Positions 1-64,000 of a stretch of 64,000 nt of DNA are shown piece after piece. Within the stretch, counting starts at the first letter, position 1, and the number at the start of each line of letters is the position of its first letter. The translations under genes were made by a program, and so were the position numbers. The notes under the pieces are model-generated. The model ran no database searches. It had not been told where the DNA came from and saw only the letters and a program-made list of their open reading frames with translations. The stretch is from a virus. The stretch lies in IMG/VR virus record IMGVR_UViG_3300045988_092366. One strand, written 5' to 3'.

Positions 1-779
1 AAAGAATCGTATCCATTACTGGATACCATACGGCACAACGCGTCGATTAGTTTGTCGTAAGCGTAAGTACCTTTAAATCCGGCGCTTGTGACGTAGATGT
101 CGTTCTGGTTCAGTGTCTCGTCTGGGTCTACTTTACCATTGACTTTTCTAGAAATTACAAGCATAGGCGCAATGATTTCTTCGTACTTTTGCTGGTCTGT
201 AATAGTCGCAACCTCTTCTGTAAGTACAGCTTGAGCACGGAAACCACGAGAACCAGAAGTCATACTTACATTCTTAATCGTACTTCCGTTGCGGAAACTG
301 TAAGTTACTTCATCTTTGGATTGGCTTGTCTTAGCCAACGTACCACGTGTATCCCAGATAATCTCTCTCGCTAGACCGGGAATTAGTTTGCATATTTCTT
401 GCATCTTAGATTGCAGAATCATCGCTGATTGACCTTTAGCATCTGCTACCGTAATCAATGTAGAGCCTGGGTAAAGAATTGCCTTGACCATTAAAGACAA
501 AACAGCCATAAAAGATTTAGAAAATCCTCGACTAAATACTTCATAAACAGTCCTATACCGCATATTAATGCGAAGAATCATACGTTGAGTTGGATAAAAT
601 TGAAATTTATTATTCGGATTTAGTGAAGCCATATAATCTACAAATTTATCTGGATACATACGCCAATAGGCAATAATACGTTGATATTTATCTAGATTAT
701 CTTCAATCTTCTTTGGGTCAATCTCGGCAACGCTTTTCTTATTATGCGCCGCAATCTTCAATAAATTACTCAGCGCCAT
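1..779 (-). CDS. terL: Terminase large subunit, N-terminal ATPase region (gene runs off the left edge)
   Basis: Absent from the ORF track because it leaves the window. Hand translation of the minus strand from ATG at 777-779 gives MALSNLLKIAAHNKKSVAEIDPKKIEDNLDKYQRIIAYW...FYPTQRMILRINMRYRTVYEVFSRGFSKSFMAVLSLMVKAILYPGSTLITVADAKGQSAMILQSKMQEI...DETLNQNDIYVTSAGFKGTYAYDKL, which matches TerL ATPase-domain blocks. Its start overlaps the stop of the upstream gene by 14 nt. Confidence 0.8.
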   Translation of the reverse strand, partial: MALSNLLKIAAHNKKSVAEIDPKKIEDNLDKYQRIIAYWRMYPDKFVDYMASLNPNNKFQFYPTQRMILRINMRYRTVYEVFSRGFSKSFMAVLSLMVKAILYPGSTLITVADAKGQSAMILQSKMQEICKLIPGLAREIIWDTRGTLAKTSQSKDEVTYSFRNGSTIKNVSMTSGSRGFRAQAVLTEEVATITDQQKYEEIIAPMLVISRKVNGKVDPDETLNQNDIYVTSAGFKGTYAYDKLIDALCRMVSSNGYDS

Positions 780-2277
780 ATTGTTCTGCCAATCTCTTAG
801 CTTCTTCCTCGCGTTCCTCAATCTGGAACTGCTGGAAGTCCGCAGCTTCTTCATCAGTGACCGCATTATCTTCATCTGTCTTAATGCCCTCTGCGATAAT
901 TTCGTCTACACTTTTGGTCTTGTTTTCTTCAAGTTTCTTGATATAAGATTCAATGAGGTTTCCTAGACCAAGTTCGTTCTTTACGAGGTTATCTGTATAG
1001 TTCTTCATATCATTAATGATAAAATCAATCTTGTCTTGCGGCACATTGATTGGGTCATCTTTTTTTGGGATAATCCCACCTTTAGATTCTACAAATGCAA
1101 CGAGTTCACCAATAGAGTCAATATCTCTCTTCTTCTCTTCCTGCTTTTGGCTATCTGTGAACTTTCCTGACTTACGCAACATATCATTAGCACCTTGTAA
1201 ATCTTTAAAAGTCTTAATATCGCCTACGTCTAGAGCTTGATTCATCTTTAAATCAGTCTTGCAGATATTTTTCAATACCTGTTCACGGTCTGTAGATAAT
1301 TCATAATCTGCTTCATATTTTTTATACAGCTCTTCCATCTTAACCCATTCAGAGGGCTTATAGAGAAGACCCCATTTAAGAGATAAATATTTAATATCGT
1401 CTTCTGTAAGATTCTCTGTAATCTGCGCTTCATCAATACGTGCAACATCTGGAATAAAGTCATTTTTCATTTCATCAGTAATATCTAGCGGCGCATTATT
1501 GATATTTTCTACAGGGTTCACACCAAGAGAAGAAGCAACATCAGGCATAAGGTCAAGCACTTGCGGCTCAGGGTCTACTTCTTTTGGTTGCTCTTTTTTC
1601 TTTTCCTTCTCAGCTTTCTTTGCTAAGAATTCTTGCTCAACATCTTTAGCCGCACTGATAACGTCAGCATTCTTCTTAATTTCTTCTGAATCAACGGTAT
1701 TCTCTGGAACTTCAAGTTCCTTCTTGTCAAGTACGCTATCAGGATTGCTCGCAACCTCTTCCTCGCCTTGCCGCATCTTCTCATTGATACGGTCGAGGAC
1801 GCTTTTGCGGCTCATAGTATTGTATTCAGCTTGCGAGATTTCACCTGCTTTAAGACTCTCTAAAAGCCTGTTTTCAAACTCTTCATCATAGGAAGTACCT
1901 TTGATGTTCTGCTGTTCTTTCCTAGCCTGCTGGAATTTCTCATTGTTGATTTTCTCAGAATCCGCATATTTCAGCTCATTATACTGGTCCATATTCATAG
2001 TGCGAAGATAGGTGCCGATAACCGACATAGGGCCAAATGTGGCTGGATTTTTCATATAGCTTTTATTTGCTAGCTCAACCCATTTCTTTTCAATATACGG
2101 CACGTCCATCTTCTTTAAAATCCATTTGAAAGTATCTGGGCGGCGATTATCAATATACATCGTCAGGCAAGTCTTGCAAAGGTCACATCTTTCATCTGTA
2201 TTGGGTATTTTATAGAAATCAGTTTCCTTCTTGGTCTTGCCGCATTTCGCGCATGTTTTCATAGATACGTCTGCCAT
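766..2277 (-). CDS. Acidic Lys/Glu-rich coiled-coil protein with N-terminal Zn ribbon (CAKCGKTKK...CDLCKTC)
   Basis: ORF 766..2529 trimmed to the internal Met MADVSMKTCAKCGK at 2277, which has an AGGAGA RBS. The upstream 84 codons overlap the preceding gene. Confidence 0.55.
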   Translation of the reverse strand: MADVSMKTCAKCGKTKKETDFYKIPNTDERCDLCKTCLTMYIDNRRPDTFKWILKKMDVPYIEKKWVELANKSYMKNPATFGPMSVIGTYLRTMNMDQYNELKYADSEKINNEKFQQARKEQQNIKGTSYDEEFENRLLESLKAGEISQAEYNTMSRKSVLDRINEKMRQGEEEVASNPDSVLDKKELEVPENTVDSEEIKKNADVISAAKDVEQEFLAKKAEKEKKKEQPKEVDPEPQVLDLMPDVASSLGVNPVENINNAPLDITDEMKNDFIPDVARIDEAQITENLTEDDIKYLSLKWGLLYKPSEWVKMEELYKKYEADYELSTDREQVLKNICKTDLKMNQALDVGDIKTFKDLQGANDMLRKSGKFTDSQKQEEKKRDIDSIGELVAFVESKGGIIPKKDDPINVPQDKIDFIINDMKNYTDNLVKNELGLGNLIESYIKKLEENKTKSVDEIIAEGIKTDEDNAVTDEEAADFQQFQIEEREEEAKRLAEQYGAE

Positions 2278-2341
2278 AAATCTCCTTTCTATACAACAAA
2301 CCCACTCCATCCAAGAGAAGGAAGAAGTGTGGTTAGTAATA

Positions 2342-3430
2342 TTATTTCTTTTTAGATTTGCGGCACTCACGACATGTAGAATAGAAGCCATCTTTCGCAG
2401 AATTATTCTTTGAGAAGAATAAAGGATGTGCCAACTTGGTCTTTCCGCATTTGCCGCACTTTTTCCATTGTCCATATTCCACATTTGTGTAATACCACAT
2501 AACATAATTCTTTTGAGCTTGTTCTGCAATCATCTTTGGAATTTTCTTGCGCCATAGCGTTGAGAAATATTGCGCGGTATGTGAAACTCCATATTCAGTC
2601 TCCATCATGCCGCATATCTCGTCATTCGATTTACCATCAATTTTCCATACTAAAAGGTCATATAGCATAGCTGTTGTCTGGTCTTTAGATTTGAATGTCT
2701 GCTCAATTAGGTTCTCAAAGTCTAAAAGCTCCCAGTGCATATCGCAATTGAGGTCAGTATAACATTCCTGCTTAATTGATGAATAGTATGTGAGCAGAAA
2801 TGAAACATGAACTGGATTAAATAATGAGATGACTCCATCGGATACGGGATACCCACGCGAGTCGAAATAAATTTTCTCAGACAAGTCCATATGCGCCATA
2901 TTCTTTAGCTGCGCTGAAACTTTTGACTTTGCAGGCCAACCCTTAACTGACTGCTTTAACAAGTACATCTGCTGATATGTTTCGATAATCTGCTTTTTCA
3001 GATAATAACGTTGCTTACCAGTAGCAGAAAGAAATTGTCGTTTGAGTGATGTGATAATAGAATCGAATTCCCGCATACCAGGAATGTTCTCTAAATCATC
3101 TTCTGAAATAGTATCCTTGTTATCTAGGATTTGATTCTTATCGTTGTTGACGAGTGCATAGATGCCGTCCTCGCCATTTTCCATATTCTCAACCATTTCC
3201 TCAAAAGAAATCTGTCGTTTGTTTACTGTTGCTTCTCTATTCTTCGTGATAATACTACGTTCTTTTTTCTTTTCCTTTTTTGTTTGATTTCTATCTGCGG
3301 CAAAGAGTAGATAGTCTGTCATTACGCGCAGGTAATTTGCATCTAGATTCTCTTGAGAAGTGGCCGCAATGGTTTCCCGCACACATTTAAGTCGTTCTTC
3401 CTGTGTCTTCAATGTGTAATCAAGTGCCAT
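2342..3430 (-). CDS. Hypothetical protein with C-terminal Zn ribbon (CGKCGKTK...CRECRKSKKK)
   Basis: 362-aa ORF with AAGGAGAAG RBS. Its CxKCGKTK ribbon resembles the N-terminal ribbon of 766..2277, so the two look like paralogs. Confidence 0.55.
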   Translation of the reverse strand: MALDYTLKTQEERLKCVRETIAATSQENLDANYLRVMTDYLLFAADRNQTKKEKKKERSIITKNREATVNKRQISFEEMVENMENGEDGIYALVNNDKNQILDNKDTISEDDLENIPGMREFDSIITSLKRQFLSATGKQRYYLKKQIIETYQQMYLLKQSVKGWPAKSKVSAQLKNMAHMDLSEKIYFDSRGYPVSDGVISLFNPVHVSFLLTYYSSIKQECYTDLNCDMHWELLDFENLIEQTFKSKDQTTAMLYDLLVWKIDGKSNDEICGMMETEYGVSHTAQYFSTLWRKKIPKMIAEQAQKNYVMWYYTNVEYGQWKKCGKCGKTKLAHPLFFSKNNSAKDGFYSTCRECRKSKKK

Positions 3431-3470
3431 ATCTTTACTTCTCCTTCTCTATTGGTTTTATTGCATCTAT

Positions 3471-3500
3471 ATTATACCATAAAAGAGTATGAAACGCAAG
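3471..3500 (-). promoter_or_regulatory. sigma70-type promoter for the 3430 operon: TTGCGT-18-TATAAT plus purine-rich leader ACCAATAGAGAAGGAG
   Basis: Reverse complement reads TTGCGTttcatactcttttatggTATAATatagatgcaataaaaccaatagagaaggagaag then ATG. Confidence 0.55.
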
Positions 3501-4214
3501 TGTATTATATAAAATTTTAGATATTTTTCTATGTATATTATATTTAAGTATGCAGCAAATGTGATTACCGTTTTTTGCCCATAAAACCATTACACCTATA
3601 AATTTTGGCCGCAAATGATTACATGTATCATGGTGCTGCTTTGGATTGCCGCGCCGTTGCTTAGAGCAACGGGCGTCAATATACTAACATTTTTGTATGT
3701 CTATTGGCGTAATGCGTATCGCTATAGTAAAATCTGTATAGTTATACCTATGAAAGTATATGGAAAATTATGCACTATTACCCATGCTCACTCTCCCCTT
3801 GCATGGAACCTATTGGATGTGCTACTTTTTCCAAGAGTATCCTATCCCCCTCTGTATGCGGTACGGTAGAGATACCGTTCGTCTCTTGTAAACTAATAAA
3901 CCAACGCAAGACCGCTTGGCTACAGAAATATTCTACTGCAAGTGAGAGTACATCCATACTTCTCACGGCAGAATAAATCTGCAACGTTTAAGACCCAGCT
4001 ATTCACCTCATTGGGGATTTTTGATTTAGGATAGTTCCTAAGCCGACTGGGAACGGCGCTATGGTTAGTTTTGTATATATTATAGCAAAAGGTTCAGCGC
4101 TTTTCAATAGCTTCGTGAAAATTTTTTAATGCCGTAATCGGAAAGTTTAAAAAGCCAATAGAAGGAATAAAGAAGAAAAGCGTTGCGTTTTATGGAATTT
4201 GAAAAATCCTCTTA

Positions 4215-4259
4215 GGTCGGTAATTTGGTATTTCAAAAAATAACTGAGGTCGGTAATTT
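4215..4259. repeat. Direct repeat aggtcggtaatttg x2
   Basis: gaggtcggtaatttggtatttc and gaggtcggtaatttgtgcagg, 31 nt apart, in the divergent non-coding region. Confidence 0.6.
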
Positions 4260-4308
4260 GTGCAGGGCGGGGCGTGCCTGGGAAAAAACAGGACGCGAAC
4301 CCGGAACG

Positions 4309-4346
4309 CCCCCCCCCATAGGGGGGGGGGCTAGCGCGCTAGCGCG
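4309..4346. repeat. Homopolymer palindrome C9-ATA-G10 followed by tandem gctagcgc x2
   Basis: acgcccccccccatagggggggggg ctagcgcgctagcgcg, inside the 1.2-kb non-coding divergent region 3431-4715. Confidence 0.7.
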
Positions 4347-4715
4347 TCAACAGTTTAGCCGCCGCGAGCGATAGCAGACAATGAGCGCGTTACTTGTAAG
4401 GTGATAGACGATAAATGTAACGTTGTATTTGTTGCGTTAGCTCATTGATTCTAAGGCGCTTATAAAGCGCCTTTTTATTTGCCGCTTTTGGTCGTGCCTA
4501 TGCGCGTAGGCATTTTACTAAATGGCACCTTGTAGGCTATTCTGTGGGCTTGCAAGGGTAAAAAATTATGAATTAGTGGTCACAACTTGATAGAGTTGTT
4601 TTTTCTGTGTATTCGCGTATTCACGCTCTCACGGTTTGACTTTTCGCTTGACTTGTATTACACTAAAGGATTAGACCAGAGACTTATGGAGGAATTGTGT
4701 GCGGCAAATTGATAC

Positions 4716-4760
4716 TTGCCAAACTAGGACGCTTACCGCATAATAATAGTTGTCCAAAGG
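4716..4760 (+). promoter_or_regulatory. Promoter TTGCCA-17-CATAAT followed by conserved transcript start AATAGTTGTCCAAAGG
   Basis: The same 17-mer TAATAGTTGTCCAAAGG and the same ggggacRgaWtggRgttagc pre-ATG box recur upstream of the 8257 gene. Confidence 0.5.
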
Positions 4761-4822
4761 CGAGGGTGCAAGGAGCTAACAAAGGGTTAGCCAGCCCGAA
4801 CGGGGACAGAATGGAGTTAGCA

Positions 4823-5293
4823 ATGTCTAACGCTCAGAACTACAACAAGGCTCTCAACCTCGCGGCTCAGTCCCACACCGACAAGTACAACACCACCAAG
4901 ACGCGCGTACTTGCCACGGGCGTTAAGCTTTCGGACGAGGCTTTCGATGCACTTTACCGCGCGGCAGTTGGCACTTCGGGTTTGATTGGTACCGCGCCTA
5001 CCGAGATTAGCGACGCTCAAGCGGATGCTCTGGACCTTCTTGTTGCGTTCCTTAATGCAAACCGTGATGAATGGTTCACGTTCTCCGATTTGTGCGGTCG
5101 TTCGGGCGCTATTAAGACTAGCAAGATTCGCGATTGGAACGGCAACACCTATACCACGCTTGATAATAAGAACACGCGCGACATTCTTAAAGAGTTCTTC
5201 GACCGTCTGATTAAGGCTAAGGTTTTTGAGGTTGATACGATGGTGTTTAAGTCGAACGGTACTAACGTTCTTTACGTTTATAAAGCTCGTTAG
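4823..5293 (+). CDS. Hypothetical protein in GC-rich island, behind a long conserved structured leader
   Basis: ORF 4697..5293. Start chosen at ATG 4823 by analogy with gttagcNcATG of the 8257 gene (ATG 4811 is the alternative). GC-rich codon usage. Confidence 0.55.
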   Translation: MSNAQNYNKALNLAAQSHTDKYNTTKTRVLATGVKLSDEAFDALYRAAVGTSGLIGTAPTEISDAQADALDLLVAFLNANRDEWFTFSDLCGRSGAIKTSKIRDWNGNTYTTLDNKNTRDILKEFFDRLIKAKVFEVDTMVFKSNGTNVLYVYKAR

Positions 5294-5301
5294 TTTTTGA
5301 T

Positions 5302-5325
5302 AGCTAGGGCGGGGAACGTCCCCGC
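5302..5325 (+). terminator. GC hairpin terminator gggcggggaacgtccccgccc
   Basis: Perfect 8-bp GC stem directly after the stop codon. Confidence 0.6.
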
Positions 5326-5354
5326 CCATTACCTTTAGAATTGGAGATATTATA

Positions 5355-5591
5355 ATGTTGTATCTGGTTTCTGTTAGCGGCATTAGCGCGGGCGAACAGC
5401 TTGACGATTACGAGGATTTTATCGTTGAAGCGGAGAACGAGGAGAATCTCGCCGCCGCTATCGTTGCCGACCGTTTGGATGGTATGGAGTCTGGCGAGCT
5501 TGACGGTTCCGTTTGGCGTGTGCGTGAGTTAGGCGATGAATTCGAGCTAGGCATTAAGCTCGATTTTATTTGCAAGGGTGAACGTCTTTAG
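5355..5591 (+). CDS. Small acidic protein (78 aa)
   Basis: ORF with GGAGA RBS, followed by hairpin gggtagggcttgcgccctaccc. Confidence 0.55.
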   Translation: MLYLVSVSGISAGEQLDDYEDFIVEAENEENLAAAIVADRLDGMESGELDGSVWRVRELGDEFELGIKLDFICKGERL

Positions 5592-5600
5592 TTAGTCAAA

Positions 5601-5622
5601 GGGTAGGGCTTGCGCCCTACCC
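5601..5622 (+). terminator. GC hairpin gggtagggcttgcgccctaccc
   Basis: Inverted repeat after the stop. Confidence 0.55.
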
Positions 5623-5641
5623 ACTCTTTGAAAGTGGAATA

Positions 5642-6124
5642 ATGAAAGCAATTGTATTAGACCTTGACGGCGTGCTTGTTGATTTTTACAACGTCAACGG
5701 TTGGTTGCCTATGTTGCAAGCGGAAAACGCCGCGCCTTACCTAATCGCTAAACCGTTAGGCGACTACAAGAAACTAAACAGTTTGCTTGCCGCTTTGCAG
5801 GGCTACGGTTATGCGGTTGAAGTTATTAGTTGGTTGGCAAAGGGCAAGACTACTAAGCAATTTGATAGCGCGGTACGCAAGAATAAACGCGCATGGTTGC
5901 GCAAGTATTACCCTGCTATTGATTTGCGAAACGTTCACGTGGTCAAGCATGGCACTAACAAGTGGCGCGTATCAAACTACAAAGGCGGCATTTTGTTTGA
6001 CGATGAAAGCGGTAACGTCCACGCGTGGCAACGTGATACGTCAAGCGGCAAAGCGGTACGTATTAAAGATGAAACTACTTTGCTAGACGCGCTAGAATCT
6101 CTTATTATCCAAGAGCTAGAATAG
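5642..6124 (+). CDS. HAD-superfamily phosphatase, 5'(3')-deoxyribonucleotidase-like
   Basis: N-terminal MKAIVLDLDGVLVDF is the DxDGV HAD motif I; 160 aa. Confidence 0.7.
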   Translation: MKAIVLDLDGVLVDFYNVNGWLPMLQAENAAPYLIAKPLGDYKKLNSLLAALQGYGYAVEVISWLAKGKTTKQFDSAVRKNKRAWLRKYYPAIDLRNVHVVKHGTNKWRVSNYKGGILFDDESGNVHAWQRDTSSGKAVRIKDETTLLDALESLIIQELE

Positions 6125-6128
6125 AGTT

Positions 6129-6150
6129 AGGGGAGCGGCAACGTTCCCCT
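6129..6150 (+). terminator. GC hairpin aggggagcggcaacgttcccct
   Basis: Inverted repeat after the stop. Confidence 0.55.
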
Positions 6151-6638
6151 ATGTTTCACGTGAAACGGTGACAAATGAAACTGTACAAATTAGTTAAATG
6201 GTTGCCCGTTATAATGGGTTCTATTGGTTTGATTCAATTAGTTTTAGATATGCATGATTGGAGCGTTGTATTTTTCTTCTTTATGGCTCTAACTTATACG
6301 ATATTTTAAAGGCACCTAAAAGGTGCCTTTTTCCGTTACGCCATAGTTGGCGGCGATTTTACCACAACACGTAACCAAAAGCAAGAGAAAAATTAGAAAA
6401 ACTTTTTCTTTTTTCTCGCGTGCGGCACGTCCTAAAAGTGCTATACTAACCTTAGTCGGGAGGACAACGGCACCGAACATAGCCTACTCATTATGACTTC
6501 GGTGTTGGCGCAGAATGCGCCGACCCCGGCGTTTGCTACGCAAACGGCGACACGTTCTCTACAGTTAGGTACCTTGAGTTAGCTATGGCTAACTTTGGCA
6601 AGTTAGCCTAGGTGAACAAAAATAATTTAAAATAATGC

Positions 6639-6666
6639 TTGCATTGTCCGCGCAAACAGCTATTAT
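6639..6666 (+). promoter_or_regulatory. Promoter TTGCAT-16-TATTAT
   Basis: Upstream of the exonuclease gene; followed by AAGGAG RBS. Confidence 0.45.
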
Positions 6667-6709
6667 TATAAGTGTAGTGATTAGCCCAAACGATTAAGGA
6701 GTTTTTCCT

Positions 6710-7423
6710 ATGGCTAACTTTGTTGTACTCGATACCGAGACCGCCCCAACCGTCAATCACAAAGACGGCAAGGCGCACCCCGAGACGTCTTTGGTTTACG
6801 ATTTTGGCTATACCATCCGCGACAACGACAATAACGCTATTCGTGAGCGTTCGTTTGTAGTCACGGACACGTTTTATCAAATTGACCTCATGAAAAGTGC
6901 CTACTACGCCGATAAAATCCCTACCTATCTTGAGGGAATTAAGACGGGCGAATGGGTCGAATCGTCTTTTAATGAGGTTTGGCGCACGTTCAAAGCAGAT
7001 TGTAAAGAGTGCAACGTTAAAAGCGCGTGGGCGTACAATTGTCGATTTGACGAGATAGCGCTAAACAATACGTTGCGCACGTATTCAAACGGTTTCGCTA
7101 CGTGGTTCATGCCCTTTAAGCTACGACTTAAAGACATTTGGGACTATGCAAGTAACATTACTAGTTCTAAGCGCTATCTAAAGTATTGCGTGGCAACAGG
7201 CGCATTTACACCCACGGGCAACCCGTCCACTAGTGCGGAAAGTGTTTACCGCTTTATCAATAGCGAACACGACTTTACCGAGGACCATACCGCACTTTCA
7301 GACGCGCGCATTGAGGCCGCTATTTTGCTTGCGGCAAAGGCTAAGCACAAAAAGACGCGCCACGGTTCGCGCGGTCAAGGTTGGCGAGACGCAAGCGCGG
7401 CATTTAAAGCGCTCGACCTTTAG
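6710..7423 (+). CDS. DEDDh 3'-5' exonuclease (DnaQ/RNase T-like)
   Basis: Exo I motif VVLDTETA at the N-terminus and Exo III motif HTALSDARIEAAIL near the C-terminus; 237 aa. Confidence 0.8.
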   Translation: MANFVVLDTETAPTVNHKDGKAHPETSLVYDFGYTIRDNDNNAIRERSFVVTDTFYQIDLMKSAYYADKIPTYLEGIKTGEWVESSFNEVWRTFKADCKECNVKSAWAYNCRFDEIALNNTLRTYSNGFATWFMPFKLRLKDIWDYASNITSSKRYLKYCVATGAFTPTGNPSTSAESVYRFINSEHDFTEDHTALSDARIEAAILLAAKAKHKKTRHGSRGQGWRDASAAFKALDL

Positions 7424-7429
7424 AAAACT

Positions 7430-7458
7430 AGGGGAACGGTTTCGACCGCTCCCCTTTT
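7430..7458 (+). terminator. GC hairpin plus T-run aggggaacggtttcgaccgctcccctttt
   Basis: Inverted repeat with U-tract. Confidence 0.65.
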
Positions 7459-7787
7459 CTTTTGCCATGAGCAAAAGCGATTCTAGCGCCCTAGAGCGTG
7501 CGGCAAGCCCCTTTATTTAAAATAAGGACTTTGGCCTAATGGCACCTTAAAACGCGTCTCATGGCCGCTATGGCGATATTTTTTTATTTAGGTACCGCAT
7601 TATCCGACAAGAAGTTAGCTATGGTTAATCGTGAATCATCGTTAGGTACCTAACTATTAAAATAGTTTACCTGGGTAAACTTCCCAAGACGCCATTTATG
7701 GCGCAAAAAATTATGACACACCCGAGCTGATTTGTCAAGCATTATTTTCAGATTTTTTTGAAAACATATTTCCTTCACAAATCCTGA

Positions 7788-7871
7788 TTGAAACGCTTTA
7801 ATTTTTAAAACGCTTTAAAGTTAGCCTAGGGTAACGCCGATTGAAGCGCTTCAAGTTTTGAAACGTTTCAA
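7788..7871. promoter_or_regulatory. Tandem operator-like palindromes TTGAAACG(N)TTTCAA
   Basis: ttgaaacgctttaa, aaaacgctttaaag, ttgaagcgcttcaag and ttttgaaacgtttcaaatg (a perfect 14-bp palindrome) within 85 nt. Confidence 0.5.
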
Positions 7872-8147
7872 ATGCACTTGTTTAAACAACCGAAGCCCCG
7901 AGGTTGGGGCCAAAATTTTACACCCGTCTAATTAGGTTTGTCAAGAAAAATCTTTTGACAATTTTCAGAAAAACACAAACATAACACATCCCGAAACCCA
8001 AATTTTTTTATGCAAGATTTGCCGCAAATGGCCTGATTCTATTCATTTTGCTTTATCTGGCTACAGTGCCGATATTTTGGGAATCTGAAAAAACTAGGCC
8101 ATCTACCTGCGGTTTCCATGATTCCTCCATATTTTTTCAAAAAGTTC

Positions 8148-8192
8148 TTGCCAAAAGTCTATGCAAAGCGTATAGTAATAGTTGTCCAAAGG
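8148..8192 (+). promoter_or_regulatory. Promoter TTGCCA-17-TATAGT followed by conserved start AATAGTTGTCCAAAGG
   Basis: Paralogous to the promoter and leader at 4716-4760. Confidence 0.5.
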
Positions 8193-8256
8193 GGACAGAG
8201 AAAAAAGAGCCGAACGGCGGCTCACTCGCGTCTCGGGGACGGATTGGGGTTAGCTC

Positions 8257-8685
8257 ATGGCTACCACTCGCACCAAGTTTCAGTTCACCGACTATCAGAT
8301 GTTCGCCGCTTTGGTGAACGTGGCGGGTGAAGTCTCGCCCGAGGTCATCAAGTCCGCGCTGGGGGACAATTATGACCCCGAGAAGCACACGCCCGAGAAC
8401 CTTGCCCGCAAGGTTTCCCACAAGTTCCACGTTCTCAAGGAGAACGCTGCCAAGCCCAAGGAGCCGTCTAATACGGCTCAGCTCAACAAGGTGCTTGCTG
8501 AACAGGTGGCAGCTGAGTTCGCCGATGGTAAGCCATTCACGCTCAACGACGTTATGATTAAGCACCCCAACGAGGTTAGGACGTTCTCAAAAGCGGGCGT
8601 TGTGGTCAACGTTCTGCTCTCTGAGAAGCGCGTCCGCAAGGCGGCACCTATCAACAACAAGACAGCTTATATCATCGTAGCGTAG
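8257..8685 (+). CDS. Hypothetical protein (142 aa) in GC-rich island
   Basis: ORF with conserved leader, GGGG/GGAG RBS and a strong downstream hairpin. Confidence 0.55.
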   Translation: MATTRTKFQFTDYQMFAALVNVAGEVSPEVIKSALGDNYDPEKHTPENLARKVSHKFHVLKENAAKPKEPSNTAQLNKVLAEQVAAEFADGKPFTLNDVMIKHPNEVRTFSKAGVVVNVLLSEKRVRKAAPINNKTAYIIVA

Positions 8686-8693
8686 TCATCTAG

Positions 8694-8717
8694 GGTGGGG
8701 CGATAACAAGCCCCACC
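8694..8717 (+). terminator. GC hairpin ggtggggcgataacaagccccacc
   Basis: Inverted repeat after the stop. Confidence 0.55.
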
Positions 8718-8758
8718 CACTACCCTTGCACCTATAGAACAGCATAGGACGGTCACGT

Positions 8759-9025
8759 TTGGAAGCCTACAGACGTAACGCGCTAATTGCGGCATTTGGC
8801 GAGCTACCCGACAAAGAGCTACAGCGCCTAGGGCGCGGGCTTGAAGCCCACCACGCCAACTGTATGAAAAGCGGTCAAGTTGTATTAGTCCCGGTCGAGA
8901 TTCACGAACTAATACACACGCTAACGCGCCTAGGCGGCAACGCCTACGCGAGCGGCGAAACCGACAACGCGCAAGTACTCATAGAATGCGCACAAATGCT
9001 ATTAGCGCAATTTACAATAAAATAA
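8759..9025 (+). CDS. Small protein with HNH-like His/Asn pattern (EAHHANC...VEIHELIH); TTG start
   Basis: 88-aa ORF (TTG start as given by the ORF track), followed by terminator aaccccacctgcccggtggggttttctttt. Confidence 0.35.
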   Translation: MEAYRRNALIAAFGELPDKELQRLGRGLEAHHANCMKSGQVVLVPVEIHELIHTLTRLGGNAYASGETDNAQVLIECAQMLLAQFTIK

Positions 9026-9041
9026 CACAATTAAATAAATA

Positions 9042-9071
9042 ACCCCACCTGCCCGGTGGGGTTTTCTTTTG
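9042..9071 (+). terminator. Rho-independent terminator aaccccacctgcccggtggggttttctttt
   Basis: GC hairpin plus U-tract. Confidence 0.7.
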
Positions 9072-9457
9072 CGTTTAATTCCTACTGAAAAGGTAGGAAA
9101 AAGATCGCCCTGCCTAGCACAAACGCGCAGAAAAGTCAAGATATTTTGAAAAAAATCACAGAAAATCCATAGTTGGGTCGATTTTACACGATTAGGTACC
9201 TTATTGTCAAGATTTTTCAAGCAAAAACACAACTTTTACACAAAAAACTGAGCGCCTGAAACGCGTTTTAACGGCTTTGCGTTCCTAAGCACTTTTAGCT
9301 ATCGCGCCTTTTAGGGCTATCTCAGGGCCGCACACGCGAAAAAAATTAAGTTAGGTACCAAGCGACCAGAGCAAGTGTTACCCTCGGCTAACTCCGAATC
9401 ATTATGAGGTACCTAACTATTATTTGTGGAGATTCCGTGTTGGTTTTGTGAAGAGTC

Positions 9458-9486
9458 TTGACAGGCTGGAAAATCTATGGTATAAT
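9458..9486 (+). promoter_or_regulatory. Orphan consensus promoter TTGACA-17-TATAAT with no downstream ORF
   Basis: cTTGACAggctggaaaatctatggTATAATataat. The next ~200 nt are non-coding, with direct repeat cgcctatatggcga x2 and hairpin atccct...agggat. Confidence 0.55.
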
Positions 9487-9996
9487 ATAATAGAGGAGTA
9501 CTATACAATAATACCATATTTGGGACTGCCGCCGCCGTTGCGCCTATATGGCGAAAATATGTAGAAATGGGGGCCTGCCAGCCCAGCGCCCACAAAATCC
9601 TAAAACGAAAGTCAATCATAAAATTAAATAAAAAATCCCTCCCCGCCTATATGGCGAGAAGGGATAGAACTAGCGTCTACCAAGAGAACGTTCTAAAATG
9701 AATTTTAATCGTTTTTTGCGTACCCCTGTACGGTACAGGAAAAATAAATCTATTTGTCTTGATTCCTGCGGCCAGTAGAAATTCAAAGTCAATCGCCAAG
9801 GCGCGCTTGCGCGTCATAAAATAGGCTCACATAAACCAAGAGACAAAAGAAAAAACAGTGTGCGGCACATGCTTTTTGTAAGTGAAAATCAATGCGGAAA
9901 TGTAACTAATTTAGTCACATTTAAAAAGTGTTTTTTAATATATATTTTTATTAAAGTGTAAATTACACTTTCCTGCCCAGAAATTTTGGCCGCATC

Positions 9997-10368
9997 TTAT
10001 TTTGCCTTGGGCTTACGCTTGCATACCATAGACATCTCATACGTCTTGGAATTGAGAATGAATCGGATTTTACCATCATCGCCGACCTCGATGCCATGCG
10101 GGGAATCCTCCCAGTCACCGATGGTCATAGTAAGCTCTCCTAGTGCGTCCACAATGGAATTCATAATCAATCGCTTTTCAGACACTTTCTTCTCCTTCTT
10201 GTCTGTATCAGGTCTATATGCTGCGTCATACTCGATGCCATGCTCTAGCAGATAGAGGTTGGCCGCACTTGCTTTGAGAATTGCCTGCTGTCTCTTGGAC
10301 TCGATATACTCGTCAGGAATCTCTATGGTATGCTCGTTACCTTTCATATCATAGTAAGTGTACCGCAT
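9997..10368 (-). CDS. Hypothetical protein (123 aa)
   Basis: ORF at the left end of the minus-strand block. Confidence 0.5.
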   Translation of the reverse strand: MRYTYYDMKGNEHTIEIPDEYIESKRQQAILKASAANLYLLEHGIEYDAAYRPDTDKKEKKVSEKRLIMNSIVDALGELTMTIGDWEDSPHGIEVGDDGKIRFILNSKTYEMSMVCKRKPKAK

Positions 10369-10479
10369 ATGCTTACTTCCTTCTATCTCTTGGAATAGGC
10401 CGGGAGTCTCGTCAAATGGACTCCACGGCCCTTCTAATTAAAAACTCTAATAAGTAGACCCTACTTATTAAATATTTCG

Positions 10480-10809
10480 CTACAGAGCCTTGTACGTGAA
10501 GGTCTTGCTGTTCACTGCCACCTTCTCGGCACGACCGTCCTCAACGAGGAAACGCATGTTGGCCGCAACCTTGCGGGAGCTGACATCCTCGCCCATGTGC
10601 ATGGCTACAGCCTTGGAGGTCGCAGGCTCGTCAAAAGACTTGAGAGCTGCGTAAATCTCGTCAAGGAAAGCCTGCTTCTCTGCGGACTTCTCAGCGTCCT
10701 TGGCACGCTTACGCTCGATAGCCGCAAGCTGCTTATCACAGAATTCTACAACGTCTGCGTTGTCGGACATAGCGGACTTGATGGTGTTGTAAATCTCAAA
10801 CTGGGTCAT
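10480..10809 (-). CDS. Hypothetical protein (GC-richer), start trimmed to MTQFEIY
   Basis: ORF 10480..10836. Upstream is a conserved TATAAT plus TTAAAGAAAGGGAGG leader whose sequence includes the first annotated codons. Confidence 0.45.
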   Translation of the reverse strand: MTQFEIYNTIKSAMSDNADVVEFCDKQLAAIERKRAKDAEKSAEKQAFLDEIYAALKSFDEPATSKAVAMHMGEDVSSRKVAANMRFLVEDGRAEKVAVNSKTFTYKAL

Positions 10810-11026
10810 GCTAATCTTCTTTCTCTTGGAACCCACGGGAGGTTTCTTATCCCCTCCCTTTCTTTAATTATATTATACTATAAGTTTTTACTGGCCGCAA
10901 GAACTTTTTCAAGATGAATTTGGTTTTGAAAATGAAAACCGAAATGGAATTCAATTTCGTTTTAGAAATGAAATTCGTTTTTGTAATTGGAATCGAAAAT
11001 TAAAAGGGTTGGGCTGAATTTTTTTC

Positions 11027-11055
11027 TTGACATTGGTTTGCTGAACTGGTAAAAT
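11027..11055 (+). promoter_or_regulatory. Plus-strand promoter TTGACA-17-TAAAAT reading antisense into the 3' end of gene 11154..12005
   Basis: tcTTGACAttggtttgctgaactggTAAAATgcg; no plus-strand ORF downstream. Confidence 0.35.
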
Positions 11056-11153
11056 GCGCACTTCAATGAATTAAGTCATGTAATCATTTTTACACTTATA
11101 TGGACTTTCTTCACAGCTTTAACACTGTATACACAATGCTTATGTTGTCATTT

Positions 11154-12005
11154 TTAGTCTTCCAACATAGACTTCACTTTAAGTTCATTTGGCGACAACG
11201 AGAATAGAGCCTGTACAACGTCAGCATTTGCAGATTTTTTCGCCAAATGTTCAAGCCATGCGTCACCACATTCTTCACCAAGTTTTTTATAGTAGTCCTT
11301 GATTTCACTAAGAGTAACCAACTTGCACTCTTTATTATCAATATCAGCATACGCTTTTATTTCTTTCAACGTATTCTCAATAGATTCCTTCTGCGCACGT
11401 GCATAATCATTTACCCTGTAGAGTTCAGTATAAAGACCTTTCTTTCCCTTACGGTATACAGCTTTCCCCGCATACTCGATAAGACCTACATCCCTAAGCA
11501 CGATAAGGAACTCGTCTACTCGGCGAATATTCCTTGCGTTCTTGCAATATCCAAGAGCCTTCAAAATCTCAGTGCGGGAAAAGAAATAATTCTCACCACC
11601 CTTAAAGAATGCTTCATGAAGTTGATACCACCTTTTAAGATAGCAATATGTCTTGAAGCAATCTGCGCTTAACGCACTGAGACAGAATCTAACGGTATCC
11701 ACAGGGATAGTGACATACTGTCCTTCCACTGGCTGCACGATAACGTTCATACCATTTATCTTGATAACATCCAATGATTCAAAGCAACTCATGACATTTC
11801 TGATTTGATAGTTCGTCAAGCCTACACTTTTCAATCTGGCTCGGCTGTCCTTCATAGATAGAATTCTCGTATTGTCCTTCTCCAATCTAGTATCTAACAT
11901 TAGACTTCCCATAGCATTGTAGTCACAGTTTTTATTTTCCAATTTCTCTGGGTCTACGCTAAAACTCAACTTAGGTGCTTTGTGGCTTTCTTCTTTATCT
12001 GTCAT
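11154..12005 (-). CDS. Winged-helix-like protein, putative replication initiator or regulator, sitting beside iterons
   Basis: Start trimmed to MTDKEESHK (RBS AAGGAGA). The C-terminal region RTEILKALGYC...LIVLRDVGLIEYAGKAVYRKGKKGLYTELYRV looks winged-helix-like. Five iterons lie immediately upstream. Confidence 0.45.
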   Translation of the reverse strand: MTDKEESHKAPKLSFSVDPEKLENKNCDYNAMGSLMLDTRLEKDNTRILSMKDSRARLKSVGLTNYQIRNVMSCFESLDVIKINGMNVIVQPVEGQYVTIPVDTVRFCLSALSADCFKTYCYLKRWYQLHEAFFKGGENYFFSRTEILKALGYCKNARNIRRVDEFLIVLRDVGLIEYAGKAVYRKGKKGLYTELYRVNDYARAQKESIENTLKEIKAYADIDNKECKLVTLSEIKDYYKKLGEECGDAWLEHLAKKSANADVVQALFSLSPNELKVKSMLED

Positions 12006-12076
12006 ATTTCTCCTTTCTTGCATACGCGTGCATGACATATTATTTATTAAAATAATTTATTATATAATTTATTAGG

Positions 12077-12320
12077 GGTGTTCATTTTTTAACAGTTTTG
12101 AAGGGACTGGTGTTCATTTTTTAACTATTTTACCTTAACTGGTGTTCATTTTTTAACTTTCTAACCACTCCTTTCACTTCATTAAAAATTTAAGGTTAAA
12201 AAATAGTCACCAAAGTACCTGCGGAAATAGTAACTGGTGTTCATTTTTTAACCGTTTTGACACTGGTGTTCATTTTTTAATCGCTCCGAAAGTGAAAAAA
12301 TAGCCACCAAAATACCTGCG
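12077..12320. repeat. Iteron array: GGTGTTCATTTTTTAA x5 direct, plus two inverted related copies (gtYaaaaaatagYcaccaaaRtacctgcgg)
   Basis: Copies at 12077, 12109, 12141, 12236 and 12265; inverted-type copies at 12195 and 12291. Spacers are 12-14 nt, which rules out CRISPR. Confidence 0.75.
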
Positions 12321-12527
12321 GTTTTGTCATTTGCCAATCCGTCTTGTCCGTTCAAAATAATTTACCGCGCTATTGCGCCATTACTTAGTTAACACGCAAA
12401 AACGTATAAGCTAACTTCACACGAACATCAAAATGCTTCGCCGCACCTACAGTATAACATACTTTGTTTATTTTGTCAAGTAAAAGAAAAGACCCACGGC
12501 CATAGGCCGCAGGTCTTTTACTACGCA

Positions 12528-13064
12528 CTATTTAATTTTTTTATCCTTCTTTTGGATACAAATATATTCAGATACCCAGTCTTCATCATCAAGAGTACCC
12601 GTGTGAATCTTTAATGAATAACTCTCTTCTGCTTCTTGAAGAGCAGCTGTAAATGTTTGATAAGTCAAATAATCGCCGGCAATATAATCTAAATGCTCAA
12701 GAGGAATAACGCAAATATCCTTATCGCTGCAAACATAAACATAATGAACATACTCTGCTAGCAGATGTACAACTTTATAAGGTTCATTGACCAATTGAAT
12801 ACAGGTTTTATACATAGTATCAATTTCATCAATATCAAATGGCAAGCCCCAAGATACTACGATGATAGGCTTTTTATCGTCTTTTTGATACCAAGTGGAT
12901 TCAAAGCCCTTTTGCTGAAAATGTAAAACAACTGCATGACACTCTTGGAGAGTCATATCCTCATTTGCAACCCTTGTGACACAATTCTGATTATGCGGCT
13001 TATCCAAATTCTTATATATCTCTTGTGCCATATCATCAACAAAATTATGTATATTATTCATCAC
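12528..13064 (-). CDS. Hypothetical protein (178 aa)
   Basis: ORF with RBS GAAAGAG. Confidence 0.5.
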   Translation of the reverse strand: MMNNIHNFVDDMAQEIYKNLDKPHNQNCVTRVANEDMTLQECHAVVLHFQQKGFESTWYQKDDKKPIIVVSWGLPFDIDEIDTMYKTCIQLVNEPYKVVHLLAEYVHYVYVCSDKDICVIPLEHLDYIAGDYLTYQTFTAALQEAEESYSLKIHTGTLDDEDWVSEYICIQKKDKKIK

Positions 13065-13359
13065 TACGCTCTTTCATAGCTACAAAATATCCCCAAGTAT
13101 CCATTGTATACTTCCAGTTACTATTAACCTTTATACCACACAATTCTAACATATCAGGTATAGGCCAAAAATGCCTGCTGCCTAAAGGACACCAGACTTC
13201 ACGTTCAGGACATACATGCTTATGAAGTTCTTCTTTGCTGACAATAATAGCAGTTCCATATGGCACAGTTTCAAGCATGTCATACACATAATCCATAATT
13301 TTAAACTGCCAGTCAATCATAGCGTCTTTTCCTCTTGTATCGGAGAACAACGGATACAT
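13054..13359 (-). CDS. Hypothetical protein (101 aa)
   Basis: ORF with RBS AGGTAGGTGA. Confidence 0.5.
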   Translation of the reverse strand: MYPLFSDTRGKDAMIDWQFKIMDYVYDMLETVPYGTAIIVSKEELHKHVCPEREVWCPLGSRHFWPIPDMLELCGIKVNSNWKYTMDTWGYFVAMKERSDE

Positions 13360-13371
13360 ATTATCACCTAC

Positions 13372-13698
13372 CTACTGAAGTCCATCAATTGCATCAATGC
13401 TAGAAAGAATAGTCTTACCATCTTCCTTAACCATATGACAAGCAAAAGGATAATCAGAGAAATAGTTATCAGTTACAGGCAGATAGAGATAGTAATCATC
13501 CTCTTCATCTACGCCAGCGACCAAGACATCATCAATCAGGTCATACATAGTCGGCAGCTCAGTATCATTACACGTATCCCGATTGGTCGCAAGAATCTCA
13601 ACCCGATAACCCGCGCACTTATAAATATAATACGCCGCAGATGCCACGAAATCCAAAGTCCAATAGACGTTCTCATACTTCTCATTAGTCAACAGCAT
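13372..13698 (-). CDS. Hypothetical acidic protein (start trimmed to MLLTNEKY)
   Basis: RBS GGATTAGGAGTG lies before the second ATG. Confidence 0.45.
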   Translation of the reverse strand: MLLTNEKYENVYWTLDFVASAAYYIYKCAGYRVEILATNRDTCNDTELPTMYDLIDDVLVAGVDEEDDYYLYLPVTDNYFSDYPFACHMVKEDGKTILSSIDAIDGLQ

Positions 13699-13706
13699 AT
13701 GCACTC

Positions 13707-14036
13707 CTAATCCCAATCGTTGACAGTCCAATAGACGCTCAAATGACCGCCGGGCTTATTATCATACTCGTCAGCATCATGCCAATAGTAATCACAGACA
13801 CACAGACCAAGGTCCTCAAGAGTATTCTTGGCATCGAGCATTTCCTTCTCAGTCCCCTCGCAAACAACCCAATAGGCGCAACCAGCATAATAGTCCTTGC
13901 GCTCTTCAAGAAGCATATCGGCAGCAATGTTCACCAGAGGAGCAACTTCCTTCCAGAGCTTGCGGCCGTTGACAACCTCATATGCCGCGTCCAGAAGGCC
14001 GTCAACCTGTGCAAGAATCGTCTCAACCTTAGTCAT
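13707..14036 (-). CDS. Hypothetical protein (109 aa)
   Basis: RBS AAGGAGAAAG plus the conserved promoter-leader. Confidence 0.55.
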   Translation of the reverse strand: MTKVETILAQVDGLLDAAYEVVNGRKLWKEVAPLVNIAADMLLEERKDYYAGCAYWVVCEGTEKEMLDAKNTLEDLGLCVCDYYWHDADEYDNKPGGHLSVYWTVNDWD

Positions 14037-14128
14037 ATACTTTCTCCTTCTCTTGGAGGATTTTATCTTGTCCTCTCCCTTTCTCTATATATATTATATA
14101 ATAATATAGAGCAGACCGCAAGAACTTT

Positions 14129-14419
14129 TTATAGGTCAATTTCCTCCAGAGACAGATGAATACAATACTTGCCGCCAACTTTGGCATAACTAAGGCAATC
14201 CCAATGTGCTTTATAGCCAAAAGACGTGATAATGTAATTGATAGCCGCAATCACATAATCCATGTCACTCATGCAATTAGCAGGAATGTAGAAAAAATTA
14301 GGGCAATCTACATTCTCACGCATACGACAAATAACATCGACAGTCTTCGTGAGAATATTTTTATCCTTAATGCGAGCAAGAATAACATTAAGACGAAGGT
14401 TATCATATTTGTTGGTCAT
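14129..14419 (-). CDS. Hypothetical protein (96 aa)
   Basis: Conserved promoter-leader TATATAAT...AAAGAAAGGCAAGGAAAGGAA upstream. Confidence 0.55.
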   Translation of the reverse strand: MTNKYDNLRLNVILARIKDKNILTKTVDVICRMRENVDCPNFFYIPANCMSDMDYVIAAINYIITSFGYKAHWDCLSYAKVGGKYCIHLSLEEIDL

Positions 14420-14505
14420 TTGAATTCCTTTCCTTGCCTTTCTTTAATAATATTATATAACATTATTAAACAGACTGCAAGAAAAATCTTATGCGGCCAA
14501 TGGCC

Positions 14506-14730
14506 TTATTCTTTCTTTTCTTGGATTACCTCACGCACAAGAAACACAGTTTCCCTTGCCGCATACAGAATCATACAGATACCAACGATAAAACCAATAA
14601 CACATAGGACAGTGAAAATAAGCAGACTCATAGGAGAACTACCAATCAATGTCGCCAGTGTCATTATCATGTCCCCAACAGGAGAATATAAAAGACAAGA
14701 CAGCGCATACTCCAACGATTGAACAAACAA
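14506..14730 (-). CDS. Small membrane protein (TTG start, or internal ATG at MIMTLATL)
   Basis: Two hydrophobic stretches; AGGAG lies 9 nt before the TTG. Confidence 0.4.
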   Translation of the reverse strand: MFVQSLEYALSCLLYSPVGDMIMTLATLIGSSPMSLLIFTVLCVIGFIVGICMILYAARETVFLVREVIQEKKE

Positions 14731-14762
14731 GACAGACAGCTCCTAACACTTCATCAATCATA

Positions 14763-14924
14763 ATCTTCATTATCCCATGCATCAATTACATTGCCGAGCC
14801 AATCATAGAAAGTTTCGCCGCTACCGCTTTCAATCTTATTAACATAATCAGCAATATTATCTGTATCGTCAGTAGCACCAAGGGCATCTAAAATATCATC
14901 ATAGATATAATCCATATAACCTCC
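14763..14924 (-). CDS. Small acidic protein (53 aa), below the ORF-track cutoff
   Basis: Hand translation gives MDYIYDDILDALGATDDTDNIADYVNKIESGSGETFYDWLGNVIDAWDNEDYD with a GGAGG RBS. Confidence 0.45.
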
Positions 14925-14972
14925 AATAGCAAAAAGGAGAATAGATTTCTCTACTCTCCTTGTGCGGCCAAT

Positions 14973-15695
14973 CTAGTCTTCAAAATTCATTTCTTTTCGT
15001 TCTTGGCGCTCATAGTTTTGGCCGTCCTCGAAGCCTTCATCGTAACCATCTTCACGACCTTCATAGTAGCCATCTTCACGACCATCTGCATAGCCAGTAT
15101 CGTAACCATCTTGCCAACTGGTGACTTTATCGTTGTGTACATCGGTACAATATGTTTTCAAAACTTTGTTATATGCGCCAGCAGTCTGAAAATAATGTTT
15201 GGCAACACACGCATTAAAACCTGCGGACTCACTCCACACGTCGTTCTCAGCACACTTGGAACGAGTAACCTTACCGTCACGCCACCACACGATAGTCCAA
15301 GGATTATCGTACTTGACGCGCTTAATCATATTAACCGAATTTTGATTAAACTTGCGGCTAATCTCTTCCTCGTGCTTTTGCTTCTTCTTAGCTAGCTTCT
15401 CATAGCCCTCGATAAGTGCAGGATAGAGGAATTCAATCAAATCATCATCAAGTTCCATATCCACGATATTGTCTGCAAAATCAGTACCATAGTGAAACTT
15501 AGCAAGGAACTTAGAATTCAAAGCAGCAAGCTGATGTGCGGCACGTGCAATCTCAGCGGTCTTAACATCTGAATGGGTCACAACATCGCTCCTATAAAAT
15601 GCAGCATCGGGATTCTTTACCCTCTCAACACCAATCACACTAGTTCTCCTTACCAAAATCCTTTTGGACTTGCTCAAAATACTTATAAAGGTCAT
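14973..15695 (-). CDS. Hypothetical protein (240 aa) with C-terminal repeats DGYDTGYADGREDGYYEGREDGYDEGFEDG
   Basis: ORF; overlaps the upstream gene by 56 nt. Confidence 0.5.
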   Translation of the reverse strand: MTFISILSKSKRILVRRTSVIGVERVKNPDAAFYRSDVVTHSDVKTAEIARAAHQLAALNSKFLAKFHYGTDFADNIVDMELDDDLIEFLYPALIEGYEKLAKKKQKHEEEISRKFNQNSVNMIKRVKYDNPWTIVWWRDGKVTRSKCAENDVWSESAGFNACVAKHYFQTAGAYNKVLKTYCTDVHNDKVTSWQDGYDTGYADGREDGYYEGREDGYDEGFEDGQNYERQERKEMNFED

Positions 15696-16086
15696 CGTTC
15701 AGCTCACACAGCATTGCGATACGAATCCACGTATCGAACTTAGTGATACCTTCCTGACCATGCCCCATGAACTCATACCAAGGCACCTCGTCACCGTACT
15801 GGTCTTCGAGCAGCTCACGAATATCCTCGTCAGCGAACATATTCGCAATCATCTCATAATCAGGCGAATATGTCACAAGGAAACAATCAGGATGTCCCGC
15901 GGACGAAGCATTGCCAGTTACATCATCTGAAAAATACAAATCATCAAAAACTTCATCGCTCCAGTCGGTATTGGCATTATACGTGCCGTCCTCGAAGTTT
16001 GCAACGATGAAATTCTTCGCATCGTCCTCGACCATATTCTTGAAAGAAAGATAAATCACACCCATTTTAATTCCTCTCTTGGACAA
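15640..16086 (-). CDS. Hypothetical acidic protein (148 aa)
   Basis: ORF with AAGAGAGGAA RBS. Confidence 0.5.
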   Translation of the reverse strand: MSKRGIKMGVIYLSFKNMVEDDAKNFIVANFEDGTYNANTDWSDEVFDDLYFSDDVTGNASSAGHPDCFLVTYSPDYEMIANMFADEDIRELLEDQYGDEVPWYEFMGHGQEGITKFDTWIRIAMLCELNDDLYKYFEQVQKDFGKEN

Positions 16087-16120
16087 ACTGATATATCAGA
16101 AGGTAAACTAACACATTAGA

Positions 16121-16321
16121 TTAAAGGCTCTGAATGCTGCCGACATAGCCCTCATAGACAAGATGATGCTCACGAAGGTTCTTGGCGGCAACCTCGGCCA
16201 TGATGCGGTCAAGCTGCTCAAGGCTCTTGAACACGCACTCAGTATACTCGATGCCGCAGAAGCGACCATCACCCTCGTAGAACTTGTTGAAGATGATGTT
16301 AGCCTTCATGTACTTAGCCAT
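16121..16321 (-). CDS. Hypothetical protein (66 aa)
   Basis: Conserved promoter-leader upstream. Confidence 0.5.
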   Translation of the reverse strand: MAKYMKANIIFNKFYEGDGRFCGIEYTECVFKSLEQLDRIMAEVAAKNLREHHLVYEGYVGSIQSL

Positions 16322-16400
16322 ATTGGAGAACCTTTCTTCCTTGCCTTTCTTTAATTATATTATATAACAATTTCAAACAGAACGCAAGAACTTTTTTGGA

Positions 16401-16724
16401 CTAATGACGCATAATAGGATAGAATAACCGTTGATAAAGTATTTGACCGCAATCTTGCCACCACTTTTCACGGTCTGCTGGAATATATACAGTGACCATA
16501 ATATCGCAAAGTTCCCAATAAGGTTTTATGGGTTCAACGCTACAATATGCAAAAAAACGATATTTATTTAATAAATCAATCGCTTTCTTAATGTTTTTAC
16601 GAGTGCGTTTATCACAGCCTTTATAAACTGAACACCACTCAAATTGAGTCGGCGGCATAAAAATTGTCTTTTTAAGGAAATATTTAAAAAAGACATTGGT
16701 TTCGCAATGGGTCAAAATATTCAT
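16401..16724 (-). CDS. Hypothetical protein (107 aa)
   Basis: ORF in the tiling path. Confidence 0.45.
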   Translation of the reverse strand: MNILTHCETNVFFKYFLKKTIFMPPTQFEWCSVYKGCDKRTRKNIKKAIDLLNKYRFFAYCSVEPIKPYWELCDIMVTVYIPADREKWWQDCGQILYQRLFYPIMRH

Positions 16725-16731
16725 ATTACCT

Positions 16732-17010
16732 CTAATAATAATAACAAACAGTCACTTCTACTTCCTCAGTACCATCGCAATGATGTGCAGATTTAATGCC
16801 AATTTTATATCCAGCTTCGGCATACTTAGCAAGGACTTTAATATCGGCTTCGCTCAAATATAGAAGATAAAGGGTACAATACGTAGTATTATCATAGGCG
16901 CTGTACTTTAAAGCTGTGTCAATCATAGTCTCAAGACTGGTATGTTCGTTTGCATGAGAAGGATTATTATGAATGTATTCGCGCTTAAATTCTAAAGGTT
17001 GAATCATCAA
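16732..17010 (-). CDS. Hypothetical protein (92 aa)
   Basis: ORF in the tiling path. Confidence 0.45.
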   Translation of the reverse strand: MMIQPLEFKREYIHNNPSHANEHTSLETMIDTALKYSAYDNTTYCTLYLLYLSEADIKVLAKYAEAGYKIGIKSAHHCDGTEEVEVTVCYYY

Positions 17011-17012
17011 TT

Positions 17013-17282
17013 CTACTTTCCATTGTTAAACCGATAAGAAAACGAAGCTGCGAGCTTTGTTTTGTCGCCATAAGAACGCGGTTCGATAGTAACTTCGTAG
17101 CCGGCATTTATATATTTTGTTAAAAGTTTCATCTTTTCAGCAGAGATTTCTTGAAAAACGTAAGTAAAGTTGCAGGAATCAGTTACACGATTATATGTTA
17201 ATCCATCATCAATATGACGCTCAAGGCTCATACCAAAATCTTCATTAAGCTGCCTATCTTTAACTTCATAGGGTGAAATCAC
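17013..17282 (-). CDS. Hypothetical protein (89 aa)
   Basis: ORF in the tiling path. Confidence 0.45.
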   Translation of the reverse strand: MISPYEVKDRQLNEDFGMSLERHIDDGLTYNRVTDSCNFTYVFQEISAEKMKLLTKYINAGYEVTIEPRSYGDKTKLAASFSYRFNNGK

Positions 17283-17291
17283 ATTTACTCC

Positions 17292-17450
17292 TTAATAAGA
17301 CAAAAGTTCCCAAGTATTGACCAGAAATGCTTCGTTCGTATCGACTGCATACAGAAGGACATGACCATCGCCATAAATTTCTTCAATCTGGCAGATGATA
17401 AACTTGCGAGTATAAGGGTTAAGATACTGTACATAATCGTTGCGCTTCAT
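17292..17450 (-). CDS. Small protein (52 aa), below the ORF-track cutoff
   Basis: Hand translation gives MKRNDYVQYLNPYTRKFIICQIEEIYGDGHVLLYAVDTNEAFLVNTWELLSY; RBS GGAAAG and conserved promoter upstream. Confidence 0.45.
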   Translation of the reverse strand: MKRNDYVQYLNPYTRKFIICQIEEIYGDGHVLLYAVDTNEAFLVNTWELLSY

Positions 17451-17530
17451 ATACTTTCCTTTCCCTCTTGGTATACTTATATTATATACTATTATTTCAC
17501 CATCTGCAAGAAAAATTTTAGATGTGCGGC

Positions 17531-17707
17531 TTAAAGATTACTCATATAATATAGATTATCTACCAAAAGACGAAAATAACGTCCAAGCATATCATCAGAT
17601 AGGATATATCTGCTAGGCGGCACACTAATTTCAGGACGTATATTGGCAAACCCATCTGTATTCTCAAATGAAATATGTATAGTACCAGTAGTAGGATACG
17701 TATACAT
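17531..17707 (-). CDS. Hypothetical protein (start ambiguous: TTG at 17752 or ATG at 17707)
   Basis: The conserved CCAAGAGAAA leader sequence sits inside the annotated N-terminus, which favours the later start. Confidence 0.35.
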   Translation of the reverse strand: MYTYPTTGTIHISFENTDGFANIRPEISVPPSRYILSDDMLGRYFRLLVDNLYYMSNL

Positions 17708-17888
17708 AAAAAATACACAACGACCTAATTTCTCTTGGCTACATTTAGACAAAACGTCAAAATGACAACACTCAGAGCCAGCATCATTATAAAATTTTAC
17801 ATGTCCAACAGTTCATTTGGAAGTTCTCCTATCAAGAGAACAATCTTTCAAAGCGTTATAGATTTTCTCAAGAATCTTCATATCTCTC

Positions 17889-18287
17889 CTAATAACAACG
17901 CATCAAAGTATCAACTTCAGTTATAAAGCTATAAACGTATTGACCAATAGAGTCCCAGTCATTGCCGCCGTGATACGGAATAACAAACCTAGCTGTTGAA
18001 TCGCCTAAATGACGATTATACTCCCAAATTGAAAAGTCTAGTTTGTGCTGCTTTTCCAAATTATGGTCAGTTGTCACTAAATCATCTACAGACACGCAGC
18101 CTTTAAGTGATTCATCATCAAGCCAAACCATATTGAAAAATACTTTGCTTGGATTAAGTTCATTTACAGAAATACATGCGGGTTTCCAATCAAAATGACA
18201 AAGAGGACGCTCGCGGTATGCTTGCTCAACCTTGGCGGAGTATTCAGTCAAGCTCTTAACAATTTCATCAGTTAGATAATAACTCAT
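17889..18287 (-). CDS. Hypothetical protein (132 aa)
   Basis: ORF in the tiling path. Confidence 0.5.
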   Translation of the reverse strand: MSYYLTDEIVKSLTEYSAKVEQAYRERPLCHFDWKPACISVNELNPSKVFFNMVWLDDESLKGCVSVDDLVTTDHNLEKQHKLDFSIWEYNRHLGDSTARFVIPYHGGNDWDSIGQYVYSFITEVDTLMRCY

Positions 18288-18289
18288 GA

Positions 18290-18628
18290 TTAATCCTTAT
18301 CAAAATCATTTGCGGCCAATAGACAGTCAAGAACGTGCGCGGCATCTGCTACTTTTTCTAGAACTCCTACACAAGTTCCTGCACTATCTCCTTCATCGTC
18401 TCGAAAACATAGTACAAAATTATAAGCAGCAGAATCGCTATCGTCCAAGCTGCCATCGTTAGGATAGATATGAATATTGCAATCAGCAGTCTTATATGAA
18501 AGGCCAGAAGCTACACGAACATATAGATTATCCTCTTGCTTTTTGACGATATTAAGGATATACCAAGAATACTTGGCAACATTCTTATACATGAAATCGT
18601 GGATAAGCTGATTCATAAACTTGTTCAT
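18290..18628 (-). CDS. Hypothetical protein (start trimmed to MNKFMNQ)
   Basis: RBS GGGAG before ATG 18626-18628; this avoids a 62-nt overlap with the upstream gene. Confidence 0.45.
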   Translation of the reverse strand: MNKFMNQLIHDFMYKNVAKYSWYILNIVKKQEDNLYVRVASGLSYKTADCNIHIYPNDGSLDDSDSAAYNFVLCFRDDEGDSAGTCVGVLEKVADAAHVLDCLLAANDFDKD

Positions 18629-18629
18629 C

Positions 18630-18938
18630 TTACACTCCCAACATTTGGCAAATGGCGGCATAGACATATGCACACTCCATATAACCTGCACTATATACTA
18701 TCAATTCCTCAACATCGTCACTGCCGAGTGCGGCAATAACGAATAGCGGCGCATATTCAAAGCCCTTATAGTTAACATAAGCCGTAACAGTCACATGCTT
18801 ATCACCAAAAGAGTAAGTATAAGTCTGCTCGTCCATGCTTGCAATTGCCACGTCCTCATGACACATGCGCATTACGTTATTGACGCTGGCGAAAACCTGA
18901 TTGATAGTCTGCTTGAACTTCTTGCTGCTCTGGGTCAT
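18630..18938 (-). CDS. Hypothetical protein (102 aa)
   Basis: Conserved promoter-leader upstream. Confidence 0.5.
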   Translation of the reverse strand: MTQSSKKFKQTINQVFASVNNVMRMCHEDVAIASMDEQTYTYSFGDKHVTVTAYVNYKGFEYAPLFVIAALGSDDVEELIVYSAGYMECAYVYAAICQMLGV

Positions 18939-19007
18939 GTTATATCCCTTCCTTGTCTTTCTTTATATATATTATATAATAATATAAGACTGGCCGCAAG
19001 TATAAAA

Positions 19008-19439
19008 TTATCGGTAGAGCATCTTAATTGCCATGTCGACAATGTCATTCATGTAGATGCTACCGACCTCGCATTTATAATCCTCTACATTAAACTCTAA
19101 CGAATCGCAACCATCATAGAATAAGAAATGCACACGGCCAACAGGATAATCACAATCGTATATATACTCTTCAAAACAACTTAGAGCGCAAGAGCAAAGA
19201 AGCTGATTGTCTGCCTTTTGCCGCACATCGAATGATACTACGTTATCATGCTCTTTAGGCTTACACGCTTTCCAGCTATACATATCACCATTACTGCACT
19301 TACCATGAATGGTATCAAACAAAATCTTGGCGCTCTTCATTCTATTTCCTCTCTTGGAAAATAAAAACAGAGGCTTGCGCCCCTGTTTACGATTAGTATA
19401 GAGACAACTTATTCTCTGGTACGTGAACGGTAGAGCCAT
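19008..19439 (-). CDS. Hypothetical protein (143 aa)
   Basis: ORF with AGAGGAAA RBS. Confidence 0.5.
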   Translation of the reverse strand: MALPFTYQRISCLYTNRKQGRKPLFLFSKRGNRMKSAKILFDTIHGKCSNGDMYSWKACKPKEHDNVVSFDVRQKADNQLLCSCALSCFEEYIYDCDYPVGRVHFLFYDGCDSLEFNVEDYKCEVGSIYMNDIVDMAIKMLYR

Positions 19440-19554
19440 TCAGATATTTGACAAGGACTGTTCCGTTGCTATTGAAGTGTAGAATCTTAACAACACTTAC
19501 CAGACCAGCAGGGCCAGTATAGGTAACGTAATCTCCAACAGATAGCTTAAGCAT
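19393..19554 (-). CDS. Small protein (start trimmed to MLKLSVGDYVTY)
   Basis: RBS GAGGAAGAGGA. Confidence 0.4.
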   Translation of the reverse strand: MLKLSVGDYVTYTGPAGLVSVVKILHFNSNGTVLVKYLNGSTVHVPENKLSLY

Positions 19555-19828
19555 CTTCGTCCTCTTCCTCTTCGTCAGTGTCCTCAATCCACTCATGGTC
19601 TTCATTGAGGAACCCGGCTTCTTCCAAGTCATATTTCATATAGAACCAAAGATAATCGTTAATATCAGTCTCAGTGCGGGCTTCGCCCTCTCCATACAAC
19701 TCGGCTTCTTCAACCAAGTCAACGATATAATCGTAAGCCTTTGGATGGTCAATCAGCTCTTCCAGCCAAGTCTTGCCGCCAGACCATGCTTGAAAACGAT
19801 TAAGTTCACGTTCGACAACGTAACGCAT
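19547..19828 (-). CDS. Acidic protein (93 aa)
   Basis: Conserved promoter-leader upstream. Confidence 0.5.
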   Translation of the reverse strand: MRYVVERELNRFQAWSGGKTWLEELIDHPKAYDYIVDLVEEAELYGEGEARTETDINDYLWFYMKYDLEEAGFLNEDHEWIEDTDEEEEDEDA

Positions 19829-19891
19829 ATCTTTCTTCTTCCTCTTGGCTTTCTTTAATAATATTATATAATATTAAAGAACGTAGGTCAA

Positions 19892-20218
19892 CTAGAAAAT
19901 AGTAAGGATTTTTGATTCTTTTACCATATCACAGAAAAGCATAACTGCGAAGTTCTGAACAGGACTCTCGCCCATTACGCCTTTCTCACCTAGATATGTG
20001 CGGCCAATTTTGCTATATGTAACATCCTTCCCGTTTTGATATTCACAATAAATATCAAAATAGACAGGTACTTGCTTGCGGCCAACTACTGTGAATTTGA
20101 TTCCACGATAGTAGAAAGTGCTGCGCGTCTCGCCGTTATACTCACCAACTAGCCAGCCTTCATTATATGCGATAGTCTCCAAAGCCGACAAAATATTAGA
20201 GATAAGGTTGCAATTCAT
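19892..20218 (-). CDS. Hypothetical protein (108 aa)
   Basis: ORF in the tiling path. Confidence 0.5.
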   Translation of the reverse strand: MNCNLISNILSALETIAYNEGWLVGEYNGETRSTFYYRGIKFTVVGRKQVPVYFDIYCEYQNGKDVTYSKIGRTYLGEKGVMGESPVQNFAVMLFCDMVKESKILTIF

Positions 20219-20227
20219 TAAATCTCC

Positions 20228-20548
20228 TTAGAGCTTGCGGCCACAGAAAGGACAATACTTAATCTCATGCGACAGACCGAACTTATCAATGCCATTATCG
20301 TAATACTCGCCAATGAGATAGTGGGTTTTATCTACGTAAGAGTAATGAATATATATACCAACGTCGGAACAGGCGCTGTCATAATCAGTGCAGTCGATGC
20401 TATTGCCCCAAATGGCCTTCATCTTGAAATTACAATACTTGCACATGTTAAACTCCTTAGAGATAGTAGACATCTTCACGCTTGGCGGTATGGAACACAC
20501 CGTCTTCATCAACAATAACAAGGCTATCGCAGAATAAAAGAACATCAA
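20228..20548 (-). CDS. Cys-rich Zn-ribbon protein (CKYCNF...CPFCGRKL)
   Basis: ORF with CxxC pairs and a conserved promoter. Confidence 0.5.
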   Translation of the reverse strand: MMFFYSAIALLLLMKTVCSIPPSVKMSTISKEFNMCKYCNFKMKAIWGNSIDCTDYDSACSDVGIYIHYSYVDKTHYLIGEYYDNGIDKFGLSHEIKYCPFCGRKL

Positions 20549-20672
20549 TGACTACGCCATATACATCGCCGTATAGAGCCTTATAAAGAACCATGGAGCC
20601 AATCATGTAATTTCCTTTCCTTCTTGGTCTATATATATTATATAATGATATATAGCGAAATGCAAGAACTTT

Positions 20673-21065
20673 TTAATGCGGCATTAGGAGATTTATAAAG
20701 GCACCATAAGGCGAGATAATCCAAGGGATAATGGTGGCAAATTCTATAACCGCAATACCCGCGAAAGCTGCACTTAGGCCATAGCAGACGTAACTTGTAG
20801 CTTCGAGAGCTTCATATTTATTCCTTACACAGCTTTTTTGATACTTTGTTAACGGTAATTTCTCCCAGTCAGAATATTCCTTACTTTTAGCCATACAAAA
20901 CCGAGCTACAACCAAAAGAACAATAGCGAGAATGGCAAGGATGATAACCCTACTAGCGTATGCCGCAATCACATATGAAGCATATGCTGGAATTACGTCT
21001 TTTGTAACAGCGCTTACAGCGATTCCAAGCTGATTTGCGATTTCTTTAATAACTTCTGTATTCAT
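20673..21065 (-). CDS. Membrane protein, paralog of 21084..21449 (holin-like or exclusion-like candidate)
   Basis: Shared N-terminus M(D/N)xExIxEIANQLGIxVxAVTKxVIPAxA followed by 2-3 TM segments. Confidence 0.5.
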   Translation of the reverse strand: MNTEVIKEIANQLGIAVSAVTKDVIPAYASYVIAAYASRVIILAILAIVLLVVARFCMAKSKEYSDWEKLPLTKYQKSCVRNKYEALEATSYVCYGLSAAFAGIAVIEFATIIPWIISPYGAFINLLMPH

Positions 21066-21083
21066 TGTTCACATTCTTTCCGA

Positions 21084-21449
21084 CTAATTAAGAATATAAT
21101 TAATAAAAGAACCATAAGGATAATATACCCAAAGAGCAATGGATGAAATTGAACAAAACAAAAGAACGAAAAATACTGTTGCACAAAACCCAGCGATAGC
21201 ACCAATTATAAAATAAAGACTTGAATCGTAGTCTTGATTTAAATCACCATTTCTTTTTTCAATTATGCCCTTTTTAATAAAAAATATCGTTAAAGTTAAA
21301 GTCAAAGCGAATAAACACCCAAATAGAATAGCCCCAAAGATATAATTTGCTGTTTCAAACTGTGCAAAGGCTGGAATCACTTCTTTGGTAACTGCATCAA
21401 CCGTAATACCAAGTTGGTTCGCAATCTCTTGAATAGCTTCTGCGTCCAT
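21084..21449 (-). CDS. Membrane protein, paralog of 20673..21065
   Basis: ATGA overlap with the RuvB-like stop; two TM segments. Confidence 0.5.
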   Translation of the reverse strand: MDAEAIQEIANQLGITVDAVTKEVIPAFAQFETANYIFGAILFGCLFALTLTLTIFFIKKGIIEKRNGDLNQDYDSSLYFIIGAIAGFCATVFFVLLFCSISSIALWVYYPYGSFINYILN

Positions 21450-23482
21450 TATTCACACTCTCCCATCATTGAACGGCCTAAATCGGTGATAACACGACCA
21501 CGCGGCTGCTTTTGAATATAACACTTAGATAACAGATAAGGCTCAATCTTCGTCTGTACAGTATCTTTATCCATACCAAGAGTAAGACAGATTGTATCTA
21601 CACCTACAGCACGAGTATTGCTGTTAAGGAAATTCATATAATCCATATCGTCTTGATTAAGACCAAACTTATTGATTCCCATCACATATAGAGCTTCATC
21701 AACGATTTCAGGATTGATTATACCATCATTCATAACCAAGGCAAAATCATATACACGGGCTACATAAGAATTGGCATTGCGCGGAATGCCGCGAGTAGTT
21801 GCCGCAATCTTATAGATACTCTTTTCATCAATCTTGATTTTCTTCTCTTGGCAAATCTTCTCTACAATAGATGCCATATCAGTTTTAGAATATGCGGCCA
21901 ATTTAATTTGAATAGGAAAACGATTCAAGAGTGCATCATTAAGACCGCCATAAAGATTAGTCGCGGCAATAAGAGTGAAATGCGGCAAACTCACCCTTGT
22001 CGCTACACCGTCTACTACCACGTCTGCTTCAAACTGTTCCATTGCGAAATAAAGAGACTCTTGCAGTCTTTGCGAAATGCGGTGTATCTCGTCGATGAAG
22101 AGAACGTCATTCTCTTTAAGATTAAGAAGAATCTCGTCAATTACTTTCTTGTCGTTAATCGCAGGACCAGAGAAAGCCTTGAACCCGTAGCCAAGCTCAT
22201 GTGCAATCACATTGGAAACTGTTGTATTGTGCGTTACAATAAAATCGTTAGTCAAATATAGGTGTTCATCATTATCAACATAGATACAAACCATTTCTTC
22301 TTTTTCTGGCATCTTTTCAATGTCTATAATAGAAATGTGATTATGACTAAAATTGTGTTTCTTAATGCCAATTGCTGATGCCATTAACATCTTTTTCCTA
22401 TTAAGTTTAAAAAGTTTTGGCTTTTCTTCATCGGAACAGCTAATTGTAATACTATAACAGATGCCAGTTTTGTATTTTTTTCTAGTATCGCTATAAATAC
22501 GCGGGCAATAAAAACCCAAAGAATTAGCTAAACGAATAACATCGTGGATAAGGTTAATATTAACAGAAGTAAAAGATACACTAGTTCTGTTATCTTTGGA
22601 TACCCTAGCATATCCGTCTGTGTCTAATAAACCCTGTAACAGATTAAGCCTTTGTTCAATGTCTCCATAAAAATATTCCTCTGGAATTCGTTTACTATGT
22701 GAATCGCAACATACTTGTTCTTCGCAAGTTGAAAATAGCTGCTTAGTCTGGACCGTTGTTACCATACAACCACTTGTAGCATTAACGCAAGGAGACTTTA
22801 GTTTAAAACACCAATTATAATTATTTTGAGTATACTTAAAAGGAACTGCTTTAAACTTTTCAGGAAGTAAACTTGCTACAATTTTTGGAATTTCATCATT
22901 TTCCGATGAAAGAGTGAGTTGGCTCTGCAAACAACATCCATCACCAAGAAAAGCTCCTACAATATACGGATGTACATTAAAGTTTTTATGAGTATATTCA
23001 ACGGCTTTTGATATAGGAACTTTGTACTTGTAGTCACGGCGACCGTTGCCTGTAATTCTATATATTCCATTGTCAATGATTTCTCGTAGCGTCATTGTCT
23101 TTAAATTATCTTTGGATGTACAATAACTCCAAAGATGTTCATCATTGCAATAAGTAGAACGTCCATCTTTAAAAGTAACCTTATAATTATCGAGTTTTCC
23201 TTGCGGGAAAACGCCCAAAACTTTCGTAGGCTTACCAAGCCTATCAAAAACATAATCTCCGACAGCAATATCGCCAAGACGCTTATCACCATCAGGCGTA
23301 GGAATAATTGTATCAACAGGTTGGGCTTTTCCGCATCCAGACTGGCCTGTGATAATCGTGTGCGGGAAAGACTCCTTCTTAATCTGCGCTGCCTTAATAT
23401 AGATTTGCAACATCTTTTGGACTTTGGGCTGTCCTTTCAAGTCTTCAATCTTACAAGGACGGAAACCGAACTCAGAAGCCAT
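21449..23482 (-). CDS. RuvB-like AAA+ ATPase interrupted by an intein in the Walker A loop
   Basis: N-extein FRPCKIEDLKGQPKV...IITGQSGCGK and C-extein TTVSNVIAHELGYGFKAFSGPAI...DVLFIDEIHRISQRLQESLYFAMEQFEADVVVDG correspond to RuvB GPPGLGKTTLA...DVLFIDEIHRL. Start trimmed to MASEFGF (RBS AAAGGA). Confidence 0.8.
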   Translation of the reverse strand: MASEFGFRPCKIEDLKGQPKVQKMLQIYIKAAQIKKESFPHTIITGQSGCGKAQPVDTIIPTPDGDKRLGDIAVGDYVFDRLGKPTKVLGVFPQGKLDNYKVTFKDGRSTYCNDEHLWSYCTSKDNLKTMTLREIIDNGIYRITGNGRRDYKYKVPISKAVEYTHKNFNVHPYIVGAFLGDGCCLQSQLTLSSENDEIPKIVASLLPEKFKAVPFKYTQNNYNWCFKLKSPCVNATSGCMVTTVQTKQLFSTCEEQVCCDSHSKRIPEEYFYGDIEQRLNLLQGLLDTDGYARVSKDNRTSVSFTSVNINLIHDVIRLANSLGFYCPRIYSDTRKKYKTGICYSITISCSDEEKPKLFKLNRKKMLMASAIGIKKHNFSHNHISIIDIEKMPEKEEMVCIYVDNDEHLYLTNDFIVTHNTTVSNVIAHELGYGFKAFSGPAINDKKVIDEILLNLKENDVLFIDEIHRISQRLQESLYFAMEQFEADVVVDGVATRVSLPHFTLIAATNLYGGLNDALLNRFPIQIKLAAYSKTDMASIVEKICQEKKIKIDEKSIYKIAATTRGIPRNANSYVARVYDFALVMNDGIINPEIVDEALYVMGINKFGLNQDDMDYMNFLNSNTRAVGVDTICLTLGMDKDTVQTKIEPYLLSKCYIQKQPRGRVITDLGRSMMGECE
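22226..23326 (-). mobile_element. Intein (367 aa) with LAGLIDADG homing-endonuclease domain, inserted between GK and TT of the P-loop
   Basis: Begins AQPVDTIIPTPDGD (Ala1, Hint block A-like) and ends FIVTHN immediately before Thr+1. Two LAGLIDADG-type motifs: IVGAFLGDGCC and LLQGLLDTDGY. Confidence 0.75.
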
Positions 23483-23547
23483 ATAAAATCCTTTCTGCTT
23501 CATTTCTTAAATATATTATATCATTTTATATGGCTTACTACAAGAAA

Positions 23548-23576
23548 AAAATAGGGCTATTTCTAGCCCTACCATT
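23548..23576 (-). terminator. Hairpin agggctatttctagccct plus T-run (minus strand)
   Basis: Sits between gene 23575..23919 and the RuvB promoter. Confidence 0.55.
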
Positions 23577-23919
23577 AGTACCGAGGAATCCGTCCCTTGA
23601 ACTTGCGCTCGCCGCATTTAGTAAATTTATCACAATCTAAGTAAGAACATATAAAGTTATCTTCTTCATCAAAGATACCGTTATCACTATGAAATACATA
23701 TACATCGTGCGGCTTCTCGTACTCTTCCCAAGCGTCCATGTTGTAAGCAATGTCATGTGCGAGGAAAAGTGCAATATCTGCATCACTATCTAGAATAGGG
23801 ATTACCTTCATTCCACGATAGGAATCAACGCCATCTTCAAACCAGTCCATCATAACAAAAAACATATTTACCACTCCACTACTAAAACAAAATGACCATT
23901 GCACGGTGTTATATAACAA
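23575..23919 (-). CDS. Hypothetical protein (114 aa)
   Basis: ORF in the tiling path. Confidence 0.5.
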   Translation of the reverse strand: MLYNTVQWSFCFSSGVVNMFFVMMDWFEDGVDSYRGMKVIPILDSDADIALFLAHDIAYNMDAWEEYEKPHDVYVFHSDNGIFDEEDNFICSYLDCDKFTKCGERKFKGRIPRY

Positions 23920-24209
23920 TTATAACCTAAGCTGTGATAATACACGACAATACTGCGGCGAAATTCTACATCCTGCGCACGTTCATCGTCACAAGGAAAA
24001 AGTTCGACCTTGCAACGGAACTTCATGCGCTCTGCCGCGGCAATAATCTCTTCATTGATTTTATCTTCTAGCTCTTGTGGAATATCATACTCATATTTAT
24101 AGAGAGTATCATATACCATCGTGCGGGCATCATTAGCAATCATAAAATACCTTTCTAAATCATTGCGCGACAAGTAACAACTGGGCGACCTTGCCAATCG
24201 CGCATACAA
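23868..24209 (-). CDS. Hypothetical protein (113 aa)
   Basis: ORF in the tiling path. Confidence 0.45.
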   Translation of the reverse strand: MYARLARSPSCYLSRNDLERYFMIANDARTMVYDTLYKYEYDIPQELEDKINEEIIAAAERMKFRCKVELFPCDDERAQDVEFRRSIVVYYHSLGYNCYITPCNGHFVLVVEW

Positions 24210-24349
24210 TCTCTATTAAACCAAGTATCACAAGGGCGATACTTAGGCTCAAACCAAGGACAATTAGGACAAGACGCACGCAATGGTGCAATACTGCCCG
24301 TTTGCCGCATCCATGCACGGCACACGTCTCCATGAACACATGCGGCCAT
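24155..24349 (-). CDS. Cys-rich small protein (64 aa)
   Basis: ORF; overlaps its neighbour by 55 nt. Confidence 0.4.
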   Translation of the reverse strand: MAACVHGDVCRAWMRQTGSIAPLRASCPNCPWFEPKYRPCDTWFNRDCMRDWQGRPVVTCRAMI

Positions 24350-24660
24350 TACTCATGCTCCTTACGATAACGCTCGGCATCTGCCGCAGTCGCTAGAAAA
24401 TATTCATGCTCATGGCCGGGCCAATTATATTCAACGAAGATACCAATCGAGCGTAGAATGGACTGAGCACCGCGAAGTTGCGTCTCATAACGTTCACGGT
24501 TCTCAGAGAAAGCCTTTAGTTCACGTTCAGACTTACTCTTTACAGAAGTGCTGATAATACTGCGCTCAATATCTTTTGTCGTGTTAAACCAGCTTAGAAC
24601 GCTCTCCTGCTGGTCTTTTGTAAGATAATTATAATGTTCTGGATAATCAAATGTACACAT
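24349..24660 (-). CDS. Hypothetical protein (103 aa)
   Basis: ORF in the tiling path. Confidence 0.5.
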   Translation of the reverse strand: MCTFDYPEHYNYLTKDQQESVLSWFNTTKDIERSIISTSVKSKSERELKAFSENRERYETQLRGAQSILRSIGIFVEYNWPGHEHEYFLATAADAERYRKEHE

Positions 24661-24662
24661 AT

Positions 24663-24884
24663 CTACTCTTTCATCACTGTAATTGTAGACTCACTACCGA
24701 GTCTATGTCCTATAATTGCATTATACCCAAGTTTCTGCAAGATTATACATATATCTTCACACTCTTTTTGTGGCATTTCATATACACAATATTCAAAGCC
24801 AATAGGCAAGTCAGATGTTTCTTGCTCTTGGATAATATCTAAGATACATTTGAGGTCATATATAGTATCTTTTTCCATAATCAT
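24663..24884 (-). CDS. Hypothetical protein (73 aa)
   Basis: ORF in the tiling path. Confidence 0.45.
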   Translation of the reverse strand: MIMEKDTIYDLKCILDIIQEQETSDLPIGFEYCVYEMPQKECEDICIILQKLGYNAIIGHRLGSESTITVMKE

Positions 24885-24908
24885 AGTTATAGACTCGCTA
24901 TCGAGCCA

Positions 24909-25307
24909 TTAACCTTCACCTCTCAGTTTGCGAATGCGATTACGAATGTCGGTAAATACTCTGCGCGTGCAGTAGCGTGCGCTTTCAAAACAACACTTAT
25001 CACACGAATAGGTTTTACTGCCAGCATAAGCGCAACATGGAGACGCGCCAGATATTCCGTTGTTCAAGTCCTCTTCCAGCTGCTTCCAGCTATCAGTATA
25101 AGGCTGTGTAAAATACATTTGTGAAACAAACCTTCTGACACCATTTTTGTACTCGACTGTCCATTTGCTATCGGTAGTTTCACCGCTCAGGTCGTAAGTA
25201 AATTTTGCAATATCCCACTGATTTCCATATTCGTCATATAGTGTCTTTGTGTCTAACGGAACCTCTTTACCTTTGGCATCTTTGGGTAGTGTGATTTGAA
25301 TTGCCAT
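24909..25307 (-). CDS. Hypothetical protein (132 aa)
   Basis: ORF in the tiling path. Confidence 0.5.
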   Translation of the reverse strand: MAIQITLPKDAKGKEVPLDTKTLYDEYGNQWDIAKFTYDLSGETTDSKWTVEYKNGVRRFVSQMYFTQPYTDSWKQLEEDLNNGISGASPCCAYAGSKTYSCDKCCFESARYCTRRVFTDIRNRIRKLRGEG

Positions 25308-25318
25308 TTAATCTCCTT

Positions 25319-25798
25319 CTATACAATCATATACTCGTCTACAAGACCCTTAGCCTTGGCGCGAGCAGGCATATAACGTCCAGCCCACATGCGGCGAATG
25401 ACATCCTCTGGAACACGCTCTACACCACCACGTTTGGCATTCTGCGGCAAAGCGATGTCAAGACCACGGTTGAAGTACACAAGGATAATCTTGTCGGCGT
25501 TCTTACCGCAATTCTCAACGGTCTTGCGAAGCGACTTCCAAGAAATATGAGTAGCATCTGCAATAACATTAATATCATTGCAAAGATTGTCGTTAATCTG
25601 ACTATAGAAACCCTTAATAACGTCACTCTCATACTTAAAGTAATCCATAGAAGGAAGAAAATCAGGGTCATTTGCCATATACTCAAAGCGAATATAATCA
25701 CGAGAAACAATTTTGGCATTAAGTTCAGCACTATGCTCATGCGCCCAAAACGACTTGCCGCAACCAGGAATTCCTGCTAGAATATAAAGATTAGCCAT
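25319..25798 (-). CDS. P-loop kinase (polynucleotide-kinase/AAA_33-like)
   Basis: MANLYILAGIPGCGKSFWA is a Walker A motif; 159 aa. Promoter TTGACT...TATAATATATTTAAAGAAAGCCAAAAGAAGGAGA upstream. Confidence 0.6.
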   Translation of the reverse strand: MANLYILAGIPGCGKSFWAHEHSAELNAKIVSRDYIRFEYMANDPDFLPSMDYFKYESDVIKGFYSQINDNLCNDINVIADATHISWKSLRKTVENCGKNADKIILVYFNRGLDIALPQNAKRGGVERVPEDVIRRMWAGRYMPARAKAKGLVDEYMIV

Positions 25799-25865
25799 GT
25801 GACTCTCCTTCTTTTGGCTTTCTTTAAATATATTATACTAAAATATAAAGTCAATAATCAAAATA

Positions 25866-26217
25866 TTAATTACGATGACTATCAAAATAAATATTTTCTG
25901 CCGCACAATCCTCAAAATAGTCATTGATAGTATCAACTACATTATAATTCAAAGGATAGGATTGCGTGCCGCCCCAGTATCCACGGACAACGCCGTCAAA
26001 AGTATCAATATAGATATTGGGACCACCAAAAGCAACAAGAGCGCACACCGATAAGACCTACACCCATACGCCATATATAGTCAATTCCATAGTTATCGTT
26101 AAAATATTCTATTAATTCATCGCAGTCATCAGAATGATTATATTTGTCTACAAGTTCATCAAGTTCTTCTGAAATACACTTGCACTGTTCATAAAGCATA
26201 TCATCGGTGTTGCTCAT
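25866..26217 (-). pseudogene. Two overlapping ORFs (26005..26217 and 25866..26048); possible frameshifted single gene
   Basis: 44-nt overlap in different frames; only the upstream ORF has a promoter-leader. Confidence 0.3.
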
Positions 26218-26223
26218 GGGATA

Positions 26224-26281
26224 ACCTTTCTCTTGGCTTTTCTTTAAATATATTATATCATTTTGAATTGCTGTCTGTCAA
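26224..26281 (-). promoter_or_regulatory. Archetype of the repeated promoter-leader unit: TTGACA-18-TATAAT-ATATTTAAAGAAAAGCCAAGAGAAAGG
   Basis: Reverse complement of ctttctcttggcttttctttaaatatattatatcattttgaattgctgtctgtcaa. More than 20 near-identical copies in the minus-strand block. Confidence 0.7.
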
Positions 26282-26287
26282 TAAAAA

Positions 26288-26318
26288 AATAGGGTAACTT
26301 CTATAAAAGAAGTTACCC
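26288..26318 (-). terminator. Hairpin gggtaacttct-ataaa-agaagttaccc followed (on minus) by a T7 run
   Basis: Perfect 11-bp stem; terminates minus-strand transcripts leaving the RNA-gene region. Confidence 0.7.
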
Positions 26319-26328
26319 TACGTAATGT

Positions 26329-26425
26329 ATGGAGGAAGTGACTGGTGACGCTCCAGATTCCCTACTAAGGAACACATCGCTTTCGAGGCGAGTCCGAACG
26401 CTGGTTCGATTCCACTTCCTTATGG
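26329..26425 (+). ncRNA. tRNA-like structured element (imperfect cloverleaf with canonical T-loop GGTTCGATTCC on the plus strand)
   Basis: Terminal stem AGGAAGT/ACTTCCT, D-like hairpin CTGGtgacgctCCAG, hairpins TTCCctactaaGGAA and CGCtttcgagGCG, T-loop GGTTCGATTCC. The T-stem and acceptor cannot both be made canonical. Confidence 0.45.
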
Positions 26426-26713
26426 CGGCTAACCGAAGTGCTGCCCTCCATTCCATCTCGGGAACGCACCGCTTTCTAGGCGGGCCTAGTCGCTGGACTA
26501 GTTGATTAGCCAAAGCAGGATGCGTATTCACGGCACATCCAGACTAGCTGTTTTTGGTGTTTCGGCTCACCTAATACTCCGTGAAAGCACTTGCTTATCT
26601 CCTAGCAAGAAGGCTCGCTATCCTTTCGAATAGCTGTGCGGCGTTGCCTATTCTACCGCAAAGCTGTTTTCGGCACAACTTCAAAACCACCGCCAATAGG
26701 AGCGTGGAAAACT

Positions 26714-26796
26714 CGGAGATACCGAGACTCGAACTCGGAATGGCTTTCACCACGACACCTTAGCAGGGTGCTGCGCTACCATTACGCCACATCTCC
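26714..26796 (-). tRNA. tRNA-Ser(GCU), class II
   Basis: Reverse complement GGAGATG-TG-GCG TAATGGTA GCGC-A-GCACC CTGCTAA GGTGT-(variable arm TGGTGAAAGCCA)-CCGAG TTCGAGT CTCGG-TATCTCC-G. All stems pair (one GU); anticodon GCU. Confidence 0.8.
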
Positions 26797-26907
26797 ATAT
26801 ATAAACAGCATCAGACCTCTCTCTGTCAAGTTTCGCTATAAAGAAGCGCTGCGAGTTATCATTATTCTGTATCTAATGCTGTTTTAAATAAGTAACTGCT
26901 TTTTAAA

Positions 26908-27807
26908 CTATTGGTGAGACTTTAGCCACTTCTGAACATACCAAAGCTGGCCGCATCCACCACCAATATCATCTTGACCAGCTGGGTCAAATGTCCTTAC
27001 ATTATAACCCTTTTCTAAGAACTTATTCTGAAACTTCTTAATAACATCTAAGTTTCTAAACGCCGCATCTTTCATAGTTTCATCAGATGCGCAAACTACG
27101 CTAAAAGTAAAATTAAAGATTACAGGAGAAAACAGGTCTGTAAGTTCTTTAAAGTTCTTATCTCCATTATTGGTTCCATCAATGCAGTAATTTAAGAACG
27201 GATGTCTACCAGTTTCTTTCCACCAAACAGTTCCAGCATCCCTAATCTTTTGAAGATTCATCTTCTTCTTGAATGGAATTAACACATTCCGCTCTGCATC
27301 ATTGGACTTGTGGATAGAAAATTGTAGGCCGATTTTATCTATCTTTTTAGATAAAGCAATCATCTTTGCAAAAGTTTCATCATTATCGCATCCAATAGTA
27401 GAAAGCAATAATTGAGCATTACTAAACTTTTCGTGAAGATTGATAATTGCTTTCTCAACTTCTGTCCAATTTAACATAGGCTCGCCCATGCTCATAAACA
27501 TAAACTGTAACTTTTTACACTTTTCGTTAATGTCATTAATTAAACCTTTATCAGTTAAGACAGTTACAATCTGGTCTACAATTTCATCAGCAGTAAGATT
27601 CCTAACAAACTTAGACCCCGTGCCGCAAAAACGACATCCAACAGGACAACCGCTCATAACACTACAACAAATTACAGTTCTATCATAGTAACTATTATAT
27701 TTATATAGAACCGCTTCGGCGACCATATCTTCTTTTGTAAAGACATACTTCCATACATCGCCAGAGTTTCCCTCAAAAGTCTTAAAATTCATAACCGCTA
27801 CTTTCAT
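26908..27807 (-). CDS. RlmN/Cfr-family radical SAM RNA methyltransferase (short form)
   Basis: CSVMSGCPVGCRFCGTGSKFVRNLTADEIVDQI (CxxxCxxC plus the F.RNL...EI block) and C-terminal DDIGGGCGQLW (the RlmN catalytic Cys context). Confidence 0.7.
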   Translation of the reverse strand: MKVAVMNFKTFEGNSGDVWKYVFTKEDMVAEAVLYKYNSYYDRTVICCSVMSGCPVGCRFCGTGSKFVRNLTADEIVDQIVTVLTDKGLINDINEKCKKLQFMFMSMGEPMLNWTEVEKAIINLHEKFSNAQLLLSTIGCDNDETFAKMIALSKKIDKIGLQFSIHKSNDAERNVLIPFKKKMNLQKIRDAGTVWWKETGRHPFLNYCIDGTNNGDKNFKELTDLFSPVIFNFTFSVVCASDETMKDAAFRNLDVIKKFQNKFLEKGYNVRTFDPAGQDDIGGGCGQLWYVQKWLKSHQ

Positions 27808-28044
27808 TTAGCAATCTTCGTCAAAATAATAGTCTTCTAACATAGCGGGAATGCCGTCAAGCAGCTCATTCTCGCCAAGAGTCTCTAAAGAAACATCAAC
27901 CAAGTCGGCATCGTACATATCATAAAGCAGGTCAAGATATGCGTCACGGTCAGATTTACTAATCTCCATTGTATTCCTCTTCGTCATACTCGCCATCATT
28001 GCACATCCAATCATTGACGCATACCTTTTCAGGTTCATCTTCAA
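27808..28044 (-). CDS. Acidic small protein (78 aa)
   Basis: ORF; ATGA-type junction with the RlmN-like gene. Confidence 0.5.
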   Translation of the reverse strand: MKMNLKRYASMIGCAMMASMTKRNTMEISKSDRDAYLDLLYDMYDADLVDVSLETLGENELLDGIPAMLEDYYFDEDC

Positions 28045-28200
28045 TCAGATGCTTGCGGCAAATACCTAGATACCAAAGGTCTGTAGACTCATAATATTTG
28101 CAATTGCCGCAGATATTAGTCGCTTCAACCATTATTTCTTCTTTCTCTTGGTTTCTTTAACTATATTATAGCATATCTTTTAACCAAAAGTCAAGAAAAA

Positions 28201-28473
28201 TTAAGCATAAAATTCGTTGAAATCATTAAGCCAATCTAAGAGAGCTAAAGATGTAAGTGAAGCCATGTCCCATAACTGCTCAGCACAATAAGTACTAGTA
28301 TGAGAAGGATTCTTTTCCATAGCATTTACAACAAGCTCATGGAAAACAGCACGGTCAACCTTTTTAAGTTCATCGACAATCTTCTCAATATCCTTTTGCT
28401 GACTAAGATATACAATGAAATCAAGAATCATAGCAGTCATTTTATTAAGGTGCATACTACACATTTCACTCAT
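28201..28473 (-). CDS. Hypothetical protein (start trimmed to MSEMCSMHL)
   Basis: RBS GGAGACAGAAAT; ATGAGTGA overlap with the upstream stop. Confidence 0.45.
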   Translation of the reverse strand: MSEMCSMHLNKMTAMILDFIVYLSQQKDIEKIVDELKKVDRAVFHELVVNAMEKNPSHTSTYCAEQLWDMASLTSLALLDWLNDFNEFYA

Positions 28474-28948
28474 ATTTCTGTCTCCAAAGTTCACGTGCGG
28501 CCATTCGTGCTTCACGACATTCAGGAGAAGAATCATTCTTTCCTGTCTGCTGAAAAACATAATCTTCGATGAAATCATAACTATTTATATCAGTAACACT
28601 CTTTACAAACTTAGGGCAACATGTAGGCCACCAAGCTCCAACACGGCCGATTGTATAGAAGCACGAACCGAATCTCTCATGACGCTTTTCTTTTGAAGTA
28701 ACGTCACCTAACCAATGAACACATTCGCCGCATGTATGGTCAGAATTTACATCACAAAACTGAAAACAAGATTCACCAATAACATCGTGCATCTGACCTT
28801 TGCAAACGCAAGGAAAGAAATCATACCTTACGCGATTATTGCGACCTTCACAATGCTGCGGACAATGGCTTAATCCTTCACATGAAATTTCATATTCTTT
28901 TTTAGTCAGACTCATGCTTCTCCAATTTAGGATGAATTGCCCATTCAC
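28466..28948 (-). CDS. Cys-rich protein (160 aa, multiple CxxC/HC pairs)
   Basis: ORF in the tiling path. Confidence 0.5.
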   Translation of the reverse strand: MNGQFILNWRSMSLTKKEYEISCEGLSHCPQHCEGRNNRVRYDFFPCVCKGQMHDVIGESCFQFCDVNSDHTCGECVHWLGDVTSKEKRHERFGSCFYTIGRVGAWWPTCCPKFVKSVTDINSYDFIEDYVFQQTGKNDSSPECREARMAARELWRQKYE

Positions 28949-29099
28949 CGCATCTGTCTCCAGGCGCAGGCGATGGATGAACGGTACGAATCATAAAGTC
29001 CATGTCTTGGATTACGTTTGGCGGGAAACGATAGCATGAGCGTCCTCGATAATATTTACAATTATCGCAAATCCTTTGCACCTTATGCTTGACTTCCAT
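28902..29099 (-). CDS. Cys-rich small protein (CDNCKYYRGRSCYRF)
   Basis: ORF. Confidence 0.4.
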   Translation of the reverse strand: MEVKHKVQRICDNCKYYRGRSCYRFPPNVIQDMDFMIRTVHPSPAPGDRCGEWAIHPKLEKHESD

Positions 29100-29101
29100 G
29101 T

Positions 29102-29638
29102 TTACTCTCCAAGCTCAATCTTTTTCTGCTGGACATCGAGCCAAATGTCGTGAATATTGACAGGAGTAAGGTTATTCGTGTCAACGCCTACGTGATACGT
29201 CCAATCAGCAAGGCCTTTAGGAGCCGCATCATGGACATGACCATACAGAATGACATTGGCGCTGTCTCCACACATTTCCTCGGGACGCTCGTGAATCATA
29301 ATGAAACTAACATCGTTGTAATCAAGGCAAGACACCTTGTTTTCGATAATCCAGCCGAGCTTTTCCATTTCTGCAATGCGCTTCTTGGTATCATGATTGC
29401 CGGGAATCACATGAATCTTGCCGTTAAGACGAGAACCGTACTTAGCTACAGTCTCAAGCGGTCCCATGAAGCAATCACCAAGATGATAAACAGTATCACC
29501 AGGAGATACAACAGAGTTCCACTTTTCAACGATGTGTTCGTTCATATCTTCGACCGTATTAAAAGGACGCGACTGGTCACAATAGGTGATAATATTCTTG
29601 TGAGAAAAGTGAGTGTCGCTTACTACAAAGGTGCTCAT
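29102..29638 (-). CDS. Calcineurin-like metallophosphoesterase
   Basis: Start trimmed to MSTFVVSDTHFSH (RBS AAGGAG). Motifs VVSDTHF, YHLGDCF and IPGNHDT. Confidence 0.7.
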   Translation of the reverse strand: MSTFVVSDTHFSHKNIITYCDQSRPFNTVEDMNEHIVEKWNSVVSPGDTVYHLGDCFMGPLETVAKYGSRLNGKIHVIPGNHDTKKRIAEMEKLGWIIENKVSCLDYNDVSFIMIHERPEEMCGDSANVILYGHVHDAAPKGLADWTYHVGVDTNNLTPVNIHDIWLDVQQKKIELGE

Positions 29639-29654
29639 TGAATCTCCTTTCGAT

Positions 29655-29695
29655 TTCTTAAATATATTATAACATAATATATAGCCAATAGTCAA
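29655..29695 (-). promoter_or_regulatory. Promoter TTGACT-18-tgtTATAAT-ATATTTAAG
   Basis: Reverse complement of cttaaatatattataacataatatatagccaatagtcaa. Confidence 0.6.
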
Positions 29696-29705
29696 CAAAA
29701 AAAAT

Positions 29706-29724
29706 AGGGACTCAAGAGAGTCCC
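29706..29724 (-). terminator. Hairpin gggactcaagagagtccc plus T8 (minus strand)
   Basis: Sits between the RNA-element array and the phosphoesterase promoter. Confidence 0.65.
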
Positions 29725-29740
29725 TACAAAAATATCAATG

Positions 29741-29823
29741 TGTGCGGAAAAAGTTTATTCAGTGCTGGATGGTCATAAAAATTGCTATATGAAGTAACTG
29801 AATAATAATCACGCACATTTGCG
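29741..29823 (-). ncRNA. Two-stem structured RNA element, copy A
   Basis: tgtgcg...cgcaca terminal stem and agtttattcagt/actgaataa inner stem around a 40-nt variable core. Confidence 0.5.
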
Positions 29824-29990
29824 TCTATATAGCTCGCACACTATATAGGCGAGAAAGGGGTTTACAAATAAAGGCAAGGAAAAAGTGTAAAGAGTGTTGG
29901 TGGGGTTGCCTCTTTCTAATGAAAGCTGCTCTTATTTAAACATATAACGAAGTAACTCTTTACTAATCACTTGCCGCACAAGAGAAAGCG

Positions 29991-30066
29991 ATACGGAAAT
30001 AGGTGTTTCAGTTTGAGTAATCAGCTCAGAATGGAGATTTGAAGTATCTGGAACATTATCACGTAT
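29991..30066 (-). ncRNA. Two-stem structured RNA element, copy F (compensatory variant atacg/cgtat)
   Basis: atacggaaa...gtttcagtt...tctggaac...atcacgtat. A 3'-half remnant of a further copy lies at 29948-29982. Confidence 0.45.
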
Positions 30067-30087
30067 CGCCTACTTTAATAAAATGAA

Positions 30088-30195
30088 TGCGGAAAAGGTT
30101 AAATCAGTTTAAACGTGCAACCGACACAGAGCTGGAGTCGAACCAGCGAGTACATTTTTCCAGAATGAAGTAACTGATTTATTATCACGCATTAT
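30088..30195 (-). ncRNA. Two-stem structured RNA element, copy B, carrying a tRNA T-arm mimic in the core
   Basis: aatgcg/cgcatt and aaatcagtt/aactgattt stems. Core (minus strand) contains GCTGG-TTCGACT-CCAGC. Confidence 0.55.
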
Positions 30196-30208
30196 AATAA
30201 ATAAGATA

Positions 30209-30295
30209 AATGCGGAAAAGTTAGATTCAGTGTCTAATTATTAACATACCAAAATTAATGAAGTAACTGAATCTTAATCACGCATTTAATAAACG
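30209..30295 (-). ncRNA. Two-stem structured RNA element, copy C
   Basis: aatgcg/cgcatt and tagattcagt/actgaatcta stems. Confidence 0.5.
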
Positions 30296-30398
30296 TTGGT
30301 GCCGCATCTAGGTACCGCCCCTAGCCAGTCTAAGACAGAAGATTTACAGTCTTCCCCTCGTCTTTAAAGGAATACTGCGGCAATTATAATTTAAAATT

Positions 30399-30504
30399 TA
30401 GTATGCCTTGTCTTGGGTTCGGGAGTCGGACCCGAATGCCTTGCGGCGCTATTTTTTGAGAATAGTGTGTATGCCAGTTCCACCAACCCAAGATAAGGCA
30501 TACT
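30399..30504 (-). ncRNA. 20-bp inverted repeat (19/20 match) enclosing a 66-nt loop with a T-arm-like hairpin
   Basis: agtatgccttgtcttgggtt ... aacccaagataaggcatact. Loop (minus strand) has CGGG-TCCGACT-CCCG and aaaaaatagcgccgc. Confidence 0.5.
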
Positions 30505-30513
30505 AACATGCCT

Positions 30514-30960
30514 TTAATTTGTCTGTTTCTGAATCCCAAGCTGGTCAAAAAACTCGTCTGGAATAAACTTGTCATCCAAAGGCTGATAATCTTTCCAGAT
30601 AATCAGAGGATACCAAGTCTTTGACCACTCGGTAAATTCAGCGAATTCATCATTATATCCAAAAGAAACAGCAAAACCAAACCAGCTTGGTTTGACATGC
30701 GGGAAAGTCTTTTTGATAATTCCCTCGTTGTCAACAAAATCGCCGATACGACCGCAAATAGTACAAACGTTCCTATAAGCATAAGTCCATGTGCCAGCGT
30801 ACTTATCAAAGTAATTGATAACAATGCTCTTATCGTAAGTGTGTTTATGATTGGCTTTCTTCACTGTCTTTTTCTTTTTACGAGCGGGAGCATTGGCCGC
30901 ATCGTCAGGAATATAAGCGTATTTAGTTGCCAATACTTCATCCTTATAAGGATACGACAT
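30514..30960 (-). CDS. Hypothetical protein (148 aa), CxxC present
   Basis: ORF with RBS AAAAGGAGC; the 20-bp IR hairpin lies just 3' of it. Confidence 0.5.
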   Translation of the reverse strand: MSYPYKDEVLATKYAYIPDDAANAPARKKKKTVKKANHKHTYDKSIVINYFDKYAGTWTYAYRNVCTICGRIGDFVDNEGIIKKTFPHVKPSWFGFAVSFGYNDEFAEFTEWSKTWYPLIIWKDYQPLDDKFIPDEFFDQLGIQKQTN

Positions 30961-31005
30961 TTACAAAGCTCCTTTTCTGCTTTTGGATAAATTGAGTAGC
31001 TATCT

Positions 31006-31063
31006 ACTCTGCTGGAATGGTAGGACTCGAACCTACAACAATGCTGGCTGCTTACACATCAGC
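31006..31063 (-). tRNA. 3' half of a split tRNA gene (variable region, T-arm GTAGG-TTCGAGT-CCTAC, acceptor CATTCCA)
   Basis: Acceptor 3' strand pairs 7/7 (one GU) with TGGAGTG of the 5' half at 31544-31550. Confidence 0.5.
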
Positions 31064-31483
31064 TTACCAGTTCTTTACTACTTCCTCCAATTCATAATCT
31101 TTTGCCCAAGTTACTCCCCTGCTTTGCCCATTCTTTGCAGGAAGAACACGAAGTTTTTTATCTGCTCCGCATTCATCGACAGGAATCAAGTAACATTTTT
31201 TATTGAACGAAGTAACAAAATAATCAATTTCATCTTTTGTATATTTATGATGAATTATCTTACCATCTTTACGATTACAGCTTCTTCCACTAAAACTAAA
31301 AGAAGCTCCATTGTCATTTGTATGAGAAGTTTTACTTTGAATTCGTAAAAATTTTCCTCCTGCATCAACTACAAAATCATATCTTTCACAATCTCCATAT
31401 GGAGTTAATACATTGAAACCCAATTTTAAAAAGGCTAACATAGCTTCAAATTCCGTTACGTTGCCTATTTGTTTACTATTCAT
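31064..31483 (-). CDS. PD-(D/E)XK nuclease (Hjc-like), homing-endonuclease-like, inserted inside a tRNA gene
   Basis: GNVTEFEAMLAFLKLGFNVLTPYGDCERYDFVVDAGGKFLRIQSKTSH. The D...D...QxK core is shared with the N-terminus of 38286..39035. Confidence 0.6.
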   Translation of the reverse strand: MNSKQIGNVTEFEAMLAFLKLGFNVLTPYGDCERYDFVVDAGGKFLRIQSKTSHTNDNGASFSFSGRSCNRKDGKIIHHKYTKDEIDYFVTSFNKKCYLIPVDECGADKKLRVLPAKNGQSRGVTWAKDYELEEVVKNW

Positions 31484-31511
31484 ATTTGTTTCATAAAGCT
31501 AGTAAGGTCAG

Positions 31512-31550
31512 GTAAACAGCCGCGTGCTCTACCATTGAGCTACACTCCAG
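31512..31550 (-). tRNA. 5' half of the split tRNA (acceptor TGGAGTG, D-arm GCTC-AATGGTA-GAGC, start of anticodon stem)
   Basis: Reverse complement TGGAGTGTAGCTCAATGGTAGAGCACGCGGCTGTTTACC. The ATG of the nuclease ORF follows about 25 nt later. Confidence 0.5.
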
Positions 31551-31578
31551 CAGGGTAGATAAACCACATTTTGTTCTA

Positions 31579-31647
31579 TTGGAGCGGCAAGACTCGAACT
31601 TGCGACACGTTGAGTTAACAACATTCTACCAACTGAATTACACTCCA
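31579..31647 (-). tRNA. tRNA-like gene (69 nt) with canonical acceptor, D and T arms but a truncated anticodon arm and a 12-13-bp extended acceptor helix
   Basis: TGGAGTG-TA-ATTC AGTTGGTA GAAT-[GTTGTTAACTCAACGTGTC]-GCAAG TTCGAGT CTTGC-CGCTCCA-A. Flanked by ttctattgga/tccaatagaa. Confidence 0.45.
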
Positions 31648-31877
31648 ATAGAACGAATTACTTAGATAAAAGGACGTTATGAAGATAACCGTCAGCTTCT
31701 TCAAACGTATCAAAGCTCTTGATGATTTCAAAACGAACAACAGAGCAATCAGTGTTGACACGAATCGAATAGATGCCGCAAGTCTTTTCACGGCAGATAA
31801 CGAACTTTTTCATAACTTCCTTCTCTCTCTTGGTTTATATATATTATATCATTATATAAACCAGAAGTCAAGAAAAA

Positions 31878-31978
31878 TATGCGGAAAAATTGCATTCAGA
31901 CTATAAGTGCGGCGTACCGCATCCTTAAAATAAAAATTGTCTTCAAGAAGTAACTGAATTCTCGTCACGCATATCAAA
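31878..31978 (-). ncRNA. Two-stem structured RNA element, copy E
   Basis: atgcggaaaa...gcattcagac...gaagtaactgaattc...tcacgcat. Confidence 0.45.
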
Positions 31979-32206
31979 TTACTAATTAAGAAAGAATGAC
32001 ACCCTGCTTTGCCTTGTTAATCTTGCGGCGAAGTTTGCGCATAATGCCGACATTCTCTGAGTTCTTACCCTTGCGATTAATAAGCATCTGATAACGCTGT
32101 TCCATCGTCTCGATTGACTGTGCCATACTTTCTTACCTTTCTCTTGGTTAAATATATTATATCAAATTATTCAACTATTTGTCAAATAATTTTTTATAAA
32201 CAAGGT

Positions 32207-32277
32207 GGCGAGAGGGAAGAGTCGAACTTCCAACTGTTGCATATGAAACAACTGTGATACCTTTTCACCACTCCGCA
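32207..32277 (-). tRNA. tRNA-Met/Ile(CAU)-like, probably degenerate (acceptor stem does not pair)
   Basis: D-arm GTGA-AAAGGTA-TCAC; anticodon arm GTTGT-TTCATAT-GCAAC (CAU); T-arm GGAAG-TTCGACT-CTTCC. 5' TGCGGAG versus 3' CTCTCGC mismatched. Confidence 0.35.
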
Positions 32278-32707
32278 TGTTTGTAGTTTTCACATCTGCC
32301 GAGGTTTGAAAACTACCAAAATATACCAGATTCCTCTTCCCCTAGGCGCTTCTTTTCAAGTATGCGCTGGCCCGCATTGTCTACGGCTACAGAGACGGCA
32401 TATATAAAATCTTGCAAGCAAGATAATATAATCACGTGGACGGTTTCAAACTGGGAAAACCGCCAACCCTTTAATCTATAATCCCTGCAAAAGACTATAG
32501 AAGTCGGGAGACATTTACCTTGCAGCGATAACCTCTCCCCAAGCATTGGATATAACATAATCGCTAGGTGCTATTCTCACCAATTAGACTAACCGCCGCT
32601 AACTCGGCCTGTCCGGGAGTCGAACCCGAATCTTCACCATCACGATTTGTTAACTATATTATACAAAATTACTCGGCGTTTGTCAAGTAATTTTTTAATT
32701 ATTTTGG

Positions 32708-32780
32708 CTGGTTCTGAGAGATTCGCACTCCCGTGACCACATTCAGAGTGTGGCATCCTAAGCTACTAGATGAAGAACCA
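32708..32780 (-). tRNA. tRNA-Gln(CUG) candidate (73 nt, non-canonical D-arm)
   Basis: Acceptor TGGTTCT/AGAACCA pairs 7/7; anticodon arm CCACA-CTCTGAA-TGTGG; T-arm GGGAG-TGCGAAT-CTCTC. Confidence 0.5.
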
Positions 32781-32781
32781 A

Positions 32782-32857
32782 TGGTCTGCTCAGCTTGACT
32801 TGAACAAGCAACCCCAAGTTCCCAAAACTTGAGCTCTACCAATTGCGCTATGAGCAG
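32782..32857 (-). tRNA. tRNA-Pro(UGG) with encoded CCA
   Basis: CTGCTCA-TA-GCGC AATTGGTA GAGC-T-CAAGT TTTGGGA ACTTG-GGGTT-GCTTG TTCAAGT CAAGC-TGAGCAG-A-CCA. All stems pair. Confidence 0.8.
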
Positions 32858-32975
32858 AAAATGGACAAATTTATATAGCGACTGCCCAAACCGCTAAATT
32901 AACTTGGGATAAGCACAGACGAATTCAAAGTTCGCTCTACTTATCACTTGGAGAGTGTCTAAGATTAGCACTCTG

Positions 32976-33059
32976 AGCAGGAAGTCAGATTTGAACTGAC
33001 GTGTTCGTAAAGAAGCGGGCTTACAAGACCCGTGCCATCGACCGCTAGGCGATTCCTGC
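32976..33059 (-). tRNA. Class II-type tRNA (84 nt), anticodon ambiguous (UGU or GUA)
   Basis: Acceptor GCAGGAA/TTCCTGC perfect; 3-bp D-stem GCC...GGC with GG in the loop; anticodon arm CGGGT-CTTGTAA-GCCCG; 14-nt variable arm; T-arm GTCAG-TTCAAAT-CTGAC. Confidence 0.6.
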
Positions 33060-33081
33060 TCAGAATGTTAAAAGAAAAATG

Positions 33082-33114
33082 AGCCTGCAATACTCTAGAA
33101 ATCTTGCAGGCTCT
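33082..33114 (-). terminator. Hairpin gagcctgcaa...ttgcaggctc plus T-run, between an upstream TTGACA/TATAAT promoter and the tRNA array (terminator or attenuator)
   Basis: 10-bp stem; the promoter lies at about 33188-33216 on the minus strand. Confidence 0.5.
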
Positions 33115-33233
33115 AACACCACTATTACAATATAAAAGTTGCGCAACAAAAATTATAACTTTTTGCCCAGAACTTTTATCTTGTAACTAAAGTTATTATA
33201 CCATATTGGTATAACGTCTGTCAAGAACTTTTT

Positions 33234-33767
33234 TTAGCTGTCAAACCAATAGACAACAAGAATATCTTGCGGAGTTAGATAATATGCTCCTTCAATGCTA
33301 CAATAACGCTTAATGTCCTCGATAAAATCGCCAACACTATCTTTAAGCTCATTGTTAGAGGAATGACTTCCGAGCATATCATCAATCGCATACTTAGTAG
33401 AACTAATCATATTGTAATGACTGATAATATCAGAAAGCATGACCGCATTATATCCATATGCGCCACCATCTTCCCACTCTTCCCATTCTTTGAGAATCTT
33501 TTGCGGCACAAGGTCATCATATGCGAAATACTTGCCAATAGGACAAGCAGATTCATCTACATATACACGACCATTGCCATCCATGAGCCAAGAAAATAAC
33601 TCATAGTTGCGACCATTGTATGGCTCTGCATAACTATACACGACATTATCATCGTCGTTATCGTAATACTGAGAAAACAACTCTACCGGATAATACTTCT
33701 CGCATCCATTCTTTCGTGCATGCTCGCTAGTCTTGCGAGCAAGATAAACATGAATGTCCTGTCCCAT
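33234..33767 (-). CDS. Hypothetical protein (start trimmed to MGQDIHVY)
   Basis: RBS AAGGAG immediately after the upstream stop. Confidence 0.5.
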   Translation of the reverse strand: MGQDIHVYLARKTSEHARKNGCEKYYPVELFSQYYDNDDDNVVYSYAEPYNGRNYELFSWLMDGNGRVYVDESACPIGKYFAYDDLVPQKILKEWEEWEDGGAYGYNAVMLSDIISHYNMISSTKYAIDDMLGSHSSNNELKDSVGDFIEDIKRYCSIEGAYYLTPQDILVVYWFDS

Positions 33768-33777
33768 AAAAAGCTCC

Positions 33778-34128
33778 TTACAGCGTGTCCCTGTCATATA
33801 CCTGACAGGAAAAGTTTAAGTCCATAAGATTGGCGTAAATATCACTAAGTCGATTTGCAATATCCGCACGAGTGTTATTCTTGCACGAACGACCATTAAG
33901 ATTCTTAATCTCGTTTTCCAAGTCACTCAGCTCAGAGTTGATAGCGTGCTGAACCTCGTACAAATCATCGCCGATAAGACCTTCAACACCAGTTGCGTAC
34001 TGTGCTTCATGATAGGAAAGCATCACGGACTCTAATTCATCATAGTTGAAGCCGTTCTCTTTCAAGCAAACGTCCAAGTCGCGCTTCGAGTCAATATTGT
34101 AATATTTATCTTTGACAAACAAATCCAT
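33778..34128 (-). CDS. Hypothetical protein (116 aa)
   Basis: ORF with AGAGAGGAAGG RBS and conserved promoter. Confidence 0.5.
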   Translation of the reverse strand: MDLFVKDKYYNIDSKRDLDVCLKENGFNYDELESVMLSYHEAQYATGVEGLIGDDLYEVQHAINSELSDLENEIKNLNGRSCKNNTRADIANRLSDIYANLMDLNFSCQVYDRDTL

Positions 34129-34196
34129 GATACCTTCCTCTCTCTTTCTTTAACTATATTATATAACTTCTTAAACCTCTTGGCAAGAACTTTTTT

Positions 34197-34616
34197 TTAA
34201 CTAAATAGCTTTAGCAGACGAGCGAAATCTTGGTCAAGAAGAGACTCATAGGAAGGACGGCTTGTGCGGACAGTCTTTGTATCCTTAGTGTCCTTTTCAA
34301 TTTCCTCAATCTGCTTCTTGATTTTCTCAGCCTGAGACTTTAGGTCAGCTAGCTTAGCCGCACGCTCTTCGCGCTCCTTCTTAATCTTTTCAGCCTGTTC
34401 CTTATCCTTCTTCTGCTTGCGGCCATTGGATACAGTCATAAGCTCGCGCGTAAGAGTGCTAGTTAGCTCATCAATAACCTTCATAGCATCTTTACCGCTA
34501 GCTTTATGGTCTAGGTCAAGGCCGTCAGAATCAGTTACATGTACACCAAAGTCTACAACACCATCCTCATTCGTTGTCATAGCTAGATTAAAGTTTAGAC
34601 CATAAGATTCTGCCAT
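34197..34616 (-). CDS. Lys/Glu-rich coiled-coil protein (139 aa)
   Basis: ORF in the tiling path. Confidence 0.5.
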   Translation of the reverse strand: MAESYGLNFNLAMTTNEDGVVDFGVHVTDSDGLDLDHKASGKDAMKVIDELTSTLTRELMTVSNGRKQKKDKEQAEKIKKEREERAAKLADLKSQAEKIKKQIEEIEKDTKDTKTVRTSRPSYESLLDQDFARLLKLFS

Positions 34617-34709
34617 TTACCATTCTCCTTTTAATTCTTTTGTTCCTTTAACTTCGTTAATATTATAACAAATATTTTTTTAGAAGTCAACTATTTTATT
34701 GAAAATATT

Positions 34710-35483
34710 TTAGTACCAACCATGAGACTGCCAGTGTGCGGCCGCATTTTCCCAGCTACCATATCTATTTGATACATATTGCTCAGCAACCCTGTCTTGA
34801 TTTTCCTGCGACAAGTCTCCATTCAAATAGGAAATATCAAGCTGATATGCGCCATAGTAGCGTCCATTGGTGGCACTATAGCTGCCGCCACTTTCTTTAG
34901 AAACAATGAAGTCACGCGCTGAACCATTCCAAGAGTAATCAGCATATGAATAACTTGGAGCGCTATATGAACTAGATTGCTGATTCTGGTAGTTTGCCTG
35001 CGCAGCCGCTTTAGCAGCAGCTTCTTGAGCCGCACGTTCTTCTGCTTCTTTCTTCTCTTGGAGTGCTTTCTGTTTCTTATCTGCACCATACTGTTTCCAG
35101 CTATCAAGTCGAGCCTTATATTGCTTTAACTCGGTGATAGTGTCGCAAACAGATTGCTTCTCCATAATATCTTGAATCTCTAAAATATCATTCTGTTCAA
35201 GATAATCTCCGTAATTTTGAATAATATATATGACTTCATCAAACTGTGAGTCTTTCATATTACATTTATCCACTAGCCATGTCTGAGCATTATCGTACCC
35301 ATCTTCCTTATATGGAATCATAGCATCAAGTGTAGTTGTGCGTACTGCCGCATTTGTAATTTCGTAATTAACGATAATTGCATCTGCTTCGTTTACACAA
35401 AAAGCATTTGTCACGCCAGCGAGTGCCACTACGGATAGGCACATAGCCAATGCTTTCGTTTTGTTTTTAATGAATTTCATTCG
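34710..35483 (-). CDS. Secreted protein with C-terminal transglycosylase-like (IsaA/SceD/Rpf-type) domain
   Basis: Signal peptide MKFIKNKTKALAMCLSVVALAGVTNA (RBS AGAAAGAGGAA). C-terminus KESGGSYSATNGRYYGAYQL...SWENAAAHWQSHGWY fits the ESGG..A.N...G.YQ...W pattern. Confidence 0.55.
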   Translation of the reverse strand, partial: RMKFIKNKTKALAMCLSVVALAGVTNAFCVNEADAIIVNYEITNAAVRTTTLDAMIPYKEDGYDNAQTWLVDKCNMKDSQFDEVIYIIQNYGDYLEQNDILEIQDIMEKQSVCDTITELKQYKARLDSWKQYGADKKQKALQEKKEAEERAAQEAAAKAAAQANYQNQQSSSYSAPSYSYADYSWNGSARDFIVSKESGGSYSATNGRYYGAYQLDISYLNGDLSQENQDRVAEQYVSNRYGSWENAAAHWQSHGWY

Positions 35484-35576
35484 GATAATTCCTCTTTCTA
35501 TTCCTATACGACAAGACGATTGCTTAAAAATATATAAAAAATATGGGCAAAAGATTATAACCATTTGCCCAATTAG

Positions 35577-36389
35577 TTAATTTGTAAAACGGATTTGCTT
35601 TTTCTTTAAGACCTCGCCAAGAGACAGAAAATCTTCACACTTATTACAATGATTTGATAGACGCTTGCAGCAACGGCGTTCGCAGTCAATCTTGCTTGCG
35701 GTGAAACTTGGATGGATTGCGTCACAATGAAAGTCCATATCTACATCTTCGTTGATTTCGCTCATTTGACCATGCCAATACTTGTTGATAAACCATGCGC
35801 GATATAGGACATCGAACTTCGCCCAGTCATACGGCAGTCCGCATTCAAATTCAAAAACATCAAAATATGGATTGATAGTATCCATGTCTTTTGGCATGAA
35901 AATTGGAGCCTTTGGATTAATACCACGGTCAAGTGTCATTGACGGCACCTGATTTAAAATTAGACGCATCTGAACATTGTTCTCTTGGCAAATGTCATGT
36001 ACATTCTTTAGATTATAACATAAATCATCGGCAATATATATATCAGATACACCTAGATTGATAAAAGATTCAAGACAAGAATAAGTTGGAACTTTCATAT
36101 CTTGGTTGAAGAAAAACTTATATGAGTTCTCTTTAAGTTCTGCGGCCTTTGTAATATCTGTTGGCGCTACGCGGATATAAATCTTGTCTGACACTTTGTT
36201 AATTGACTTGACTGTAGGCATATGAATACCTTCTGGGAATTCAAGATTGATACGAGTATCCTCATACTCCTGCACAAAGTCAATAAGGTCTTCAATTGAA
36301 TTGCGAGATTTGTAAAAGAGAATATTAAACTCTTTGACTTCATCGTTCAATTCGCCATTCAATTGAAATGGAATTGCCAATTTAATCAT
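35577..36389 (-). CDS. Hypothetical protein (270 aa) with C-terminal Cys cluster
   Basis: ORF in the tiling path. Confidence 0.5.
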   Translation of the reverse strand: MIKLAIPFQLNGELNDEVKEFNILFYKSRNSIEDLIDFVQEYEDTRINLEFPEGIHMPTVKSINKVSDKIYIRVAPTDITKAAELKENSYKFFFNQDMKVPTYSCLESFINLGVSDIYIADDLCYNLKNVHDICQENNVQMRLILNQVPSMTLDRGINPKAPIFMPKDMDTINPYFDVFEFECGLPYDWAKFDVLYRAWFINKYWHGQMSEINEDVDMDFHCDAIHPSFTASKIDCERRCCKRLSNHCNKCEDFLSLGEVLKKKQIRFTN

Positions 36390-36470
36390 ATATCATCCTT
36401 TCATAATAACCTATTTTATATTATATAACAAAAAAGGGCAATTGTCAAGAGACAATCACCCTAAAAATCA

Positions 36471-36686
36471 TTAAAGATATGCGGCCAAACGATTCCACAA
36501 CCATTGCGGCAAATCGGAAGTCTCGACCTCATAAGAATCCAAGAGGTCATAGACAATATCGGCAGAAGCACGCCCATCATATTCAGTTTCAATAGTCTGG
36601 ATTACAGAATCAACCTTCTGCTCCATCTCTTCCTCAGAAGCAAGAAGCATCATGGGGTTGCCCACAGAATTGTCCATATGCAGCAT
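36471..36686 (-). CDS. Acidic small protein (71 aa)
   Basis: ORF in the tiling path. Confidence 0.45.
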   Translation of the reverse strand: MLHMDNSVGNPMMLLASEEEMEQKVDSVIQTIETEYDGRASADIVYDLLDSYEVETSDLPQWLWNRLAAYL

Positions 36687-36688
36687 TA

Positions 36689-36871
36689 TTAGTCCTCCAT
36701 CAAAATGTCGGCAATCTTGAACATGTCTGCGGAAATACGCTCTACGCGCACGCCGTAGATGTTGTGAATCATATCAATTGCACCATCAAGATAATACCCA
36801 GAAATATCATCATGATGCTCAAGATAATAGTTTGCAAGGTGCAGAATAGCGGTGTTGTAAGAAGCCATCAT
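36689..36871 (-). CDS. Small protein (60 aa)
   Basis: Conserved promoter upstream. Confidence 0.45.
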   Translation of the reverse strand: MMASYNTAILHLANYYLEHHDDISGYYLDGAIDMIHNIYGVRVERISADMFKIADILMED

Positions 36872-36932
36872 ATCTTTTCCTCTCTCTTGGCTATATCATA
36901 ATTATAGCATATGATATAGCCAATCGTCAAGA

Positions 36933-37883
36933 TTAATTTTCAAACCAGTTACGCAACTCGATTACCGAAGGGCAAGTTCCTCGACCTTGCTCGCGGCACT
37001 CTTCCACGAACTCAGGAATTGCGTCCATGAGACTGGGTTCAAATGCCAGCTTGTTCTTGATGTTCTTGATAGTCTCAATATCGCGTCCAGTCCAAACCTG
37101 CTGCAAAACTCCACGAGCCTGCTTCCAGTTCTTGTACCAAGGAGTCTTATACTTCACCATAAAACCGTCTGCATCCTCGAAGACAAAGCCCTCGATGCTA
37201 GCACGTGCGGCCCACTTGTCAATGAAGGCTTCAAACTCCTGCCAGTTAGCAATGACTTTGCTAAGAACCTTGCAATAGAATCCAAAATGTCCAGCTACAT
37301 CAATAAGTGTATAGTACCCCGCATGGCTATAGTTGAAATCATTGTACACCAAGTCCAAAAGCACAAGGTGAGGATGTGAATACTCAACGATATGCGGGTC
37401 ATGGATAGGGTCAATGCACTCGAAGACAGCAGTGCAGTCATTCTTGTGCAGATATTCTGCAAATTCCTCCTGCTGTGCAGTGGTCAACGTCTTGTCAAGA
37501 ACGTCACGGATATATCCTGCAAAATCTCCCTCATTCGTGCTCTTGGATGCGATGAACAGCTTACCGTCCTCGGTCGGGTCGGCAGAAATCATCGCAAGAA
37601 ATCCGTTAGACTTGACATATGCGCACACAGGGAACACAAGATTCTCACGCAGGCTAACCATTTCAGTCTCAGGACGCTCTCCAATGTTGAAAAATTTGTT
37701 GTACGAACGTGCAACAACCTTATTGTTAGCACAATCCACGAAAAGCCCTCGACTACGAATCGAAGCAGAATCCCATTCCTTTTTGAAAAAGCACTTGTTG
37801 GAGAAATTAAAAGACGAGATTCCATTTGCAAGATGCTTCTCGCGCACAAGCGAGCTATTACGCAGCATATCGACTTCGTTCAT
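36933..37883 (-). CDS. ATP-dependent ligase-like nucleotidyltransferase (RNA/DNA ligase superfamily, KSNG variant of motif I)
   Basis: Motif I AYVKSNGFLAM; III TAVFECID; IV EGFVFEDADG; V FMVKYKT. 316 aa. Confidence 0.55.
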   Translation of the reverse strand: MNEVDMLRNSSLVREKHLANGISSFNFSNKCFFKKEWDSASIRSRGLFVDCANNKVVARSYNKFFNIGERPETEMVSLRENLVFPVCAYVKSNGFLAMISADPTEDGKLFIASKSTNEGDFAGYIRDVLDKTLTTAQQEEFAEYLHKNDCTAVFECIDPIHDPHIVEYSHPHLVLLDLVYNDFNYSHAGYYTLIDVAGHFGFYCKVLSKVIANWQEFEAFIDKWAARASIEGFVFEDADGFMVKYKTPWYKNWKQARGVLQQVWTGRDIETIKNIKNKLAFEPSLMDAIPEFVEECREQGRGTCPSVIELRNWFEN

Positions 37884-37957
37884 TTATCTTCCTCTCTCTT
37901 GGTTTAATAATATTATACCATATATAAATGTGTGCGGCAAATATTTTTTTCTACAAA

Positions 37958-37990
37958 AAAAAGGGAGAGGAACTAGTCCTCTCCCTTTGT
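37958..37990 (-). terminator. Hairpin gggagaggaactagtcctctccc plus T-run (minus strand)
   Basis: Lies before the promoter of the ligase-like gene. Confidence 0.6.
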
Positions 37991-38146
37991 AGCATTTTCT
38001 TCAAATTCCATGCGCTCTAACTTTTCCTTACGTTTTGCTTTATAAGTATCGTCTTTGCGCTGACGAATTAGCTTTGCTTTGTGGGAAAACTTTTCAAAAG
38101 TATCATCATCGCTATACTCAAGTTCGTCCCAGTCACGAATTTTCAC
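37973..38146 (-). CDS. Small Lys/Glu-rich protein (GTG start, RBS AAAGGA)
   Basis: ORF 37973..38239 trimmed; low confidence. Confidence 0.3.
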   Translation of the reverse strand: MKIRDWDELEYSDDDTFEKFSHKAKLIRQRKDDTYKAKRKEKLERMEFEENATKGED

Positions 38147-38285
38147 AATAAATCCTTTCAAAGAAAAATGCTGTCTAATATATAAAATCTCATTAAGAGA
38201 TATTATATGTGGACTCCCCGGCGAGACTCCAACTCGCATGATTAAGTTTAGAAGACTTGGCTCTGTGCTATTGAGTTACGGGGAG

Positions 38286-39035
38286 TTATAATTTTTCCCA
38301 TTCTTCATCAGAATAAGAAAATATATCAGTCTTTTTTCTTGGCAAATTATAAACATCGCACCATTTTCGGATTGCATTGTCACTTACCTGATATTCAGCA
38401 CCAATTGATAAAAAAGACTGAGTCCTAATTTTTGATTTTAATTCATCACGAGTAATATGTAATTTTGCACTAGTACCATAGCTATCTTTCTTTTCTTTAA
38501 TTGAACATTGTTTGCATAAAATTGCTCCGTATGATACGGTTTGTCCACAATTAGCACATCGTGGCGCAGACAATTCTTTTTCTTTTTGTTCTTCATTTAC
38601 CATTCGAATAATAGATTTTGTATTTAAAATTTTATCAAACGTATAATCACTTTCATAATTAACATTTTCAAAATTGCCGTTTGAAGTTTCATTAAACCTT
38701 ATTGTTATTGAATGTACATCACAGAAAGGTACTAAAATAGGATGCGGCCTTTGAAGACAGTATATTGCAAAATAATCTACATCATCTTCATTATAAAAAG
38801 TTGTCACGGTAGAATCAGCTCTTAGAGATGTATTCTTTAATTTAACTTGATAAACGCCATTACCGCTATATTTGCTAGTAGTTTTTACTTGTATTTTGTT
38901 AAGTTTATTATTGAACTTAGCAATCATATCAATTTTGGTATTTTCTCCGTATGGAAGAAATACTTCAATTCCATATTTTAAAAATTCTGTCAGTACAACT
39001 GCTTCTCCAATATCACCAATATTTTTACCATTCAT
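38286..39035 (-). CDS. PD-(D/E)XK (Hjc-like) nuclease plus Zn ribbon plus C-terminal HTH: free-standing homing-endonuclease-like
   Basis: N-terminus GDIGEAVVLTEFLKYGIEVFLPYGENTKIDMIAKFNNKLNKIQVKTTS is paralogous to 31064..31483; then CANCGQTVSYGAILCKQC. Confidence 0.55.
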   Translation of the reverse strand: MNGKNIGDIGEAVVLTEFLKYGIEVFLPYGENTKIDMIAKFNNKLNKIQVKTTSKYSGNGVYQVKLKNTSLRADSTVTTFYNEDDVDYFAIYCLQRPHPILVPFCDVHSITIRFNETSNGNFENVNYESDYTFDKILNTKSIIRMVNEEQKEKELSAPRCANCGQTVSYGAILCKQCSIKEKKDSYGTSAKLHITRDELKSKIRTQSFLSIGAEYQVSDNAIRKWCDVYNLPRKKTDIFSYSDEEWEKL

Positions 39036-39116
39036 ATTAAATCCTTTCGAACTTTAAAAATGCTTATACTATATATAAAGTATAAAGTTCGAATTATACA
39101 ATTTTGTCCAAGATAT

Positions 39117-39407
39117 TTAATAAGTGATGATATAGACCTTGCGGCTAGTGTCGTGATAAATCTGCGTCACTTCTGCTAAAATGTTGTGCAGTACAGCATC
39201 GCCAACAATCTTCTTAGCTTCATCATCGCCATATGCGAGAATAAAATGCGGAACAATTGCATCGTATGTATCACGAACAGGAACGCGCTTGCCATTAACG
39301 AAATCTACAAGGGTAGTATACTGTTCACACCATACAAATACAAAATTCGGATTGAGCTTTGTAATGTATGAATTCATTTCCTTGTCAGGAATAATAATAC
39401 AATTCAT
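39117..39407 (-). CDS. Hypothetical protein (96 aa)
   Basis: ORF in the tiling path. Confidence 0.45.
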   Translation of the reverse strand: MNCIIIPDKEMNSYITKLNPNFVFVWCEQYTTLVDFVNGKRVPVRDTYDAIVPHFILAYGDDEAKKIVGDAVLHNILAEVTQIYHDTSRKVYIITY

Positions 39408-39496
39408 TACTTAAATCGCTTTCCATAGTAATATGCGTATACAGAAAAAAGAAAAATAGAAACAATTCCTATAATTACAATCAACATGTTATCACC

Positions 39497-39940
39497 TTAG
39501 TAAAGTTCTTGAAAAGCCAAACCATTATCATCTGTGTAATAGATATGGCGAATTCCTTTGTCTCGCAAAGCGTTAAGACATGCGGCGCAAGGAAAACTTC
39601 TGCCCATAAGAAGTGGCTTGCCGGGCGAGATACGATAAATATAAATGTTTGCCTTGCTATAATTGATATTTATATCAATACACTTTGGAATATTTAGCAA
39701 ACAATCCATTTCAGCGTGCAAATAATCATGAATAGGCTTTCCATTATACCTAAAAGTCCTATATTTACGATTATACTTTTTCTGCAAAGGATTGGTCTTG
39801 CGACTATTATGACCAGTAGCAAGAACACGTCCCTTGTATGAGATTACCGCCCCGAGTTTGAAAGGTTCATATGTAGATTCCAGTGCCGCCTTTCGCGCCA
39901 AATCAAACATCTTCATATCATGCTTACTAAACTCAGCCAT
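39497..39940 (-). CDS. dCMP/cytidine deaminase family protein
   Basis: HAEMDCL (H-A-E) and PCAACLNAL (PCxxC) zinc-binding motifs. Confidence 0.75.
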   Translation of the reverse strand: MAEFSKHDMKMFDLARKAALESTYEPFKLGAVISYKGRVLATGHNSRKTNPLQKKYNRKYRTFRYNGKPIHDYLHAEMDCLLNIPKCIDININYSKANIYIYRISPGKPLLMGRSFPCAACLNALRDKGIRHIYYTDDNGLAFQELY

Positions 39941-40005
39941 TTATTAAATCCTTTCACATCTTATATTATATATAATATCATAAGATGTATCCAGTGTCAA
40001 GAATT

Positions 40006-40218
40006 TTATTTCACCAAAGTAAAATTAGGATGATAGCCAATCGACTTGCCGCATAGTGTAAGCAAGTTTACACAATTTGAGATAATACGTTCATACTCTT
40101 TAGTGCTATTGGCATTCTCCAATAGAGAAATAGAAGCGGCCATAGAAGTTTTTGCAAACTCTACAGGGCTTAACTCAATATAGATTTTTGCTTCTGGTGA
40201 TAAATCGTTCCAATTCAT
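40006..40218 (-). CDS. Small protein (70 aa)
   Basis: ORF in the tiling path. Confidence 0.45.
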   Translation of the reverse strand: MNWNDLSPEAKIYIELSPVEFAKTSMAASISLLENANSTKEYERIISNCVNLLTLCGKSIGYHPNFTLVK

Positions 40219-40279
40219 ATGACCGCATCCTTTCTTAAACTAAATATATTATAGAATAAAATAATTCAAAAGTCAATAA

Positions 40280-41254
40280 TTATTTTTCATCGTATGCGGC
40301 AAAAGCATTTAGCATTTTAGTGATAAGAGCGTGCCTTACAACATCTGCTTCTGTCATGCGGACAACGCCGATACCAGATACATCTTTCAGACTATTGGCA
40401 AGATATTCAAGACCGCTTTCGCCTTTGGAATCTTGCTGAACCAAGTCGCCGCACAAGACAATCTTAGAATCTTCTCCTAAACGTGTGACTGCAAGTTTTC
40501 CTAGAATCGTATTCATATTCTCTGCTTCATCCACGAGAAGGAAAGTCTTATATAGAGAACATCCGCGCATATATCCTAGCGGTAACATCTTAATTTTACC
40601 CTTTTCGATATATGAATCAAGTTTCTCACGCCCGAGAACTCGTTCAAATACATCCATCATAGGAAGTGCATATAGTGAAAACTTTTCATCGGCAGTGCCG
40701 GGAAGTGCGCCTAAATCTGCTTCACCTTTTGCTGAAACCATTGGACGAGAGATAACGATAGTATCTACGTTCTTATTGATAAGCTGAGACAGAGCATAGC
40801 ATACTGCTGTATAGGTCTTGCTTGCACCAGGAGGAGCAATACAAATAGTAATAGCATTGTGCCGCATACTATTTAGATATTCAAGTTGACCTTCTGTGCG
40901 GACCTTGATTTCTTTCTTACCATATTTCAAAATCGTGGTAGAAGAATCAGAATTGTCAAAGATGCCGCCATCCGCACTTTGCCTTGCAAGAAGCTGTACT
41001 TCATCTGTACTGATTTCGTCTTTTGAGCAAGCAATTTCAATCAGCTTTTCAAATACCTCTTGAGCTTGATGTACAGATTTCTCCTTGCCAAAAATTACGA
41101 TATTATTCTCTTCCTTAGAGCGTCCAAGATTAACACGTAGAGAGTCATCAATTTGCTCTTTAATGGCCTTCACATACCTATCTGATGGGCCTAGCACATT
41201 GACGGCATCAATACCACGAGGAATAGACACGTTAACTTGGATACTGTTGTTCAA
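40280..41254 (-). CDS. phoH: PhoH-like ATPase
   Basis: P-loop APPGASKTYTAV; LVDEAENM and CGDLVQQD motifs; N-terminal KH-like region. Confidence 0.75.
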   Translation of the reverse strand: MNNSIQVNVSIPRGIDAVNVLGPSDRYVKAIKEQIDDSLRVNLGRSKEENNIVIFGKEKSVHQAQEVFEKLIEIACSKDEISTDEVQLLARQSADGGIFDNSDSSTTILKYGKKEIKVRTEGQLEYLNSMRHNAITICIAPPGASKTYTAVCYALSQLINKNVDTIVISRPMVSAKGEADLGALPGTADEKFSLYALPMMDVFERVLGREKLDSYIEKGKIKMLPLGYMRGCSLYKTFLLVDEAENMNTILGKLAVTRLGEDSKIVLCGDLVQQDSKGESGLEYLANSLKDVSGIGVVRMTEADVVRHALITKMLNAFAAYDEK

Positions 41255-41267
41255 TAGAATCCCGCCT

Positions 41268-41861
41268 TTAATCTAATACTAGCTCCGTATTCTTCTTATA
41301 TCGCTCATAGTCCTCTTGCGGCACATCGAATACAGTAAAGATACCTGTCTTAATATACACGCCACCCATATTACCGTCACGCTTAATGCGACCGAGCATG
41401 TCTTTCCATCCGTCCTCAATCACTTCAACGCGTTGTTTGTCTGGCGCTACGACATATGCAGCAGAATATTTGCGACCTTCTTCTTTGCTTACTTCACCGC
41501 TAAGATAAAGATACTGTGGAGTTTTACTAATATCTTCCTCATATGAACGATATATAGAAACCATGTTATCCATGAGGTTTCCTAAAACATAGATTTGAAG
41601 GATAGGACGCACATGCTTGTAATCACAAATGACAGTATTGAGCCAATCGTTTAAGGACATGTCCTCGCATTTAAACTCTGCGCCAAAATCGTCCATCAAC
41701 ATAACTTCAAAGTCAAGTTCTTCTTCATCATCTTCGATGTTAAAGTCAATCGCTTCGGAGATATAATATTCAATTTCATCATATGAAATAAGATTATCAA
41801 ATTGTCCATATAAAGTATATGGAATATCATTTACAATAGTTTGAATCTTGCAATAACGCAT
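41268..41861 (-). CDS. Hypothetical protein (197 aa)
   Basis: ORF abutting the SPOUT gene. Confidence 0.5.
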   Translation of the reverse strand: MRYCKIQTIVNDIPYTLYGQFDNLISYDEIEYYISEAIDFNIEDDEEELDFEVMLMDDFGAEFKCEDMSLNDWLNTVICDYKHVRPILQIYVLGNLMDNMVSIYRSYEEDISKTPQYLYLSGEVSKEEGRKYSAAYVVAPDKQRVEVIEDGWKDMLGRIKRDGNMGGVYIKTGIFTVFDVPQEDYERYKKNTELVLD

Positions 41862-41862
41862 A

Positions 41863-42435
41863 TTAACCTTTCATCCTATAGCGTCGAGAGTATTCCATCA
41901 TGCAACATGCTGCGCTTTGCGCAACATTCAATGAGCGGCAAGAGCCATATTGACGAATATAAATCATTTCATCACACTTGTCAATGATTTCTTTTGGCAG
42001 TCCATCACATTCATTTCCATATACAAATGCAGACTTCATTGGAATATCAGCATCATAAATATTCTGCGGATTATACTCTGGAATATTATCTACAGCAAAA
42101 ATAGTATATCCAAGAGGATGAAGAATCTCAAGAACTTCATCGAAATCATCAGCATGATATACAGTTTCATATCTATGAGTGCTAATTGAACCACGCCTAT
42201 CCCATTTCTTGCGGCCAACGATATAGACTTCTTTTCCAAGAAACGCATTATTCGCGCGAATACCACTTGCGATATTGATATTATAGTTGACATTCATGAA
42301 GATGGAGACAATCGGAAGTCGATTCTTCTGCAAATCTGCTTTAATCTCTTCGTCAGTCCACTGCTTGTATGCGTCAATCACATTACGCTTTGCTGTCTCA
42401 CAGAATTCAGTGCTGCAACCATATTGAGTAATCAT
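41863..42435 (-). CDS. SPOUT (TrmH/SpoU-like) RNA 2'-O-methyltransferase
   Basis: Motif 2-like FVYGNECDGL and motif 3-like RSLNVAQSAACCMMEY. Confidence 0.6.
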   Translation of the reverse strand: MITQYGCSTEFCETAKRNVIDAYKQWTDEEIKADLQKNRLPIVSIFMNVNYNINIASGIRANNAFLGKEVYIVGRKKWDRRGSISTHRYETVYHADDFDEVLEILHPLGYTIFAVDNIPEYNPQNIYDADIPMKSAFVYGNECDGLPKEIIDKCDEMIYIRQYGSCRSLNVAQSAACCMMEYSRRYRMKG

Positions 42436-42443
42436 AATATCCT

Positions 42444-42680
42444 TTACATATTAATTAGAATAGTAAGCATTAAATATCCATAGTTCTTATCAACTTTAAT
42501 ATTGAAAGTAACAACATCTGCCTTTAAAATCGCGTCATGTTGTTCCTTTATCCATTCATTAAACGGAACAGAAGAAGTGCTCATTTCAGGAATGTTATAC
42601 ATCGCAAATGAAATATATAAGTTATTTCGCATATCATCATCAATAGCATCTAACAGACAATAAACATTCATATTTACCAC
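42444..42680 (-). CDS. Small protein (78 aa)
   Basis: ORF in the tiling path. Confidence 0.45.
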   Translation of the reverse strand: MVNMNVYCLLDAIDDDMRNNLYISFAMYNIPEMSTSSVPFNEWIKEQHDAILKADVVTFNIKVDKNYGYLMLTILINM

Positions 42681-42955
42681 TCAATCAATGAAAGCTGGTC
42701 AGTAAGGCGCTGGGACAGTTCATCATCTTCAATATAGAAAATATCTTCCTTGTCATTTACAAGATAATTAGAGATAATCTGCCCAAAACGCTGGTCAGGG
42801 TACTGCTCCCAAAGGTCTTGAAACTTTACAAGAATATCATAGATTCTATTTACATCACGCATAATTGTTCCTTTCAAATATAAAGTCAAGAGACTCCTAC
42901 TGGTAATGCTCCAGTTTAAACGCCTTTGCAGGGCGCTGCATAACTTTTCTGCCAA
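42674..42955 (-). CDS. Hypothetical protein (93 aa)
   Basis: ORF in the tiling path. Confidence 0.45.
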   Translation of the reverse strand: MAEKLCSALQRRLNWSITSRSLLTLYLKGTIMRDVNRIYDILVKFQDLWEQYPDQRFGQIISNYLVNDKEDIFYIEDDELSQRLTDQLSLIEW

Positions 42956-43204
42956 GGAGTCTCTTGACTTTATATTTGTATTATATTATATATAAAGTCA
43001 AAAGTCAATTAAAACATTTCAAGAAATGCCTTATAGATTTCAAAACGAAACTTTTCAAAACGTGCGGCAAATGCAATATACGAATAGCCGCACATAAAAA
43101 GTACATATAGTACAAATAGACAATCTGCCATTACTACTCCCTAGAATTAAACATGAGACATGCTACAGTGTAGCCAAAAAAGAAACCAATAGCAAAACAA
43201 ATCA

Positions 43205-43393
43205 TTACTTAATCTTGACCTTCCAAATATCATCGTATGTGTATGGAACGTTGTCAAGATTTTTCTGCTGCGGACTTGCTTTAGCACGAATCTTTCGAGT
43301 CTCTAAGGCTATATGCTCCATATAGCATTTCCCAGCAATTGCCGCAATCACAAGAACAGTGATGCAGATAATTGTAATAGCATCAATTCCCAT
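43205..43393 (-). CDS. Small single-TM membrane protein (62 aa)
   Basis: TM segment AITIICITVLVIAAIAG; conserved promoter upstream. Confidence 0.5.
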   Translation of the reverse strand: MGIDAITIICITVLVIAAIAGKCYMEHIALETRKIRAKASPQQKNLDNVPYTYDDIWKVKIK

Positions 43394-43479
43394 TATTCTT
43401 CCTTCTCTTGGATTTCATTTAAGTCTATTATATAGCAAAAAAGTCCCAAAGTCAATAGAAACTTTGGGACTAATTTATA

Positions 43480-44412
43480 TTATTTTGTATTGACTACTGG
43501 TGTTGACCCTTGCGGCACAACTACAGTATTACCATTCTTTGACATTTCCTTTAAAGCATCAATGTACTCTTGGGTTAGAACATTATCAGTTAGAGACTCG
43601 TTGAGAACACGGTTTGCTTCTGCTTCTTTCGTAGCTTCGATAACCTTAGTCTCACCCTTAATCTTTGCAGTTTCCTGCTGGTTTTGAGCCTTGGCTTTCT
43701 CTACTTCTGCGGCCTGAGAATCAGCATACGCGTCAGTAATAGACTTAGCATAAGAAATATCCTGAACGCTTACCTGCTCAACAGTAAGACCAATCTTAGA
43801 CCACTTCTTTTCAAGAGCCTTTTGGACAGCCTTGGTATACTGAGCGCGGTCAGTTAGCATTGTAATGGTATCGAATTGACCAGAAACTTCACGTGCTACA
43901 GAACGGAGGTCATTAGCTGCATAATTCTTGGTGAAGTTCTCTTGGGTGCCGTATTCAGTGTAAAGATACTCAGCTGTCTTCGGGTCAAGGCTATAGTTAA
44001 TCTGAATATCAACATTAGCAGAAGAACCTGACTTATCATTTACAGTTACGCAAGGACCCTCAGCAGAACCACCATCATAAGAGTATTCTGTATCTTTACC
44101 GTAAAAGTTGATTAAGTTATTGCGCGTATCAAACGTAATCACATCATTCCAAGGTGCGGTAAAGTGAAAGCCTGCATCTGTAGTAGACCCAGCTAGATTG
44201 CCGCCAAGAGAACGAAGAACAACTACTTCACCTACGTCTTGTGAGTAGACACAGCCAAGGCCAATAGCAATTAGACCAAGCACGATAACTACCGCTCGTA
44301 GCCCTAGTGGAACACGCTCTTCATGTTTATCTTCTTTGAAGAAAGATAGACATACGGCAATTCCTACAACCGTAATGATTACACCAATAATAAAAATAAG
44401 AATTTTAAACAT
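43480..44412 (-). CDS. SPFH/band-7 (stomatin/prohibitin-like) membrane protein
   Basis: Two N-terminal TM segments, then QDVGEVVVLRSLGG...GFHFTAPWNDVITFDTR and a C-terminal coiled-coil. Confidence 0.65.
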   Translation of the reverse strand: MFKILIFIIGVIITVVGIAVCLSFFKEDKHEERVPLGLRAVVIVLGLIAIGLGCVYSQDVGEVVVLRSLGGNLAGSTTDAGFHFTAPWNDVITFDTRNNLINFYGKDTEYSYDGGSAEGPCVTVNDKSGSSANVDIQINYSLDPKTAEYLYTEYGTQENFTKNYAANDLRSVAREVSGQFDTITMLTDRAQYTKAVQKALEKKWSKIGLTVEQVSVQDISYAKSITDAYADSQAAEVEKAKAQNQQETAKIKGETKVIEATKEAEANRVLNESLTDNVLTQEYIDALKEMSKNGNTVVVPQGSTPVVNTK

Positions 44413-44455
44413 TATAACCTTTCATCATAGTTGACTTTAATATTCAATTGTAAGA

Positions 44456-44968
44456 CTAGATTGCTTTTAATTGGTCAATGATTGGCAAGATTTGCATATT
44501 GCTTGTGCCGATAGCGTAGTTTTGCTGCTCTGAAATAAATACAATCTTGTCAAACGGTTCATTGTCTTGTGGCGAAACTTTGCATCTATACATTTCTGCA
44601 ATTTCCTTTTCACTTAGACGATGATATTTATCACGATTCTTATTGCGCGCAACTGCTACATTTTGTGGAGTTTCAACCCAAACGCAAATAACTTCGCAGC
44701 CATTGTAATTTACATTGTTGAAAAACTTATCGCGCTCAACGCGATTGATATTGCGGTCATTCGCCACAACGTAACGATGTGATTTTAAGGCAATGTTAAC
44801 TGCGTTATAAAAGCGCTTGTCAACTGTGTCGGCTTCTTCTGAATTATACATGCGGCAATTATCTCTCTTGATTGCCATACAGTCTTCATGTGAATCTTGA
44901 ATTGCCTTTGCAAATACAGACTTACCGCTCTGCGTTACACCGCACATTAGAATTAGCGTATGCTTCAT
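44456..44968 (-). CDS. P-loop kinase (polynucleotide-kinase/dNMP-kinase-like)
   Basis: MKHTLILMCGVTQSGKSVFA is a Walker A motif. Confidence 0.55.
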   Translation of the reverse strand: MKHTLILMCGVTQSGKSVFAKAIQDSHEDCMAIKRDNCRMYNSEEADTVDKRFYNAVNIALKSHRYVVANDRNINRVERDKFFNNVNYNGCEVICVWVETPQNVAVARNKNRDKYHRLSEKEIAEMYRCKVSPQDNEPFDKIVFISEQQNYAIGTSNMQILPIIDQLKAI

Positions 44969-44974
44969 TTTTGC

Positions 44975-45355
44975 CTACCAATAGATAGTATACTTACTAA
45001 TCGTAATATCAATTCGGTCAACGCCACGGAAATAAGTTACTTGATAGTGTTCATTGCGTGTTACGTCATAGCCAAGAGACTCTTCAAGGGATGCAAATAC
45101 TTCCTTCTGTGGATTGGTGAAGTCTTTCTCTGCGGCAGGAACGATGCTACCGCTCTGAACGATTTCTTCGTAGAAGTCAGATACATGCGGATAGAAGTCT
45201 ACACTATTCTTACCATCATTGGCTGCTTTCTCAATATCTTTCATTACAATATTGAAATAATCATATTTTTGAACTTGCTTGAACCGCTCTTCCCTTTTCT
45301 TCTTTAGAGCTAAGTAACGCATGTCACGTGCTTTTTCTGCTGTAATTGGTTCCAT
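44975..45355 (-). CDS. Hypothetical protein (126 aa), first gene of the minus block
   Basis: Promoter TTGACA-17-TATAAT (tgtcaa at 45410-45415) with leader AAAAGAAAGGA. Confidence 0.5.
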   Translation of the reverse strand: MEPITAEKARDMRYLALKKKREERFKQVQKYDYFNIVMKDIEKAANDGKNSVDFYPHVSDFYEEIVQSGSIVPAAEKDFTNPQKEVFASLEESLGYDVTRNEHYQVTYFRGVDRIDITISKYTIYW

Positions 45356-45419
45356 GTAATATCCTTTCTTTTATGCATTGGCTATATTATAAACCATAGT
45401 TATAATATTTGTCAATAGT

Positions 45420-45830
45420 TTTTTAAAGATAATTTGAGTAAAAATTTTTTCTTGACAAAAGATTTGAAAATCATTATACTTTTTAACTGGGTTGTTAAGG
45501 GGTTTACCCCTTAAATATATATAATATAAATTATATTAGTTTATAATGTAATTAAATTAGTTTATATATTAGTTTATATGTATATATTGATTTTTATATA
45601 TATAAGAGATATTATATAATTGTTTTATATATAAGAGATATTATTATAAAGAAATTCCTGTGCTACGCACAGTAATTTCTATTAAAAGAAGAGAATAAAA
45701 GAATAAAGAAAAATAAACTACTTTACTACGTAAAGTAGTAAAAAGAAACAGGAAAAAGAGAAGAAAAAAGTTCTTGCGTGCGGCCAAAAATTCATGTATA
45801 ATGTAGCTATGAAAACAAGAGAAAGGATTT
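45420..45830. repeat. AT-rich divergent control region with direct repeats (tagtttata x3; tatataagagatattat x2; ctactttactacgtaaagtagtaaa palindrome)
   Basis: Lies between the first minus-strand and first plus-strand promoters; candidate origin of replication. Confidence 0.55.
45775..45804 (+). promoter_or_regulatory. Promoter TTGCGT-18-TATAAT for the RNA ligase gene; leader ACAAGAGAAAGGA
   Basis: ttcTTGCGTgcggccaaaaattcatgTATAATgtagc. Confidence 0.6.
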
Positions 45831-45834
45831 TATA

Positions 45835-46767
45835 ATGTCTCACTTCAATAAGTATGTGCATCTTGAGCGCTCGACTCGTGCAGAAGTCCAGAACTTCATC
45901 GGTCGTGACGTAATTTTGCAGCCTAAACTGGATGGTAGCAACGCTTCCATCTGGGTAGATGATGATGGAAATATCGCTTGCGGCAGCCGCACCCGTGAGA
46001 TTTCTGTTGATAATGATAATGCTGGTTTCACTGAGTACGTCACCAACACTGATGATGTTGAGGTCAAGGCACTAAAGAACTGGTTGCTTGACCATCCTAA
46101 TTATATCATTTATGGTGAGTGGCTTGGCGGTGTTGATGGCCGCAAGTTTACTGGTACTATCAAGACTTATCTTGAGGGCGGTTTCTTCATCTTTGATATT
46201 CTCAATACTGAGGATGGTGAGTATATTGATTATGATGTATGGTATCCAGTAGTCAGCAAGTTCTATCATCGTTGCGTTCCTGTCATTTGCCGCATCAATA
46301 ACATGACTTGGGATGATGTGAACAAGCATGTTGACGAGTGTACTTACAATCTTCCGAAAGGAACTATCGGAGAGGGCATCGTAATCAAGGCTTATCCTTG
46401 CGTGCGCGACCCGTGGGGTAATGTTCAAATTGCCAAGATTGTCCGTGACGAGTGGCATCAGGATAAGTCTAAGAAGAAGCCTGTCTACACGGGCACTGAC
46501 TCTTTGGAGAAGGAGTTTGTAGAGAAGTATTGCACCGATGCCTTTGTCGAGAAGGAGGTCAATAAGGTTCTTATCGCTCTTGATATGGACAAAATTGATT
46601 GTAAGAACGGCAAGTTCTTCGGCATGGCTATCAATAAGGTTCTTGACGAACTTATGGAAGAGAACTTCTGGGATTTCTTCAAGAAGAAGAAAGCTGCTTC
46701 TGTCAAACTGGCCGCAATCAAGGGTCTTACTCAAGCACGAGTACGCGAGTACATTCTTAACAACTAA
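45835..46767 (+). CDS. Rnl2-family ATP-dependent RNA ligase
   Basis: YVHLERSTRAEVQNFIGRDVILQPKLDGSNASIWVDDDGNIACGSRTREI parallels T4 Rnl2 Y..LEnhy...ewvarEKIHGTNfSliie.d.v.caKRTg; motif I KLDGS. Confidence 0.7.
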   Translation: MSHFNKYVHLERSTRAEVQNFIGRDVILQPKLDGSNASIWVDDDGNIACGSRTREISVDNDNAGFTEYVTNTDDVEVKALKNWLLDHPNYIIYGEWLGGVDGRKFTGTIKTYLEGGFFIFDILNTEDGEYIDYDVWYPVVSKFYHRCVPVICRINNMTWDDVNKHVDECTYNLPKGTIGEGIVIKAYPCVRDPWGNVQIAKIVRDEWHQDKSKKKPVYTGTDSLEKEFVEKYCTDAFVEKEVNKVLIALDMDKIDCKNGKFFGMAINKVLDELMEENFWDFFKKKKAASVKLAAIKGLTQARVREYILNN

Positions 46768-46772
46768 ATAAA

Positions 46773-46809
46773 ATTTTAAGTGGGCTGTCAAATTTTTCTT
46801 GACGGCTCA
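46773..46809 (+). terminator. Hairpin gtgggctgtcaa...ttgacggctcac plus T-run, overlapping the next promoter (TTGACG-17-TATAAT)
   Basis: Inverted repeat after the ligase stop. Confidence 0.5.
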
Positions 46810-46865
46810 CTTTTTATATGTTATAATTATGTCAAAAGAAAAAAGACATTCTCTAGGGAGATTTA

Positions 46866-47078
46866 ATGACACTCGAAGATGCAATCATTCAAGGCCGACC
46901 TGAATATAAGACTTTTGATTTGTTTGGTTTGGTAAATCAAGATGGATATACGCATTTTGTATGGCTTGGAAATGTTGACCAAGTATATGATTGCTATCAA
47001 GACCAAGAGATAGAAGCAATTAACAATTTTACTAAAGAAATTCGTTTAAAGCATATCATAGAAGAATTGGAGTATTAA
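46866..47078 (+). CDS. Small protein (70 aa)
   Basis: ORF with GGGAG RBS. Confidence 0.5.
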   Translation: MTLEDAIIQGRPEYKTFDLFGLVNQDGYTHFVWLGNVDQVYDCYQDQEIEAINNFTKEIRLKHIIEELEY

Positions 47079-47081
47079 ATT

Positions 47082-47285
47082 ATGTGGATGATTTACGGAA
47101 AGCGCACCAAGGAACCTTATATTGATAAGCAGTTCCGTATGCTTACAGCAAAAGGTATGCGCACAACTGATTCAAGCAAGGCAATGATGTTTGTCGAGAA
47201 GAAGGATGCCGAAGCATTTCTTGAGAAAGTCAAAGCTGGCAAGACTTATTATGACCCTATCTTTGAAATCCGCAAGGCTCGCTAA
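47082..47285 (+). CDS. Small protein (67 aa)
   Basis: ORF immediately after the previous stop. Confidence 0.5.
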   Translation: MWMIYGKRTKEPYIDKQFRMLTAKGMRTTDSSKAMMFVEKKDAEAFLEKVKAGKTYYDPIFEIRKAR

Positions 47286-47527
47286 TGTATACATATATTG
47301 GCGAAGACTGGGTATATAAAAATCTTGTGCCGCCAATGAATGTTGAATTGAAACATGGACAGCAATATGATATTCATATTGAATCTGATTCACAGATGAT
47401 ATATGTAAACGGTGTTCCTATAGTCACAGAGTCAGTAGAAGTAAGAGTAGTTCTGCCACCAGATTATCAAGCATGGATTCCATACAATCCAGCTAGATTT
47501 GTAAAAGACTGGCAACCAAGTGGATGA
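47285..47527 (+). CDS. Small protein (80 aa)
   Basis: ORF; 1-nt overlap with the previous stop. Confidence 0.5.
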   Translation: MYTYIGEDWVYKNLVPPMNVELKHGQQYDIHIESDSQMIYVNGVPIVTESVEVRVVLPPDYQAWIPYNPARFVKDWQPSG

Positions 47528-47852
47528 TTATACAATCGTTAGCCTATATTGCCATGAGTGCGATAATGATTCATGCCCATTGTGCCGCATAGGTGAATAT
47601 GTTCCAGAAGAATCTAGGCAAGGATGCACTAGAAAATTAGACAATGATACATATGCTGAATATGAGCATATAAATAATGAGATTCTACCCTTTCTTTCTT
47701 TTGGTATGTACAAAAATGAGACTGAAAGGGTAGACGAATTTTTAAAATATGTCTATAAAAGATGTCCTATCGGTACAGTTTTAGATGAAAAAGGCAAGGC
47801 CATCGGCACTAAAAAGAAAATAATTGACAAATGCAACTCTGAAATGATATAA
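47520..47852 (+). CDS. Zn-ribbon protein (CHECDNDSCPLC)
   Basis: ORF with a CxxC...CxxC motif. Confidence 0.5.
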   Translation: MDDYTIVSLYCHECDNDSCPLCRIGEYVPEESRQGCTRKLDNDTYAEYEHINNEILPFLSFGMYKNETERVDEFLKYVYKRCPIGTVLDEKGKAIGTKKKIIDKCNSEMI

Positions 47853-47879
47853 TATAGTGGAACGAAGAAAGGAAACTAT

Positions 47880-48668
47880 ATGAATAAATCAGAGATGTTT
47901 AATTTTCTTGACAATAGGTTTCGTAATTGTAATCCTGAGTTCTTAAAATTGTCTCAGGTATATTTTGAAGATGCCGTTGAAGATACTTTTTATAATTTTA
48001 TTAAGCAAATTGGCAATACTATTGGTGCTGATTGGGTTAATGGTGGTTGTTCTAAATCTGTATTTCATTTTAAAGAGTTTAACAACTATGTGTTTAAGAT
48101 TCCTTATATTGGATTTTTTCATATTGAGGATGAAGATAATCAATATTTTAAAGACTGTGCTGAGCAAGAGCGTGTGCCTACGTATTTCTGCTTTGATGAT
48201 GTAGTCCTTTATAAAAATGCAAATAATGATGGTGCATATCCAGTAGATGCAAATGACTATTGTGCGGTTGAAGAATATATTTATCGTATTGCCCGCAAGT
48301 ATAATGTTAATCAGATGTTTACTAAGACTGCTTTTTTAGGTTTTATATGCGGCGTTCCGGTGTATGTTTCTTCTTGCGCTGGGAAAACATATAGTCGTAA
48401 AAAGAGCAATTGCCGCAAGACGGATAAAATTGCAAAGGCAATGATTGATAAAAGCTGCAAAGAGCACAAAGATAGCTATAGTGAATTTTATACTACAGAG
48501 TGTGGCGTTTTCATTGAAACGTATGGTCGCAGGGCAACTCAACGCTTTATTGATTTTCTTTATAAAGAAAAGATTTCAGACTTGCATACTGGCAACTATG
48601 GTTATGATGCTCTTGGCAATTTGAAAATCATTGACTACTCTGGTTTCCATGACCTAGATGTTTTCTAA
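47880..48668 (+). CDS. Putative atypical (ePK-like) protein kinase
   Basis: Gly-rich loop GGCSKSVFHF; VFKIP (VAIK-like Lys); HTGNYGYDALGN (catalytic-loop-like); KIIDYSGF (DFG-like). Confidence 0.35.
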   Translation: MNKSEMFNFLDNRFRNCNPEFLKLSQVYFEDAVEDTFYNFIKQIGNTIGADWVNGGCSKSVFHFKEFNNYVFKIPYIGFFHIEDEDNQYFKDCAEQERVPTYFCFDDVVLYKNANNDGAYPVDANDYCAVEEYIYRIARKYNVNQMFTKTAFLGFICGVPVYVSSCAGKTYSRKKSNCRKTDKIAKAMIDKSCKEHKDSYSEFYTTECGVFIETYGRRATQRFIDFLYKEKISDLHTGNYGYDALGNLKIIDYSGFHDLDVF

Positions 48669-48676
48669 AATTTTAC

Positions 48677-48706
48677 TTGACAAGTCATATAAACAGATGT
48701 TATAAT
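48677..48706 (+). promoter_or_regulatory. Promoter TTGACA-18-tgtTATAAT; leader TTCCAAGAGAAAGTGA
   Basis: acTTGACAagtcatataaacagatgtTATAATatagg. Confidence 0.65.
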
Positions 48707-48743
48707 ATAGGAAAGTTTTCCTTCCAAGAGAAAGTGATAAAAT

Positions 48744-50204
48744 ATGTCTAAGTTTAATGAAAAGGTTAAGCCCGAGCGTTCTATGTCATACGAGGGCGGC
48801 GAGAATTACAAGAAGGATGTACTTGAGGATTGGATGAATTTCCTGTTCTCTAGCAAGATGGACGATGGTTTCTACGAGAATGCCGACACGCAGCAGACTC
48901 GTTTCATCGAACTTACGAATCTTGTAATTGATAAGTATGGCGCTGAGTTCGCTGGTAAGTGTGCCATGTTTGCACGAAACCAACTTGGTATGCGTAGTGT
49001 CTCGCAGCTTGTTGCGGCTATGCTGAATGGTCAGAGCTTTGAGCGCAAGCGCGATTTCTATAAGGCTTTCTGTCATCGTCCTGATGATATGTCTGAGATT
49101 TTCGCAGCTGTTGACATGCTTGGTGGCAAGCGTTCTCATTCTATGATTCGTGGTTTTGCAGATTATATGTCTGGTCTTTCTGAGTACAATCTTATGAAGT
49201 ATCAGATGAAGGGCAAGCGCTATAACATGTATGACCTTATCAATATCATTCATCCCAAGAGTGGCATTGTTGATGGTTACATGAATGGTAAGCTAGAAGC
49301 TGCTGATACTTGGGAAGTCAATATCTCCACTGGCAAGGATAGTTGGAAGAATATGGTTGAGGGTAATCGTCTCGGTTATCTCGCTCTTATCCGTAATCTC
49401 AACAACATTCTCGCAGAGGACGTTGACGATGAATGGATTAAGCGTAATCTTGTAGACCAGCTTATTAACGAGGTTTCTATCAAGAAGTCTCTTGTATTTC
49501 CTTATCAGATTTATATCGCTTATCGTAATTTAAATGTTCAGAATTTTGCGGTCATCACTGCACTTGATACTGCTTTCCGCATTGCTTGCGGAAACATGCC
49601 AAAGTTGGAAGGTAATTCTGTTATCATGCTTGATGTCTCCGGTTCGATGGAAGACCGCTATGGTAATAAGTCCAATCTCACCATCAAGGAAGTTGGCGCT
49701 TGCTATGCTGCGGCTCTTTACATTAACGGTAATTGCGACTTTGTAAAGTTCGGCAATCGTGCTAAGTCTGCAACTTTCAAGAAGGCTTGCGGCCCATTCC
49801 AAGTAATTCGTGAAATGTGTGAGAACGATAATTGCGGTTATGGAACTGACATTGCTCCTGCTTTCGGTCTTATCAGTGACAAGAAATACGACCGCATCTT
49901 CGTTGTCTCTGATATGCAGGTGATGGCAAGACAGTATACTTATTGGGGAGATAGCACTGACGGTATGTGCAACTATAATAATTATTGTGCTGTACATGGC
50001 CGCACAATTCTTTATAGTTTCGACCTCGGCAACTATGCTGACCAAATTGCTAATCCAGGTAATCCTGACGTCCACCTCATGACAGCTCTGAACGATAACG
50101 TCTTCAAGATGCTTGAATACGTAGAGAATGGCGGCAAGCTGTACGACTACATCAATGATAACTACCATTTCTACGCCAACGATAACGATAACTACCTCTT
50201 CTAA
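48744..50204 (+). CDS. Ro60/TROVE-domain protein with C-terminal vWA domain (Rsr-like)
   Basis: C-terminal MIDAS motif VIMLDVSGSMEDRYG and FVVSDMQ; N-terminal 300 aa have TROVE-like length and composition. Architecture matches bacterial Rsr. Confidence 0.65.
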   Translation: MSKFNEKVKPERSMSYEGGENYKKDVLEDWMNFLFSSKMDDGFYENADTQQTRFIELTNLVIDKYGAEFAGKCAMFARNQLGMRSVSQLVAAMLNGQSFERKRDFYKAFCHRPDDMSEIFAAVDMLGGKRSHSMIRGFADYMSGLSEYNLMKYQMKGKRYNMYDLINIIHPKSGIVDGYMNGKLEAADTWEVNISTGKDSWKNMVEGNRLGYLALIRNLNNILAEDVDDEWIKRNLVDQLINEVSIKKSLVFPYQIYIAYRNLNVQNFAVITALDTAFRIACGNMPKLEGNSVIMLDVSGSMEDRYGNKSNLTIKEVGACYAAALYINGNCDFVKFGNRAKSATFKKACGPFQVIREMCENDNCGYGTDIAPAFGLISDKKYDRIFVVSDMQVMARQYTYWGDSTDGMCNYNNYCAVHGRTILYSFDLGNYADQIANPGNPDVHLMTALNDNVFKMLEYVENGGKLYDYINDNYHFYANDNDNYLF

Positions 50205-50220
50205 TTTTCTTTCTTTTGGT

Positions 50221-50248
50221 AAAGGCACCCTCATGGGTGCCTTTTTTG
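50221..50248 (+). terminator. Rho-independent terminator aaaggcaccctcatgggtgccttttttg
   Basis: 9-bp stem plus T6. Confidence 0.75.
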
Positions 50249-50249
50249 T

Positions 50250-50279
50250 ATTGACACTGGTAAATAAATCTGTTATAAT
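50250..50279 (+). promoter_or_regulatory. Promoter TTGACA-18-tgtTATAAT
   Basis: aTTGACActggtaaataaatctgtTATAATa. Confidence 0.65.
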
Positions 50280-50304
50280 ACATATATAGAGAAAGGAAAT
50301 AGAA

Positions 50305-51156
50305 ATGGCAGAAAATGTAAATAAAATTCAGAATAGGGTTGAAGAGCATCTTGGCGCTATTATTGCCACAGGCAAGTATTGGCAGTATCCATATCTTGTA
50401 TGCGCAGCCAATGGTTCCATGAATTATAATCTATGGGACGAAGAATCTGATGTTGATACCAAGTTGCTTATGATTCCAACAGCATATGATTTGTTCTTGG
50501 ATAAGAAGCATCTTAATAAAGTCGAGATTATGGACAATGACGAGCATTGTACAGTTAAAGATTTTCGAGACTATTTTAAGATTCTCCATAAGGCAAATAT
50601 TAACTTCTTGGAAATTCTTTGCACTGAGTATTATGTTGTTAATCCTAAGTATAAGATTTACTGGGAATATCTTCGTAAACATTGTGATGATATTGCCAAT
50701 CTTAATCCGCAGAAATTAATTTTTTCTTCTCTTGGAATGGCTATGGAAAAGGCAAAGAAGATTTGCCATGATTCTCCTGCAAACCATGAACTGATTGAAA
50801 AGTATGGGTATGTGGCGAAGGAATTGCAACATATCATGCGACTGTATCTGTTTGTCAAGCGTTATCTTATTGATGGAGCGTCATTCTCAGAAGCTATCTG
50901 GATTGATGAACGTAATTCTTTAGGTAAAGAGAACCTATATCGTGATGAAATGATGGCTATTAAACGTTATGGTATTATATATTCGTCAGAAGATGCAAAG
51001 GCAAAGGCAGAACACTATGTAATGAAAATGGACGAGCTTATTGAGAATAATTCTAAGTTTATTCCTGAGCCGTCTAAGGATGCGGTAGATGCACTTGAAT
51101 CAACTCAGTTTGCTATCATGAATTCTTATATGTCCGCAGCCTATAATAAACGATAA
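50305..51156 (+). CDS. Pol-beta-superfamily nucleotidyltransferase
   Basis: Gx9-13-D-x-D/E pattern in CAANGSMNYNLWDEESDVDTKLL; 283 aa. Confidence 0.5.
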   Translation: MAENVNKIQNRVEEHLGAIIATGKYWQYPYLVCAANGSMNYNLWDEESDVDTKLLMIPTAYDLFLDKKHLNKVEIMDNDEHCTVKDFRDYFKILHKANINFLEILCTEYYVVNPKYKIYWEYLRKHCDDIANLNPQKLIFSSLGMAMEKAKKICHDSPANHELIEKYGYVAKELQHIMRLYLFVKRYLIDGASFSEAIWIDERNSLGKENLYRDEMMAIKRYGIIYSSEDAKAKAEHYVMKMDELIENNSKFIPEPSKDAVDALESTQFAIMNSYMSAAYNKR

Positions 51157-51167
51157 GGAGAAAACAA

Positions 51168-51578
51168 ATGGCGCATTGTCAGCTTACAGATTGCTATTGG
51201 AATGAGGAAACTAAGGTAGCATCGGTTACTATTACTTCACAGTGGGGTAAATTCGTTGAATACGCTAAGCCGCATGATGAAGATATGGACGTTGCTAATA
51301 AGTGGATTGGTTGGAGCATTGCCGAATACAAGTGCCGCATGAAGCTACAGCAGAAGCGTGCGGCAGCTATGCGTGAACGTTATAATGGTCTTGTGGCTTA
51401 TGAGGACCAACTTTGGTATTCATTTAAGTACAATGATGCACTTCGCTATGCTAAAAAGGATTGGTATGATGCTCGTGACAAGTATCATGCTTTAAAGAAT
51501 AATTTCCGCACGTTCTGCAAAGACCAAGTGGAAAGCCGTAGAAAGTTCTTAGAGGACTTAGAGAAAAAGGGACTGTAG
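51168..51578 (+). CDS. Hypothetical protein (136 aa)
   Basis: ORF with GGAGAAAAC RBS. Confidence 0.5.
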   Translation: MAHCQLTDCYWNEETKVASVTITSQWGKFVEYAKPHDEDMDVANKWIGWSIAEYKCRMKLQQKRAAAMRERYNGLVAYEDQLWYSFKYNDALRYAKKDWYDARDKYHALKNNFRTFCKDQVESRRKFLEDLEKKGL

Positions 51579-51621
51579 TTTATGATGGGTGTCGATTGCT
51601 ATAATCGGCATCCATTTTTTG

Positions 51622-51651
51622 TTGACAACTGAAAATGAAAATGATATAATA
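51622..51651 (+). promoter_or_regulatory. Promoter TTGACA-18-TATAAT
   Basis: gTTGACAactgaaaatgaaaatgaTATAATatc. Confidence 0.65.
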
Positions 51652-51673
51652 TCTATAAAAGAAAGGAGGACTT

Positions 51674-52474
51674 TTGAGTAAAATTAAAACTGTAAAAGGT
51701 TCCTATATAGAAGATATTACAGGCCAAACTTTTAACAGACTAACAGTCATTGGATTAACTGATAAACAAAATAGTGATAATCGTTGGCTTTGGAAATGTC
51801 AATGCTCTTGTGAAAAACATAGTATTGTATATACTTCTATGCACCACCTTAAGTCTGGAAATACAAAATCTTGTGGATGTTTAAAATCTGAAAAGTGTGC
51901 CCAAAGAAATCATGACAATACTTTAGATTTAACAAATACAAAGATTGGTATGTTAACGCCAATTAAATTGCTTAAAACTCCAGATGGAGAACAAAAAAGA
52001 TGGCTATGTAAATGTGATTGTGGAAATTATGTTGAAGTTTTATTAGGAGAACTTCGTAGAGATAATTATGGCAATGATTCAAGACACTCACAGTTAAGTT
52101 GTGGATGTATGAAAAGGTCTGCTGGCGAAGAATTGATTATACAATATCTTGATAAACATAATATTAAATATGAACCAGAAAAATATTTTTCTGGTTGTAT
52201 TAATCCTAAAACAAACGGTCGTTTGCGTTTTGATTTTTATCTTCCAGATTATAATTTATGCATCGAATTTGATGGTGAACAACATTTTAAAACTGGTAAA
52301 TGGGCTTGGACAAAAGAAATTAAAGCGGAGGACATTCATTATAGAGATAATTTAAAAAATCAATTTTGTGAAGACAACAATATTAACCTATTAAGAATTC
52401 CATATACTGATTATGGCAAACTAAATAAAAATGATGATTATTTAATGAGGAAAATTAATGAAGCAACATCGTGA
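51674..52474 (+). CDS. Putative endonuclease: Cys-repeat Zn fingers plus C-terminal Vsr/DUF559-like PD-(D/E)XK domain (TTG start)
   Basis: CQCSCEKH...CGCLKSEKC and CKCDCGNY...LSCGC, then RLRFDFYLPDYNLCIEFDGEQHF. RBS GGAGGA lies 5 nt before the TTG. Sits upstream of the topoisomerase II genes. Confidence 0.5.
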   Translation: MSKIKTVKGSYIEDITGQTFNRLTVIGLTDKQNSDNRWLWKCQCSCEKHSIVYTSMHHLKSGNTKSCGCLKSEKCAQRNHDNTLDLTNTKIGMLTPIKLLKTPDGEQKRWLCKCDCGNYVEVLLGELRRDNYGNDSRHSQLSCGCMKRSAGEELIIQYLDKHNIKYEPEKYFSGCINPKTNGRLRFDFYLPDYNLCIEFDGEQHFKTGKWAWTKEIKAEDIHYRDNLKNQFCEDNNINLLRIPYTDYGKLNKNDDYLMRKINEATS

Positions 52475-54308
52475 AATTGAATCCTTATCTCCATTAGAGC
52501 ATGTAAGATTACGTAGTGATGTATATGCGGGAGACTGCTCTGATGCAACTCAATTGATTATTGAGATTTTAGGTAATTCTATTGATGAATATAATATTGG
52601 ATATGGCAAAGAAATTATCGTTAAAGTTGATAATATAAATCATATCTATTCAGTAGAAGATTACGGTCGAGGTTTCCCTGTCAATGAGCTTAGGGAAGAT
52701 GGTGAAACCACTCTTCAAGCTAGTTTTGACGTTCTAAATACCAGTGGTAAGTTTAGGAATGATGGCAGCTATGCTGGTGTAAGTCTTGGCAAAAATGGCC
52801 AGGGTGGTAAACTCACCAACTTTCTTTCACATTCTATGGAAGTATATAGTTGTCGCAATCATAATTATGAATTTGTTCAGTTCAAAGAGGGTGTTTTTCA
52901 AGAGAGAAAGTTAGGTAAAAGTACAAAAGAACATGGCACGACTGTTACTTTCAATCCTAGTGAAGAGTTTTTCGATTCTCCTGCTATCAATGAATCTAAA
53001 GTAAAACAGTTTTGCAATGAAATTACTTGTTTATGCCACGGTCTAATCATTGATTATAATGGTCAAAAGATTTTTCATGAAAATGGAATCGCAGATTTAT
53101 TGAGCAGTCAAGTTAAAGATAATATTGAGATTGTTTCAAATCGTTTCATTGAAGAGTTTACCTATGGTAAACAAGGCATGAGCGTTGGACTAACGTATAC
53201 TAGCTCTTCTTCTTCAAGTATTATTTCATACGTCAATTGCGGTTTAACTAGTGCTGGCCCACATATAGCTTCTATGAAGTCTACAATTACCCGTATTCTA
53301 AATAAGTGGGCTAAAGAGAATAATCTTCTGGGTGATAAAGATAAAAATCTAGATGGTGTTTCTTTACAAGAAGGTTTAATTTTAGTTTCTAATATTACTG
53401 CGGAGAATGTAAAATATGAAGCGCAAGTAAAAAGTACAGTTACTAAAATTGATACTGATTTCACTTCTATTTTTGGACAGCAGCTAGAAGTATGGCTAGA
53501 TAGCAACCCAGAAGATGCAAAGGCTATTCTTGAAAAGGCTATCCTTGCGCGAAAAGCAGCAGAAGCAGCTAAACGTGCGCGTGCGGCAGTTAAGAATAAT
53601 AAAAAGCGTGGTAATAAGGTTAAGATTCTTAATCCAGATAAGCTCAAAGATGCTGAATTCCTTGGCCAAGATTCTACTCTTCTCGTAGTAGAAGGACTGT
53701 CAGCTGGAGCTTCGATGTGTGTTGCACGTGAAATTGACAAATATGGAATTTTAATGCTGCGCGGCAAGCTAATCAACGCACTTGCAAATAAAGATGATAG
53801 ACTATTAAAGAACGAAGAGATTCAATTACTTTTTAAGGCACTTGGTATTAAACCACATGAAGATTATGAAGAGACAAATTTAAGATACGGCAGGATTGGC
53901 ATATGCGTTGACTCCGATAGTGACGGTTACCACATCGGATTGCTTATTGCATCAGCTCTAGAACACTTCTGTCCTAAGTTTATTCAAGAGAATAGACTAT
54001 GTTGGTTACGCTCACCTCTCTATATTGTCAAAGGTAAAGATAAGGAACAATATTACTTTACAGACCAAGAAATGGACGCAGCTAGACCAAACCTTCCAGC
54101 AGGAGTAGAGGTACAACGTTGTAAGGGACTCGGTTCGCTATCTGCAAGTCAAGCACGTAATTCTATGTTTGGCGCGAATCAGCATATGGATGTTCTTATT
54201 CCAACAGACAAAACAAAGAATAAACTTATAACTCTTATGGGTTCAAATGCAGATGGCCGCAAAGATTTTATTTTCAATAATATTGACTTTAGTGAGGTGA
54301 AAGAGTAA
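52458..54308 (+). CDS. Topoisomerase II ATPase/TOPRIM subunit (GyrB/ParE-like, T4 gp39-type)
   Basis: GHKL N-box EILGNSIDE, G1 box EDYGRGFPV, TOPRIM LLVVEGLSAGAS, MLRGKLINA. Confidence 0.8.
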   Translation: MKQHREIESLSPLEHVRLRSDVYAGDCSDATQLIIEILGNSIDEYNIGYGKEIIVKVDNINHIYSVEDYGRGFPVNELREDGETTLQASFDVLNTSGKFRNDGSYAGVSLGKNGQGGKLTNFLSHSMEVYSCRNHNYEFVQFKEGVFQERKLGKSTKEHGTTVTFNPSEEFFDSPAINESKVKQFCNEITCLCHGLIIDYNGQKIFHENGIADLLSSQVKDNIEIVSNRFIEEFTYGKQGMSVGLTYTSSSSSSIISYVNCGLTSAGPHIASMKSTITRILNKWAKENNLLGDKDKNLDGVSLQEGLILVSNITAENVKYEAQVKSTVTKIDTDFTSIFGQQLEVWLDSNPEDAKAILEKAILARKAAEAAKRARAAVKNNKKRGNKVKILNPDKLKDAEFLGQDSTLLVVEGLSAGASMCVAREIDKYGILMLRGKLINALANKDDRLLKNEEIQLLFKALGIKPHEDYEETNLRYGRIGICVDSDSDGYHIGLLIASALEHFCPKFIQENRLCWLRSPLYIVKGKDKEQYYFTDQEMDAARPNLPAGVEVQRCKGLGSLSASQARNSMFGANQHMDVLIPTDKTKNKLITLMGSNADGRKDFIFNNIDFSEVKE

Positions 54309-56402
54309 TTGGATTTTAAAGTAAGTTTAGACGATGTTATTGATAATAGCTTTGGACAATATGCAGGAGCAGTTATTCAATCACGTGCGCTAGTAGACGT
54401 TCGAGACTGCGTAAAGCCATCTACTAGACAAGTCCTGTACTGTATGTTCACAGACAAATTCACTCATGACAAGCCATTTAAAAAGACGCTGAAAGCAATA
54501 GGAAGTTGCATGAGACTCTATATTCACGGAGACGCATCTTGCGAAGGTATTGTAATGCGCAGTGGACAGCCTTTTTCCATGAGGTATCCATTGGTAGAAG
54601 TTGAAGGTTCATACGGGACTTTAACAGAAACAGGAAACTGGGCCGCACCACGATACACGGCATCACGTCTTTCTCCGCTGTCTGATTATCTTCTTAAAGA
54701 AACTGATAAATATACAGTAGATGAATGGGTAGATAATTATGACGATACTGAGAAGTATCCTAGAATTCTTTCTTCTCTTGGATTTTATAACATCGTCAAT
54801 GGCACAAGCGGAATTGCGTCTGGTCTTGCAAGCTCTGTTCCACAGTTCAATCTCAAAGAAGTAAATGCGGCAATGGTATATATGCTAGAACACAAGGATA
54901 CTACATTTGATGATATTCTATGTTATCCTGATTTTGCAACTGGCGGCACAATTCTCAATAAAGATGAAGTGCGTGAAAGCCTTAAAACTGGCAAAGGTAA
55001 AGGCTGTATTATTCGTGCAAAGCTAGAATATGATAAAAAAGATAATTGCATTATTGTTCGTGAACTTCCTTACAGCGTATATACTAATACAATTTGTAAT
55101 GAAATTGAAAAGATTACAAATGATGAAGAAACCAATCCCGGCATTATTAATCTAAATGACCTTACAGGTGAAGATGTTTGTATTAAGATTTATCTTTCTA
55201 GGTCTGCCAATCCAAAAGAAGTAGCAACTTATCTGTTTGAAAATACTTCTTTGCAGAAAACTTATGGTATTAATATGACTATGCTTGAGAACGGTCGTTA
55301 TCCTAAAGTCTTTGGTTGGCAAGAAGCATTGACAGCACACTTAAAACATGAAAAGCAAGTATATATCAATATGTATAATCATCAACTTGATGTTCTTAAT
55401 TACAAGTTGAAAATTACAAACGGTATCATTGCGGCAATTAATAAGATTGATGAAACAGTTGAGACAATTAAAAATTCTTCTTCAACCAAAGAAGCTAATG
55501 AAAAACTACAATCTTTTCTAAGCATTGATGAAAACCAAGCCAAAGCGATTCTAGAAATTAAACTTATTCGTCTTGCAAAATTAGAAGTAAACAAGCTACT
55601 TAAAGATAAAGAAAATCTTGAGTCTGAGATTGAACGAATTAGTTCTATTTTAAATTCAAATAAACTTCTAAAGCAAGAAATGATTAAACGTTTTAATGAA
55701 GTATCTGAAAAGTTTGGAGACGAGCGTCGCACTAAAGTAGTCCAAAAAGAAATTACAAAAACAAAAAAGGCAAGGTCTTCTGCGCCAAAAGAGAATAGGA
55801 ATTTTGTTATTGCATTTAATCCTCTTGGTTATCTGCAAAAAGTCTCACCTTCTAAGTACAAGAGTGATGGTAGCCTTGCATTCACTGTATCTGAGGATAG
55901 AAAAGTAGCTCTATTCTCGAACAAGGGGCGATTCTTTAGGATTGCTCTTTCAGATATTAAAGAATGCGGTTCAAAGGATAAGGGCACAGCTATCGGTGCA
56001 ATCATCAATCTTGATAATGACGAAAAGATTATCACAATTCATAATGATGTATTCGTAGATAAGCCTTATATGTTCTTTGTTACAGAAGACGGTAAGGTTA
56101 AGAAGTGTGAAGGTAAACAATTCGCTGGTGGCACTCGTAACGTTAAAGGTTCTGTAGCATTTAAGACCGACAGCAAAATTGTCAGCATCCAAGAGACAAA
56201 TGGATGTGTTGTAACATTAACATCAACCAAGAGACAAATTAGTTTCATGGCTGATAGTGTGCGGGCAAGCAGTATTCGTTCTGGCGGCATGTGCGGTATT
56301 AAGTTAGACGATGATGATAGAATTGTATCTATGACAATTACTGAACCGCAGAACTTTACAGGTAAAATTGCAAATAAGGGTGGACGAGGGGTTATTCTTT
56401 AG
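54309..56402 (+). CDS. Topoisomerase II DNA breakage-reunion subunit (GyrA/ParC-like, T4 gp52-type); TTG start
   Basis: QSRALVDVRDCVKPSTRQVLYCM and the active-site Tyr context NWAAPRYTASRLS. RBS GAGGTGA before the TTG, which directly follows the gyrB-like stop. Confidence 0.8.
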   Translation: MDFKVSLDDVIDNSFGQYAGAVIQSRALVDVRDCVKPSTRQVLYCMFTDKFTHDKPFKKTLKAIGSCMRLYIHGDASCEGIVMRSGQPFSMRYPLVEVEGSYGTLTETGNWAAPRYTASRLSPLSDYLLKETDKYTVDEWVDNYDDTEKYPRILSSLGFYNIVNGTSGIASGLASSVPQFNLKEVNAAMVYMLEHKDTTFDDILCYPDFATGGTILNKDEVRESLKTGKGKGCIIRAKLEYDKKDNCIIVRELPYSVYTNTICNEIEKITNDEETNPGIINLNDLTGEDVCIKIYLSRSANPKEVATYLFENTSLQKTYGINMTMLENGRYPKVFGWQEALTAHLKHEKQVYINMYNHQLDVLNYKLKITNGIIAAINKIDETVETIKNSSSTKEANEKLQSFLSIDENQAKAILEIKLIRLAKLEVNKLLKDKENLESEIERISSILNSNKLLKQEMIKRFNEVSEKFGDERRTKVVQKEITKTKKARSSAPKENRNFVIAFNPLGYLQKVSPSKYKSDGSLAFTVSEDRKVALFSNKGRFFRIALSDIKECGSKDKGTAIGAIINLDNDEKIITIHNDVFVDKPYMFFVTEDGKVKKCEGKQFAGGTRNVKGSVAFKTDSKIVSIQETNGCVVTLTSTKRQISFMADSVRASSIRSGGMCGIKLDDDDRIVSMTITEPQNFTGKIANKGGRGVIL

Positions 56403-56430
56403 TCTGCCCTTTTCTTTCTATTGGAGGAAT

Positions 56431-57465
56431 ATGTCTCTAAATATTTATTCGCCAATGTTGGTTGGCAAAGCTCCCAAAAATTACGAAGATATGCTTAAAA
56501 ATACACCAATCATCGGTACTATTAAGAAAGATGGATATTGGTCACAACTAGTTAAAGACGAGAATGAGGTTCATCTTTATAGTCGCACAGTCTCTAAAAA
56601 GACTGGCTATTATAGTGATAATATTGATAAAGTGCCGCATATTAAAGATTGGGCTATGAATGAGCTTCCTAATGGCACATGTATCATCGGTGAAGTTTAT
56701 TATCCTAATGGTACCTCTAAGAATGTAACATCAGTTTTAGGTGCTTTACCAGAGAAAGCAATTGAACGTCAGAAAGGCGAGTACGGCAAAATTCATTTTT
56801 ATATGCACGATATTCTTGCATATAACGGCGAAGATTATGTTATGAATAATATGACATATGATTATCGTTACAGTAATCTTTGTGAGCATATTGATATTGC
56901 TACTCCTTTAATTCCAGAACTTGAAGTAGCACGATGCTACGATAACGCTTATTTAGACCTAAATAAAGTCACAATTGATAAACTCGCCGCAGGCGAAGAG
57001 GGTATGGTATTTCGTGTCGAGAATGGTCTATATGCACCAGGCAAGCGACAGCCAAAAGTCATGTTCAAAATCAAGCAGGCTCAGAATGATATTGATTTTG
57101 TAATTACAGAAGTTCTGCCGCCAGAATATCTTTATACTGGTAAGGAATCTGAGACTTGGGGCTATAAAGATAAAGAAGGTAATCTAATTACAAAGGCCGC
57201 ATATTATGGTTGGGCTGGGGCTTTACGACTTGGCGCATATGATAATGCTGGAAACCTTGTGTCTGTTGGTCGTGTGTCTTCTGGTCTTACAGATAATCTT
57301 AAAGCTGACCTCGCAGCCAATCCTGATAAATATATTGGAACGGTTGTAGAGGTAAACTGCATGAGTCTAGATAAAGGAAATAAAACCATGAGACATTGTT
57401 ACCTATCTAGGCTTCGCGCGGACAAACCAGCACAGGACTGTAAGCTAGAAGAAATTTTTAGCTAA
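56431..57465 (+). CDS. ATP-dependent DNA ligase (T7-like)
   Basis: Start trimmed to MSLNIYSPML (RBS GGAGGA). Motif I IKKDGYW (KxDG); motif IV EGMVFRV; motif V KVMFKIK. Confidence 0.7.
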   Translation: MSLNIYSPMLVGKAPKNYEDMLKNTPIIGTIKKDGYWSQLVKDENEVHLYSRTVSKKTGYYSDNIDKVPHIKDWAMNELPNGTCIIGEVYYPNGTSKNVTSVLGALPEKAIERQKGEYGKIHFYMHDILAYNGEDYVMNNMTYDYRYSNLCEHIDIATPLIPELEVARCYDNAYLDLNKVTIDKLAAGEEGMVFRVENGLYAPGKRQPKVMFKIKQAQNDIDFVITEVLPPEYLYTGKESETWGYKDKEGNLITKAAYYGWAGALRLGAYDNAGNLVSVGRVSSGLTDNLKADLAANPDKYIGTVVEVNCMSLDKGNKTMRHCYLSRLRADKPAQDCKLEEIFS

Positions 57466-57468
57466 GGC

Positions 57469-57497
57469 TTGACTTCTAGAATATTTTATGTTATCAT
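57469..57497 (+). promoter_or_regulatory. Promoter TTGACT-17-TATCAT
   Basis: gcTTGACTtctagaatattttatgtTATCATgt. Confidence 0.5.
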
Positions 57498-57533
57498 GTA
57501 TATGAAATAAAAATGAAAAAGTAAAGGAGTTAT

Positions 57534-57806
57534 ATGATTACTATTACCAAGCCAGTATTTTCAGACAATGCTAAAAAGGTTCTAAAGCACCTACAGGAGA
57601 ATCAGGGCAAGGATGAAACTTTTAAGGACATTGCAAAGGCTGTTCATCTAACTGATAAGGCTACTAATTGCATTATCACCTCATCGCTTGTTCGCAAAGG
57701 CTATGCGGTTCGTGAGCTACAGCCTGATGGTGGCACTAACTTTATTCGCCTTACCGATGAAGGTATGAAAGTTGACCCTGAAATCACCGTAACATACACC
57801 AAGTAA
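57534..57806 (+). CDS. Small winged-HTH-like DNA-binding protein (90 aa)
   Basis: ORF with AAAGGAG RBS. Confidence 0.4.
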   Translation: MITITKPVFSDNAKKVLKHLQENQGKDETFKDIAKAVHLTDKATNCIITSSLVRKGYAVRELQPDGGTNFIRLTDEGMKVDPEITVTYTK

Positions 57807-57807
57807 T

Positions 57808-58692
57808 ATGGTTCTCGAATTTATTATAGCTGTTGTCTGTGCTATTACATTTATCGTATGCGGCTATAGTGTAGGCGTTATAGCTGGCAGAAAAGAAACA
57901 TGTGATATAGTCGAAGAGAACAACAAAGAAGTTCTTATTGCGCGAGAGCATATTGAATATCAAATTCAAAATGAAAAGGCACATTTAAAATCTCTCCAAG
58001 AGAATGTGGAACAGCAGAAGCAGAGTTTTGAAGACTTTAAAAAAGTTGAAAAAGAGAATATCATGAATAACCTTCGTGATTTTCAAGCTCAAGTTGACGA
58101 AGACAAAGCTGAATATATTGAGCAGATTCAAATTCTTCAAAGCTCACTTGACAAGCTACAGCGCCAAAAGGCTGCGACAATTGAAGCGTTTCAACGTGAA
58201 CAGGCGGTTCAAGATTCTAAAGATGATTATCGTATCATTATCGAAGATAGTGACAAAGCAGATATTGATATTCTAAATTCGTTTAAGAACCGCCTTTCTA
58301 ATCCAGAAATTCTTTCAAAGCTAATATGGTCAACGTACTTCCAGAAGAAAGCAAAGGCTTTATTCGTTAATATTGTTGGTACTGAAAAGACTTGCGGTAT
58401 TTATAAGATTACAGATATAAATGATACAAAGTGCTATATAGGTCAATCTGTAGATATTGCAAATCGTTTTACGCAGCATTGCCGTTGCGGATGCGGTATA
58501 AAAACTCCTAAAGATAATAAACTATATGCAGCGATGCTTAAAGAAGGTTTAGACCAATTCACATTTGAAATTGTAGAACTTTGTCCGCAAGAAGAATTAA
58601 ATGAAAAAGAAAAATATTATATTGATGTATATAATTCAGTTAATTATGGTTTTAATTCACAGGATGGTGTAAATGGGAAAAGTAACGATTAA
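57808..58692 (+). CDS. Membrane-anchored coiled-coil protein with C-terminal GIY-YIG nuclease domain
   Basis: N-terminal TM segment FIIAVVCAITFIVCGYSVGVIAG; about 160 aa of coiled-coil; then CGIYKITDINDTKCYIGQSVDIANRFTQH (GIY...YIG...R...H). Confidence 0.55.
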   Translation: MVLEFIIAVVCAITFIVCGYSVGVIAGRKETCDIVEENNKEVLIAREHIEYQIQNEKAHLKSLQENVEQQKQSFEDFKKVEKENIMNNLRDFQAQVDEDKAEYIEQIQILQSSLDKLQRQKAATIEAFQREQAVQDSKDDYRIIIEDSDKADIDILNSFKNRLSNPEILSKLIWSTYFQKKAKALFVNIVGTEKTCGIYKITDINDTKCYIGQSVDIANRFTQHCRCGCGIKTPKDNKLYAAMLKEGLDQFTFEIVELCPQEELNEKEKYYIDVYNSVNYGFNSQDGVNGKSND

Positions 58693-59353
58693 CAGTAATA
58701 CTGTTAAGAATCCTATTACGTTAATTGGCGAAATGGCTGGCCCTTGCTATGGCACAGATACCAGTAACGTAGAGAAGAATTATAAGCGCGGTCTTTCTTG
58801 TATTAAAGACGGGCATTTCCGCACACTTGAGTTTGGAGAAGTGTGGTTTGTTCTAGAGGGGTATTCAGCGAAGGTAATTCGAGAATTCTATACTCATAAT
58901 GGTGGAGCGCCTACACGTCTACAGGCAAGTACGCGTTATATTAAGTATCAAGATTTTGATTATGTAGTTCCTCCAAAAATCGCGGCAAATGAAGATGCGA
59001 AGCAAATGTACGATTCTTGTATGAAAGCTATTGCTGAAGCTACTACTTATATGCAAAAGGAATGTGGAATTCCGCAGGAAGATGCAAATATGGTTCTTCC
59101 TCTTGGAATGGCAACTACTGTCAGTTGTCGCTTCAATAGCCGCACACTTATGACTATGGCTGAACAACGTCTATGTACTCGTGCCTATTGGGAATTTAGG
59201 CAGCTAATGAAAGATATAATTGAAGCATTATCTAAGTATTCTGATGAATGGAAAACTATTTGTGATTTATTCTTTAAGTGTAAATGTGATAAAGCTGGTT
59301 ATTGTCTAGAGCATAAGTCATGTGGAAAATACCCCAAAAAAGTTATTGACTAA
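58673..59353 (+). CDS. ThyX-like protein with non-canonical RHR motif (THN)
   Basis: ThyX family blocks GEMAGPCYG, GHFRTLEF...FVLEGYSAKV...EFYTHNGGAPTRLQASTRY, versus canonical RHR...SQRY. Confidence 0.5.
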   Translation: MGKVTINSNTVKNPITLIGEMAGPCYGTDTSNVEKNYKRGLSCIKDGHFRTLEFGEVWFVLEGYSAKVIREFYTHNGGAPTRLQASTRYIKYQDFDYVVPPKIAANEDAKQMYDSCMKAIAEATTYMQKECGIPQEDANMVLPLGMATTVSCRFNSRTLMTMAEQRLCTRAYWEFRQLMKDIIEALSKYSDEWKTICDLFFKCKCDKAGYCLEHKSCGKYPKKVID

Positions 59354-59374
59354 GAATTAAAAATATGTTATAAT
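59346..59374 (+). promoter_or_regulatory. Promoter TTGACT-17-tgtTATAAT
   Basis: aTTGACTaagaattaaaaatatgtTATAATatg. Confidence 0.6.
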
Positions 59375-59415
59375 ATGTGATATAAGATTGAAAGAAAAAT
59401 TAGAAAGGAAAATGA

Positions 59416-60369
59416 ATGTTCCAGAAGACAAACAATTCATGCCATATCGAGGGATACGTATTTTCAACTGACCGCCTTGCACAGCGTGTCTCTAAAAAGA
59501 CAGGCACTCCATTTATTAACGGTACAGTGAACATTGCGACTGATGATAAGGGCCTTAACGTTGTTCCTGTATTTTTCCGTTATGTTACTGAGACTTTTAA
59601 GAGCGGCAAGCCTAATCCAGCATGGGAGATTCTAACTGCTCTTATCGACCATGAGGGTTCAGATACTTTTGAAGCTGTAGGTACTTCCGCTCTCAAGGTT
59701 CGTATTGACGGCTCTGTCGGCACAAATGATTTTGTATCTCGTGATGGTGAAGTTGTTTCTCCTAAGCGTGTCGAAGGTCAGTTTATGCACGTCATGACTA
59801 ATGAGATTTCTGAGAATCCCGCAACCTTTGATGTCGATATGCTGATTGCAAATGCGGCTGAGCAGGAAGTTGAAGAGGGCGATGATTTCGTCAAGCTACG
59901 CGGTTATGTCTTTGATTATCGTGGTGACGTTCTCCCCGTTGATGTTAATGTTCGTTCCAAGGGCGGTATGGACTACTTCATTGACCAAGATATTTCCAAT
60001 AAGAATCCTCTTCTAACTCATATTAAGGGTTCCATTGTATCTCAGGCTATTACGACTGAGAAGACTGAGGAATCTGCATTTGGCGACCCAGTAGTTCACA
60101 AGGTTGTTCGTCATGTTCGTTCTTGGGATGTTACTTGGGCTGCGGTCGAACCTTATGAGTGGGATGATGAATCTACTATCACTAAGAAGGAGTTCAAGCA
60201 GAAGCTAAACGAGCGTGAAGAGCGTATGGCAGAAGTTAAGCGTAATCATGACGAGTATCAGGCTAGTCGTAACGGTGGTCAGAACTTTGCGGCAGCAAAG
60301 GTAGTCGCAAAGGTTGAAGCCCCAGCGGATGAAAACGAAGATGATGATGACGATGATTGGCCCTTCTAG
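59416..60369 (+). CDS. ssb: Single-stranded DNA-binding protein (acidic C-terminal tail ...ENEDDDDDDWPF)
   Basis: 317 aa; tail resembles SSB/T7 gp2.5 acidic aromatic-terminated tails; strong terminator downstream. Confidence 0.5.
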   Translation: MFQKTNNSCHIEGYVFSTDRLAQRVSKKTGTPFINGTVNIATDDKGLNVVPVFFRYVTETFKSGKPNPAWEILTALIDHEGSDTFEAVGTSALKVRIDGSVGTNDFVSRDGEVVSPKRVEGQFMHVMTNEISENPATFDVDMLIANAAEQEVEEGDDFVKLRGYVFDYRGDVLPVDVNVRSKGGMDYFIDQDISNKNPLLTHIKGSIVSQAITTEKTEESAFGDPVVHKVVRHVRSWDVTWAAVEPYEWDDESTITKKEFKQKLNEREERMAEVKRNHDEYQASRNGGQNFAAAKVVAKVEAPADENEDDDDDDWPF

Positions 60370-60392
60370 TCAAGTATCAGACAATTAAATAG

Positions 60393-60424
60393 ATAGGGGA
60401 GAGATTAAGTCCTCTCCCCTATAA
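60393..60424 (+). terminator. Hairpin gataggggagagattaagtcctctcccctataag
   Basis: 11-bp stem. Confidence 0.7.
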
Positions 60425-60464
60425 GATAGAAAAGGATTTAAAATGGAATTTAATTTTACGCCAT

Positions 60465-60806
60465 GTGCGGTCCTGCTGCCAAGTGCTCGGAGTGCGCCGC
60501 AAGATAGCGAATAAGTTGCGTAAAGCCGGTGAATGGATGACTGAGAAATACATCGGAAAAGCCAGGCACTACAAGCACAACAACGACTTGTTCTGGAAAT
60601 ATAGAGACATCGTACTTGACGATAATGGCAATCCTGTTACGGACGATAACGGCAGACTTGTATGGCTACTGCTCAGATGGAAGGGTTGCGACAACGCTGC
60701 ATGGTGGACGAAAGGGTACAAGGATTGCAAGCTGTGCCGCGATGAAGGCAAGACGTACTGCATCGACTTTACCGACTGCAACGTCTACGAGGTCGTAAGC
60801 GAATGA
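60465..60806 (+). CDS. Hypothetical protein in the second GC-rich island (start ambiguous; alternative ATG at MTEKYIGK)
   Basis: ORF; local GC near 50%. Confidence 0.4.
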   Translation: MRSCCQVLGVRRKIANKLRKAGEWMTEKYIGKARHYKHNNDLFWKYRDIVLDDNGNPVTDDNGRLVWLLLRWKGCDNAAWWTKGYKDCKLCRDEGKTYCIDFTDCNVYEVVSE

Positions 60807-60831
60807 GCTGTGGAGCGAAGGCGGTAAGCAA

Positions 60832-61149
60832 ATGCTAACAGCGGATGAAGTCAAGTTCCTAAAGGAGCTTCAAGACAAATTGAATACGCAAGAGACGTTT
60901 TGTCAAGCGGACCCACGTTTCTGGGTAGTTGAGCAGGATCGCTGGTACACATGCCCAAAGGGCTACGAAGACCGCGTTGTTGTCGTAGACAACGAAGGGT
61001 GTGACACAATGACTCTTGGGCAGGGCGTGAAAGCAGCATTTTCTAGCATCCAAGCGAAGTTTAGCAGCGAGGACGCAACTGAGTGGCTAAGCAATTGGGG
61101 ACATAGCACTTGCCGCCGAGACAATGTTATTTATCTAAATCGTATTTAA
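60832..61149 (+). CDS. Hypothetical protein (105 aa), GC-rich island
   Basis: ORF. Confidence 0.45.
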   Translation: MLTADEVKFLKELQDKLNTQETFCQADPRFWVVEQDRWYTCPKGYEDRVVVVDNEGCDTMTLGQGVKAAFSSIQAKFSSEDATEWLSNWGHSTCRRDNVIYLNRI

Positions 61150-61197
61150 TAGTAGATAGCAAAAGATTAAACCAAGAGAGAAAAGAGAAAGCAATAT

Positions 61198-62214
61198 ATG
61201 TCAATTGATATTTTTAATATTGAACCTCACAAAGTTAGTCGTTCGCTAGAGGGCTATACAATCATGTTTTACGGTGAGCCTAAGACTGGAAAAACATCAA
61301 CAGCAGCCAAATTTCCAAAAGCCTTACTATTAGGTTTTGAGGTTGGCTATCTAGCAATTGGCGGCGTAAAACCGCAACCTATTAACAAATGGTCTGAATT
61401 TAAACAGGTTCTAAAGCAGCTAAAAGACCCGAAAGCTCATGAGCTATACAGCAATATTATTATTGATACTGCTGACATTGCTTATGACCTTTGTGAAAAG
61501 TACATCTGCAATCAGGCTGGAGTCTCGGCTGTGAATGAGCTACCTTATGGTCAGGGGTGGTCTAAAACTAGTAAAGAGTTCGATGAATGTCTTCGTTCCA
61601 TTCCTCAGATGGGCTATGGTCTAGTAATGATTTCACATAGTCAAGACAAGACTTTTACTGATGAAAATGGTAGTGAATATAACCAGATTGTTCCTACTCT
61701 TGGCAATCGTCCGCGTCTAATCGTTGACCGAATGAGTGACGTTATCGGTTACGCCCATCCAGTAGAAGAGGAAGATGGCCGCACTCATACTGTTCTGTAT
61801 ATGCGCGGAACCCCTCGATTCGTAGCTGGTTCTCGATTTAAGTATACGCCTGATTCTATTGACTTCACCTATGACAATCTTGTCAAGGCTATTGGTGATG
61901 CAATTGATAAGCAGGCAGAGGAAGATGCTGGAAAATTCGTGACTGATGCACGCACTACTGCTTATGACATTAATGATGGACCTGACTTTGAAGCTATGAA
62001 GAATGAGTTCAAAGAACTAACTGTCAAGATTCAACACAGTGTTTCTAAGGATGAATTCAAGAAGTCTTGGGCGCCTAAGATTATCGAAATTACAGATAAG
62101 TATCTCGGTGTCGGCAAGAAGGTCAATGACTGTACTGCTAAGCAAGCTGAACAGCTTTCACTTATCCTTGATGACCTTAAAGACTTACTGTCTAATGGAA
62201 TTGATGTAGCTTAA
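61198..62214 (+). CDS. RecA-fold P-loop ATPase (Sak4/AAA_24-like recombination protein)
   Basis: Walker A YGEPKTGKTS; Walker B-like IIIDTAD; 338 aa. Confidence 0.55.
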   Translation: MSIDIFNIEPHKVSRSLEGYTIMFYGEPKTGKTSTAAKFPKALLLGFEVGYLAIGGVKPQPINKWSEFKQVLKQLKDPKAHELYSNIIIDTADIAYDLCEKYICNQAGVSAVNELPYGQGWSKTSKEFDECLRSIPQMGYGLVMISHSQDKTFTDENGSEYNQIVPTLGNRPRLIVDRMSDVIGYAHPVEEEDGRTHTVLYMRGTPRFVAGSRFKYTPDSIDFTYDNLVKAIGDAIDKQAEEDAGKFVTDARTTAYDINDGPDFEAMKNEFKELTVKIQHSVSKDEFKKSWAPKIIEITDKYLGVGKKVNDCTAKQAEQLSLILDDLKDLLSNGIDVA

Positions 62215-62220
62215 TTCTAA

Positions 62221-62248
62221 AGACCGTCCATAATTGGGCGGTCTTTTT
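62221..62248 (+). terminator. Rho-independent terminator gaccgtccataattgggcggtctttttt
   Basis: Hairpin plus T6, followed by TTGACA-17-TATAAT. Confidence 0.75.
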
Positions 62249-62303
62249 TATTGACAAAATCTCCTGAATATGTTATAATTATATTATAAAGTTAGGAGAA
62301 AAT

Positions 62304-62822
62304 ATGGCAAAACAAAGACTTGTTAAATGTCCATATTGCGGCCAAATGATTGACCGTGATTGTGAGTTTGATTGGAACAAGATTGGCAACCGATATTGGC
62401 ATGATGAATGTTATACCAAAAGCCAAGAGGAAAAAGAAAAGAATAAAGATAAGCTGAAAAAGCAACGAGAAGCAGTTATGAAAATGGCTGGAAAATATCT
62501 TGGGGTATATATAGATTATCAAAAGGTAGCCTTAAATATGGGGCAACTTATTCAAGCTGGCGTTACATATGAGCAAATGGCTAAGTCTTTAAAATATTGG
62601 TATGAGGTAAAACATAACGACCCGAGTAGGTCGAATGGCGGTATATGGATTGTCAAATCAATTTATATCGAAGCGGAAAACTATTTCAAGCGATTGGAAG
62701 AGATTAGAACTGTACAGAGTGAAGAGCAAGTGAATACAGATATTACAGATGAACATCGTGTATTTGTGCGACCAAGAGACGTAAATATCTATAGAAAAAA
62801 GCCACGTTTCAATTTGGAATAG
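62304..62822 (+). CDS. Zn-ribbon protein (CPYCGQ...HDECY), 172 aa
   Basis: ORF with AGGAGAAAAT RBS. Confidence 0.5.
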   Translation: MAKQRLVKCPYCGQMIDRDCEFDWNKIGNRYWHDECYTKSQEEKEKNKDKLKKQREAVMKMAGKYLGVYIDYQKVALNMGQLIQAGVTYEQMAKSLKYWYEVKHNDPSRSNGGIWIVKSIYIEAENYFKRLEEIRTVQSEEQVNTDITDEHRVFVRPRDVNIYRKKPRFNLE

Positions 62823-62834
62823 AAGGGAGGATAT

Positions 62835-63542
62835 TTGATTAGTAAATACTATGATTCTGTCGCGGCATTACAGGTAATTGGATGTTGTATGCGGAAACCC
62901 GAATACTTAGCAGCAGATGGACAATACTTCTTTTCAGAACACGACTTTTGCAATGATTTACATAAGGTAGTATTTGGTGCGTTATATAGTCTATATAACG
63001 CAGGTGTAACCGACCATCTTGCGCGAGAAATTGAAAATTATCTTAAAGATAAGCCAAAAGCATATGCAGTTTATAAAGCCAATAAAGGTCGAGAGTGGAT
63101 GTTTGAAACTCATGCAAATGCCCACTTAGATGCTTTTGAGTATTATTATAATCGTCTAAAGAAAATGTCTCTACTTCGCGCATATGATGGTGTTGGCGTA
63201 GATGTATCTGATATTTATGACCCTGATAATATCTTAGATTCTGCAAAGAAGCAAGCGCAAGACGAGTACCTTGACGGCACGACATTGGAGCAATTAGCAG
63301 ATGATGTAGAAGGTAAATTTTATTTTATCAGGGATTTATATGTAGACAATAACGATAATGACTCTGTTGCTATTGGTGATAATGTCCAAAAGATTGTAGA
63401 TGAATTAGCACAGCATCCTGCTCGTGGTTGGGCAATGTATGATTTATATGAAGATGCAATCGCTATGGGCGCACGACCTGGCCGCTTTTATCTAAGAAGT
63501 GCAGCAACAGGTGTCGGTAGAATGATTTGCCGACAATAAACT
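62835..63542 (+). CDS. DnaB-like replicative helicase, N-terminal part, ending in a stop inside the Walker A region (TTG start)
   Basis: DnaB N-domain-like ALQVIGCCMRKPEYL...DFCNDLHKVVFGAL, then ...AIAMGARPG RFYLRSAATGVG RMICRQ*. RBS AAGGGAGGA. Confidence 0.55.
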
Positions 63543-63758
63543 GGGGAGAAAATCTGGAACCCTAAACCAAAAGGCAAGGGAATCAGAGGTGAAGGTTAAT
63601 TTTAAATTAATCAGCCGCAACGCATAGCAGGTGAAAAGATATAATCCTGCCACGAGGCCCCAGCTTTCTTTACAAGAAAGAAAAGATATGCTGAACTTGC
63701 GGGAAACTGTAAGAGCTGTAGGATAAAAAGCCTACAGGGTAACAAATTGAAATCAAGA
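63543..63758 (+). other. ORF-less, hairpin-rich intervening sequence splitting the helicase P-loop; candidate small self-splicing intron (boundaries approximate)
   Basis: Hairpins GCAGG-tgaaaagatataat-CCTGC, CTTTCTTT-acaag-AAAGAAAG and CTGTAGG-ataaaaagc-CCTACAG. The stretch aaaagatataatcc resembles the group I S element AAGATATAGTCC. No start codon in the downstream frame. Confidence 0.4.
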
Positions 63759-64000
63759 ACTGGTGTTGCCGATGCTTGCTTCTTTTCATGTTCTGAATAT
63801 TATTCAGATGAAGGTAAATGGGAGCGTTTATATAATCGAGTACCTACTTTATATATTTCGGTAGAATTAGACATTGAAGAGCTTACAACTATGGCGCTGG
63901 CTTTTATTGGTAATATTCCAGAAGACCATATCGTTGAAATGGATTTACTTACTTTTGACGAGGAAGAGAGATTAAAGAAAGCAGTACAGATTCTAGAAGA
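63759..64000 (+). CDS. DnaB-like helicase continuation (partial, runs off the right edge), in frame with no start codon
   Basis: KSRTGVADACFFSCSEYYSDEGKWERLYNRVPTLYISVELDIEELTTMALAFIGNIPEDHIVEM is comparable to DnaB KTAFALNIAENAA...LIFSLEMPSEQIMMRSLASLSRV. Confidence 0.5.

Follow-up and report, generated by a model that had tools for sequence, protein, structure and literature searches.

A conserved RNA mending and modifying kit in a phage genome, with Ro60 and a new family of Y-RNA-like hairpin RNAs

Our analysis shows that a 64,000-nucleotide stretch of phage DNA (the window) carries a genuine, conserved RNA repair and modification kit: besides Ro60 and tRNAs, it encodes a pair of RNA ligases, a pair of RNA kinases, one phosphoesterase, an enzyme that adds nucleotides and two RNA methylases. 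The tRNA island also holds a new family of six paralogous hairpin RNAs of 85-115 nt with strong covariation. The window is probably the early/replication region of a tailed phage of ~140 kb that belongs to a large metagenomic clade, and proteins similar to its ligases and nucleotidyltransferase are found in big Firmicutes phages. The family call for each of the nine protein genes is backed by profile, motif or fold evidence. Indeed, all open reading frames listed in the initial annotation lie where it had placed them, and profile searches, designated beforehand as its refutation test, moved none of the key proteins to another family, the TROVE and KSNG proteins included. Its observation is thereby confirmed and its interpretation partly supported; the span that it proposed does contain the nine genes, and its end, reaching 57465, also takes in an ATP-dependent DNA ligase (56368-57465) that belongs to the replication module and lies outside the RNA set. 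Wherever a related contig covers their positions, all nine genes are present, and relatives of several are scarce in 50,697 phage records (Ro-like, 84; RlmN-like, 42; SpoU-like, 4), so the set goes beyond chance. Direct support is given here for the family assignments of the proteins, the integrity of their catalytic motifs and the fold of Ro60, as well as for covariation in the RNAs, conservation and linkage in gene neighbourhoods. We propose, with a probability of roughly 0.6, that this distributed kit keeps translation RNAs usable during infection.

Five of the hairpins stand in tandem on the minus strand at 29739..30289 (~29739-29820, 29871-29978, 29987-30070, 30083-30196 and 30206-30289), in an array that ends at an intrinsic terminator (29727-29704), and the sixth (31876..31976, minus strand) lies downstream of a promoter at 31871-31843. 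In alignment A1, 88% of cells are paired and 13/17 pairs are compensatory; the cross-lineage alignment A6 gives 93.6% and 15/17. Members of the family are found directly upstream of Ro, on its strand and occupying the 315-373 nt gap there, in all four other lineages examined, and known Y RNA genes likewise adjoin Ro on the same strand (PMC4201824); in the window, the hairpins are 17 kb from Ro. In a long member upstream of Ro in other lineages, T arm, hairpin and D arm follow one another as in YrlA, and its alignment to the Rfam YrlA model runs the whole length (34 bits, E 9e-6); the scores against this model (34-38 bits) are far under the Rfam gathering score of 69. Because this member has the tRNA-like module of YrlA, we take the hairpins to be Y-RNA-like partners of Ro that Rfam missed. 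The published Ro-binding motif GNCGAA is absent as such from the hairpins. Their common basal stem contains invariant unpaired nucleotides (GUGA / U.CUUC / U.UCC) and is likely the putative Ro-binding platform, and the variable apical modules, one of which has a T-arm, are likely adaptors. The hint of the initial annotation at tRNA mimics was broadly correct, since besides this Y-RNA-like family the island contains a tRNA-like element (31573..31654, minus strand; Rfam tRNA 44.5 bits, fold z-score -4.2). The latter has a 14-bp terminal stem, a D arm and a T arm, with a stunted 3-bp arm and 6-nt loop replacing the anticodon arm (11 positions of the Rfam tRNA model are swapped for 6 nt); relatives conserve the element, and the T stem shows a compensatory change.

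The Ro60-like gene (48744..50204, plus strand) has its own promoter (48677-48706) and terminator (50221-50244). Its product matches Pfam TROVE (52.9 bits, cut-off 23) and phrog_850 and carries the MIDAS motif DVSGS. Its AlphaFold model (pLDDT 80.7) matches Ro60 structures over the full length with TM 0.65-0.71 (Thermus phage phiLo Ro60 9l5y, Xenopus 1yvp and Rsr 2nvo), and the protein thus models as a complete Ro60 ring with a vWA domain. Its 1144 homologues are mostly on contigs of 130-145 kb. Downstream, under its own promoter (50251-50279), lies a Pol-beta gene (50305..51156, plus strand) whose product has no Pfam match of its own, yields a phrog_388 nucleotidyltransferase match (7e-14) and contains the Pol-beta motif GS...SDVD. 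Three homologues score above the Pfam RlaP cut-off (PF10127) and the copy from a lineage with a 71%-identical Ro has a weak RlaP match on record, which points to a divergent RlaP (RNA-ligase-associated) nucleotidyltransferase; RlaP enzymes add 1-2 NMP to damaged RNA 3' ends (PMC12776372). Upstream of Ro, the conserved neighbour orf262 (47880..48668, plus strand) has a homologue of 24% identity in the same pre-Ro position in lineage L121. Searches of Pfam, PHROG and PDB gave no match for orf262 and its structure model (pLDDT 57) is too weak for use; its invariant residues may correspond to protein-kinase motifs.

Both ligases can be assigned by profile and motif. The 'KSNG' protein (36933..37883, minus strand) matches PF09511 RNA_lig_T4_1 (140.9 bits, 7.5e-41) and positions 419-698 of the 737-residue profile phrog_8238 (2.6e-78), and contains motifs I (KSNG), IV (EGFV) and V (KYK). 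Among solved structures, the ligase domains of fungal Trl1 match it best (PDB 9qw7 and 6n0v, 5e-12 to 1e-10), and we predict an Rnl1/Trl1-type ATP-dependent RNA ligase. The second ligase (45835..46767, plus strand; terminator 46778-46812) heads the rightward block, divergent from the block of the second kinase. It matches PF09414 RNA_ligase (63.7 bits, cut-off 27; 3e-17) and, over its full length, phrog_548 (8.5e-42), with KLDGS as motif I; the match to TIGR02307 Rnl2 is weak (34.7 bits against a cut-off of 197), which places it as a predicted member of the Rnl2 superfamily and not as an Rnl2 equivalog.

The kinases and the phosphoesterase are assigned at family level from their sequences. Kinase 1 (25319..25798, minus strand) matches AAA_33 (1.6e-13) and the phrog_505 polynucleotide kinases (6e-18), has the Walker A motif GIPGCGKS and the RD..R motif SRDYIR, and aligns to positions 1-138 of the same phrog_8238 profile as the Rnl1-like ligase; PSTK, Pnkp1 (4xrp) and T4 Pnk (1ly1) are its PDB neighbours. 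Kinase 2 (44456..44968, minus strand), which adjoins an SPFH/Band-7 gene (43480-44412), matches AAA_33 (7.7e-12), phrog_505 and, weakly, TIGR04075 bacter_Pnkp, with GVTQSGKS as Walker A, KRDNCR as RD..R motif and the CthPnkp kinase (4gp7) as PDB neighbour. The calcineurin-like metallophosphoesterase (29102..29638, minus strand) matches Metallophos_2 (4e-10) and phrog_547 (5e-43) and has all four family motifs (DTH, GD, GNHD and GHVH). The top PDB relatives, PSTK for the kinases and the uncharacterised Aquifex protein 1xm7 for the phosphoesterase, are not proven RNA end-healing enzymes.

Two further genes encode predicted RNA methyltransferases. The RlmN/Cfr-like radical SAM protein (26908..27807, minus strand) scores 113 bits with TIGR00048 RlmN (1.3e-32; below the 290 cut-off) and about 1e-23 to 5e-25 with Cfr models, and possesses the CxxxCxxC motif (CPVGCRFC) and both mechanistic cysteines (one upstream, one in the C-terminal GGGCGQL). 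The match spans model positions 81-342 of 355, the N-terminal domain being missing, and its phage clade (44-54% identity) comprises only the 42 records. The SPOUT (SpoU/TrmH-class) 2'-O-methyltransferase (41863..42435, minus strand) matches PF00588 SpoU_methylase (79.7 bits, 3e-22), scores weakly with TrmL, RlmB, TrmJ and TrmH, each under its cut-off, and has no PHROG family. It forms a tight block with orf197 and a PhoH-like ATPase (40280..41254, minus strand; PF02562, 9e-57), with gene ends at 41254/41268 and 41861/41863. The initial annotation counted both methylases in the set; we found no neighbourhood linkage of either gene to the other kit genes.

For the kit as a whole we infer all biochemical steps, the substrates and the binding of RNA by Ro. 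Separately promoted early genes would supply all components. Phage tRNAs would serve as replacements, and the end-healing enzymes would treat RNA that ribotoxins, for example anticodon nucleases, have cleaved: the 2',3'-cyclic or 3'-phosphate would be taken off by the metallophosphoesterase, the 5'-OH would receive a phosphate from the two PNK-like kinases and RlaP would restore one or two nucleotides lost at the 3' end. Sealing would fall to the ligases, with the Rnl1/Trl1-type enzyme acting on broken anticodon loops and the Rnl2-superfamily enzyme on nicks in duplex RNA. The methylases (2'-O and adenine-C) may protect tRNA or rRNA from being cleaved again, or else finish the modification of phage tRNAs. 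Finally, the Ro60 ring, loaded with the six Y-like hairpins, would capture damaged or misfolded RNA ends and pass them on to repair or decay.

An unlikely alternative is that the Ro60/Y-like particle is a device for decay and quality control rather than a repair platform, in which a Y RNA tethers Ro to the host exoribonuclease PNPase, as in Deinococcus and Salmonella, and clears structured or misfolded RNA, while ligases and kinases act independently on cleaved tRNAs. Such an Rsr-Y RNA-PNPase function is known (cited in PMC4201824), tethering fits the variable apical modules, and any physical contact of Ro with the ligases is putative here. However, no nuclease gene is linked, the slot right after Ro always contains either RlaP or an Rnl1-like ligase, both of them enzymes of RNA repair, across the lineages seen, and the block Rnl2-like...orf262-like...Ro, always headed by the ligase, is retained in five of five.

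That the genes are unrelated cargo, brought together only by the pile-up of accessory genes in the early regions of large phages, seems rather unlikely. The kinases would then act on nucleotides, the phosphoesterase on signalling nucleotides or DNA ends, one ligase in tail-fibre attachment like T4 gp63, and the methylases would alter host ribosomes for unrelated reasons. Consistent with this, the kit is not one operon: its genes are spread among DNA-metabolism genes across 32 kb, with gyrase, DNA ligase, dCMP deaminase, ThyX and others in between, and they form at least eight separate transcription units. Every kit gene comes with a sigma-70-like promoter and a terminator to itself, the promoters of Ro, RlaP, the Rnl2-like gene and others being perfect, which goes against the initial view of a single system. 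Nor is the proposed pairing of Ro with the nucleotidyltransferase fixed, since Bacillus phage vB_BcoS-136 keeps RlaP-gyrase synteny with no Ro there and an Rnl1-like ligase follows Ro elsewhere. Furthermore, T4 Rnl1 also acts in tail-fibre attachment, a label that phrog_562 gives to Rnl1 relatives, so that the name 'ligase' is no proof of repair, and the kinase and phosphoesterase calls stay at family level. On the other hand, the genes are linked in evolution, the same families recurring together, co-directional and near tRNA arrays at only 30-55% protein identity, and every member is retained clade-wide. In the sister lineages L121 and L124 (Ro 52-55% identical), a Metallophos gene, an AAA_33 kinase, the Rnl2-like ligase, Y-like RNAs, Ro and the Rnl1-like ligase are co-directional within 12 kb, with a tRNA array after them and with Ro between both ligases. 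L125 shares the window's arrangement of SPFH-kinase divergent from Rnl2-like...Ro-RlaP, and in phage Phass-1 a tRNA array lies together with genes for a kinase, a phosphoesterase and RlaP, all within 6 kb. The healing-and-sealing reading of the initial annotation fits the families and active-site motifs of kinase, phosphoesterase and ligase and is backed by the neighbourhoods in L121, L124 and Phass-1.

In total, ARAGORN calls seven tRNAs and Rfam six; those described here are on the minus strand. Both programs detect tRNA-Ser(GCU) (26713..26797; Rfam 57.1 bits) and a group of tRNA-Met(CAU) (32207-32276), tRNA-Gln(CUG) (32705-32780), tRNA-Pro(UGG) (32782-32857) and tRNA-Thr(UGU) (32975-33059), scoring 45-56 bits in Rfam, with promoters at 33224, 32686 and 32185. 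ARAGORN alone reports a tRNA-Leu(CAA) (30410..30492), for which Rfam yields no tRNA even with E relaxed to 5; relatives retain this gene, which may or may not give a functional tRNA. The intron mode of ARAGORN revealed a split tRNA-Asn(GUU)-type gene (31012..31549), broken at position 36/37 by an insert of ~465 nt (31050-31514). The insert consists almost wholly of an open reading frame (31064-31483) for an I-Ssp6803I-like PD-(D/E)XK homing endonuclease (PDDEXK_5, 1.9e-31; PDB 2ost, 8.8e-9), which leaves no room for a ribozyme, and an Rfam search of it gave no intron or ribozyme match. The same insert type occurs inside tRNAs of 30 other phage contigs, and the exon-intron helix covaries (97% paired, compensatory pairs 11/11).

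It is improbable that the kit serves chiefly to process RNAs of the phage itself, splicing such ribozyme-less introns, trimming and sealing tRNA and Y-like precursors and modifying phage tRNAs, with defence against host nucleases secondary: the intron and its covarying helix, the kinship of the ligase to the tRNA-splicing ligase Trl1, the combination of the same intron type with an RtcB 'tRNA-splicing ligase' in cultured phage EFP01 and a phosphoesterase gene that abuts the RNA island in the window and in L027/L029 (homologues adjoin tRNA islands in these, Phass-1 and EFP01) speak for it, but close relatives with the whole kit have an intact, intron-less tRNA-Asn at the same place, further introns predicted in relatives were false, RNA ligases are frequent in big phages with tRNA arrays whether or not they have introns, and no splicing endonuclease was identified.

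The claim that no known system contains the whole combination was overstated. Jumbo phages have been catalogued with tRNAs, Rnl1/Rnl2, PNK, phosphoesterases (including calcineurin-like ones), RlaP and Ro/TROVE, and a role of Ro as a platform for repair, paired with a tRNA-like partner, has been described (PMC7824862); in bacteria, rsr-Y RNA-rtcBA operons are known (PMC4201824). Comparable phage toolkits are hence already on record for jumbo phages, and the new result is the family of hairpin RNAs.

All nine protein genes that the initial annotation had proposed as an RNA repair, modification and surveillance set between 25319 and 57465 are present at the positions it had assigned, and its family calls were upheld, no protein being moved to an unrelated family. 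The Ro protein (48744-50204, + strand) matches Pfam TROVE with 52.9 bits (cut-off 23) and combines the TROVE HEAT-repeat ring with a vWA domain carrying the MIDAS motif DVSGS. A structure model built from 18 homologues (pLDDT 80.7) gave Ro60 proteins only as full-length matches (TM 0.65-0.71), namely those of Thermus phage phiLo, Xenopus and human, and Deinococcus Rsr. Since it scores 16 bits against the NCBIfam Rsr equivalog (cut-off 900), it is a distant member of the family and, by that model, no Rsr orthologue. Its upstream neighbour, orf262 (47880-48668, + strand), is kept across lineages (24% identity in L121, one of four other Ro lineages that we fetched, at 8669-9355 of that locus), and its invariant residues look like protein-kinase motifs (GGCSKSV, VFKIP, DLHTGN, IIDYSG). 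No database match was found for it, including in a sequence search of the PDB, and its structure model (pLDDT 57) is too poor for a structure search.

Two RNA ligases are encoded. The protein with the KSNG motif (36933-37883, - strand) is a clear Rnl1-family ligase (PF09511, 140.9 bits; motifs I, IV and V as KSNG, EGFV and KYK) whose nearest solved structure is the ligase domain of the fungal tRNA ligase Trl1 and not T4 Rnl1. The Rnl2-like protein (45835-46767, + strand) matches PF09414 with 63.7 bits and resembles the equivalog TIGR02307 weakly (34.7 bits against a cut-off of 197); a sequence search of the PDB returned no match. The Pol-beta protein (50305-51156, + strand) has no Pfam match of its own at E up to 0.1, and its homologues in the phages Phass-1, LIS04 (Listeria) and vB_BcoS-136 (Bacillus) score 24-39 bits against PF10127 (RlaP; cut-off 23). 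A weak RlaP match is also on record for the orthologue in the Ro lineage L125, and the active-site residues GS...SDVD are invariant in the homologue alignment. RlaP enzymes add 1 or 2 nucleotides to damaged RNA 3′ ends (PMC12776372). The gene lies after Ro and before the gyrase genes, with no RNA ligase beside it in the window: the nearest one ends about 3.5 kb upstream, in a separate transcription unit.

Both kinases (kinase 1, 25319-25798; kinase 2, 44456-44968; both - strand) carry a Walker A and an Asp-x-x-Arg motif; among solved structures they are related to PSTK, Capnocytophaga Pnkp1, T4 Pnk and the Clostridium Pnkp kinase. They are stand-alone proteins of 159 and 170 residues, and the HAD (DxDxT) 3′-phosphatase domain is absent from both. 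All four metallophosphoesterase motifs are found in the phosphoesterase (29102-29638, - strand). Kinase 1 and the Rnl1-like ligase both match the 737-residue family phrog_8238, at positions 1-138 and 419-698 respectively, which points to a kinase-ligase fusion protein in some phages; in a Staphylococcus phage record, the match to the Rnl1-like ligase is labelled 'polynucleotide kinase'. The RlmN-like protein (26908-27807, - strand) contains CPVGCRFC (CxxxCxxC), a Cys seven residues upstream and a C-terminal GGGCGQL. It scores 113 bits against TIGR00048 (cut-off 290), with every RlmN/Cfr model far under its cut-off, and the match spans HMM positions 81-342 of 355, that is, it does not include the N-terminal accessory domain. 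The SPOUT protein (41863-42435, - strand) has a SpoU_methylase domain (79.7 bits, cut-off 29.7) and scores under the cut-off of all subfamily models (TrmL 42, RlmB 40, TrmJ 27 and TrmH 25 bits). Both methylases are rare in phage records, with RlmN-like proteins in 42 and SPOUT proteins in 4 of 50,697.

By its gene content, the window is the early/replication region of a large tailed phage. It encodes a sigma factor, a Sak4-like annealase, a DnaB-like helicase, GyrB, GyrA, an ATP-dependent DNA ligase, a GIY-YIG endonuclease, PhoH, ThyX (Pfam Thy1), a dCMP deaminase and a RuvB-like ATPase (21449-23503, - strand) interrupted by an intein (Hint + LAGLIDADG). The L121 locus carries an intein of its own, in a polynucleotide-kinase-like gene (659-2290; Hom_end/LAGLIDADG inside AAA_33). 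A megablast search with 16 kb of the window found no near-identical DNA among 50,697 phage records; IMG/VR and public assemblies yielded related and near-identical contigs of 80-147 kb. The Ro-like protein has 1144 homologues, mostly on contigs of 130-145 kb, and one 90% cluster holds 1179 sequences. For single genes, the nearest cultured relatives are large Firmicutes phages (Staphylococcus, Listeria, Bacillus, Enterococcus). Several further features lie near the RNA genes. An SPFH/Band-7 gene (43480-44412, - strand) adjoins kinase 2, as it does in L125; it lies upstream of the phosphoesterase in two contigs (L027 and L029), recurs beside members of the RNA set in a third locus (L120) and, in records H212 and H214 of Stenotrophomonas and Xanthomonas phages, is annotated over the RlmN-like gene or beside it. 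The control region from which the kinase-2 block and the Rnl2-like gene diverge (45500-45640) includes an AT-rich tract with short TATATA-type repeats, which strong hairpins at 45650-45680 and 45717-45739 flank. Two genes from the Rnl1-like ligase, a PDDEXK_5 endonuclease fused to a zinc ribbon (38286-39035, - strand), the second of its family in the window, occurs in only one related locus (L024) and is thus probably a free-standing mobile endonuclease. A tRNA-Cys(GCA) at 42890-42961 (- strand) overlaps an ORF and was called by ARAGORN only, with no Rfam tRNA match at E up to 5.

The interval 29700-33100 (- strand) is an RNA island: besides the tRNAs, it holds several other RNAs, a single terminator and five strong promoters. 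Here we found a hairpin RNA family with six paralogous members, each about 85-115 nt long. Five stand in tandem just upstream of the phosphoesterase gene (- strand), with a terminator at the end of the array, and the sixth lies at 31876-31976 (- strand). All follow one plan: an outer stem, an unpaired UGAU, a 9-bp inner stem and an unpaired UACUUC on the 5′ side, a variable central insert of 20-60 nt, and then the return strand of the inner stem, an unpaired ..UUUUCC and the return strand of the outer stem. In an alignment of 38 distinct copies taken from relatives, 88% of cells are paired and 13 of 17 pairs show double changes; in slid-alignment controls, 27-45% of cells are paired. An exact-pattern scan of IMG/VR recovered the hairpins from this clade only, its 11 other matches being due to chance; the pattern is too strict for the copies of sister lineages.

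These copies were found beside Ro. In four of the four other Ro lineages fetched (L121, L123, L124 and L125), the gap of 315-373 nt directly upstream of Ro holds at least one member of the hairpin family on the strand of Ro. The gap clearly contains one long and one short member in L121 and L124, and a long member and a divergent second copy in L123; in L125 the module shows a T-arm-like element only and a second copy is doubtful. The insert of the long member in L121, L123 and L124 consists of a T arm followed by a hairpin and then a D arm, the order typical of YrlA, and for the L121 RNA a 451-nt search gave an alignment spanning the whole Rfam YrlA model from end to end (34 bits, E 9e-6). 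For L123-L125, Rfam returned no match at E up to 0.01, and the RNAs of these three loci were located by motif. When the six window copies and five Ro-adjacent copies are aligned together, 93.6% of cells are paired, compensatory changes are seen in 15 of 17 pairs, and the unpaired GUGA, U.CUUC and U.UCC do not vary. Because they share a family with the RNAs upstream of Ro, we read the window hairpins, on this comparative evidence, as the Y-like RNAs of the clade, which would have been moved to the tRNA island and multiplied in this lineage; the copy at 30083-30196 keeps a T arm. We infer that they bind Ro. The Ro-binding sequences of bacteria (GNCGAAN0-1G) and animals (GGUCCGA) are absent from the 5′ stem strand of the hairpins; in the cmscan alignment CAGUUGCUUC falls under the cgaAUGCuu region of the YrlA model, at an analogous position and with a different sequence.

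No same-strand Y RNA lies beside Ro in the window itself, where the upstream gap is 75 nt of promoter and the flanking intergenic regions, examined for such an RNA, hold terminator hairpins and promoters only. A sub-threshold YrlA match at 31496-31632 (38 bits) was rejected as a tandem-tRNA artefact: its T arm belongs to a tRNA-like element, its D arm to the 5′ exon of the tRNA-Asn gene, and its 3′ closing stem to a mobile insert missing from relatives. Chen et al., who described YrlA, warn of this artefact (PMC4201824). The tRNA-like element itself (31573-31654, - strand) is conserved, has a 14-bp terminal stem and a stunted anticodon arm, and lies 12 nt past a 51-codon ORF and directly ahead of the tRNA-Asn gene; it could be a processing signal or a mimic. 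Three more stretches of the island were inspected. A candidate 'tRNA-Tyr-like with CCA' at 30286-30375 folds no better than shuffles (z +1.1). The stretch of some 390 nt that separates tRNA-Met from a strong promoter (32277-32665, - strand) includes an orphan T-arm (32613-32629) and an ORF of 81 codons that does not convince; its fold z-score is -1.5 and it has no Rfam match. A tRNA-Leu(CAA) at 30410-30492 (- strand) was called by ARAGORN only and has no Rfam tRNA match at E up to 5.

In the operon sense, the RNA genes are not one system. They are separated by intervening DNA-metabolism genes; Ro, the RlaP-like gene, orf262 and the gene after orf136 each have a sigma-70-like promoter matching 12 of 12 positions, and a strong intrinsic terminator closes each of the Rnl2-like gene, Ro and orf136. 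Comparative data nevertheless link most of the set. All of its genes are retained wherever related contigs cover them. In L121 and L124, whose Ro proteins are 52-55% identical to that of the window, a single strand carries, in this order, a metallophosphoesterase (Metallophos), an AAA_33 kinase (with an intein), RuvB, an Rnl2-like ligase, small ORFs, the orf262 homologue, Ro, an Rnl1-like ligase and a tRNA array. L123 and L125 keep the order of the window, from the Rnl2-like gene through Ro and the RlaP-like gene to gyrase, and L125 also has the divergent SPFH-kinase pair. Even in the distant gut phage Phass-1, a kinase, a phosphoesterase, RlaP and a long tRNA array lie inside about 6 kb. For the RlmN-like and SPOUT genes, no neighbourhood linkage to the rest of the set was found. 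Ro and RlaP are not an obligate pair either: vB_BcoS-136 keeps the order RlaP, small ORF, GyrB, GyrA where there is no Ro, showing that the position of RlaP beside Ro is not a fixed pairing, and in L121 it is the Rnl1-like ligase that follows Ro.

Bacterial rsr-Y RNA loci (Deinococcus Rsr/Yrn1; Salmonella rsr-yrlBA-rtcBA) share with the phage the Ro60 ring and vWA domain, small RNAs adjoining Ro on the same strand (in the four sister lineages), a long RNA with a tRNA-like T-arm/hairpin/D-arm module plus a shorter one, as in YrlA and YrlB, and RNA ligase genes alongside. On the other hand, the phage ligases are ATP-dependent enzymes of the Rnl1/Trl1 and Rnl2 types with separate end-healing enzymes, and not RtcB/RtcA; there is no RtcR-type regulator, and the carrier is a phage genome. 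The phage RNAs score 34-38 bits against Rfam YrlA (gathering score 69), with the invariant GUGA, U.CUUC and U.UCC replacing GNCGAA, and in the window lineage they stand 17 kb away, in the tRNA island and in six copies. Phage Ro genes with an adjacent YrlA-like RNA have been reported for 22 phages, the mycobacteriophage Ro being among the known cases (PMC4201824). The solved structure closest to the window Ro is that of phiLo (PDB 9l5y, TM about 0.7, 20% identity); unlike the phiLo and mycobacteriophage proteins, the window Ro belongs to a separate, very large metagenomic clade whose RNA family falls below the Rfam threshold.

Phage T4 uses Pnk, Rnl1, Rnl2 and its tRNA cluster as a counter-defence to PrrC. 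The window shares with T4 a P-loop 5′-kinase with an Asp-Arg motif, ligases of the Rnl1 and Rnl2 families, phage tRNAs, and scattered genes without an operon. It differs from T4 in the Trl1-like affinity of its Rnl1-type ligase, in having, as its predicted 3′-end healing enzyme, a stand-alone calcineurin-like phosphoesterase instead of a kinase-fused HAD phosphatase, in having two kinases, and in the addition of Ro, RlaP and two methylases. The kinase, metallophosphoesterase and ligase chemistries are also those of bacterial Pnkp/Hen1 and Pnkp1-Rnl-Hen1, and here too a methyltransferase is encoded that could mark RNA against re-cleavage. Unlike in Pnkp, these activities reside on separate, unlinked genes 4-12 kb apart and not on a single polypeptide (TIGR04075, 28 bits against a cut-off of 750); among the ORFs scanned, none was reported to match the Hen1 family, and the SPOUT and radical-SAM methylases have unrelated folds. 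The RNA repair toolkits of jumbo phages described by Iyer, Anantharaman, Krishnan, Burroughs and Aravind in 2021 have the same parts, namely tRNAs, Rnl1, Rnl2, PNK, phosphoesterases, RlaP and Ro/TROVE, with calcineurin-like phosphoesterases in a few and Ro/TROVE in a small subset (PMC7824862). Unlike those phages, ours has a genome of about 140 kb, under the usual jumbo size, and beyond those kits it has an N-terminally truncated RlmN/Cfr-like enzyme and a SPOUT methylase; we also identify its candidate Y-like RNA partners. The set is a variant both of the phage RNA-repair toolkit already known and of the arrangement of Ro, Y RNA and ligase; its additions are a Y-like RNA family not recognised before and two methylases that are rare. 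The biology put forward in the initial annotation is probably right, whereas its claim of a single unprecedented system was overstated.

The reading that we find best supported (probability about 0.6) is that of a distributed RNA maintenance kit, whose catalytic steps we assign from family membership and intact motifs. Phage tRNAs would serve as replacements; the phosphoesterase and kinases would heal broken ends, RlaP would restore lost nucleotides and both ligases would seal; methylation by the SPOUT and RlmN-like enzymes would be protective or completing, and the particle of Ro and Y-like RNA would capture damaged or misfolded RNA. This agrees with the jumbo-phage proposal (PMC7824862) and with the bacterial rsr-Y RNA-rtcBA arrangement (PMC4201824). 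The alternatives are not mutually exclusive. Ro, which has RNA ligases among its neighbours in the window and in its sister lineages, could work in decay instead of repair, which we consider unlikely. Rather improbable is that the genes are unrelated cargo, a reading favoured by their separate transcription units and opposed by their retention and by the recurrent clustering of most of them. That the kit chiefly matures the phage's own RNAs, its tRNAs included, is very unlikely.

The maintenance kit may bear on a second feature of the island. The tRNA-Asn(GUU) gene (31012-31549, - strand) is split after position 36 by an insert of about 465 nt, of which 420 nt are the ORF of an I-Ssp6803I homologue (PDDEXK_5 1.9e-31; 2ost 8.8e-9) and about 45 nt are non-coding. 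In close relatives of the window this gene is uninterrupted; the window copy, whose 3′ exon shows two changes, may be in decay. The endonuclease gene is found on 30 other phage contigs (55-81% identity), including cultured Enterococcus phage EFP01, whose interrupted tRNA gene lies at 105.2-105.8 kb of its record, and in nearly all contigs inspected it sits inside a tRNA anticodon loop. Genes for Asn, Lys, Ile and UUA-anticodon tRNAs are split at 36/37 in this way (L026-L055 and the two EFP01 loci, L081/L120), and their anticodon stems still pair and covary. In every case the anticodon is complementary to the final three nucleotides of the insert (GUU/AGC, UUU/AAA, GAU/AUC, UUA/UAA), and the next three pairs of the exon-insert helix covary. 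Overall, 97% of cells are paired and 11 of 11 pairs are compensatory, in an alignment whose register was set by hand from tRNA geometry, since the continuous helix allows shifts, and which therefore leans towards structure. One of these genes (L052, around 3900-4560) combines the UUA anticodon with a perfect 5-bp anticodon stem, and its product would, from its anticodon, be an ochre suppressor. ARAGORN 'introns' in two relatives (L059, L061) are false, with ordinary tRNAs inside.

We reject both a group I and a bulge-helix-bulge reading of the insert. Group I introns are marked by a terminal G, a ribozyme core of roughly 200 nt or more, and a P1 helix that carries an internal guide. The roughly 45 nt outside the ORF leave no room for such a core, there is no conserved terminal G (with the splice site taken at 36/37, the insert ends in C, and in L041 in A), and an Rfam scan of the insert at E up to 10 gave no match. 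The archaeal bulge-helix-bulge motif has two 3-nt bulges separated by a 4-bp helix and a canonical position of 37/38; here the site is 36/37, and the splice sites are 3 bp apart on a continuous helix without bulges. The group I intron of Synechocystis tRNA-fMet also carries an endonuclease of this family (I-Ssp6803I) in a tRNA anticodon loop, and is 655 nt long with a 150-codon ORF (PMC1995217). The phage insert differs from it in its length of about 465 nt, in the terminal G, missing in some copies, in having no Rfam group I match and in its covarying helix between anticodon and insert. According to a 2014 review, the phage introns known by then were all in protein-coding genes (PMC3984707), and we found no later account of phage tRNA introns in the literature searched.

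Besides repair, the healing-and-sealing enzymes might serve as a tRNA splicing pathway run by proteins alone. The insert would be excised by a protein endonuclease at the two sites, which lie 3 bp from each other along the helix of anticodon and intron, and a phage ligase would rejoin the exons, the candidates being the Rnl1/Trl1-type ligase, kinase and phosphoesterase in the window and RtcB in EFP01. That phage encodes RtcB (201.7 bits) and two homologous phosphoesterases, and the part of its genome examined (100 of 155 kb) contains no counterpart of the ligases, kinases, RlaP or Ro of the window; no relative of its RtcB occurs in the window or in any other fetched locus. We regard this pathway as quite improbable because close relatives keep the whole kit and have no insert. 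If true, it would be the first enzyme-catalysed tRNA splicing in the bacterial and phage world, and the interrupted genes in any case lead one to ask by what means a phage excises inserts without a ribozyme.

Beyond a few bacteria and animals, Ro60/Y RNA particles are little understood, and this clade, very abundant in metagenomes, offers a compact natural Ro/Y system in which Ro has an RNA ligase on either side and as many as six paralogous Y-like RNAs share a common stem and differ in their apical module. This makes the idea of Y RNAs as interchangeable adaptors between Ro and effector enzymes directly testable. The kit is furthermore a candidate counter-defence against tRNA-cleaving immunity. 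Finally, a whole Y-RNA family is missed by current Rfam models, and other Ro genes that seemingly have no RNA partner may have undetected ones.

Follow-up and report, generated by a model that had tools for sequence, protein, structure and literature searches.

Two candidate (8/4) tRNA-Ser genes and an unclassified structured RNA in a probable tRNA operon of a human-gut phage

Irregular serine tRNAs and the phage locus

In allo-tRNAs, the acceptor branch has 12 bp divided 8/4 or 9/3, the D stem is long and carries a tetraloop, the anticodon stem is extended, the variable arm is long, and the discriminator is G73 or U73 (Mukai et al. 2017, NAR 45:2776, PMC5389517). Representatives with serine anticodons, called (8/4) tRNA-Ser, are found in bacteriophage tRNA clusters, proteobacteria, and rumen Clostridia (PMC5389517). 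In that paper, 8/4 tRNAs insert serine in E. coli, and some allo-tRNAs are inactive in translation (PMC5389517). The same study describes polycistrons of irregular tRNAs in soil Acidobacteria, which are toxin-antitoxin linked and have suppressor anticodons (Fig. 4 in PMC5389517). The operon proposed below would likewise be a co-transcribed array that mixes 7/5 and 8/4 irregular tRNAs, but its setting is a phage and its anticodons are serine sense anticodons.

The locus occupies positions 26321-26713 of the window, which is the whole stretch of 64,000 nucleotides that was analysed. We estimate a probability of about three in four that the locus makes up the 3' part of a polycistronic tRNA operon on the minus strand, in a ~140-kb human-gut phage, and that two units within it, A and B, are genuine tRNA genes. 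The operon would begin with a canonical tRNA-Ser(GCU) just outside the region (26713-26797; ARAGORN, 57.1 bits with the Rfam tRNA model) and continue on the minus strand through a structured RNA of ~190 nucleotides that we call D-C (26518-26706), unit B with anticodon AGA (26423-26511), and unit A with anticodon CGA (26330-26419), both candidate (8/4) tRNA-Ser, to an intrinsic terminator (26321-26283). This terminator, which is kept in relatives, consists of a 14-bp stem followed by T7. Directly after it on the minus strand is a sigma-70-type promoter for the next gene (26281-26252; TTGACA, 18 nucleotides, TATAAT), which agrees with the consensus at 12 of 12 positions. Because all seven ARAGORN tRNAs of the window, the adjacent genes, the terminator, and this promoter are on the minus strand, we read the region on that strand.

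The upstream neighbour encodes a radical-SAM enzyme resembling RlmN/Cfr, with a sub-cutoff score of 113 bits against TIGR00048, and the next gene downstream (25319-25798) encodes a P-loop kinase of 159 amino acids. The juxtaposition of this kinase and Sec-like tRNAs is noted here and is not relied upon. Mechanically called ORFs of 34 to 83 amino acids overlap 26321-26713, so that the statement of an earlier note on this DNA that there is no ORF holds only with a qualification, but the four that were scanned (52 to 72 amino acids) have no Pfam match. Relatives differ from this stretch by insertions or deletions of one or two nucleotides and by the gain or loss of whole modules. Together, these observations indicate that the region is non-coding, as the earlier note had also held.

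Standard annotation models pass over the region. ARAGORN finds no tmRNA and no tRNA inside 26321-26712, the nearest being tRNA-Ser(GCU), and Rfam at gathering thresholds detects nothing in the same interval. The tRNA family RF00005 has no match at E<=10 on either strand of 26330-26511. At this E-value limit, the sole tRNA-type Rfam match in the region is to tRNA-Sec, on the plus strand, with 19.1 bits against a gathering threshold of 47; the tRNA-Sec model (RF01852) gives no score on the minus strand at E<=10. Rfam searches of the window and of one related locus (L062) at E<=10 returned no match to tmRNA, RNase P, or T-box families, and a search of GenBank phages matched only the ordinary tRNA-Ser. 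The prediction that the tRNA-like sequence could not be folded as a canonical 7/5 tRNA was thus borne out, in that ARAGORN and the Rfam tRNA model miss both units and no standard tRNA or tmRNA model scores well here.

Folding energy is unremarkable on either strand (z of -1.2 and -2.2 for the two units, and of -1.55 and -1.99 for the whole stretch). Evidence beyond chance for structure is comparative. Dozens of related loci were retrieved by means of the neighbouring radical-SAM gene and DNA patterns from IMG/VR and human-gut metagenome assemblies, mostly on contigs of ~80-150 kb; they are designated below by L numbers.

Architecture and variation of units A and B

A 36-nucleotide direct repeat with a period of 92 within the stretch indicates two tandem units, where the earlier note had recognized a single tRNA-like domain. 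On the minus strand, unit A (26419-26330) consists of the acceptor strand GGAAGTGG, the linker AA, the D arm TCGAAC-CAGC-GTTCGG, the anticodon arm ACTCGC-CTCGAAA-GCGA(T)GT, the variable arm GTTCC-TTAGTAG-GGAAT, the T arm CTGG-AGCGTCA-CCAG, the acceptor strand TCACTTCC, the discriminator T, and CCA. The corresponding elements of unit B (26511-26423) are GGCTAATC, AA, CTAGTC-CAGC-GACTAG, GCCCGC-CTAGAAA-GCGG(T)GC, GTTCC-CGAGAT-GGAAT, GGAG-GGCAGCA-CTTC, GGTTAGCC, G, and CCA. Both have an acceptor stem of 8 bp, a T stem of 4 bp, a D stem of 6 bp closed by a tetraloop (CAGC or CAGT), an anticodon stem of 6 bp with one bulged U, a long variable arm, and an encoded CCA after the discriminator, which is U73 in A and G73 in B. 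Linker nucleotides are absent between the D and anticodon stems and between the variable and T arms. The T loops, AGCGUCA and GGCAGCA, depart from the T-Psi-C consensus while keeping C56 and A60. The anticodons are AGA in B (26477-26475) and CGA in A (26385-26383).

The unconstrained minimum-energy fold of each unit on the minus strand is the full 8/4 cloverleaf ending in NCCA, and the plus-strand folds are poorer. The "plus-strand tRNA-like domain" of the earlier note is unit A read in mirror image. Its canonical T-loop, GGTTCGATTCC, does occur at 26403-26413 of the plus strand, but as a coincidence, since it is the reverse complement of the end of the unit A acceptor, the AA linker, and the D stem (GG-AA-TCGAAC-C). 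The 7/7 terminal helix is formed by exact complements, AGGAAGT at 26333-26339 and ACTTCCT at 26414-26420, whereas the supposed variable region of ~26 nucleotides is a mirror image of the anticodon and D arms. Similarly, a T stem and acceptor that could not be reconciled in a canonical tRNA are accounted for by the known 8/4 architecture. Three short hairpins that had been picked out are real: CTAGT..ACTAG is the D arm of B, CCGC..GCGG is its anticodon arm, and GCTAT..ATAGC, at 26617-26634, belongs to D-C.

The alignment of nine sequences (A2) has 260 helix cells, every one of which pairs, and both partners have changed in 18 of its 29 pairs; in slid controls, 35-44% of cells are paired. The structure was derived from the same chosen sequences, and the percentage paired is inflated thereby. 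In 27 of these 260 cells the minus strand forms a G-U pair, where the plus strand would have an A-C mismatch. When the alignment is extended to 14 sequences, including three lineages outside model building, pairing is complete in all 403 cells and covariation is seen at 22 of the 29 pairs, in an alignment that was fitted to the model and so leans towards the structure. The homologues are mostly close relatives (85-99% identity), so that many covarying cells go back to common ancestry and are not separate events.

The sequences of A2 were used to build a covariance model, R1, which detects only A (98.5 bits) and B (99.6 bits) in the 64-kb window. Beyond its training set, it matches a GC-rich phage contig from another sample (L039; 72.8 bits), whose T loop is the canonical TTCGATT, and a Deltaproteobacteria MAG (61.7 bits). 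A 173-kb contig (L043) represents a further lineage, which was found by a pattern scan and included in building R1.

The 8 + 4 pairs of the acceptor branch form in every sequence, with compensatory changes at six of the eight acceptor pairs and all four T-stem pairs; pair 8, which is one of these, occurs as CG, GU, GC, and UA. For example, the acceptor stem GGAAGTGG/TCACTTCC of A is replaced by GGAAGCAG/CTGCTTCT or by GGAGTGGG/TCCACTCT, and GGCTAATC/GGTTAGCC of B by GGCTAGTC/GGCTAGCC. The T stem changes from CTGG/CCAG to GGGT/ACTC, and the variable arm from GTTCC/GGAAT to GTCCC/GGGAT with a shortened loop. For unit A, compensatory changes in the acceptor, variable arm, and T stem come from L014, L008, and L042. 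Five to six of the six D-stem pairs covary in the A and B alignments, and the outer pair of the anticodon stem alternates between AU and GC. The variable arm has a stem of 5-7 bp and a loop of 4-7 nucleotides across sequences. D arms vary in the more distant loci, with 5 bp and a 5-nucleotide loop in L039, and either this arrangement or 6 bp with a 3-nucleotide loop in L043. The discriminator of B is G, as it is in L039, in L043, and in unit A of L014 and L008; unit A of the window and L047 carry U.

Modules A, B, and D-C occur independently in relatives. Their order is D-C-B-A in the window, D-B-A in L027, D-E-A in several loci, and D-E-C-B in L041, and another phage group has D-C alone. Some relatives have broken copies, with B and A fused into a chimera in L040 and B interrupted in L092, so the genes for A and B are dispensable. 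Relatives also carry irregular tRNAs in the slot of tRNA-Ser(GCU) that ARAGORN does not call, and Rfam finds none in L062, the sole locus scanned.

Positions 35-36 of the anticodon are always GA, and position 34 is A in B, C in A, or U, the last giving UGA in unit A of L018 and L025 and also in L043. Every variant therefore stays within serine. An A at position 34, as in anticodon AGA, is unusual in bacteria. TCT is the commonest serine codon of the window (29%), AGY codons make up 44%, and TCG 6%, such that A and B together with tRNA-Ser(GCU) would cover the most-used serine codons. RNase P and the enzymes of 3' processing would cleave the primary transcript at the tRNA termini, and the two units would be charged by the host SerRS through their long variable arm and G73 or U73. 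They would then decode UCN serine codons for the phage, leaving AGY to the GCU tRNA.

On sequence features, A and B are additional (8/4) tRNA-Ser, an allo-tRNA subgroup, from human-gut phages, and we place them there because every sequence-level feature of that class is present. Shared with the described representatives (Mukai et al. 2017) are the 8/4 branch, a D stem of 6 bp whose tetraloop has a pyrimidine as its last base, the 6-bp anticodon stem, serine anticodons, the long variable arm, and a discriminator of G73 or U73, as well as occurrence in phage tRNA clusters and the failure of standard tRNA finders to detect them. The likeness is one of described features, and there are differences: the published examples come from marine macroalgal-surface phages, proteobacteria, and rumen Clostridia rather than the human gut, and the present locus has two tandem copies with non-consensus T loops, a bulged U in the anticodon stem, and one copy with A34. 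In tRNA-Sec (RF01852), too, the acceptor is extended, the D stem (with a loop of 4 nucleotides) and the anticodon stem have 6 bp each, and the variable arm is long. However, the anticodon of A and B is never UCA, and their branch is 8/4, not 8/5 or 9/4.

The D-C RNA

The tRNA cluster of phage T4 encodes stable small RNAs known as species 1 and 2, which are presumably set free by tRNA processing. D-C resembles these, by analogy only, in that it would be a non-tRNA structured RNA inside a phage tRNA operon; searching the literature for stable RNAs encoded within tRNA clusters of phages gave nothing useful. D-C has no Rfam family at E<=10 and no GenBank phage match. It follows a tRNA-Ser(GCU) in every inspected locus with an intact upstream region, in two genomic contexts.

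Among 17 distinct sequences (alignment A4), D-C has ten helices in which 99.3% of 951 cells pair, with double changes in 10 of 56 pairs and 33-45% of cells paired in slid controls. The covariance model R2 recovers D-C in the window with 230 bits over 26510-26706, and its only extra match (4309-4482, plus strand, 18 bits) is driven by hairpins and a terminator. We regard D-C as a real, unclassified structured RNA. Its helices and the indels of relatives agree with the earlier description of this part of the stretch as non-coding and structured.

Module D (26706-26637, minus strand) comprises three hairpins and a loop-loop contact, and resembles a tRNA body without an acceptor stem. Hairpin a' (26704-26691; CGCT/GGCG) has a covarying stem, with one pair occurring as CG in nine sequences and UA in seven, and the second as CG, UG, or GC. 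Its loop, CCTATT (26700-26695), kisses AATAGG (26652-26647) over 6 bp, and this contact switches from U-A to A-U in L062 and L064. Hairpin b (26681-26661; AAGTTGT-GCCGAAA-ACAGCTT) has 7 bp and a 7-nucleotide loop, and four of its seven pairs show compensatory changes. Hairpin c (26660-26637; TGCGG..CCGCA), which presents AATAGG in a 14-nucleotide loop, was predicted by RNAalifold; its stem is invariant, without covariation.

Module C (26636-26518) begins with hairpin H1 (26634-26617), whose GNRA tetraloop is GAAA here and GAGA in most relatives; one pair covaries and one changes from G-U to A-U. In H2 and its extension (26615-26586), which enclose the invariant loop AGGAGAUA, pair 104-119 occurs as UA, CG, AU, and UG. 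The following TTCACGG (26585-26579) could form a pseudoknot through seven complementary bases with CCGTGAA (26533-26527) in the loop of H4; both strands are invariant save one G-U, so that conservation, without covariation, points to this pairing. The stem of the putative hairpin H3 (26571-26556; GGTG-AGCCGAAA-CACC) is likewise invariant save one G-U. H4 (26540-26518; GGATGTG-CCGTGAATA-CGCATCC) shows a compensatory change from A-U to G-C in L037 and L042. In phages that lack A and B (L061-L073), H4 is followed by a T-run at the place of a terminator and then by a small membrane-protein gene. Because unit B comes after H4 in the window and a T-run in those phages, H4 is presumably first of all a structural element.

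Several other structures were considered for this part of the stretch. An RNAalifold helix, GTGG/TCAC, is invariant, is broken in L061, and competes with the putative pseudoknot. An armless mini-tRNA in module D starting from GGCGGTGG was dropped when CCTATT proved to be part of D. The H2 loop sequence GGAGATA could pair with the 3' strand of tRNA-Ser, but relatives have other acceptor sequences, so this pairing does not hold generally. We also rejected the idea that the mini-ORF GTG CTT TCA CGG AGT ATT AGG TGA, located behind AGGAG, encodes a leader peptide or a tmRNA-like tag. Codons 1-5 never vary among the sequences inspected, some of which were retrieved with a pattern covering these codons, and codons 6-7 change non-synonymously, a pattern that argues for conservation at the RNA level rather than of the coding type. 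Module E of the relatives looks like a decayed copy of D.

YGAAA-type loops recur in modules D, C, E, and F and in true anticodon loops, and the "anticodon-like" loop of module D carries CGAAA. D-C would be released as a stable RNA, probably by tRNA processing, and could, as a mimic of an anticodon arm or tRNA body, titrate a tRNA-binding factor of host or phage. We only tentatively suggest that it represents a class of structured phage RNA not described before, with a function linked to serine tRNAs.

Alternative explanations and meaning for gut phages

A and B could adopt the 8/4 fold on the minus strand and yet act outside translation, as tRNA-like decoys or substrates that bait a host anticodon nuclease or modifying enzyme, or that specifically serve the PSTK-like kinase of the next gene. 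The non-canonical T loops of both units, the YGAAA-type loops of D, C, E, and F beside the true anticodon loops, and the existence of translation-inactive allo-tRNAs (PMC5389517) are all consistent with such a role. The best PDB match of the adjacent kinase is a seryl-tRNA(Sec) kinase (E of 1.2e-8, versus 0.005-0.009 for polynucleotide kinases) and its sole NCBIfam match is PSTK, and a bolder reading would link the Sec-like 8/4 tRNAs to this enzyme. However, the PSTK match reaches 55 bits, far under the cutoff of 290.5, the C-terminal tRNA-binding domain of PSTK is missing, and the protein scores better with the PHROG polynucleotide-kinase family (66 bits). Moreover, no such kinase lies beside the independent 8/4 tRNAs of L039, L043, and L047. 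An anticodon that varies only within serine, with all SerRS identity features and CCA kept, is what decoding tRNAs would show, and we consider a decoy or substrate role unlikely. Even less probable is that A and B are decaying pseudogenes left by tRNA duplication in a recombination-prone array. The array is indeed very plastic, in that its modules are gained or lost, become fused, or are interrupted, and module E has the appearance of decay, but all helix cells of A and B pair, with many compensatory changes in lineages as far apart as L039 and L047, and the anticodon loop and CCA are conserved.

The view put forward in the earlier note, a plus-strand tRNA mimic of the YrlA/Y-RNA type, could draw on GGTTCGATTCC, the 7-bp terminal helix, and the weak tRNA-Sec match on that strand. 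We find it hardly credible, as is a plus-strand tRNA or tRNA-Sec in general: the fold is worse, the 27 G-U cells of A2 would become A-C mismatches, NCCA is absent, and a plus-strand RNA would be antisense to the transcription unit. The anticodons AGA and CGA are also not the UCA of tRNA-Sec. No Y-RNA family matches the region, and the only such match, to Deinococcus_Y_RNA with 26.3 bits (gathering threshold 80), falls at 26719-26753, on the T arm of the ordinary tRNA-Ser. It is just as improbable that the entire 390 nucleotides form one large RNA, such as a tmRNA, RNase P RNA, or T-box-type leader. The minimum-energy fold of the whole stretch does contain a long-range helix, CCTATTGGCGG/CCGCCATAAGG, and in phages without A and B a T-run and a gene come after H4. 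Nevertheless, this helix does not covary and was replaced in our model, as its 5' arm forms the covarying hairpin a' and the kissing loop, and the modules are found separately in relatives. A tmRNA, standard or permuted, RNase P RNA, SRP RNA, 6S RNA, a T-box, and small ribozymes gain no support from ARAGORN or Rfam; the T-box leader model (RF00230), considered for D-C in particular, has no match at E<=10 in the window or L062. The G3-U70 pair of tmRNA is also absent, the bases at 3-70 forming A-U in unit A and C-G in unit B.

If the locus is a minus-strand operon in which A and B are tRNA genes, then two of this phage's three serine tRNAs escape ARAGORN and the Rfam tRNA model, and standard annotation also overlooks irregular tRNA-Ser(GCU) genes in its relatives. 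The tRNA complements of gut phages, and analyses of codon adaptation that depend on them, would be undercounted as a result. The failure of standard tools and the presence of the D-C RNA both raise the interest of this locus. The covariance model and the natural variants collected here are a resource for a scaffold that is used in genetic-code expansion. D-C is a well-supported structured RNA without a family, whose strict linkage to tRNA-Ser(GCU) makes its function approachable by experiment, and units A and B would extend (8/4) tRNA-Ser to abundant ~140-kb phages of the human gut.

Irregular serine tRNAs in related loci and possible irregular tRNAs in the window

The slot occupied in the window by tRNA-Ser(GCU) (26713-26797) holds irregular Ser(GCU) tRNAs in many of the related loci that we compared from IMG/VR and human-gut metagenome assemblies (L003, L011, L014, L021 and L061-L073). 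Among them are GGGGCAGACAACTAACGGGGAGTTAGG...GCCA and GGAGTAGATAACCAGCGGGGAGCTGGG...GCCA, in which an additional spacer precedes the D arm, the variable arm is 7 bp long and the T loops are odd. ARAGORN did not call these tRNAs in the scanned loci L003, L011, L014 and L021, and an Rfam tRNA match was absent from the slot in L062, the only locus scanned with Rfam. One irregular Ser(GCU) tRNA (L084, 271-360) scores 47 bits against the 8/4 model, the covariance model of the (8/4) tRNA-Ser genes to which units A and B belong. Cyanobacterial Hormoscilla MAGs (L049, L054 and L060) carry the same CCGCCUCGAAAGCGGUGCGUUCC segment, corresponding to the anticodon arm and the beginning of the variable arm, within elements of ~85 nucleotides. 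With 15-22 bits, these elements are a poor fit to the 8/4 model, and may represent another sort of irregular Ser(CGA) tRNA.

Within the window, ARAGORN and Rfam disagree at three minus-strand sites (31579-31647, 30410-30492 and 42890-42961). The first is a tRNA according to Rfam that ARAGORN missed, and the tRNA-Leu(CAA) and tRNA-Cys(GCA) predicted by ARAGORN fall short of the Rfam gathering score. The window may contain additional irregular tRNAs.

Other features of the window

A plus-strand region of ~700 nucleotides (3985-4696) lacks ORFs of at least 50 amino acids. It includes a C9-ATA-G10 hairpin along with other GC-rich hairpins, a terminator-like AAGGCGC..GCGCCTT element followed by a T-run, and a weak match (18 bits) to R2, the model of the D-C structured RNA. 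On the minus strand, 21449-23503 encodes a RuvB/AAA-like ATPase of 684 amino acids that, judging by translation alone, appears to be split after its Walker A motif by an intein-like insert. TGA is rare among the stop codons of 44 long minus-strand ORFs (TAA 28, TAG 14, TGA 2), and no suppressor tRNA was seen in the window.

Genes flanking the tRNA operon

Immediately downstream of the tRNA operon is a minus-strand gene (25319-25798) for a P-loop kinase of 159 amino acids. Among PDB structures, it matches L-seryl-tRNA(Sec) kinase best (3a4l, at an E of 1.2e-8), with Pnkp1 and T4 PNK ranking lower, and its sole NCBIfam match is selen_PSTK, at 55 bits versus a cutoff of 290.5. The protein is without the PSTK C-terminal domain, and scores 66 bits against the PHROG 505 polynucleotide kinase. 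Immediately upstream of the array, also on the minus strand, lies a gene for an RlmN/Cfr-like radical-SAM protein (26908-27807), whose match to TIGR00048 (113 bits) is below the cutoff. This protein is a possible A-methylating enzyme for tRNA or rRNA.

Further modules and rearrangements of the array

Module C is followed in L062, L096 and L099 by a module F, which includes a CCAAGAC..GTCTTGG helix and a hairpin with the loop CGCCCGAAAT. A degenerate copy of module D, 59 nucleotides long and termed module E, is found in L001, L005 and others. Both E and F carry CCGAAA-type loops, and similar loops occur in D, in hairpin H3 of C, and in true anticodon loops.

In L007 and L022 (~4670-5185), a 5' fragment of a canonical tRNA-Ser precedes an insert of ~514 nucleotides containing a small ORF, after which comes an irregular tRNA-Ser. 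Inspected by eye, the ORF product is possibly a homing endonuclease of the PD-(D/E)XK type, and the arrangement looks like endonuclease-mediated replacement. Elsewhere, L040 contains a chimera of units B and A (7818-7907) joined at a GTTCC common to both, an insertion breaks unit B in L092, and L082 has a deletion that leaves the radical-SAM gene fused to module D midway along the module. The tRNA array is a recombination hot spot.

Follow-up and report, generated by a model that had tools for sequence, protein, structure and literature searches.

Ro60, a conserved protein of RNA surveillance and a human autoantigen, has Y RNAs as its obligate partners, and in characterized bacteria and phages these lie within about 2 kb of the Ro60/TROVE gene. 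To our knowledge, a single covariance model (YrlA) and a few experiments account for what is known of Y RNAs in bacteria and phages. The window analyzed here, 64,000 nucleotides of DNA from a gut phage, encodes a TROVE/Ro60 homologue and carries a family of small two-stem elements embedded in tRNA operons, about 17–19 kb from the TROVE gene and on the opposite strand. This arrangement raises the question of whether the elements are Y RNAs of the phage protein, which the earlier note had put forward as one candidate reading. We conclude that the six elements are probably trans-acting sRNAs of a phage Y-RNA-like family; the scaffold that they share is proposed to dock to TROVE.

The proposed protein partner is a 486-residue TROVE/Ro60 homologue encoded on the plus strand at 48744–50204. 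The earlier assignment of this gene is borne out by a match to Pfam TROVE (PF05731, E=4.6e-14) and by a profile match to the Ro60 of Thermus phage phiLo (PDB 9KOP/9L5Y, E=7e-31); the protein also falls in PHROG 850, RNA-binding protein (E=7.6e-26), and its profile matches Xenopus Ro60 (1YVP, E=2.6e-5) as well as 9NEN and 2NVO. A nucleotidyltransferase gene (PHROG 388, E=7e-14) follows TROVE. Cultured phages in INPHARED include none with similar DNA and none with a TROVE protein above 29% identity. The gene is preceded on the plus strand by a promoter (TTGACA at 48677–48682, TATAAT at 48701–48706), and no element was found near it, even with search filters off. Between promoter and start codon lies a candidate leader remnant, GUUUUCCUUCCAAGAGAAAG (48715–48735, plus strand), which on comparison with the 3' end of the leader in locus L173 and with the "no-hit" loci is probably what is left of a lost TROVE-adjacent copy.

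The element family itself is well defined. A covariance model, R1, of the kind that the earlier note had called for, recovers exactly six copies in the window; they lie on the minus strand and score 59–75 bits, and the next-best match has 15 bits. The motif GAAGTAACTG-N8-TCACG, with up to three mismatches allowed, also occurs six times (1.1 expected), always on the plus strand and at positions that the earlier note had named. All five copies listed there are thus present, while its supposed 3'-half remnant at 29948–29982 turned out to be the 3' part of a complete sixth copy, D.

The six copies, all on the minus strand, are described here with their scores under R1 and under R2, a second model built solely from foreign TROVE-linked copies. 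Copy A (29738–29820, 83 nt; R1 74.8 bits, R2 61.5 bits; fold z=-3.3) has the outer stem UGUGCG/CGCACA, the bulged-U helix G-U-GA/UC-C and the inner stem UUAUUCAGU/ACUGAAUAA, together with UACUUC and a 26-nt variable core, and is the last gene of its operon. Copy D (29870–29978, 109 nt; 72.4 and 59.8 bits) has two stems that are both compensated in its pair table, GCAAG/CUUGC and UAAAGAGU/ACUCUUUA as RNA, or GCAAG/CTTGC and TAAAGAGT/ACTCTTTA in DNA letters. Copy F (29987–30070, 84 nt; 59.2 and 39 bits; z=-3.0) is the most divergent, with AUACUUC in place of UUACUUC and two mismatches in the inner stem. Copy C (30206–30289, 84 nt; 71.8 and 63.9 bits; z=-4.2) encloses a 27-nt AU-rich hairpin, and the solitary copy E (31875–31976, 102 nt; 70.4 and 57.9 bits) a core with the GC hairpin GCGGUACGCCGC. 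Copy B (30083–30196, 114 nt; 74.3 bits with R1 and, with alignment, 62.7 bits with R2) is the only one of the six with a tRNA-like feature in its core. This is a canonical T-arm mimic, read from the sequence as GCUGG-UUCGACU-CCAGC at 30131–30147 on the minus strand, where it had been placed before; a short hairpin follows, and the D arm is absent. The T-arm stem co-varies among orthologues (GCAGG/CCUGC, ACAGG/CCUGU), and comparison with the element at 9740–9885 of locus L176 suggests that copy B is likely a degenerate counterpart of the YrlA-like long form that adjoins TROVE in relatives.

Every copy presents the same order of parts: a 5–8 bp terminal stem, a bulged-U helix in which the 5' G-U-GA invariably pairs with the 3' UC-C, an asymmetric, U-rich internal loop, a second helix of 9 bp and UACUUC. 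At 83–114 nt, with paired 5' and 3' ends and a stem interrupted by an internal loop or bulge, the copies have the size and shape of Y RNAs. They are mutually 60–75% identical, with compensatory stem changes. The co-variation of the stems pointed out in the earlier note holds up under measurement: 93–95% of cells in the two helices are paired (60–71% in shuffles), 14–15 of the 17 stem pairs show double changes, and the covariation score, strong in each of three alignments, is 0.55–0.84 against 0.14–0.18 after shuffling and no more than 0.19 once partners are slid. Folding, also called for earlier, favors the stems, each copy beating shuffled sequence on the minus strand with z from -1.7 to -4.2. 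The single-stranded motifs G-U-GA-U, UACUUC and UUUCC are essentially invariant and stay so in relatives with TROVE divergence down to 39%.

The connection to TROVE is visible in related phages. In viral contigs whose TROVE is 39–71% identical to that of the window, elements immediately precede TROVE on its own strand; they end 8–150 nt before its start codon and have promoters upstream, and the last element ends about 5–15 nt before the TROVE Shine-Dalgarno sequence. A Bacilli MAG contig has its element upstream of TROVE in the same arrangement, and TROVE was detected on 23 of 26 element-bearing IMG/VR contigs. The search for co-occurrence with TROVE that had been suggested for this family, carried to divergent metagenome TROVE loci with upstream sequence, places an element no more than 250 nt from TROVE in 24 of 46 loci and within 10 kb in 32, with none within 10 kb in the other 14; the element strand is that of TROVE in 34/34 matches among viral contigs and 92/92 among metagenome loci, although these loci are not independent, since the counts come largely from one broad phage group in which genes are mostly co-oriented. 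R2, which draws on foreign copies only, finds in the window exactly the six elements (39–64 bits) and nothing else. As a negative control it made no match in 71 unrelated viral loci of a 75-locus, 656-kb set taken from a motif scan and consisting mostly of chance matches; the remaining four loci held true family members.

The RNA strand of the elements is established as minus, because the flanking genes and tRNAs are all minus, because promoters of consensus type and a terminator flank them in that orientation, because the T-loop motif reads correctly on the minus strand only and because every match at TROVE loci lies on the TROVE strand (34/34; 92/92). Counts of G-U (24) and A-C (27) do not discriminate between strands. 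The elements of the earlier note are real. They are transcribed from the minus strand, on which their motifs read GUGAU, UACUUC and UUUCC as RNA. A sigma-70-type promoter at 31843–31871 (minus strand; TTGACT-17-TATAAT, 11/12 matches) begins a unit comprising a small ORF, tRNAs, copies C, B, F, D and A, and an intrinsic terminator at 29694–29727 (minus strand; 10-bp stem and T8 run) that directly follows copy A and closes the tRNA/Y-like operon. A second promoter of this type at 32156–32185 (minus strand; 12/12 matches) drives a 46-residue ORF and, downstream of it, copy E. The copy order A-D-F-B-C...E is syntenic across contigs, and six or seven syntenic orthologues are retained across the clade.

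The YrlA order of T arm, hairpin and D arm is present in 17 of 98 distinct relatives, typically in one long member per locus, and positions 29–81 of the Rfam YrlA model match the long member in L176 locally with 26.4 bits, the best score against a gathering score of 69 bits. No window copy has the full module of T arm, acceptor-like stem-loop and D arm, none matches Rfam YrlA at E up to 10, and the seven TROVE loci searched gave none at gathering; no YrlA lies near TROVE within the window, and no Rfam family covers the six elements. The Ro60-contact motif is GGUCCGA in animals and Deinococcus and GNCGAAN0-1G in YrlA/YrlB. By regular expression, neither was found on either strand of the 36 members examined; the invariant G-U-GA-U occupies the equivalent stem/loop junction. 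The Y-RNA-like reading of the earlier note is supported by TROVE-adjacent homologues, by recovery of the six copies with R2, by the YrlA-type module of long members and by the Ro60 homology of the 48744–50204 protein. The family falls outside Rfam YrlA and lacks the known Ro60 motif.

In the window, the copies give no ARAGORN call, no Rfam tRNA (RF00005) match and no cloverleaf. Among relatives, normal-order tRNAs lie inside 8 of 195 distinct members; in L001, L031, L072, L250 and L266 the scaffold encloses a complete ARAGORN-called tRNA, with UACUUC abutting its 5' end, and the enclosed anticodon varies between orthologues (Val-UAC in L001, Leu-UAG in L072). In L001 two members, at 5416–5553 and 5875–6008, enclose tRNAs. 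Members enclosing complete tRNAs would fit a role in tRNA processing as well.

Several candidates were rejected. A sub-threshold YrlA match at 31496–31632 is the 3' half of one tRNA joined to the 5' half of the next, an artefact of spanning adjacent tRNA halves that was warned of previously (PMC4201824). Antisense matches of the cores are 11–14 nt long in the window, about the chance level, and fall on strands unlikely to be transcribed, and we therefore discarded a guide-RNA reading. The elements are without the defining motifs, Rfam matches or T-runs of a ribozyme, C/D-box or K-turn RNA, retron, type III antitoxin or terminator.

The position of the elements invites another explanation, namely that tRNA operons use the scaffold as a leader-trailer cassette, independent of TROVE, whose paired halves around a cargo direct or delay processing by RNase P, Z or E or stabilize the polycistronic transcript. 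The window copies and the extra copies in relatives do lie inside tRNA arrays, and the five loci in which UACUUC abuts a full enclosed tRNA are as such a cassette would predict. We consider it unlikely nonetheless: few members hold a tRNA (8/195 distinct for the normal order), the enclosed anticodon is not conserved among orthologues, and in at least 24 loci the element occupies the TROVE leader, at a distance from tRNA genes. The invariance of the single-stranded motifs, moreover, suggests a specific protein partner. That partner need not be TROVE, as the elements might bind or decoy another factor, such as a defence enzyme of the host that modifies or cleaves tRNA, or the nucleotidyltransferase encoded beside TROVE, with the linkage reflecting a shared pathway only. 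The frequency of tRNA-like cargo in the family, the neighboring nucleotidyltransferase gene and the absence of the known Ro60 motif are consistent with this, but the invariant portion is the scaffold rather than the cargo, in relatives the RNA is transcribed together with TROVE from a single promoter, and TROVE alone is seen to keep its adjacency to the elements, which makes a different partner improbable.

With TROVE as the partner, the elements could still be cis-regulatory operators in the TROVE mRNA leader, serving autoregulation, as the short distance from the last element to the Shine-Dalgarno sequence in relatives (about 5–15 nt) would allow. The window copies would then be non-functional relics, and relics would decay, whereas these copies, although outside the TROVE leader, keep both stems through compensatory changes along with the invariant motifs, and six or seven syntenic orthologues are retained across the clade; we regard an operator role as very improbable. 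We give even less credence to the idea that the elements are degenerate pseudogenes of tRNAs, or selfish DNA with inverted repeats (MITE/REP-like), that have no function as RNA. Multiple copies, inverted-repeat ends and a place beside tRNA genes would be expected of these, yet at 60–75% identity the stems are preserved by double changes, the copies keep syntenic places from phage to phage, all six are without a cloverleaf or a tRNA-model match, and the single-stranded motifs stay constant while TROVE diverges down to 39%.

On the Y-RNA-like reading that we favor, the elements are transcribed from the minus strand within two polycistronic units, from which host RNases presumably excise RNAs of about 75–115 nt with paired 5' and 3' ends. 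The scaffold is the putative docking site for the TROVE/Ro60 ring encoded at 48744–50204, and TROVE binding is predicted from its genomic linkage. The variable apical cores, as in other Y RNAs, may act as effector modules that tether Ro60 to various partners or gate its cavity; the modules would comprise one T-arm mimic in the window and whole or permuted tRNA bodies in relatives. It is conceivable, though we advance this only tentatively, that the scaffold is a modular Ro60-docking handle presenting interchangeable cargo, from complete tRNAs and permuted tRNA bodies to lone T arms and unrelated hairpins. Were that true, phage Ro60 would be wired into tRNA-array transcripts and could govern how phage tRNAs mature, or their quality, or else offer tRNA decoys against host anticodon nucleases, and the family would be a living intermediate series of Y RNAs arising from tRNA precursors.

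To the known stem module the family adds a second one, distinct in sequence and found together with TROVE in hundreds of phage contigs from gut and rumen, with up to six to eight paralogs per genome and with copies in tRNA operons and, in relatives, around whole tRNAs. Annotation that relies on Rfam misses these phage Y-like RNAs, which form a large class. How a divergent Ro60 recognizes its RNA can be tested through the bulged U, UACUUC and UUUCC, and the family allows one to ask what is recruited by the variable modules and whether tRNA precursors gave rise to Y RNAs.

Stable RNAs from the tRNA region of T4 exemplify tRNA precursors or tRNA-like mimics in phage tRNA clusters, and such RNAs, like those described here, lie inside tRNA arrays, are about tRNA-sized and in some cases have T arms. 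The six window copies differ from them in having no cloverleaf, and we know of no conserved two-helix scaffold with invariant motifs and TROVE linkage described for such RNAs. The metazoan Y RNAs (for example human Y1, Y3, Y4 and Y5) are likewise paralogs that differ in the apical loop and share a conserved terminal stem, in which one nucleotide bulges from the 5' strand; their size (80–130 nt) is similar. They have no sequence similarity to the window family, their bulged base and helix differ (GGUCCGA/UUGACC versus G-U-GA/UC-C here), and they are separate pol III genes, whereas the window RNAs are operon-embedded.

Among homologues with a solved structure, the Ro60 of Thermus phage phiLo comes closest to the TROVE family of the window (E=7e-31), at only about 24% identity, and is likewise a phage Ro60 with two Y-like RNAs directly upstream (PMC12135203; 9KOP, 9L5Y). 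Those RNAs, Yrl1 and Yrl2, have the stem, bulge, stem architecture of the window family; they were recognized by a CGAA motif within their internal bulge, a motif absent from the window family, and the same report describes no paralog expansion or tRNA-array location for them (PMC12135203). The two-RNA operon upstream of TROVE in relatives of the window matches both phiLo Yrl1/Yrl2 (PMC12135203) and YrlA/YrlB upstream of the Ro60 gene in M. smegmatis (PMC4201824).

YrlA and YrlB (RF02553; Chen et al. 2014, PMC4201824) are likewise small RNAs with a 5'/3' terminal stem and an internal loop, beside and co-transcribed with a Ro60/TROVE gene, as is true of relatives in this family. They also usually number at least two per genome, one with a permuted T arm, acceptor-like hairpin and D arm and the others (YrlB-like) without, and the Rfam YrlA model aligns to the tRNA-like module of the member in L176. 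Unlike YrlA/YrlB, the present family has GUGAU(GG), UACUUC and UUUCC in its stem module instead of GNCGAAN0-1G and is expanded to six to eight paralogs; in the window its copies sit within tRNA operons, without linkage to TROVE, and have no full tRNA-like module, and some relatives enclose complete normal-order tRNAs. Because the family sits directly before the Ro60/TROVE gene in related phages, it is most likely a new form of Y RNA, distinguished by its docking stem and its six to eight paralogs, that has moved into tRNA arrays.

The RNA elements occur in a run of genes and tRNAs encoded on the minus strand and are present in the window as six full copies on the minus strand, designated A (29738–29820), D (29870–29978), F (29987–30070), B (30083–30196), C (30206–30289), and E (31875–31976). 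Their 3′ motif, GAAGTAACTG-N8-TCACG, occurs six times in the 64 kb at up to three mismatches (1.1 expected), and all six matches are on the plus strand where the earlier note had placed the elements. A covariance model trained on the six window copies and seven divergent relatives (R1) returned exactly six matches in the window at 59–75 bits, with the next best at 15 bits, bearing out a family of at least six. The stretch at 29948–29982, previously called a 3′-half remnant, is indeed a 3′ half but belongs to a complete copy, whose 5′ half, GGCAAGGAAAAAGTGTAAAGAGTG, starts at about 29873 and in which both stems are fully compensated.

The ends of each copy are paired in its predicted fold, and the shared scaffold consists of an outer stem, a bulged-U helix, an inner helix, and UACUUC, with a variable apical core, the cargo. 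Three segments of the minus-strand RNA show little or no variation: G-U-G-A-U follows the outer stem, UACUUC comes immediately 3′ of the inner helix's 5′ strand, and UUUCC precedes the outer stem's 3′ strand. The G and GA of the first can pair with the C and UC of the 3′ UUUC-C, which leaves the bulged U. Two helices were counted on alignments of 94 distinct close relatives, 33 diverse sequences, and 77 distinct metagenome sequences, none of the last being from the window's clade. In these alignments standard pairs fill 93–95% of helix cells (60–71% when shuffled), double changes are found in 14–15 of 17 pairs, and the covariation score is 0.55–0.84 versus 0.14–0.18 for shuffles and at most 0.19 with slid partners; the alignments were fitted to the model and are thus biased toward the structure, though the margins are still large. 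Compensation is also visible by eye, and together with the pair counts above shuffles it upholds the co-varying stems first proposed.

A wobble test made no choice between strands (G-U 24 versus A-C 27), and the minus strand is assigned from context, namely the promoters, the terminator, the copy B T arm, and concordance with the TROVE strand. Perfect or near-perfect sigma-70 consensus promoters (TTGACA-N17/18-TATAAT) are positioned at 33224–33195, 32686–32658, 32185–32156, 31871–31843, and 29695–29666 (−), several with an extended TG and each heading a short tRNA/sRNA transcription unit; one of the same type is found on the TROVE side at 48677–48706 (+). Their sequences suggest that the units would be strongly transcribed by a host sigma-70-type polymerase. 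A strong intrinsic terminator (29727–29704 plus T8, −) is located directly 3′ of copy A, and the promoters and terminator therefore place copies C, B, F, D, and A at the 3′ end of a tRNA-bearing unit; the preceding unit contains copy E, 3′ of a 46-aa ORF. The T-arm mimic noted earlier in copy B, GCUGG-UUCGACU-CCAGC, is confirmed, being legible only on the minus strand and having a stem that co-varies among orthologues.

Other tRNA-like loci are found near the copies. A tRNA gene at 31008–31560 (−) is seemingly split into a 5′ half with the acceptor and D arm (about 31553–31500) and a 3′ half with the T arm and acceptor (about 31060–31010), about 440 nt apart and paired by a 19-nt inverted repeat. 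The insert matched no group I intron model and codes for a PD-(D/E)XK endonuclease (ORF 31064–31483, −; Pfam PF11645, E = 2e-31; DNA 68% identical to Enterococcus phage EFP01). An unannotated tRNA-like gene (30296–30382, −), flanked by tRNA-Leu and copy C and missed by both ARAGORN and Rfam, has a 7-bp acceptor stem, an encoded CCA end, a long variable arm, and the anticodon loop CUGUAAA (GUA, Tyr), with a non-canonical T loop (GGCGGUA) and D region. A non-coding transcript stretch of about 380 nt (32277–32655, −), between the perfect promoter at 32686–32658 and tRNA-Met, contains a T-arm-like hairpin, CGGGUUCGACUCCCG (about 32617–32631), followed by a tRNA-5′-half-like segment; it has no Rfam match and a folding z of only −1.1. 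A YrlA match at 31496–31632 (−; 38 bits versus the threshold of 69) was rejected as an artefact in which the T arm of one tRNA is joined to the D arm of the gene that follows; a dimeric-tRNA false positive of the YrlA model is mentioned by Chen et al. 2014 (PMC4201824).

The ORF at 48744–50204 (+) is, as had been claimed, a TROVE/Ro60 homologue, based on Pfam (E = 4.6e-14), PHROG 850, and profile matches to Ro60 structures, including Thermus phage phiLo Ro60 (9KOP, E = 7e-31), Xenopus Ro60 (1YVP), and Deinococcus Rsr (2NVO). A pattern scan found true copies of the RNA on 26 IMG/VR contigs of about 63–148 kb, six or seven per genome, with A-D-F-B-C and E syntenic across them; no close cultured phage was found. 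TROVE was detected in 23 of the 26, and the remaining three are probably incomplete. The gene is flanked upstream by a 262-aa ORF (47880–48668, +) that matches no family and has a C-terminal ...KIIDYSGF... motif also seen in the TROVE-upstream ORF of distant relatives (loci L185, L189, L255), and downstream by a nucleotidyltransferase (50305–51156, +; PHROG 388, E = 7e-14). The three genes may constitute a conserved RNA-metabolism module.

No window copy is adjacent to TROVE or within 10 kb of it, and the same holds for the 22 metagenome loci that belong to the clade of the window. Additional loci were gathered via alignment of TROVE homologues, and in phages with TROVE 39–71% identical to that of the window, R1 matches directly precede the TROVE start codon and share the strand of the gene; tandem sets of two or three are common, downstream of a consensus promoter (for example at L176, L177, L179, L181, L183, L185, L173, and L191). 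All 92 matches at metagenome TROVE loci are on the TROVE strand, and among divergent metagenome loci an element ends at most 250 nt from TROVE in 24/46 (at least 300 nt upstream available) and lies somewhere within 10 kb in 32/46. Loci without an adjacent element instead have an ORF abutting TROVE, and they retain a short UUUUCC...AAGAGAAGGAG stretch; this stretch is also present in the window at 48715–48735, where we read it as a putative remnant of a lost leader copy. A model trained only on foreign TROVE-linked matches (R2) recovered exactly the six window copies (39–64 bits) and nothing else, with no match in 71 unrelated viral loci. The leader placement in relatives and the R2 recovery bear out the suggested link to TROVE at the family level, and we consider it likely that the family associates with TROVE.

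At many TROVE loci, one member is long and runs from a T arm through a co-varying hairpin to a D arm. This order, found in 17 of 98 distinct members, is the one that defines the bacterial Y RNA YrlA (PMC4201824). Rfam YrlA aligns to exactly the tRNA-like part of the L176 member (model positions 29–81, 26 bits), leaving the stems unmatched, and copy B aligns with the long forms through the T arm, the D arm being missing. In a second lineage (L001, L031, L072), copies again lie within tRNA arrays and not beside TROVE; L072 and the TROVE locus L256 are probably on the same 85,987-bp contig. The scaffold of this lineage sometimes wraps a complete tRNA (ARAGORN). Complete tRNAs in normal order are enclosed at L001 5416–5553 and 5875–6008, L072 599–736 and 1064–1197, L250 17151–17265, and L266 19651–19785; they are Val-UAC or Leu-UAG, Thr-UGU, Lys-CUU, and Phe-GAA, set between the 5′ and 3′ scaffold halves with UACUUC abutting the tRNA 5′ end, and the anticodon differs between orthologues (Val-UAC versus Leu-UAG). 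The L001 locus has 25 tRNA genes, with eight copies of the scaffold among them. A 96-nt "tRNA-SeC (tca)" called by ARAGORN beside scaffold copies (L001 5558–5653, L031 1157–1252, L072 747–842) could be a suppressor tRNA reading UGA and would, if so, hint at stop-codon recoding in this lineage.

The location of copies within tRNA arrays and the enclosure of tRNAs by some members favor the main rival explanation, a leader-trailer cassette that serves tRNA operons independently of TROVE, but that model leaves unexplained both the repeated TROVE-leader placement and the many members without any tRNA. We read the elements most simply as a Y-RNA-like family, with a candidate docking scaffold for the phage Ro60 and variable effector modules. 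The architecture that defines Y RNAs is seen in the copies themselves and the genomic linkage to TROVE at the family level, in support of the Y-RNA-like interpretation originally offered. The family fails Rfam YrlA, and 36 members examined on both strands lack the presumed Ro60-contact motif (GNCGAAN0-1G or GGUCCGA). Characterized Y RNAs link Ro60 to other proteins, PNPase among them, and gate the Ro60 cavity (PMC4201824, PMC12135203); by analogy, the phage family might serve the same tether or gate role, though we hold this exact role with less confidence than the association itself.

No published description of this RNA family was found in a literature search. New here are the distinct stem module, the six to eight paralogs, and the unusually modular cargo; a relocation of the family into tRNA operons is seen in at least two lineages. 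The conserved scaffold with variable modules finds parallels in YrlA/YrlB of bacteria and mycobacteriophages, in phiLo Yrl1/Yrl2, and in the animal Y1–Y5 paralogs.
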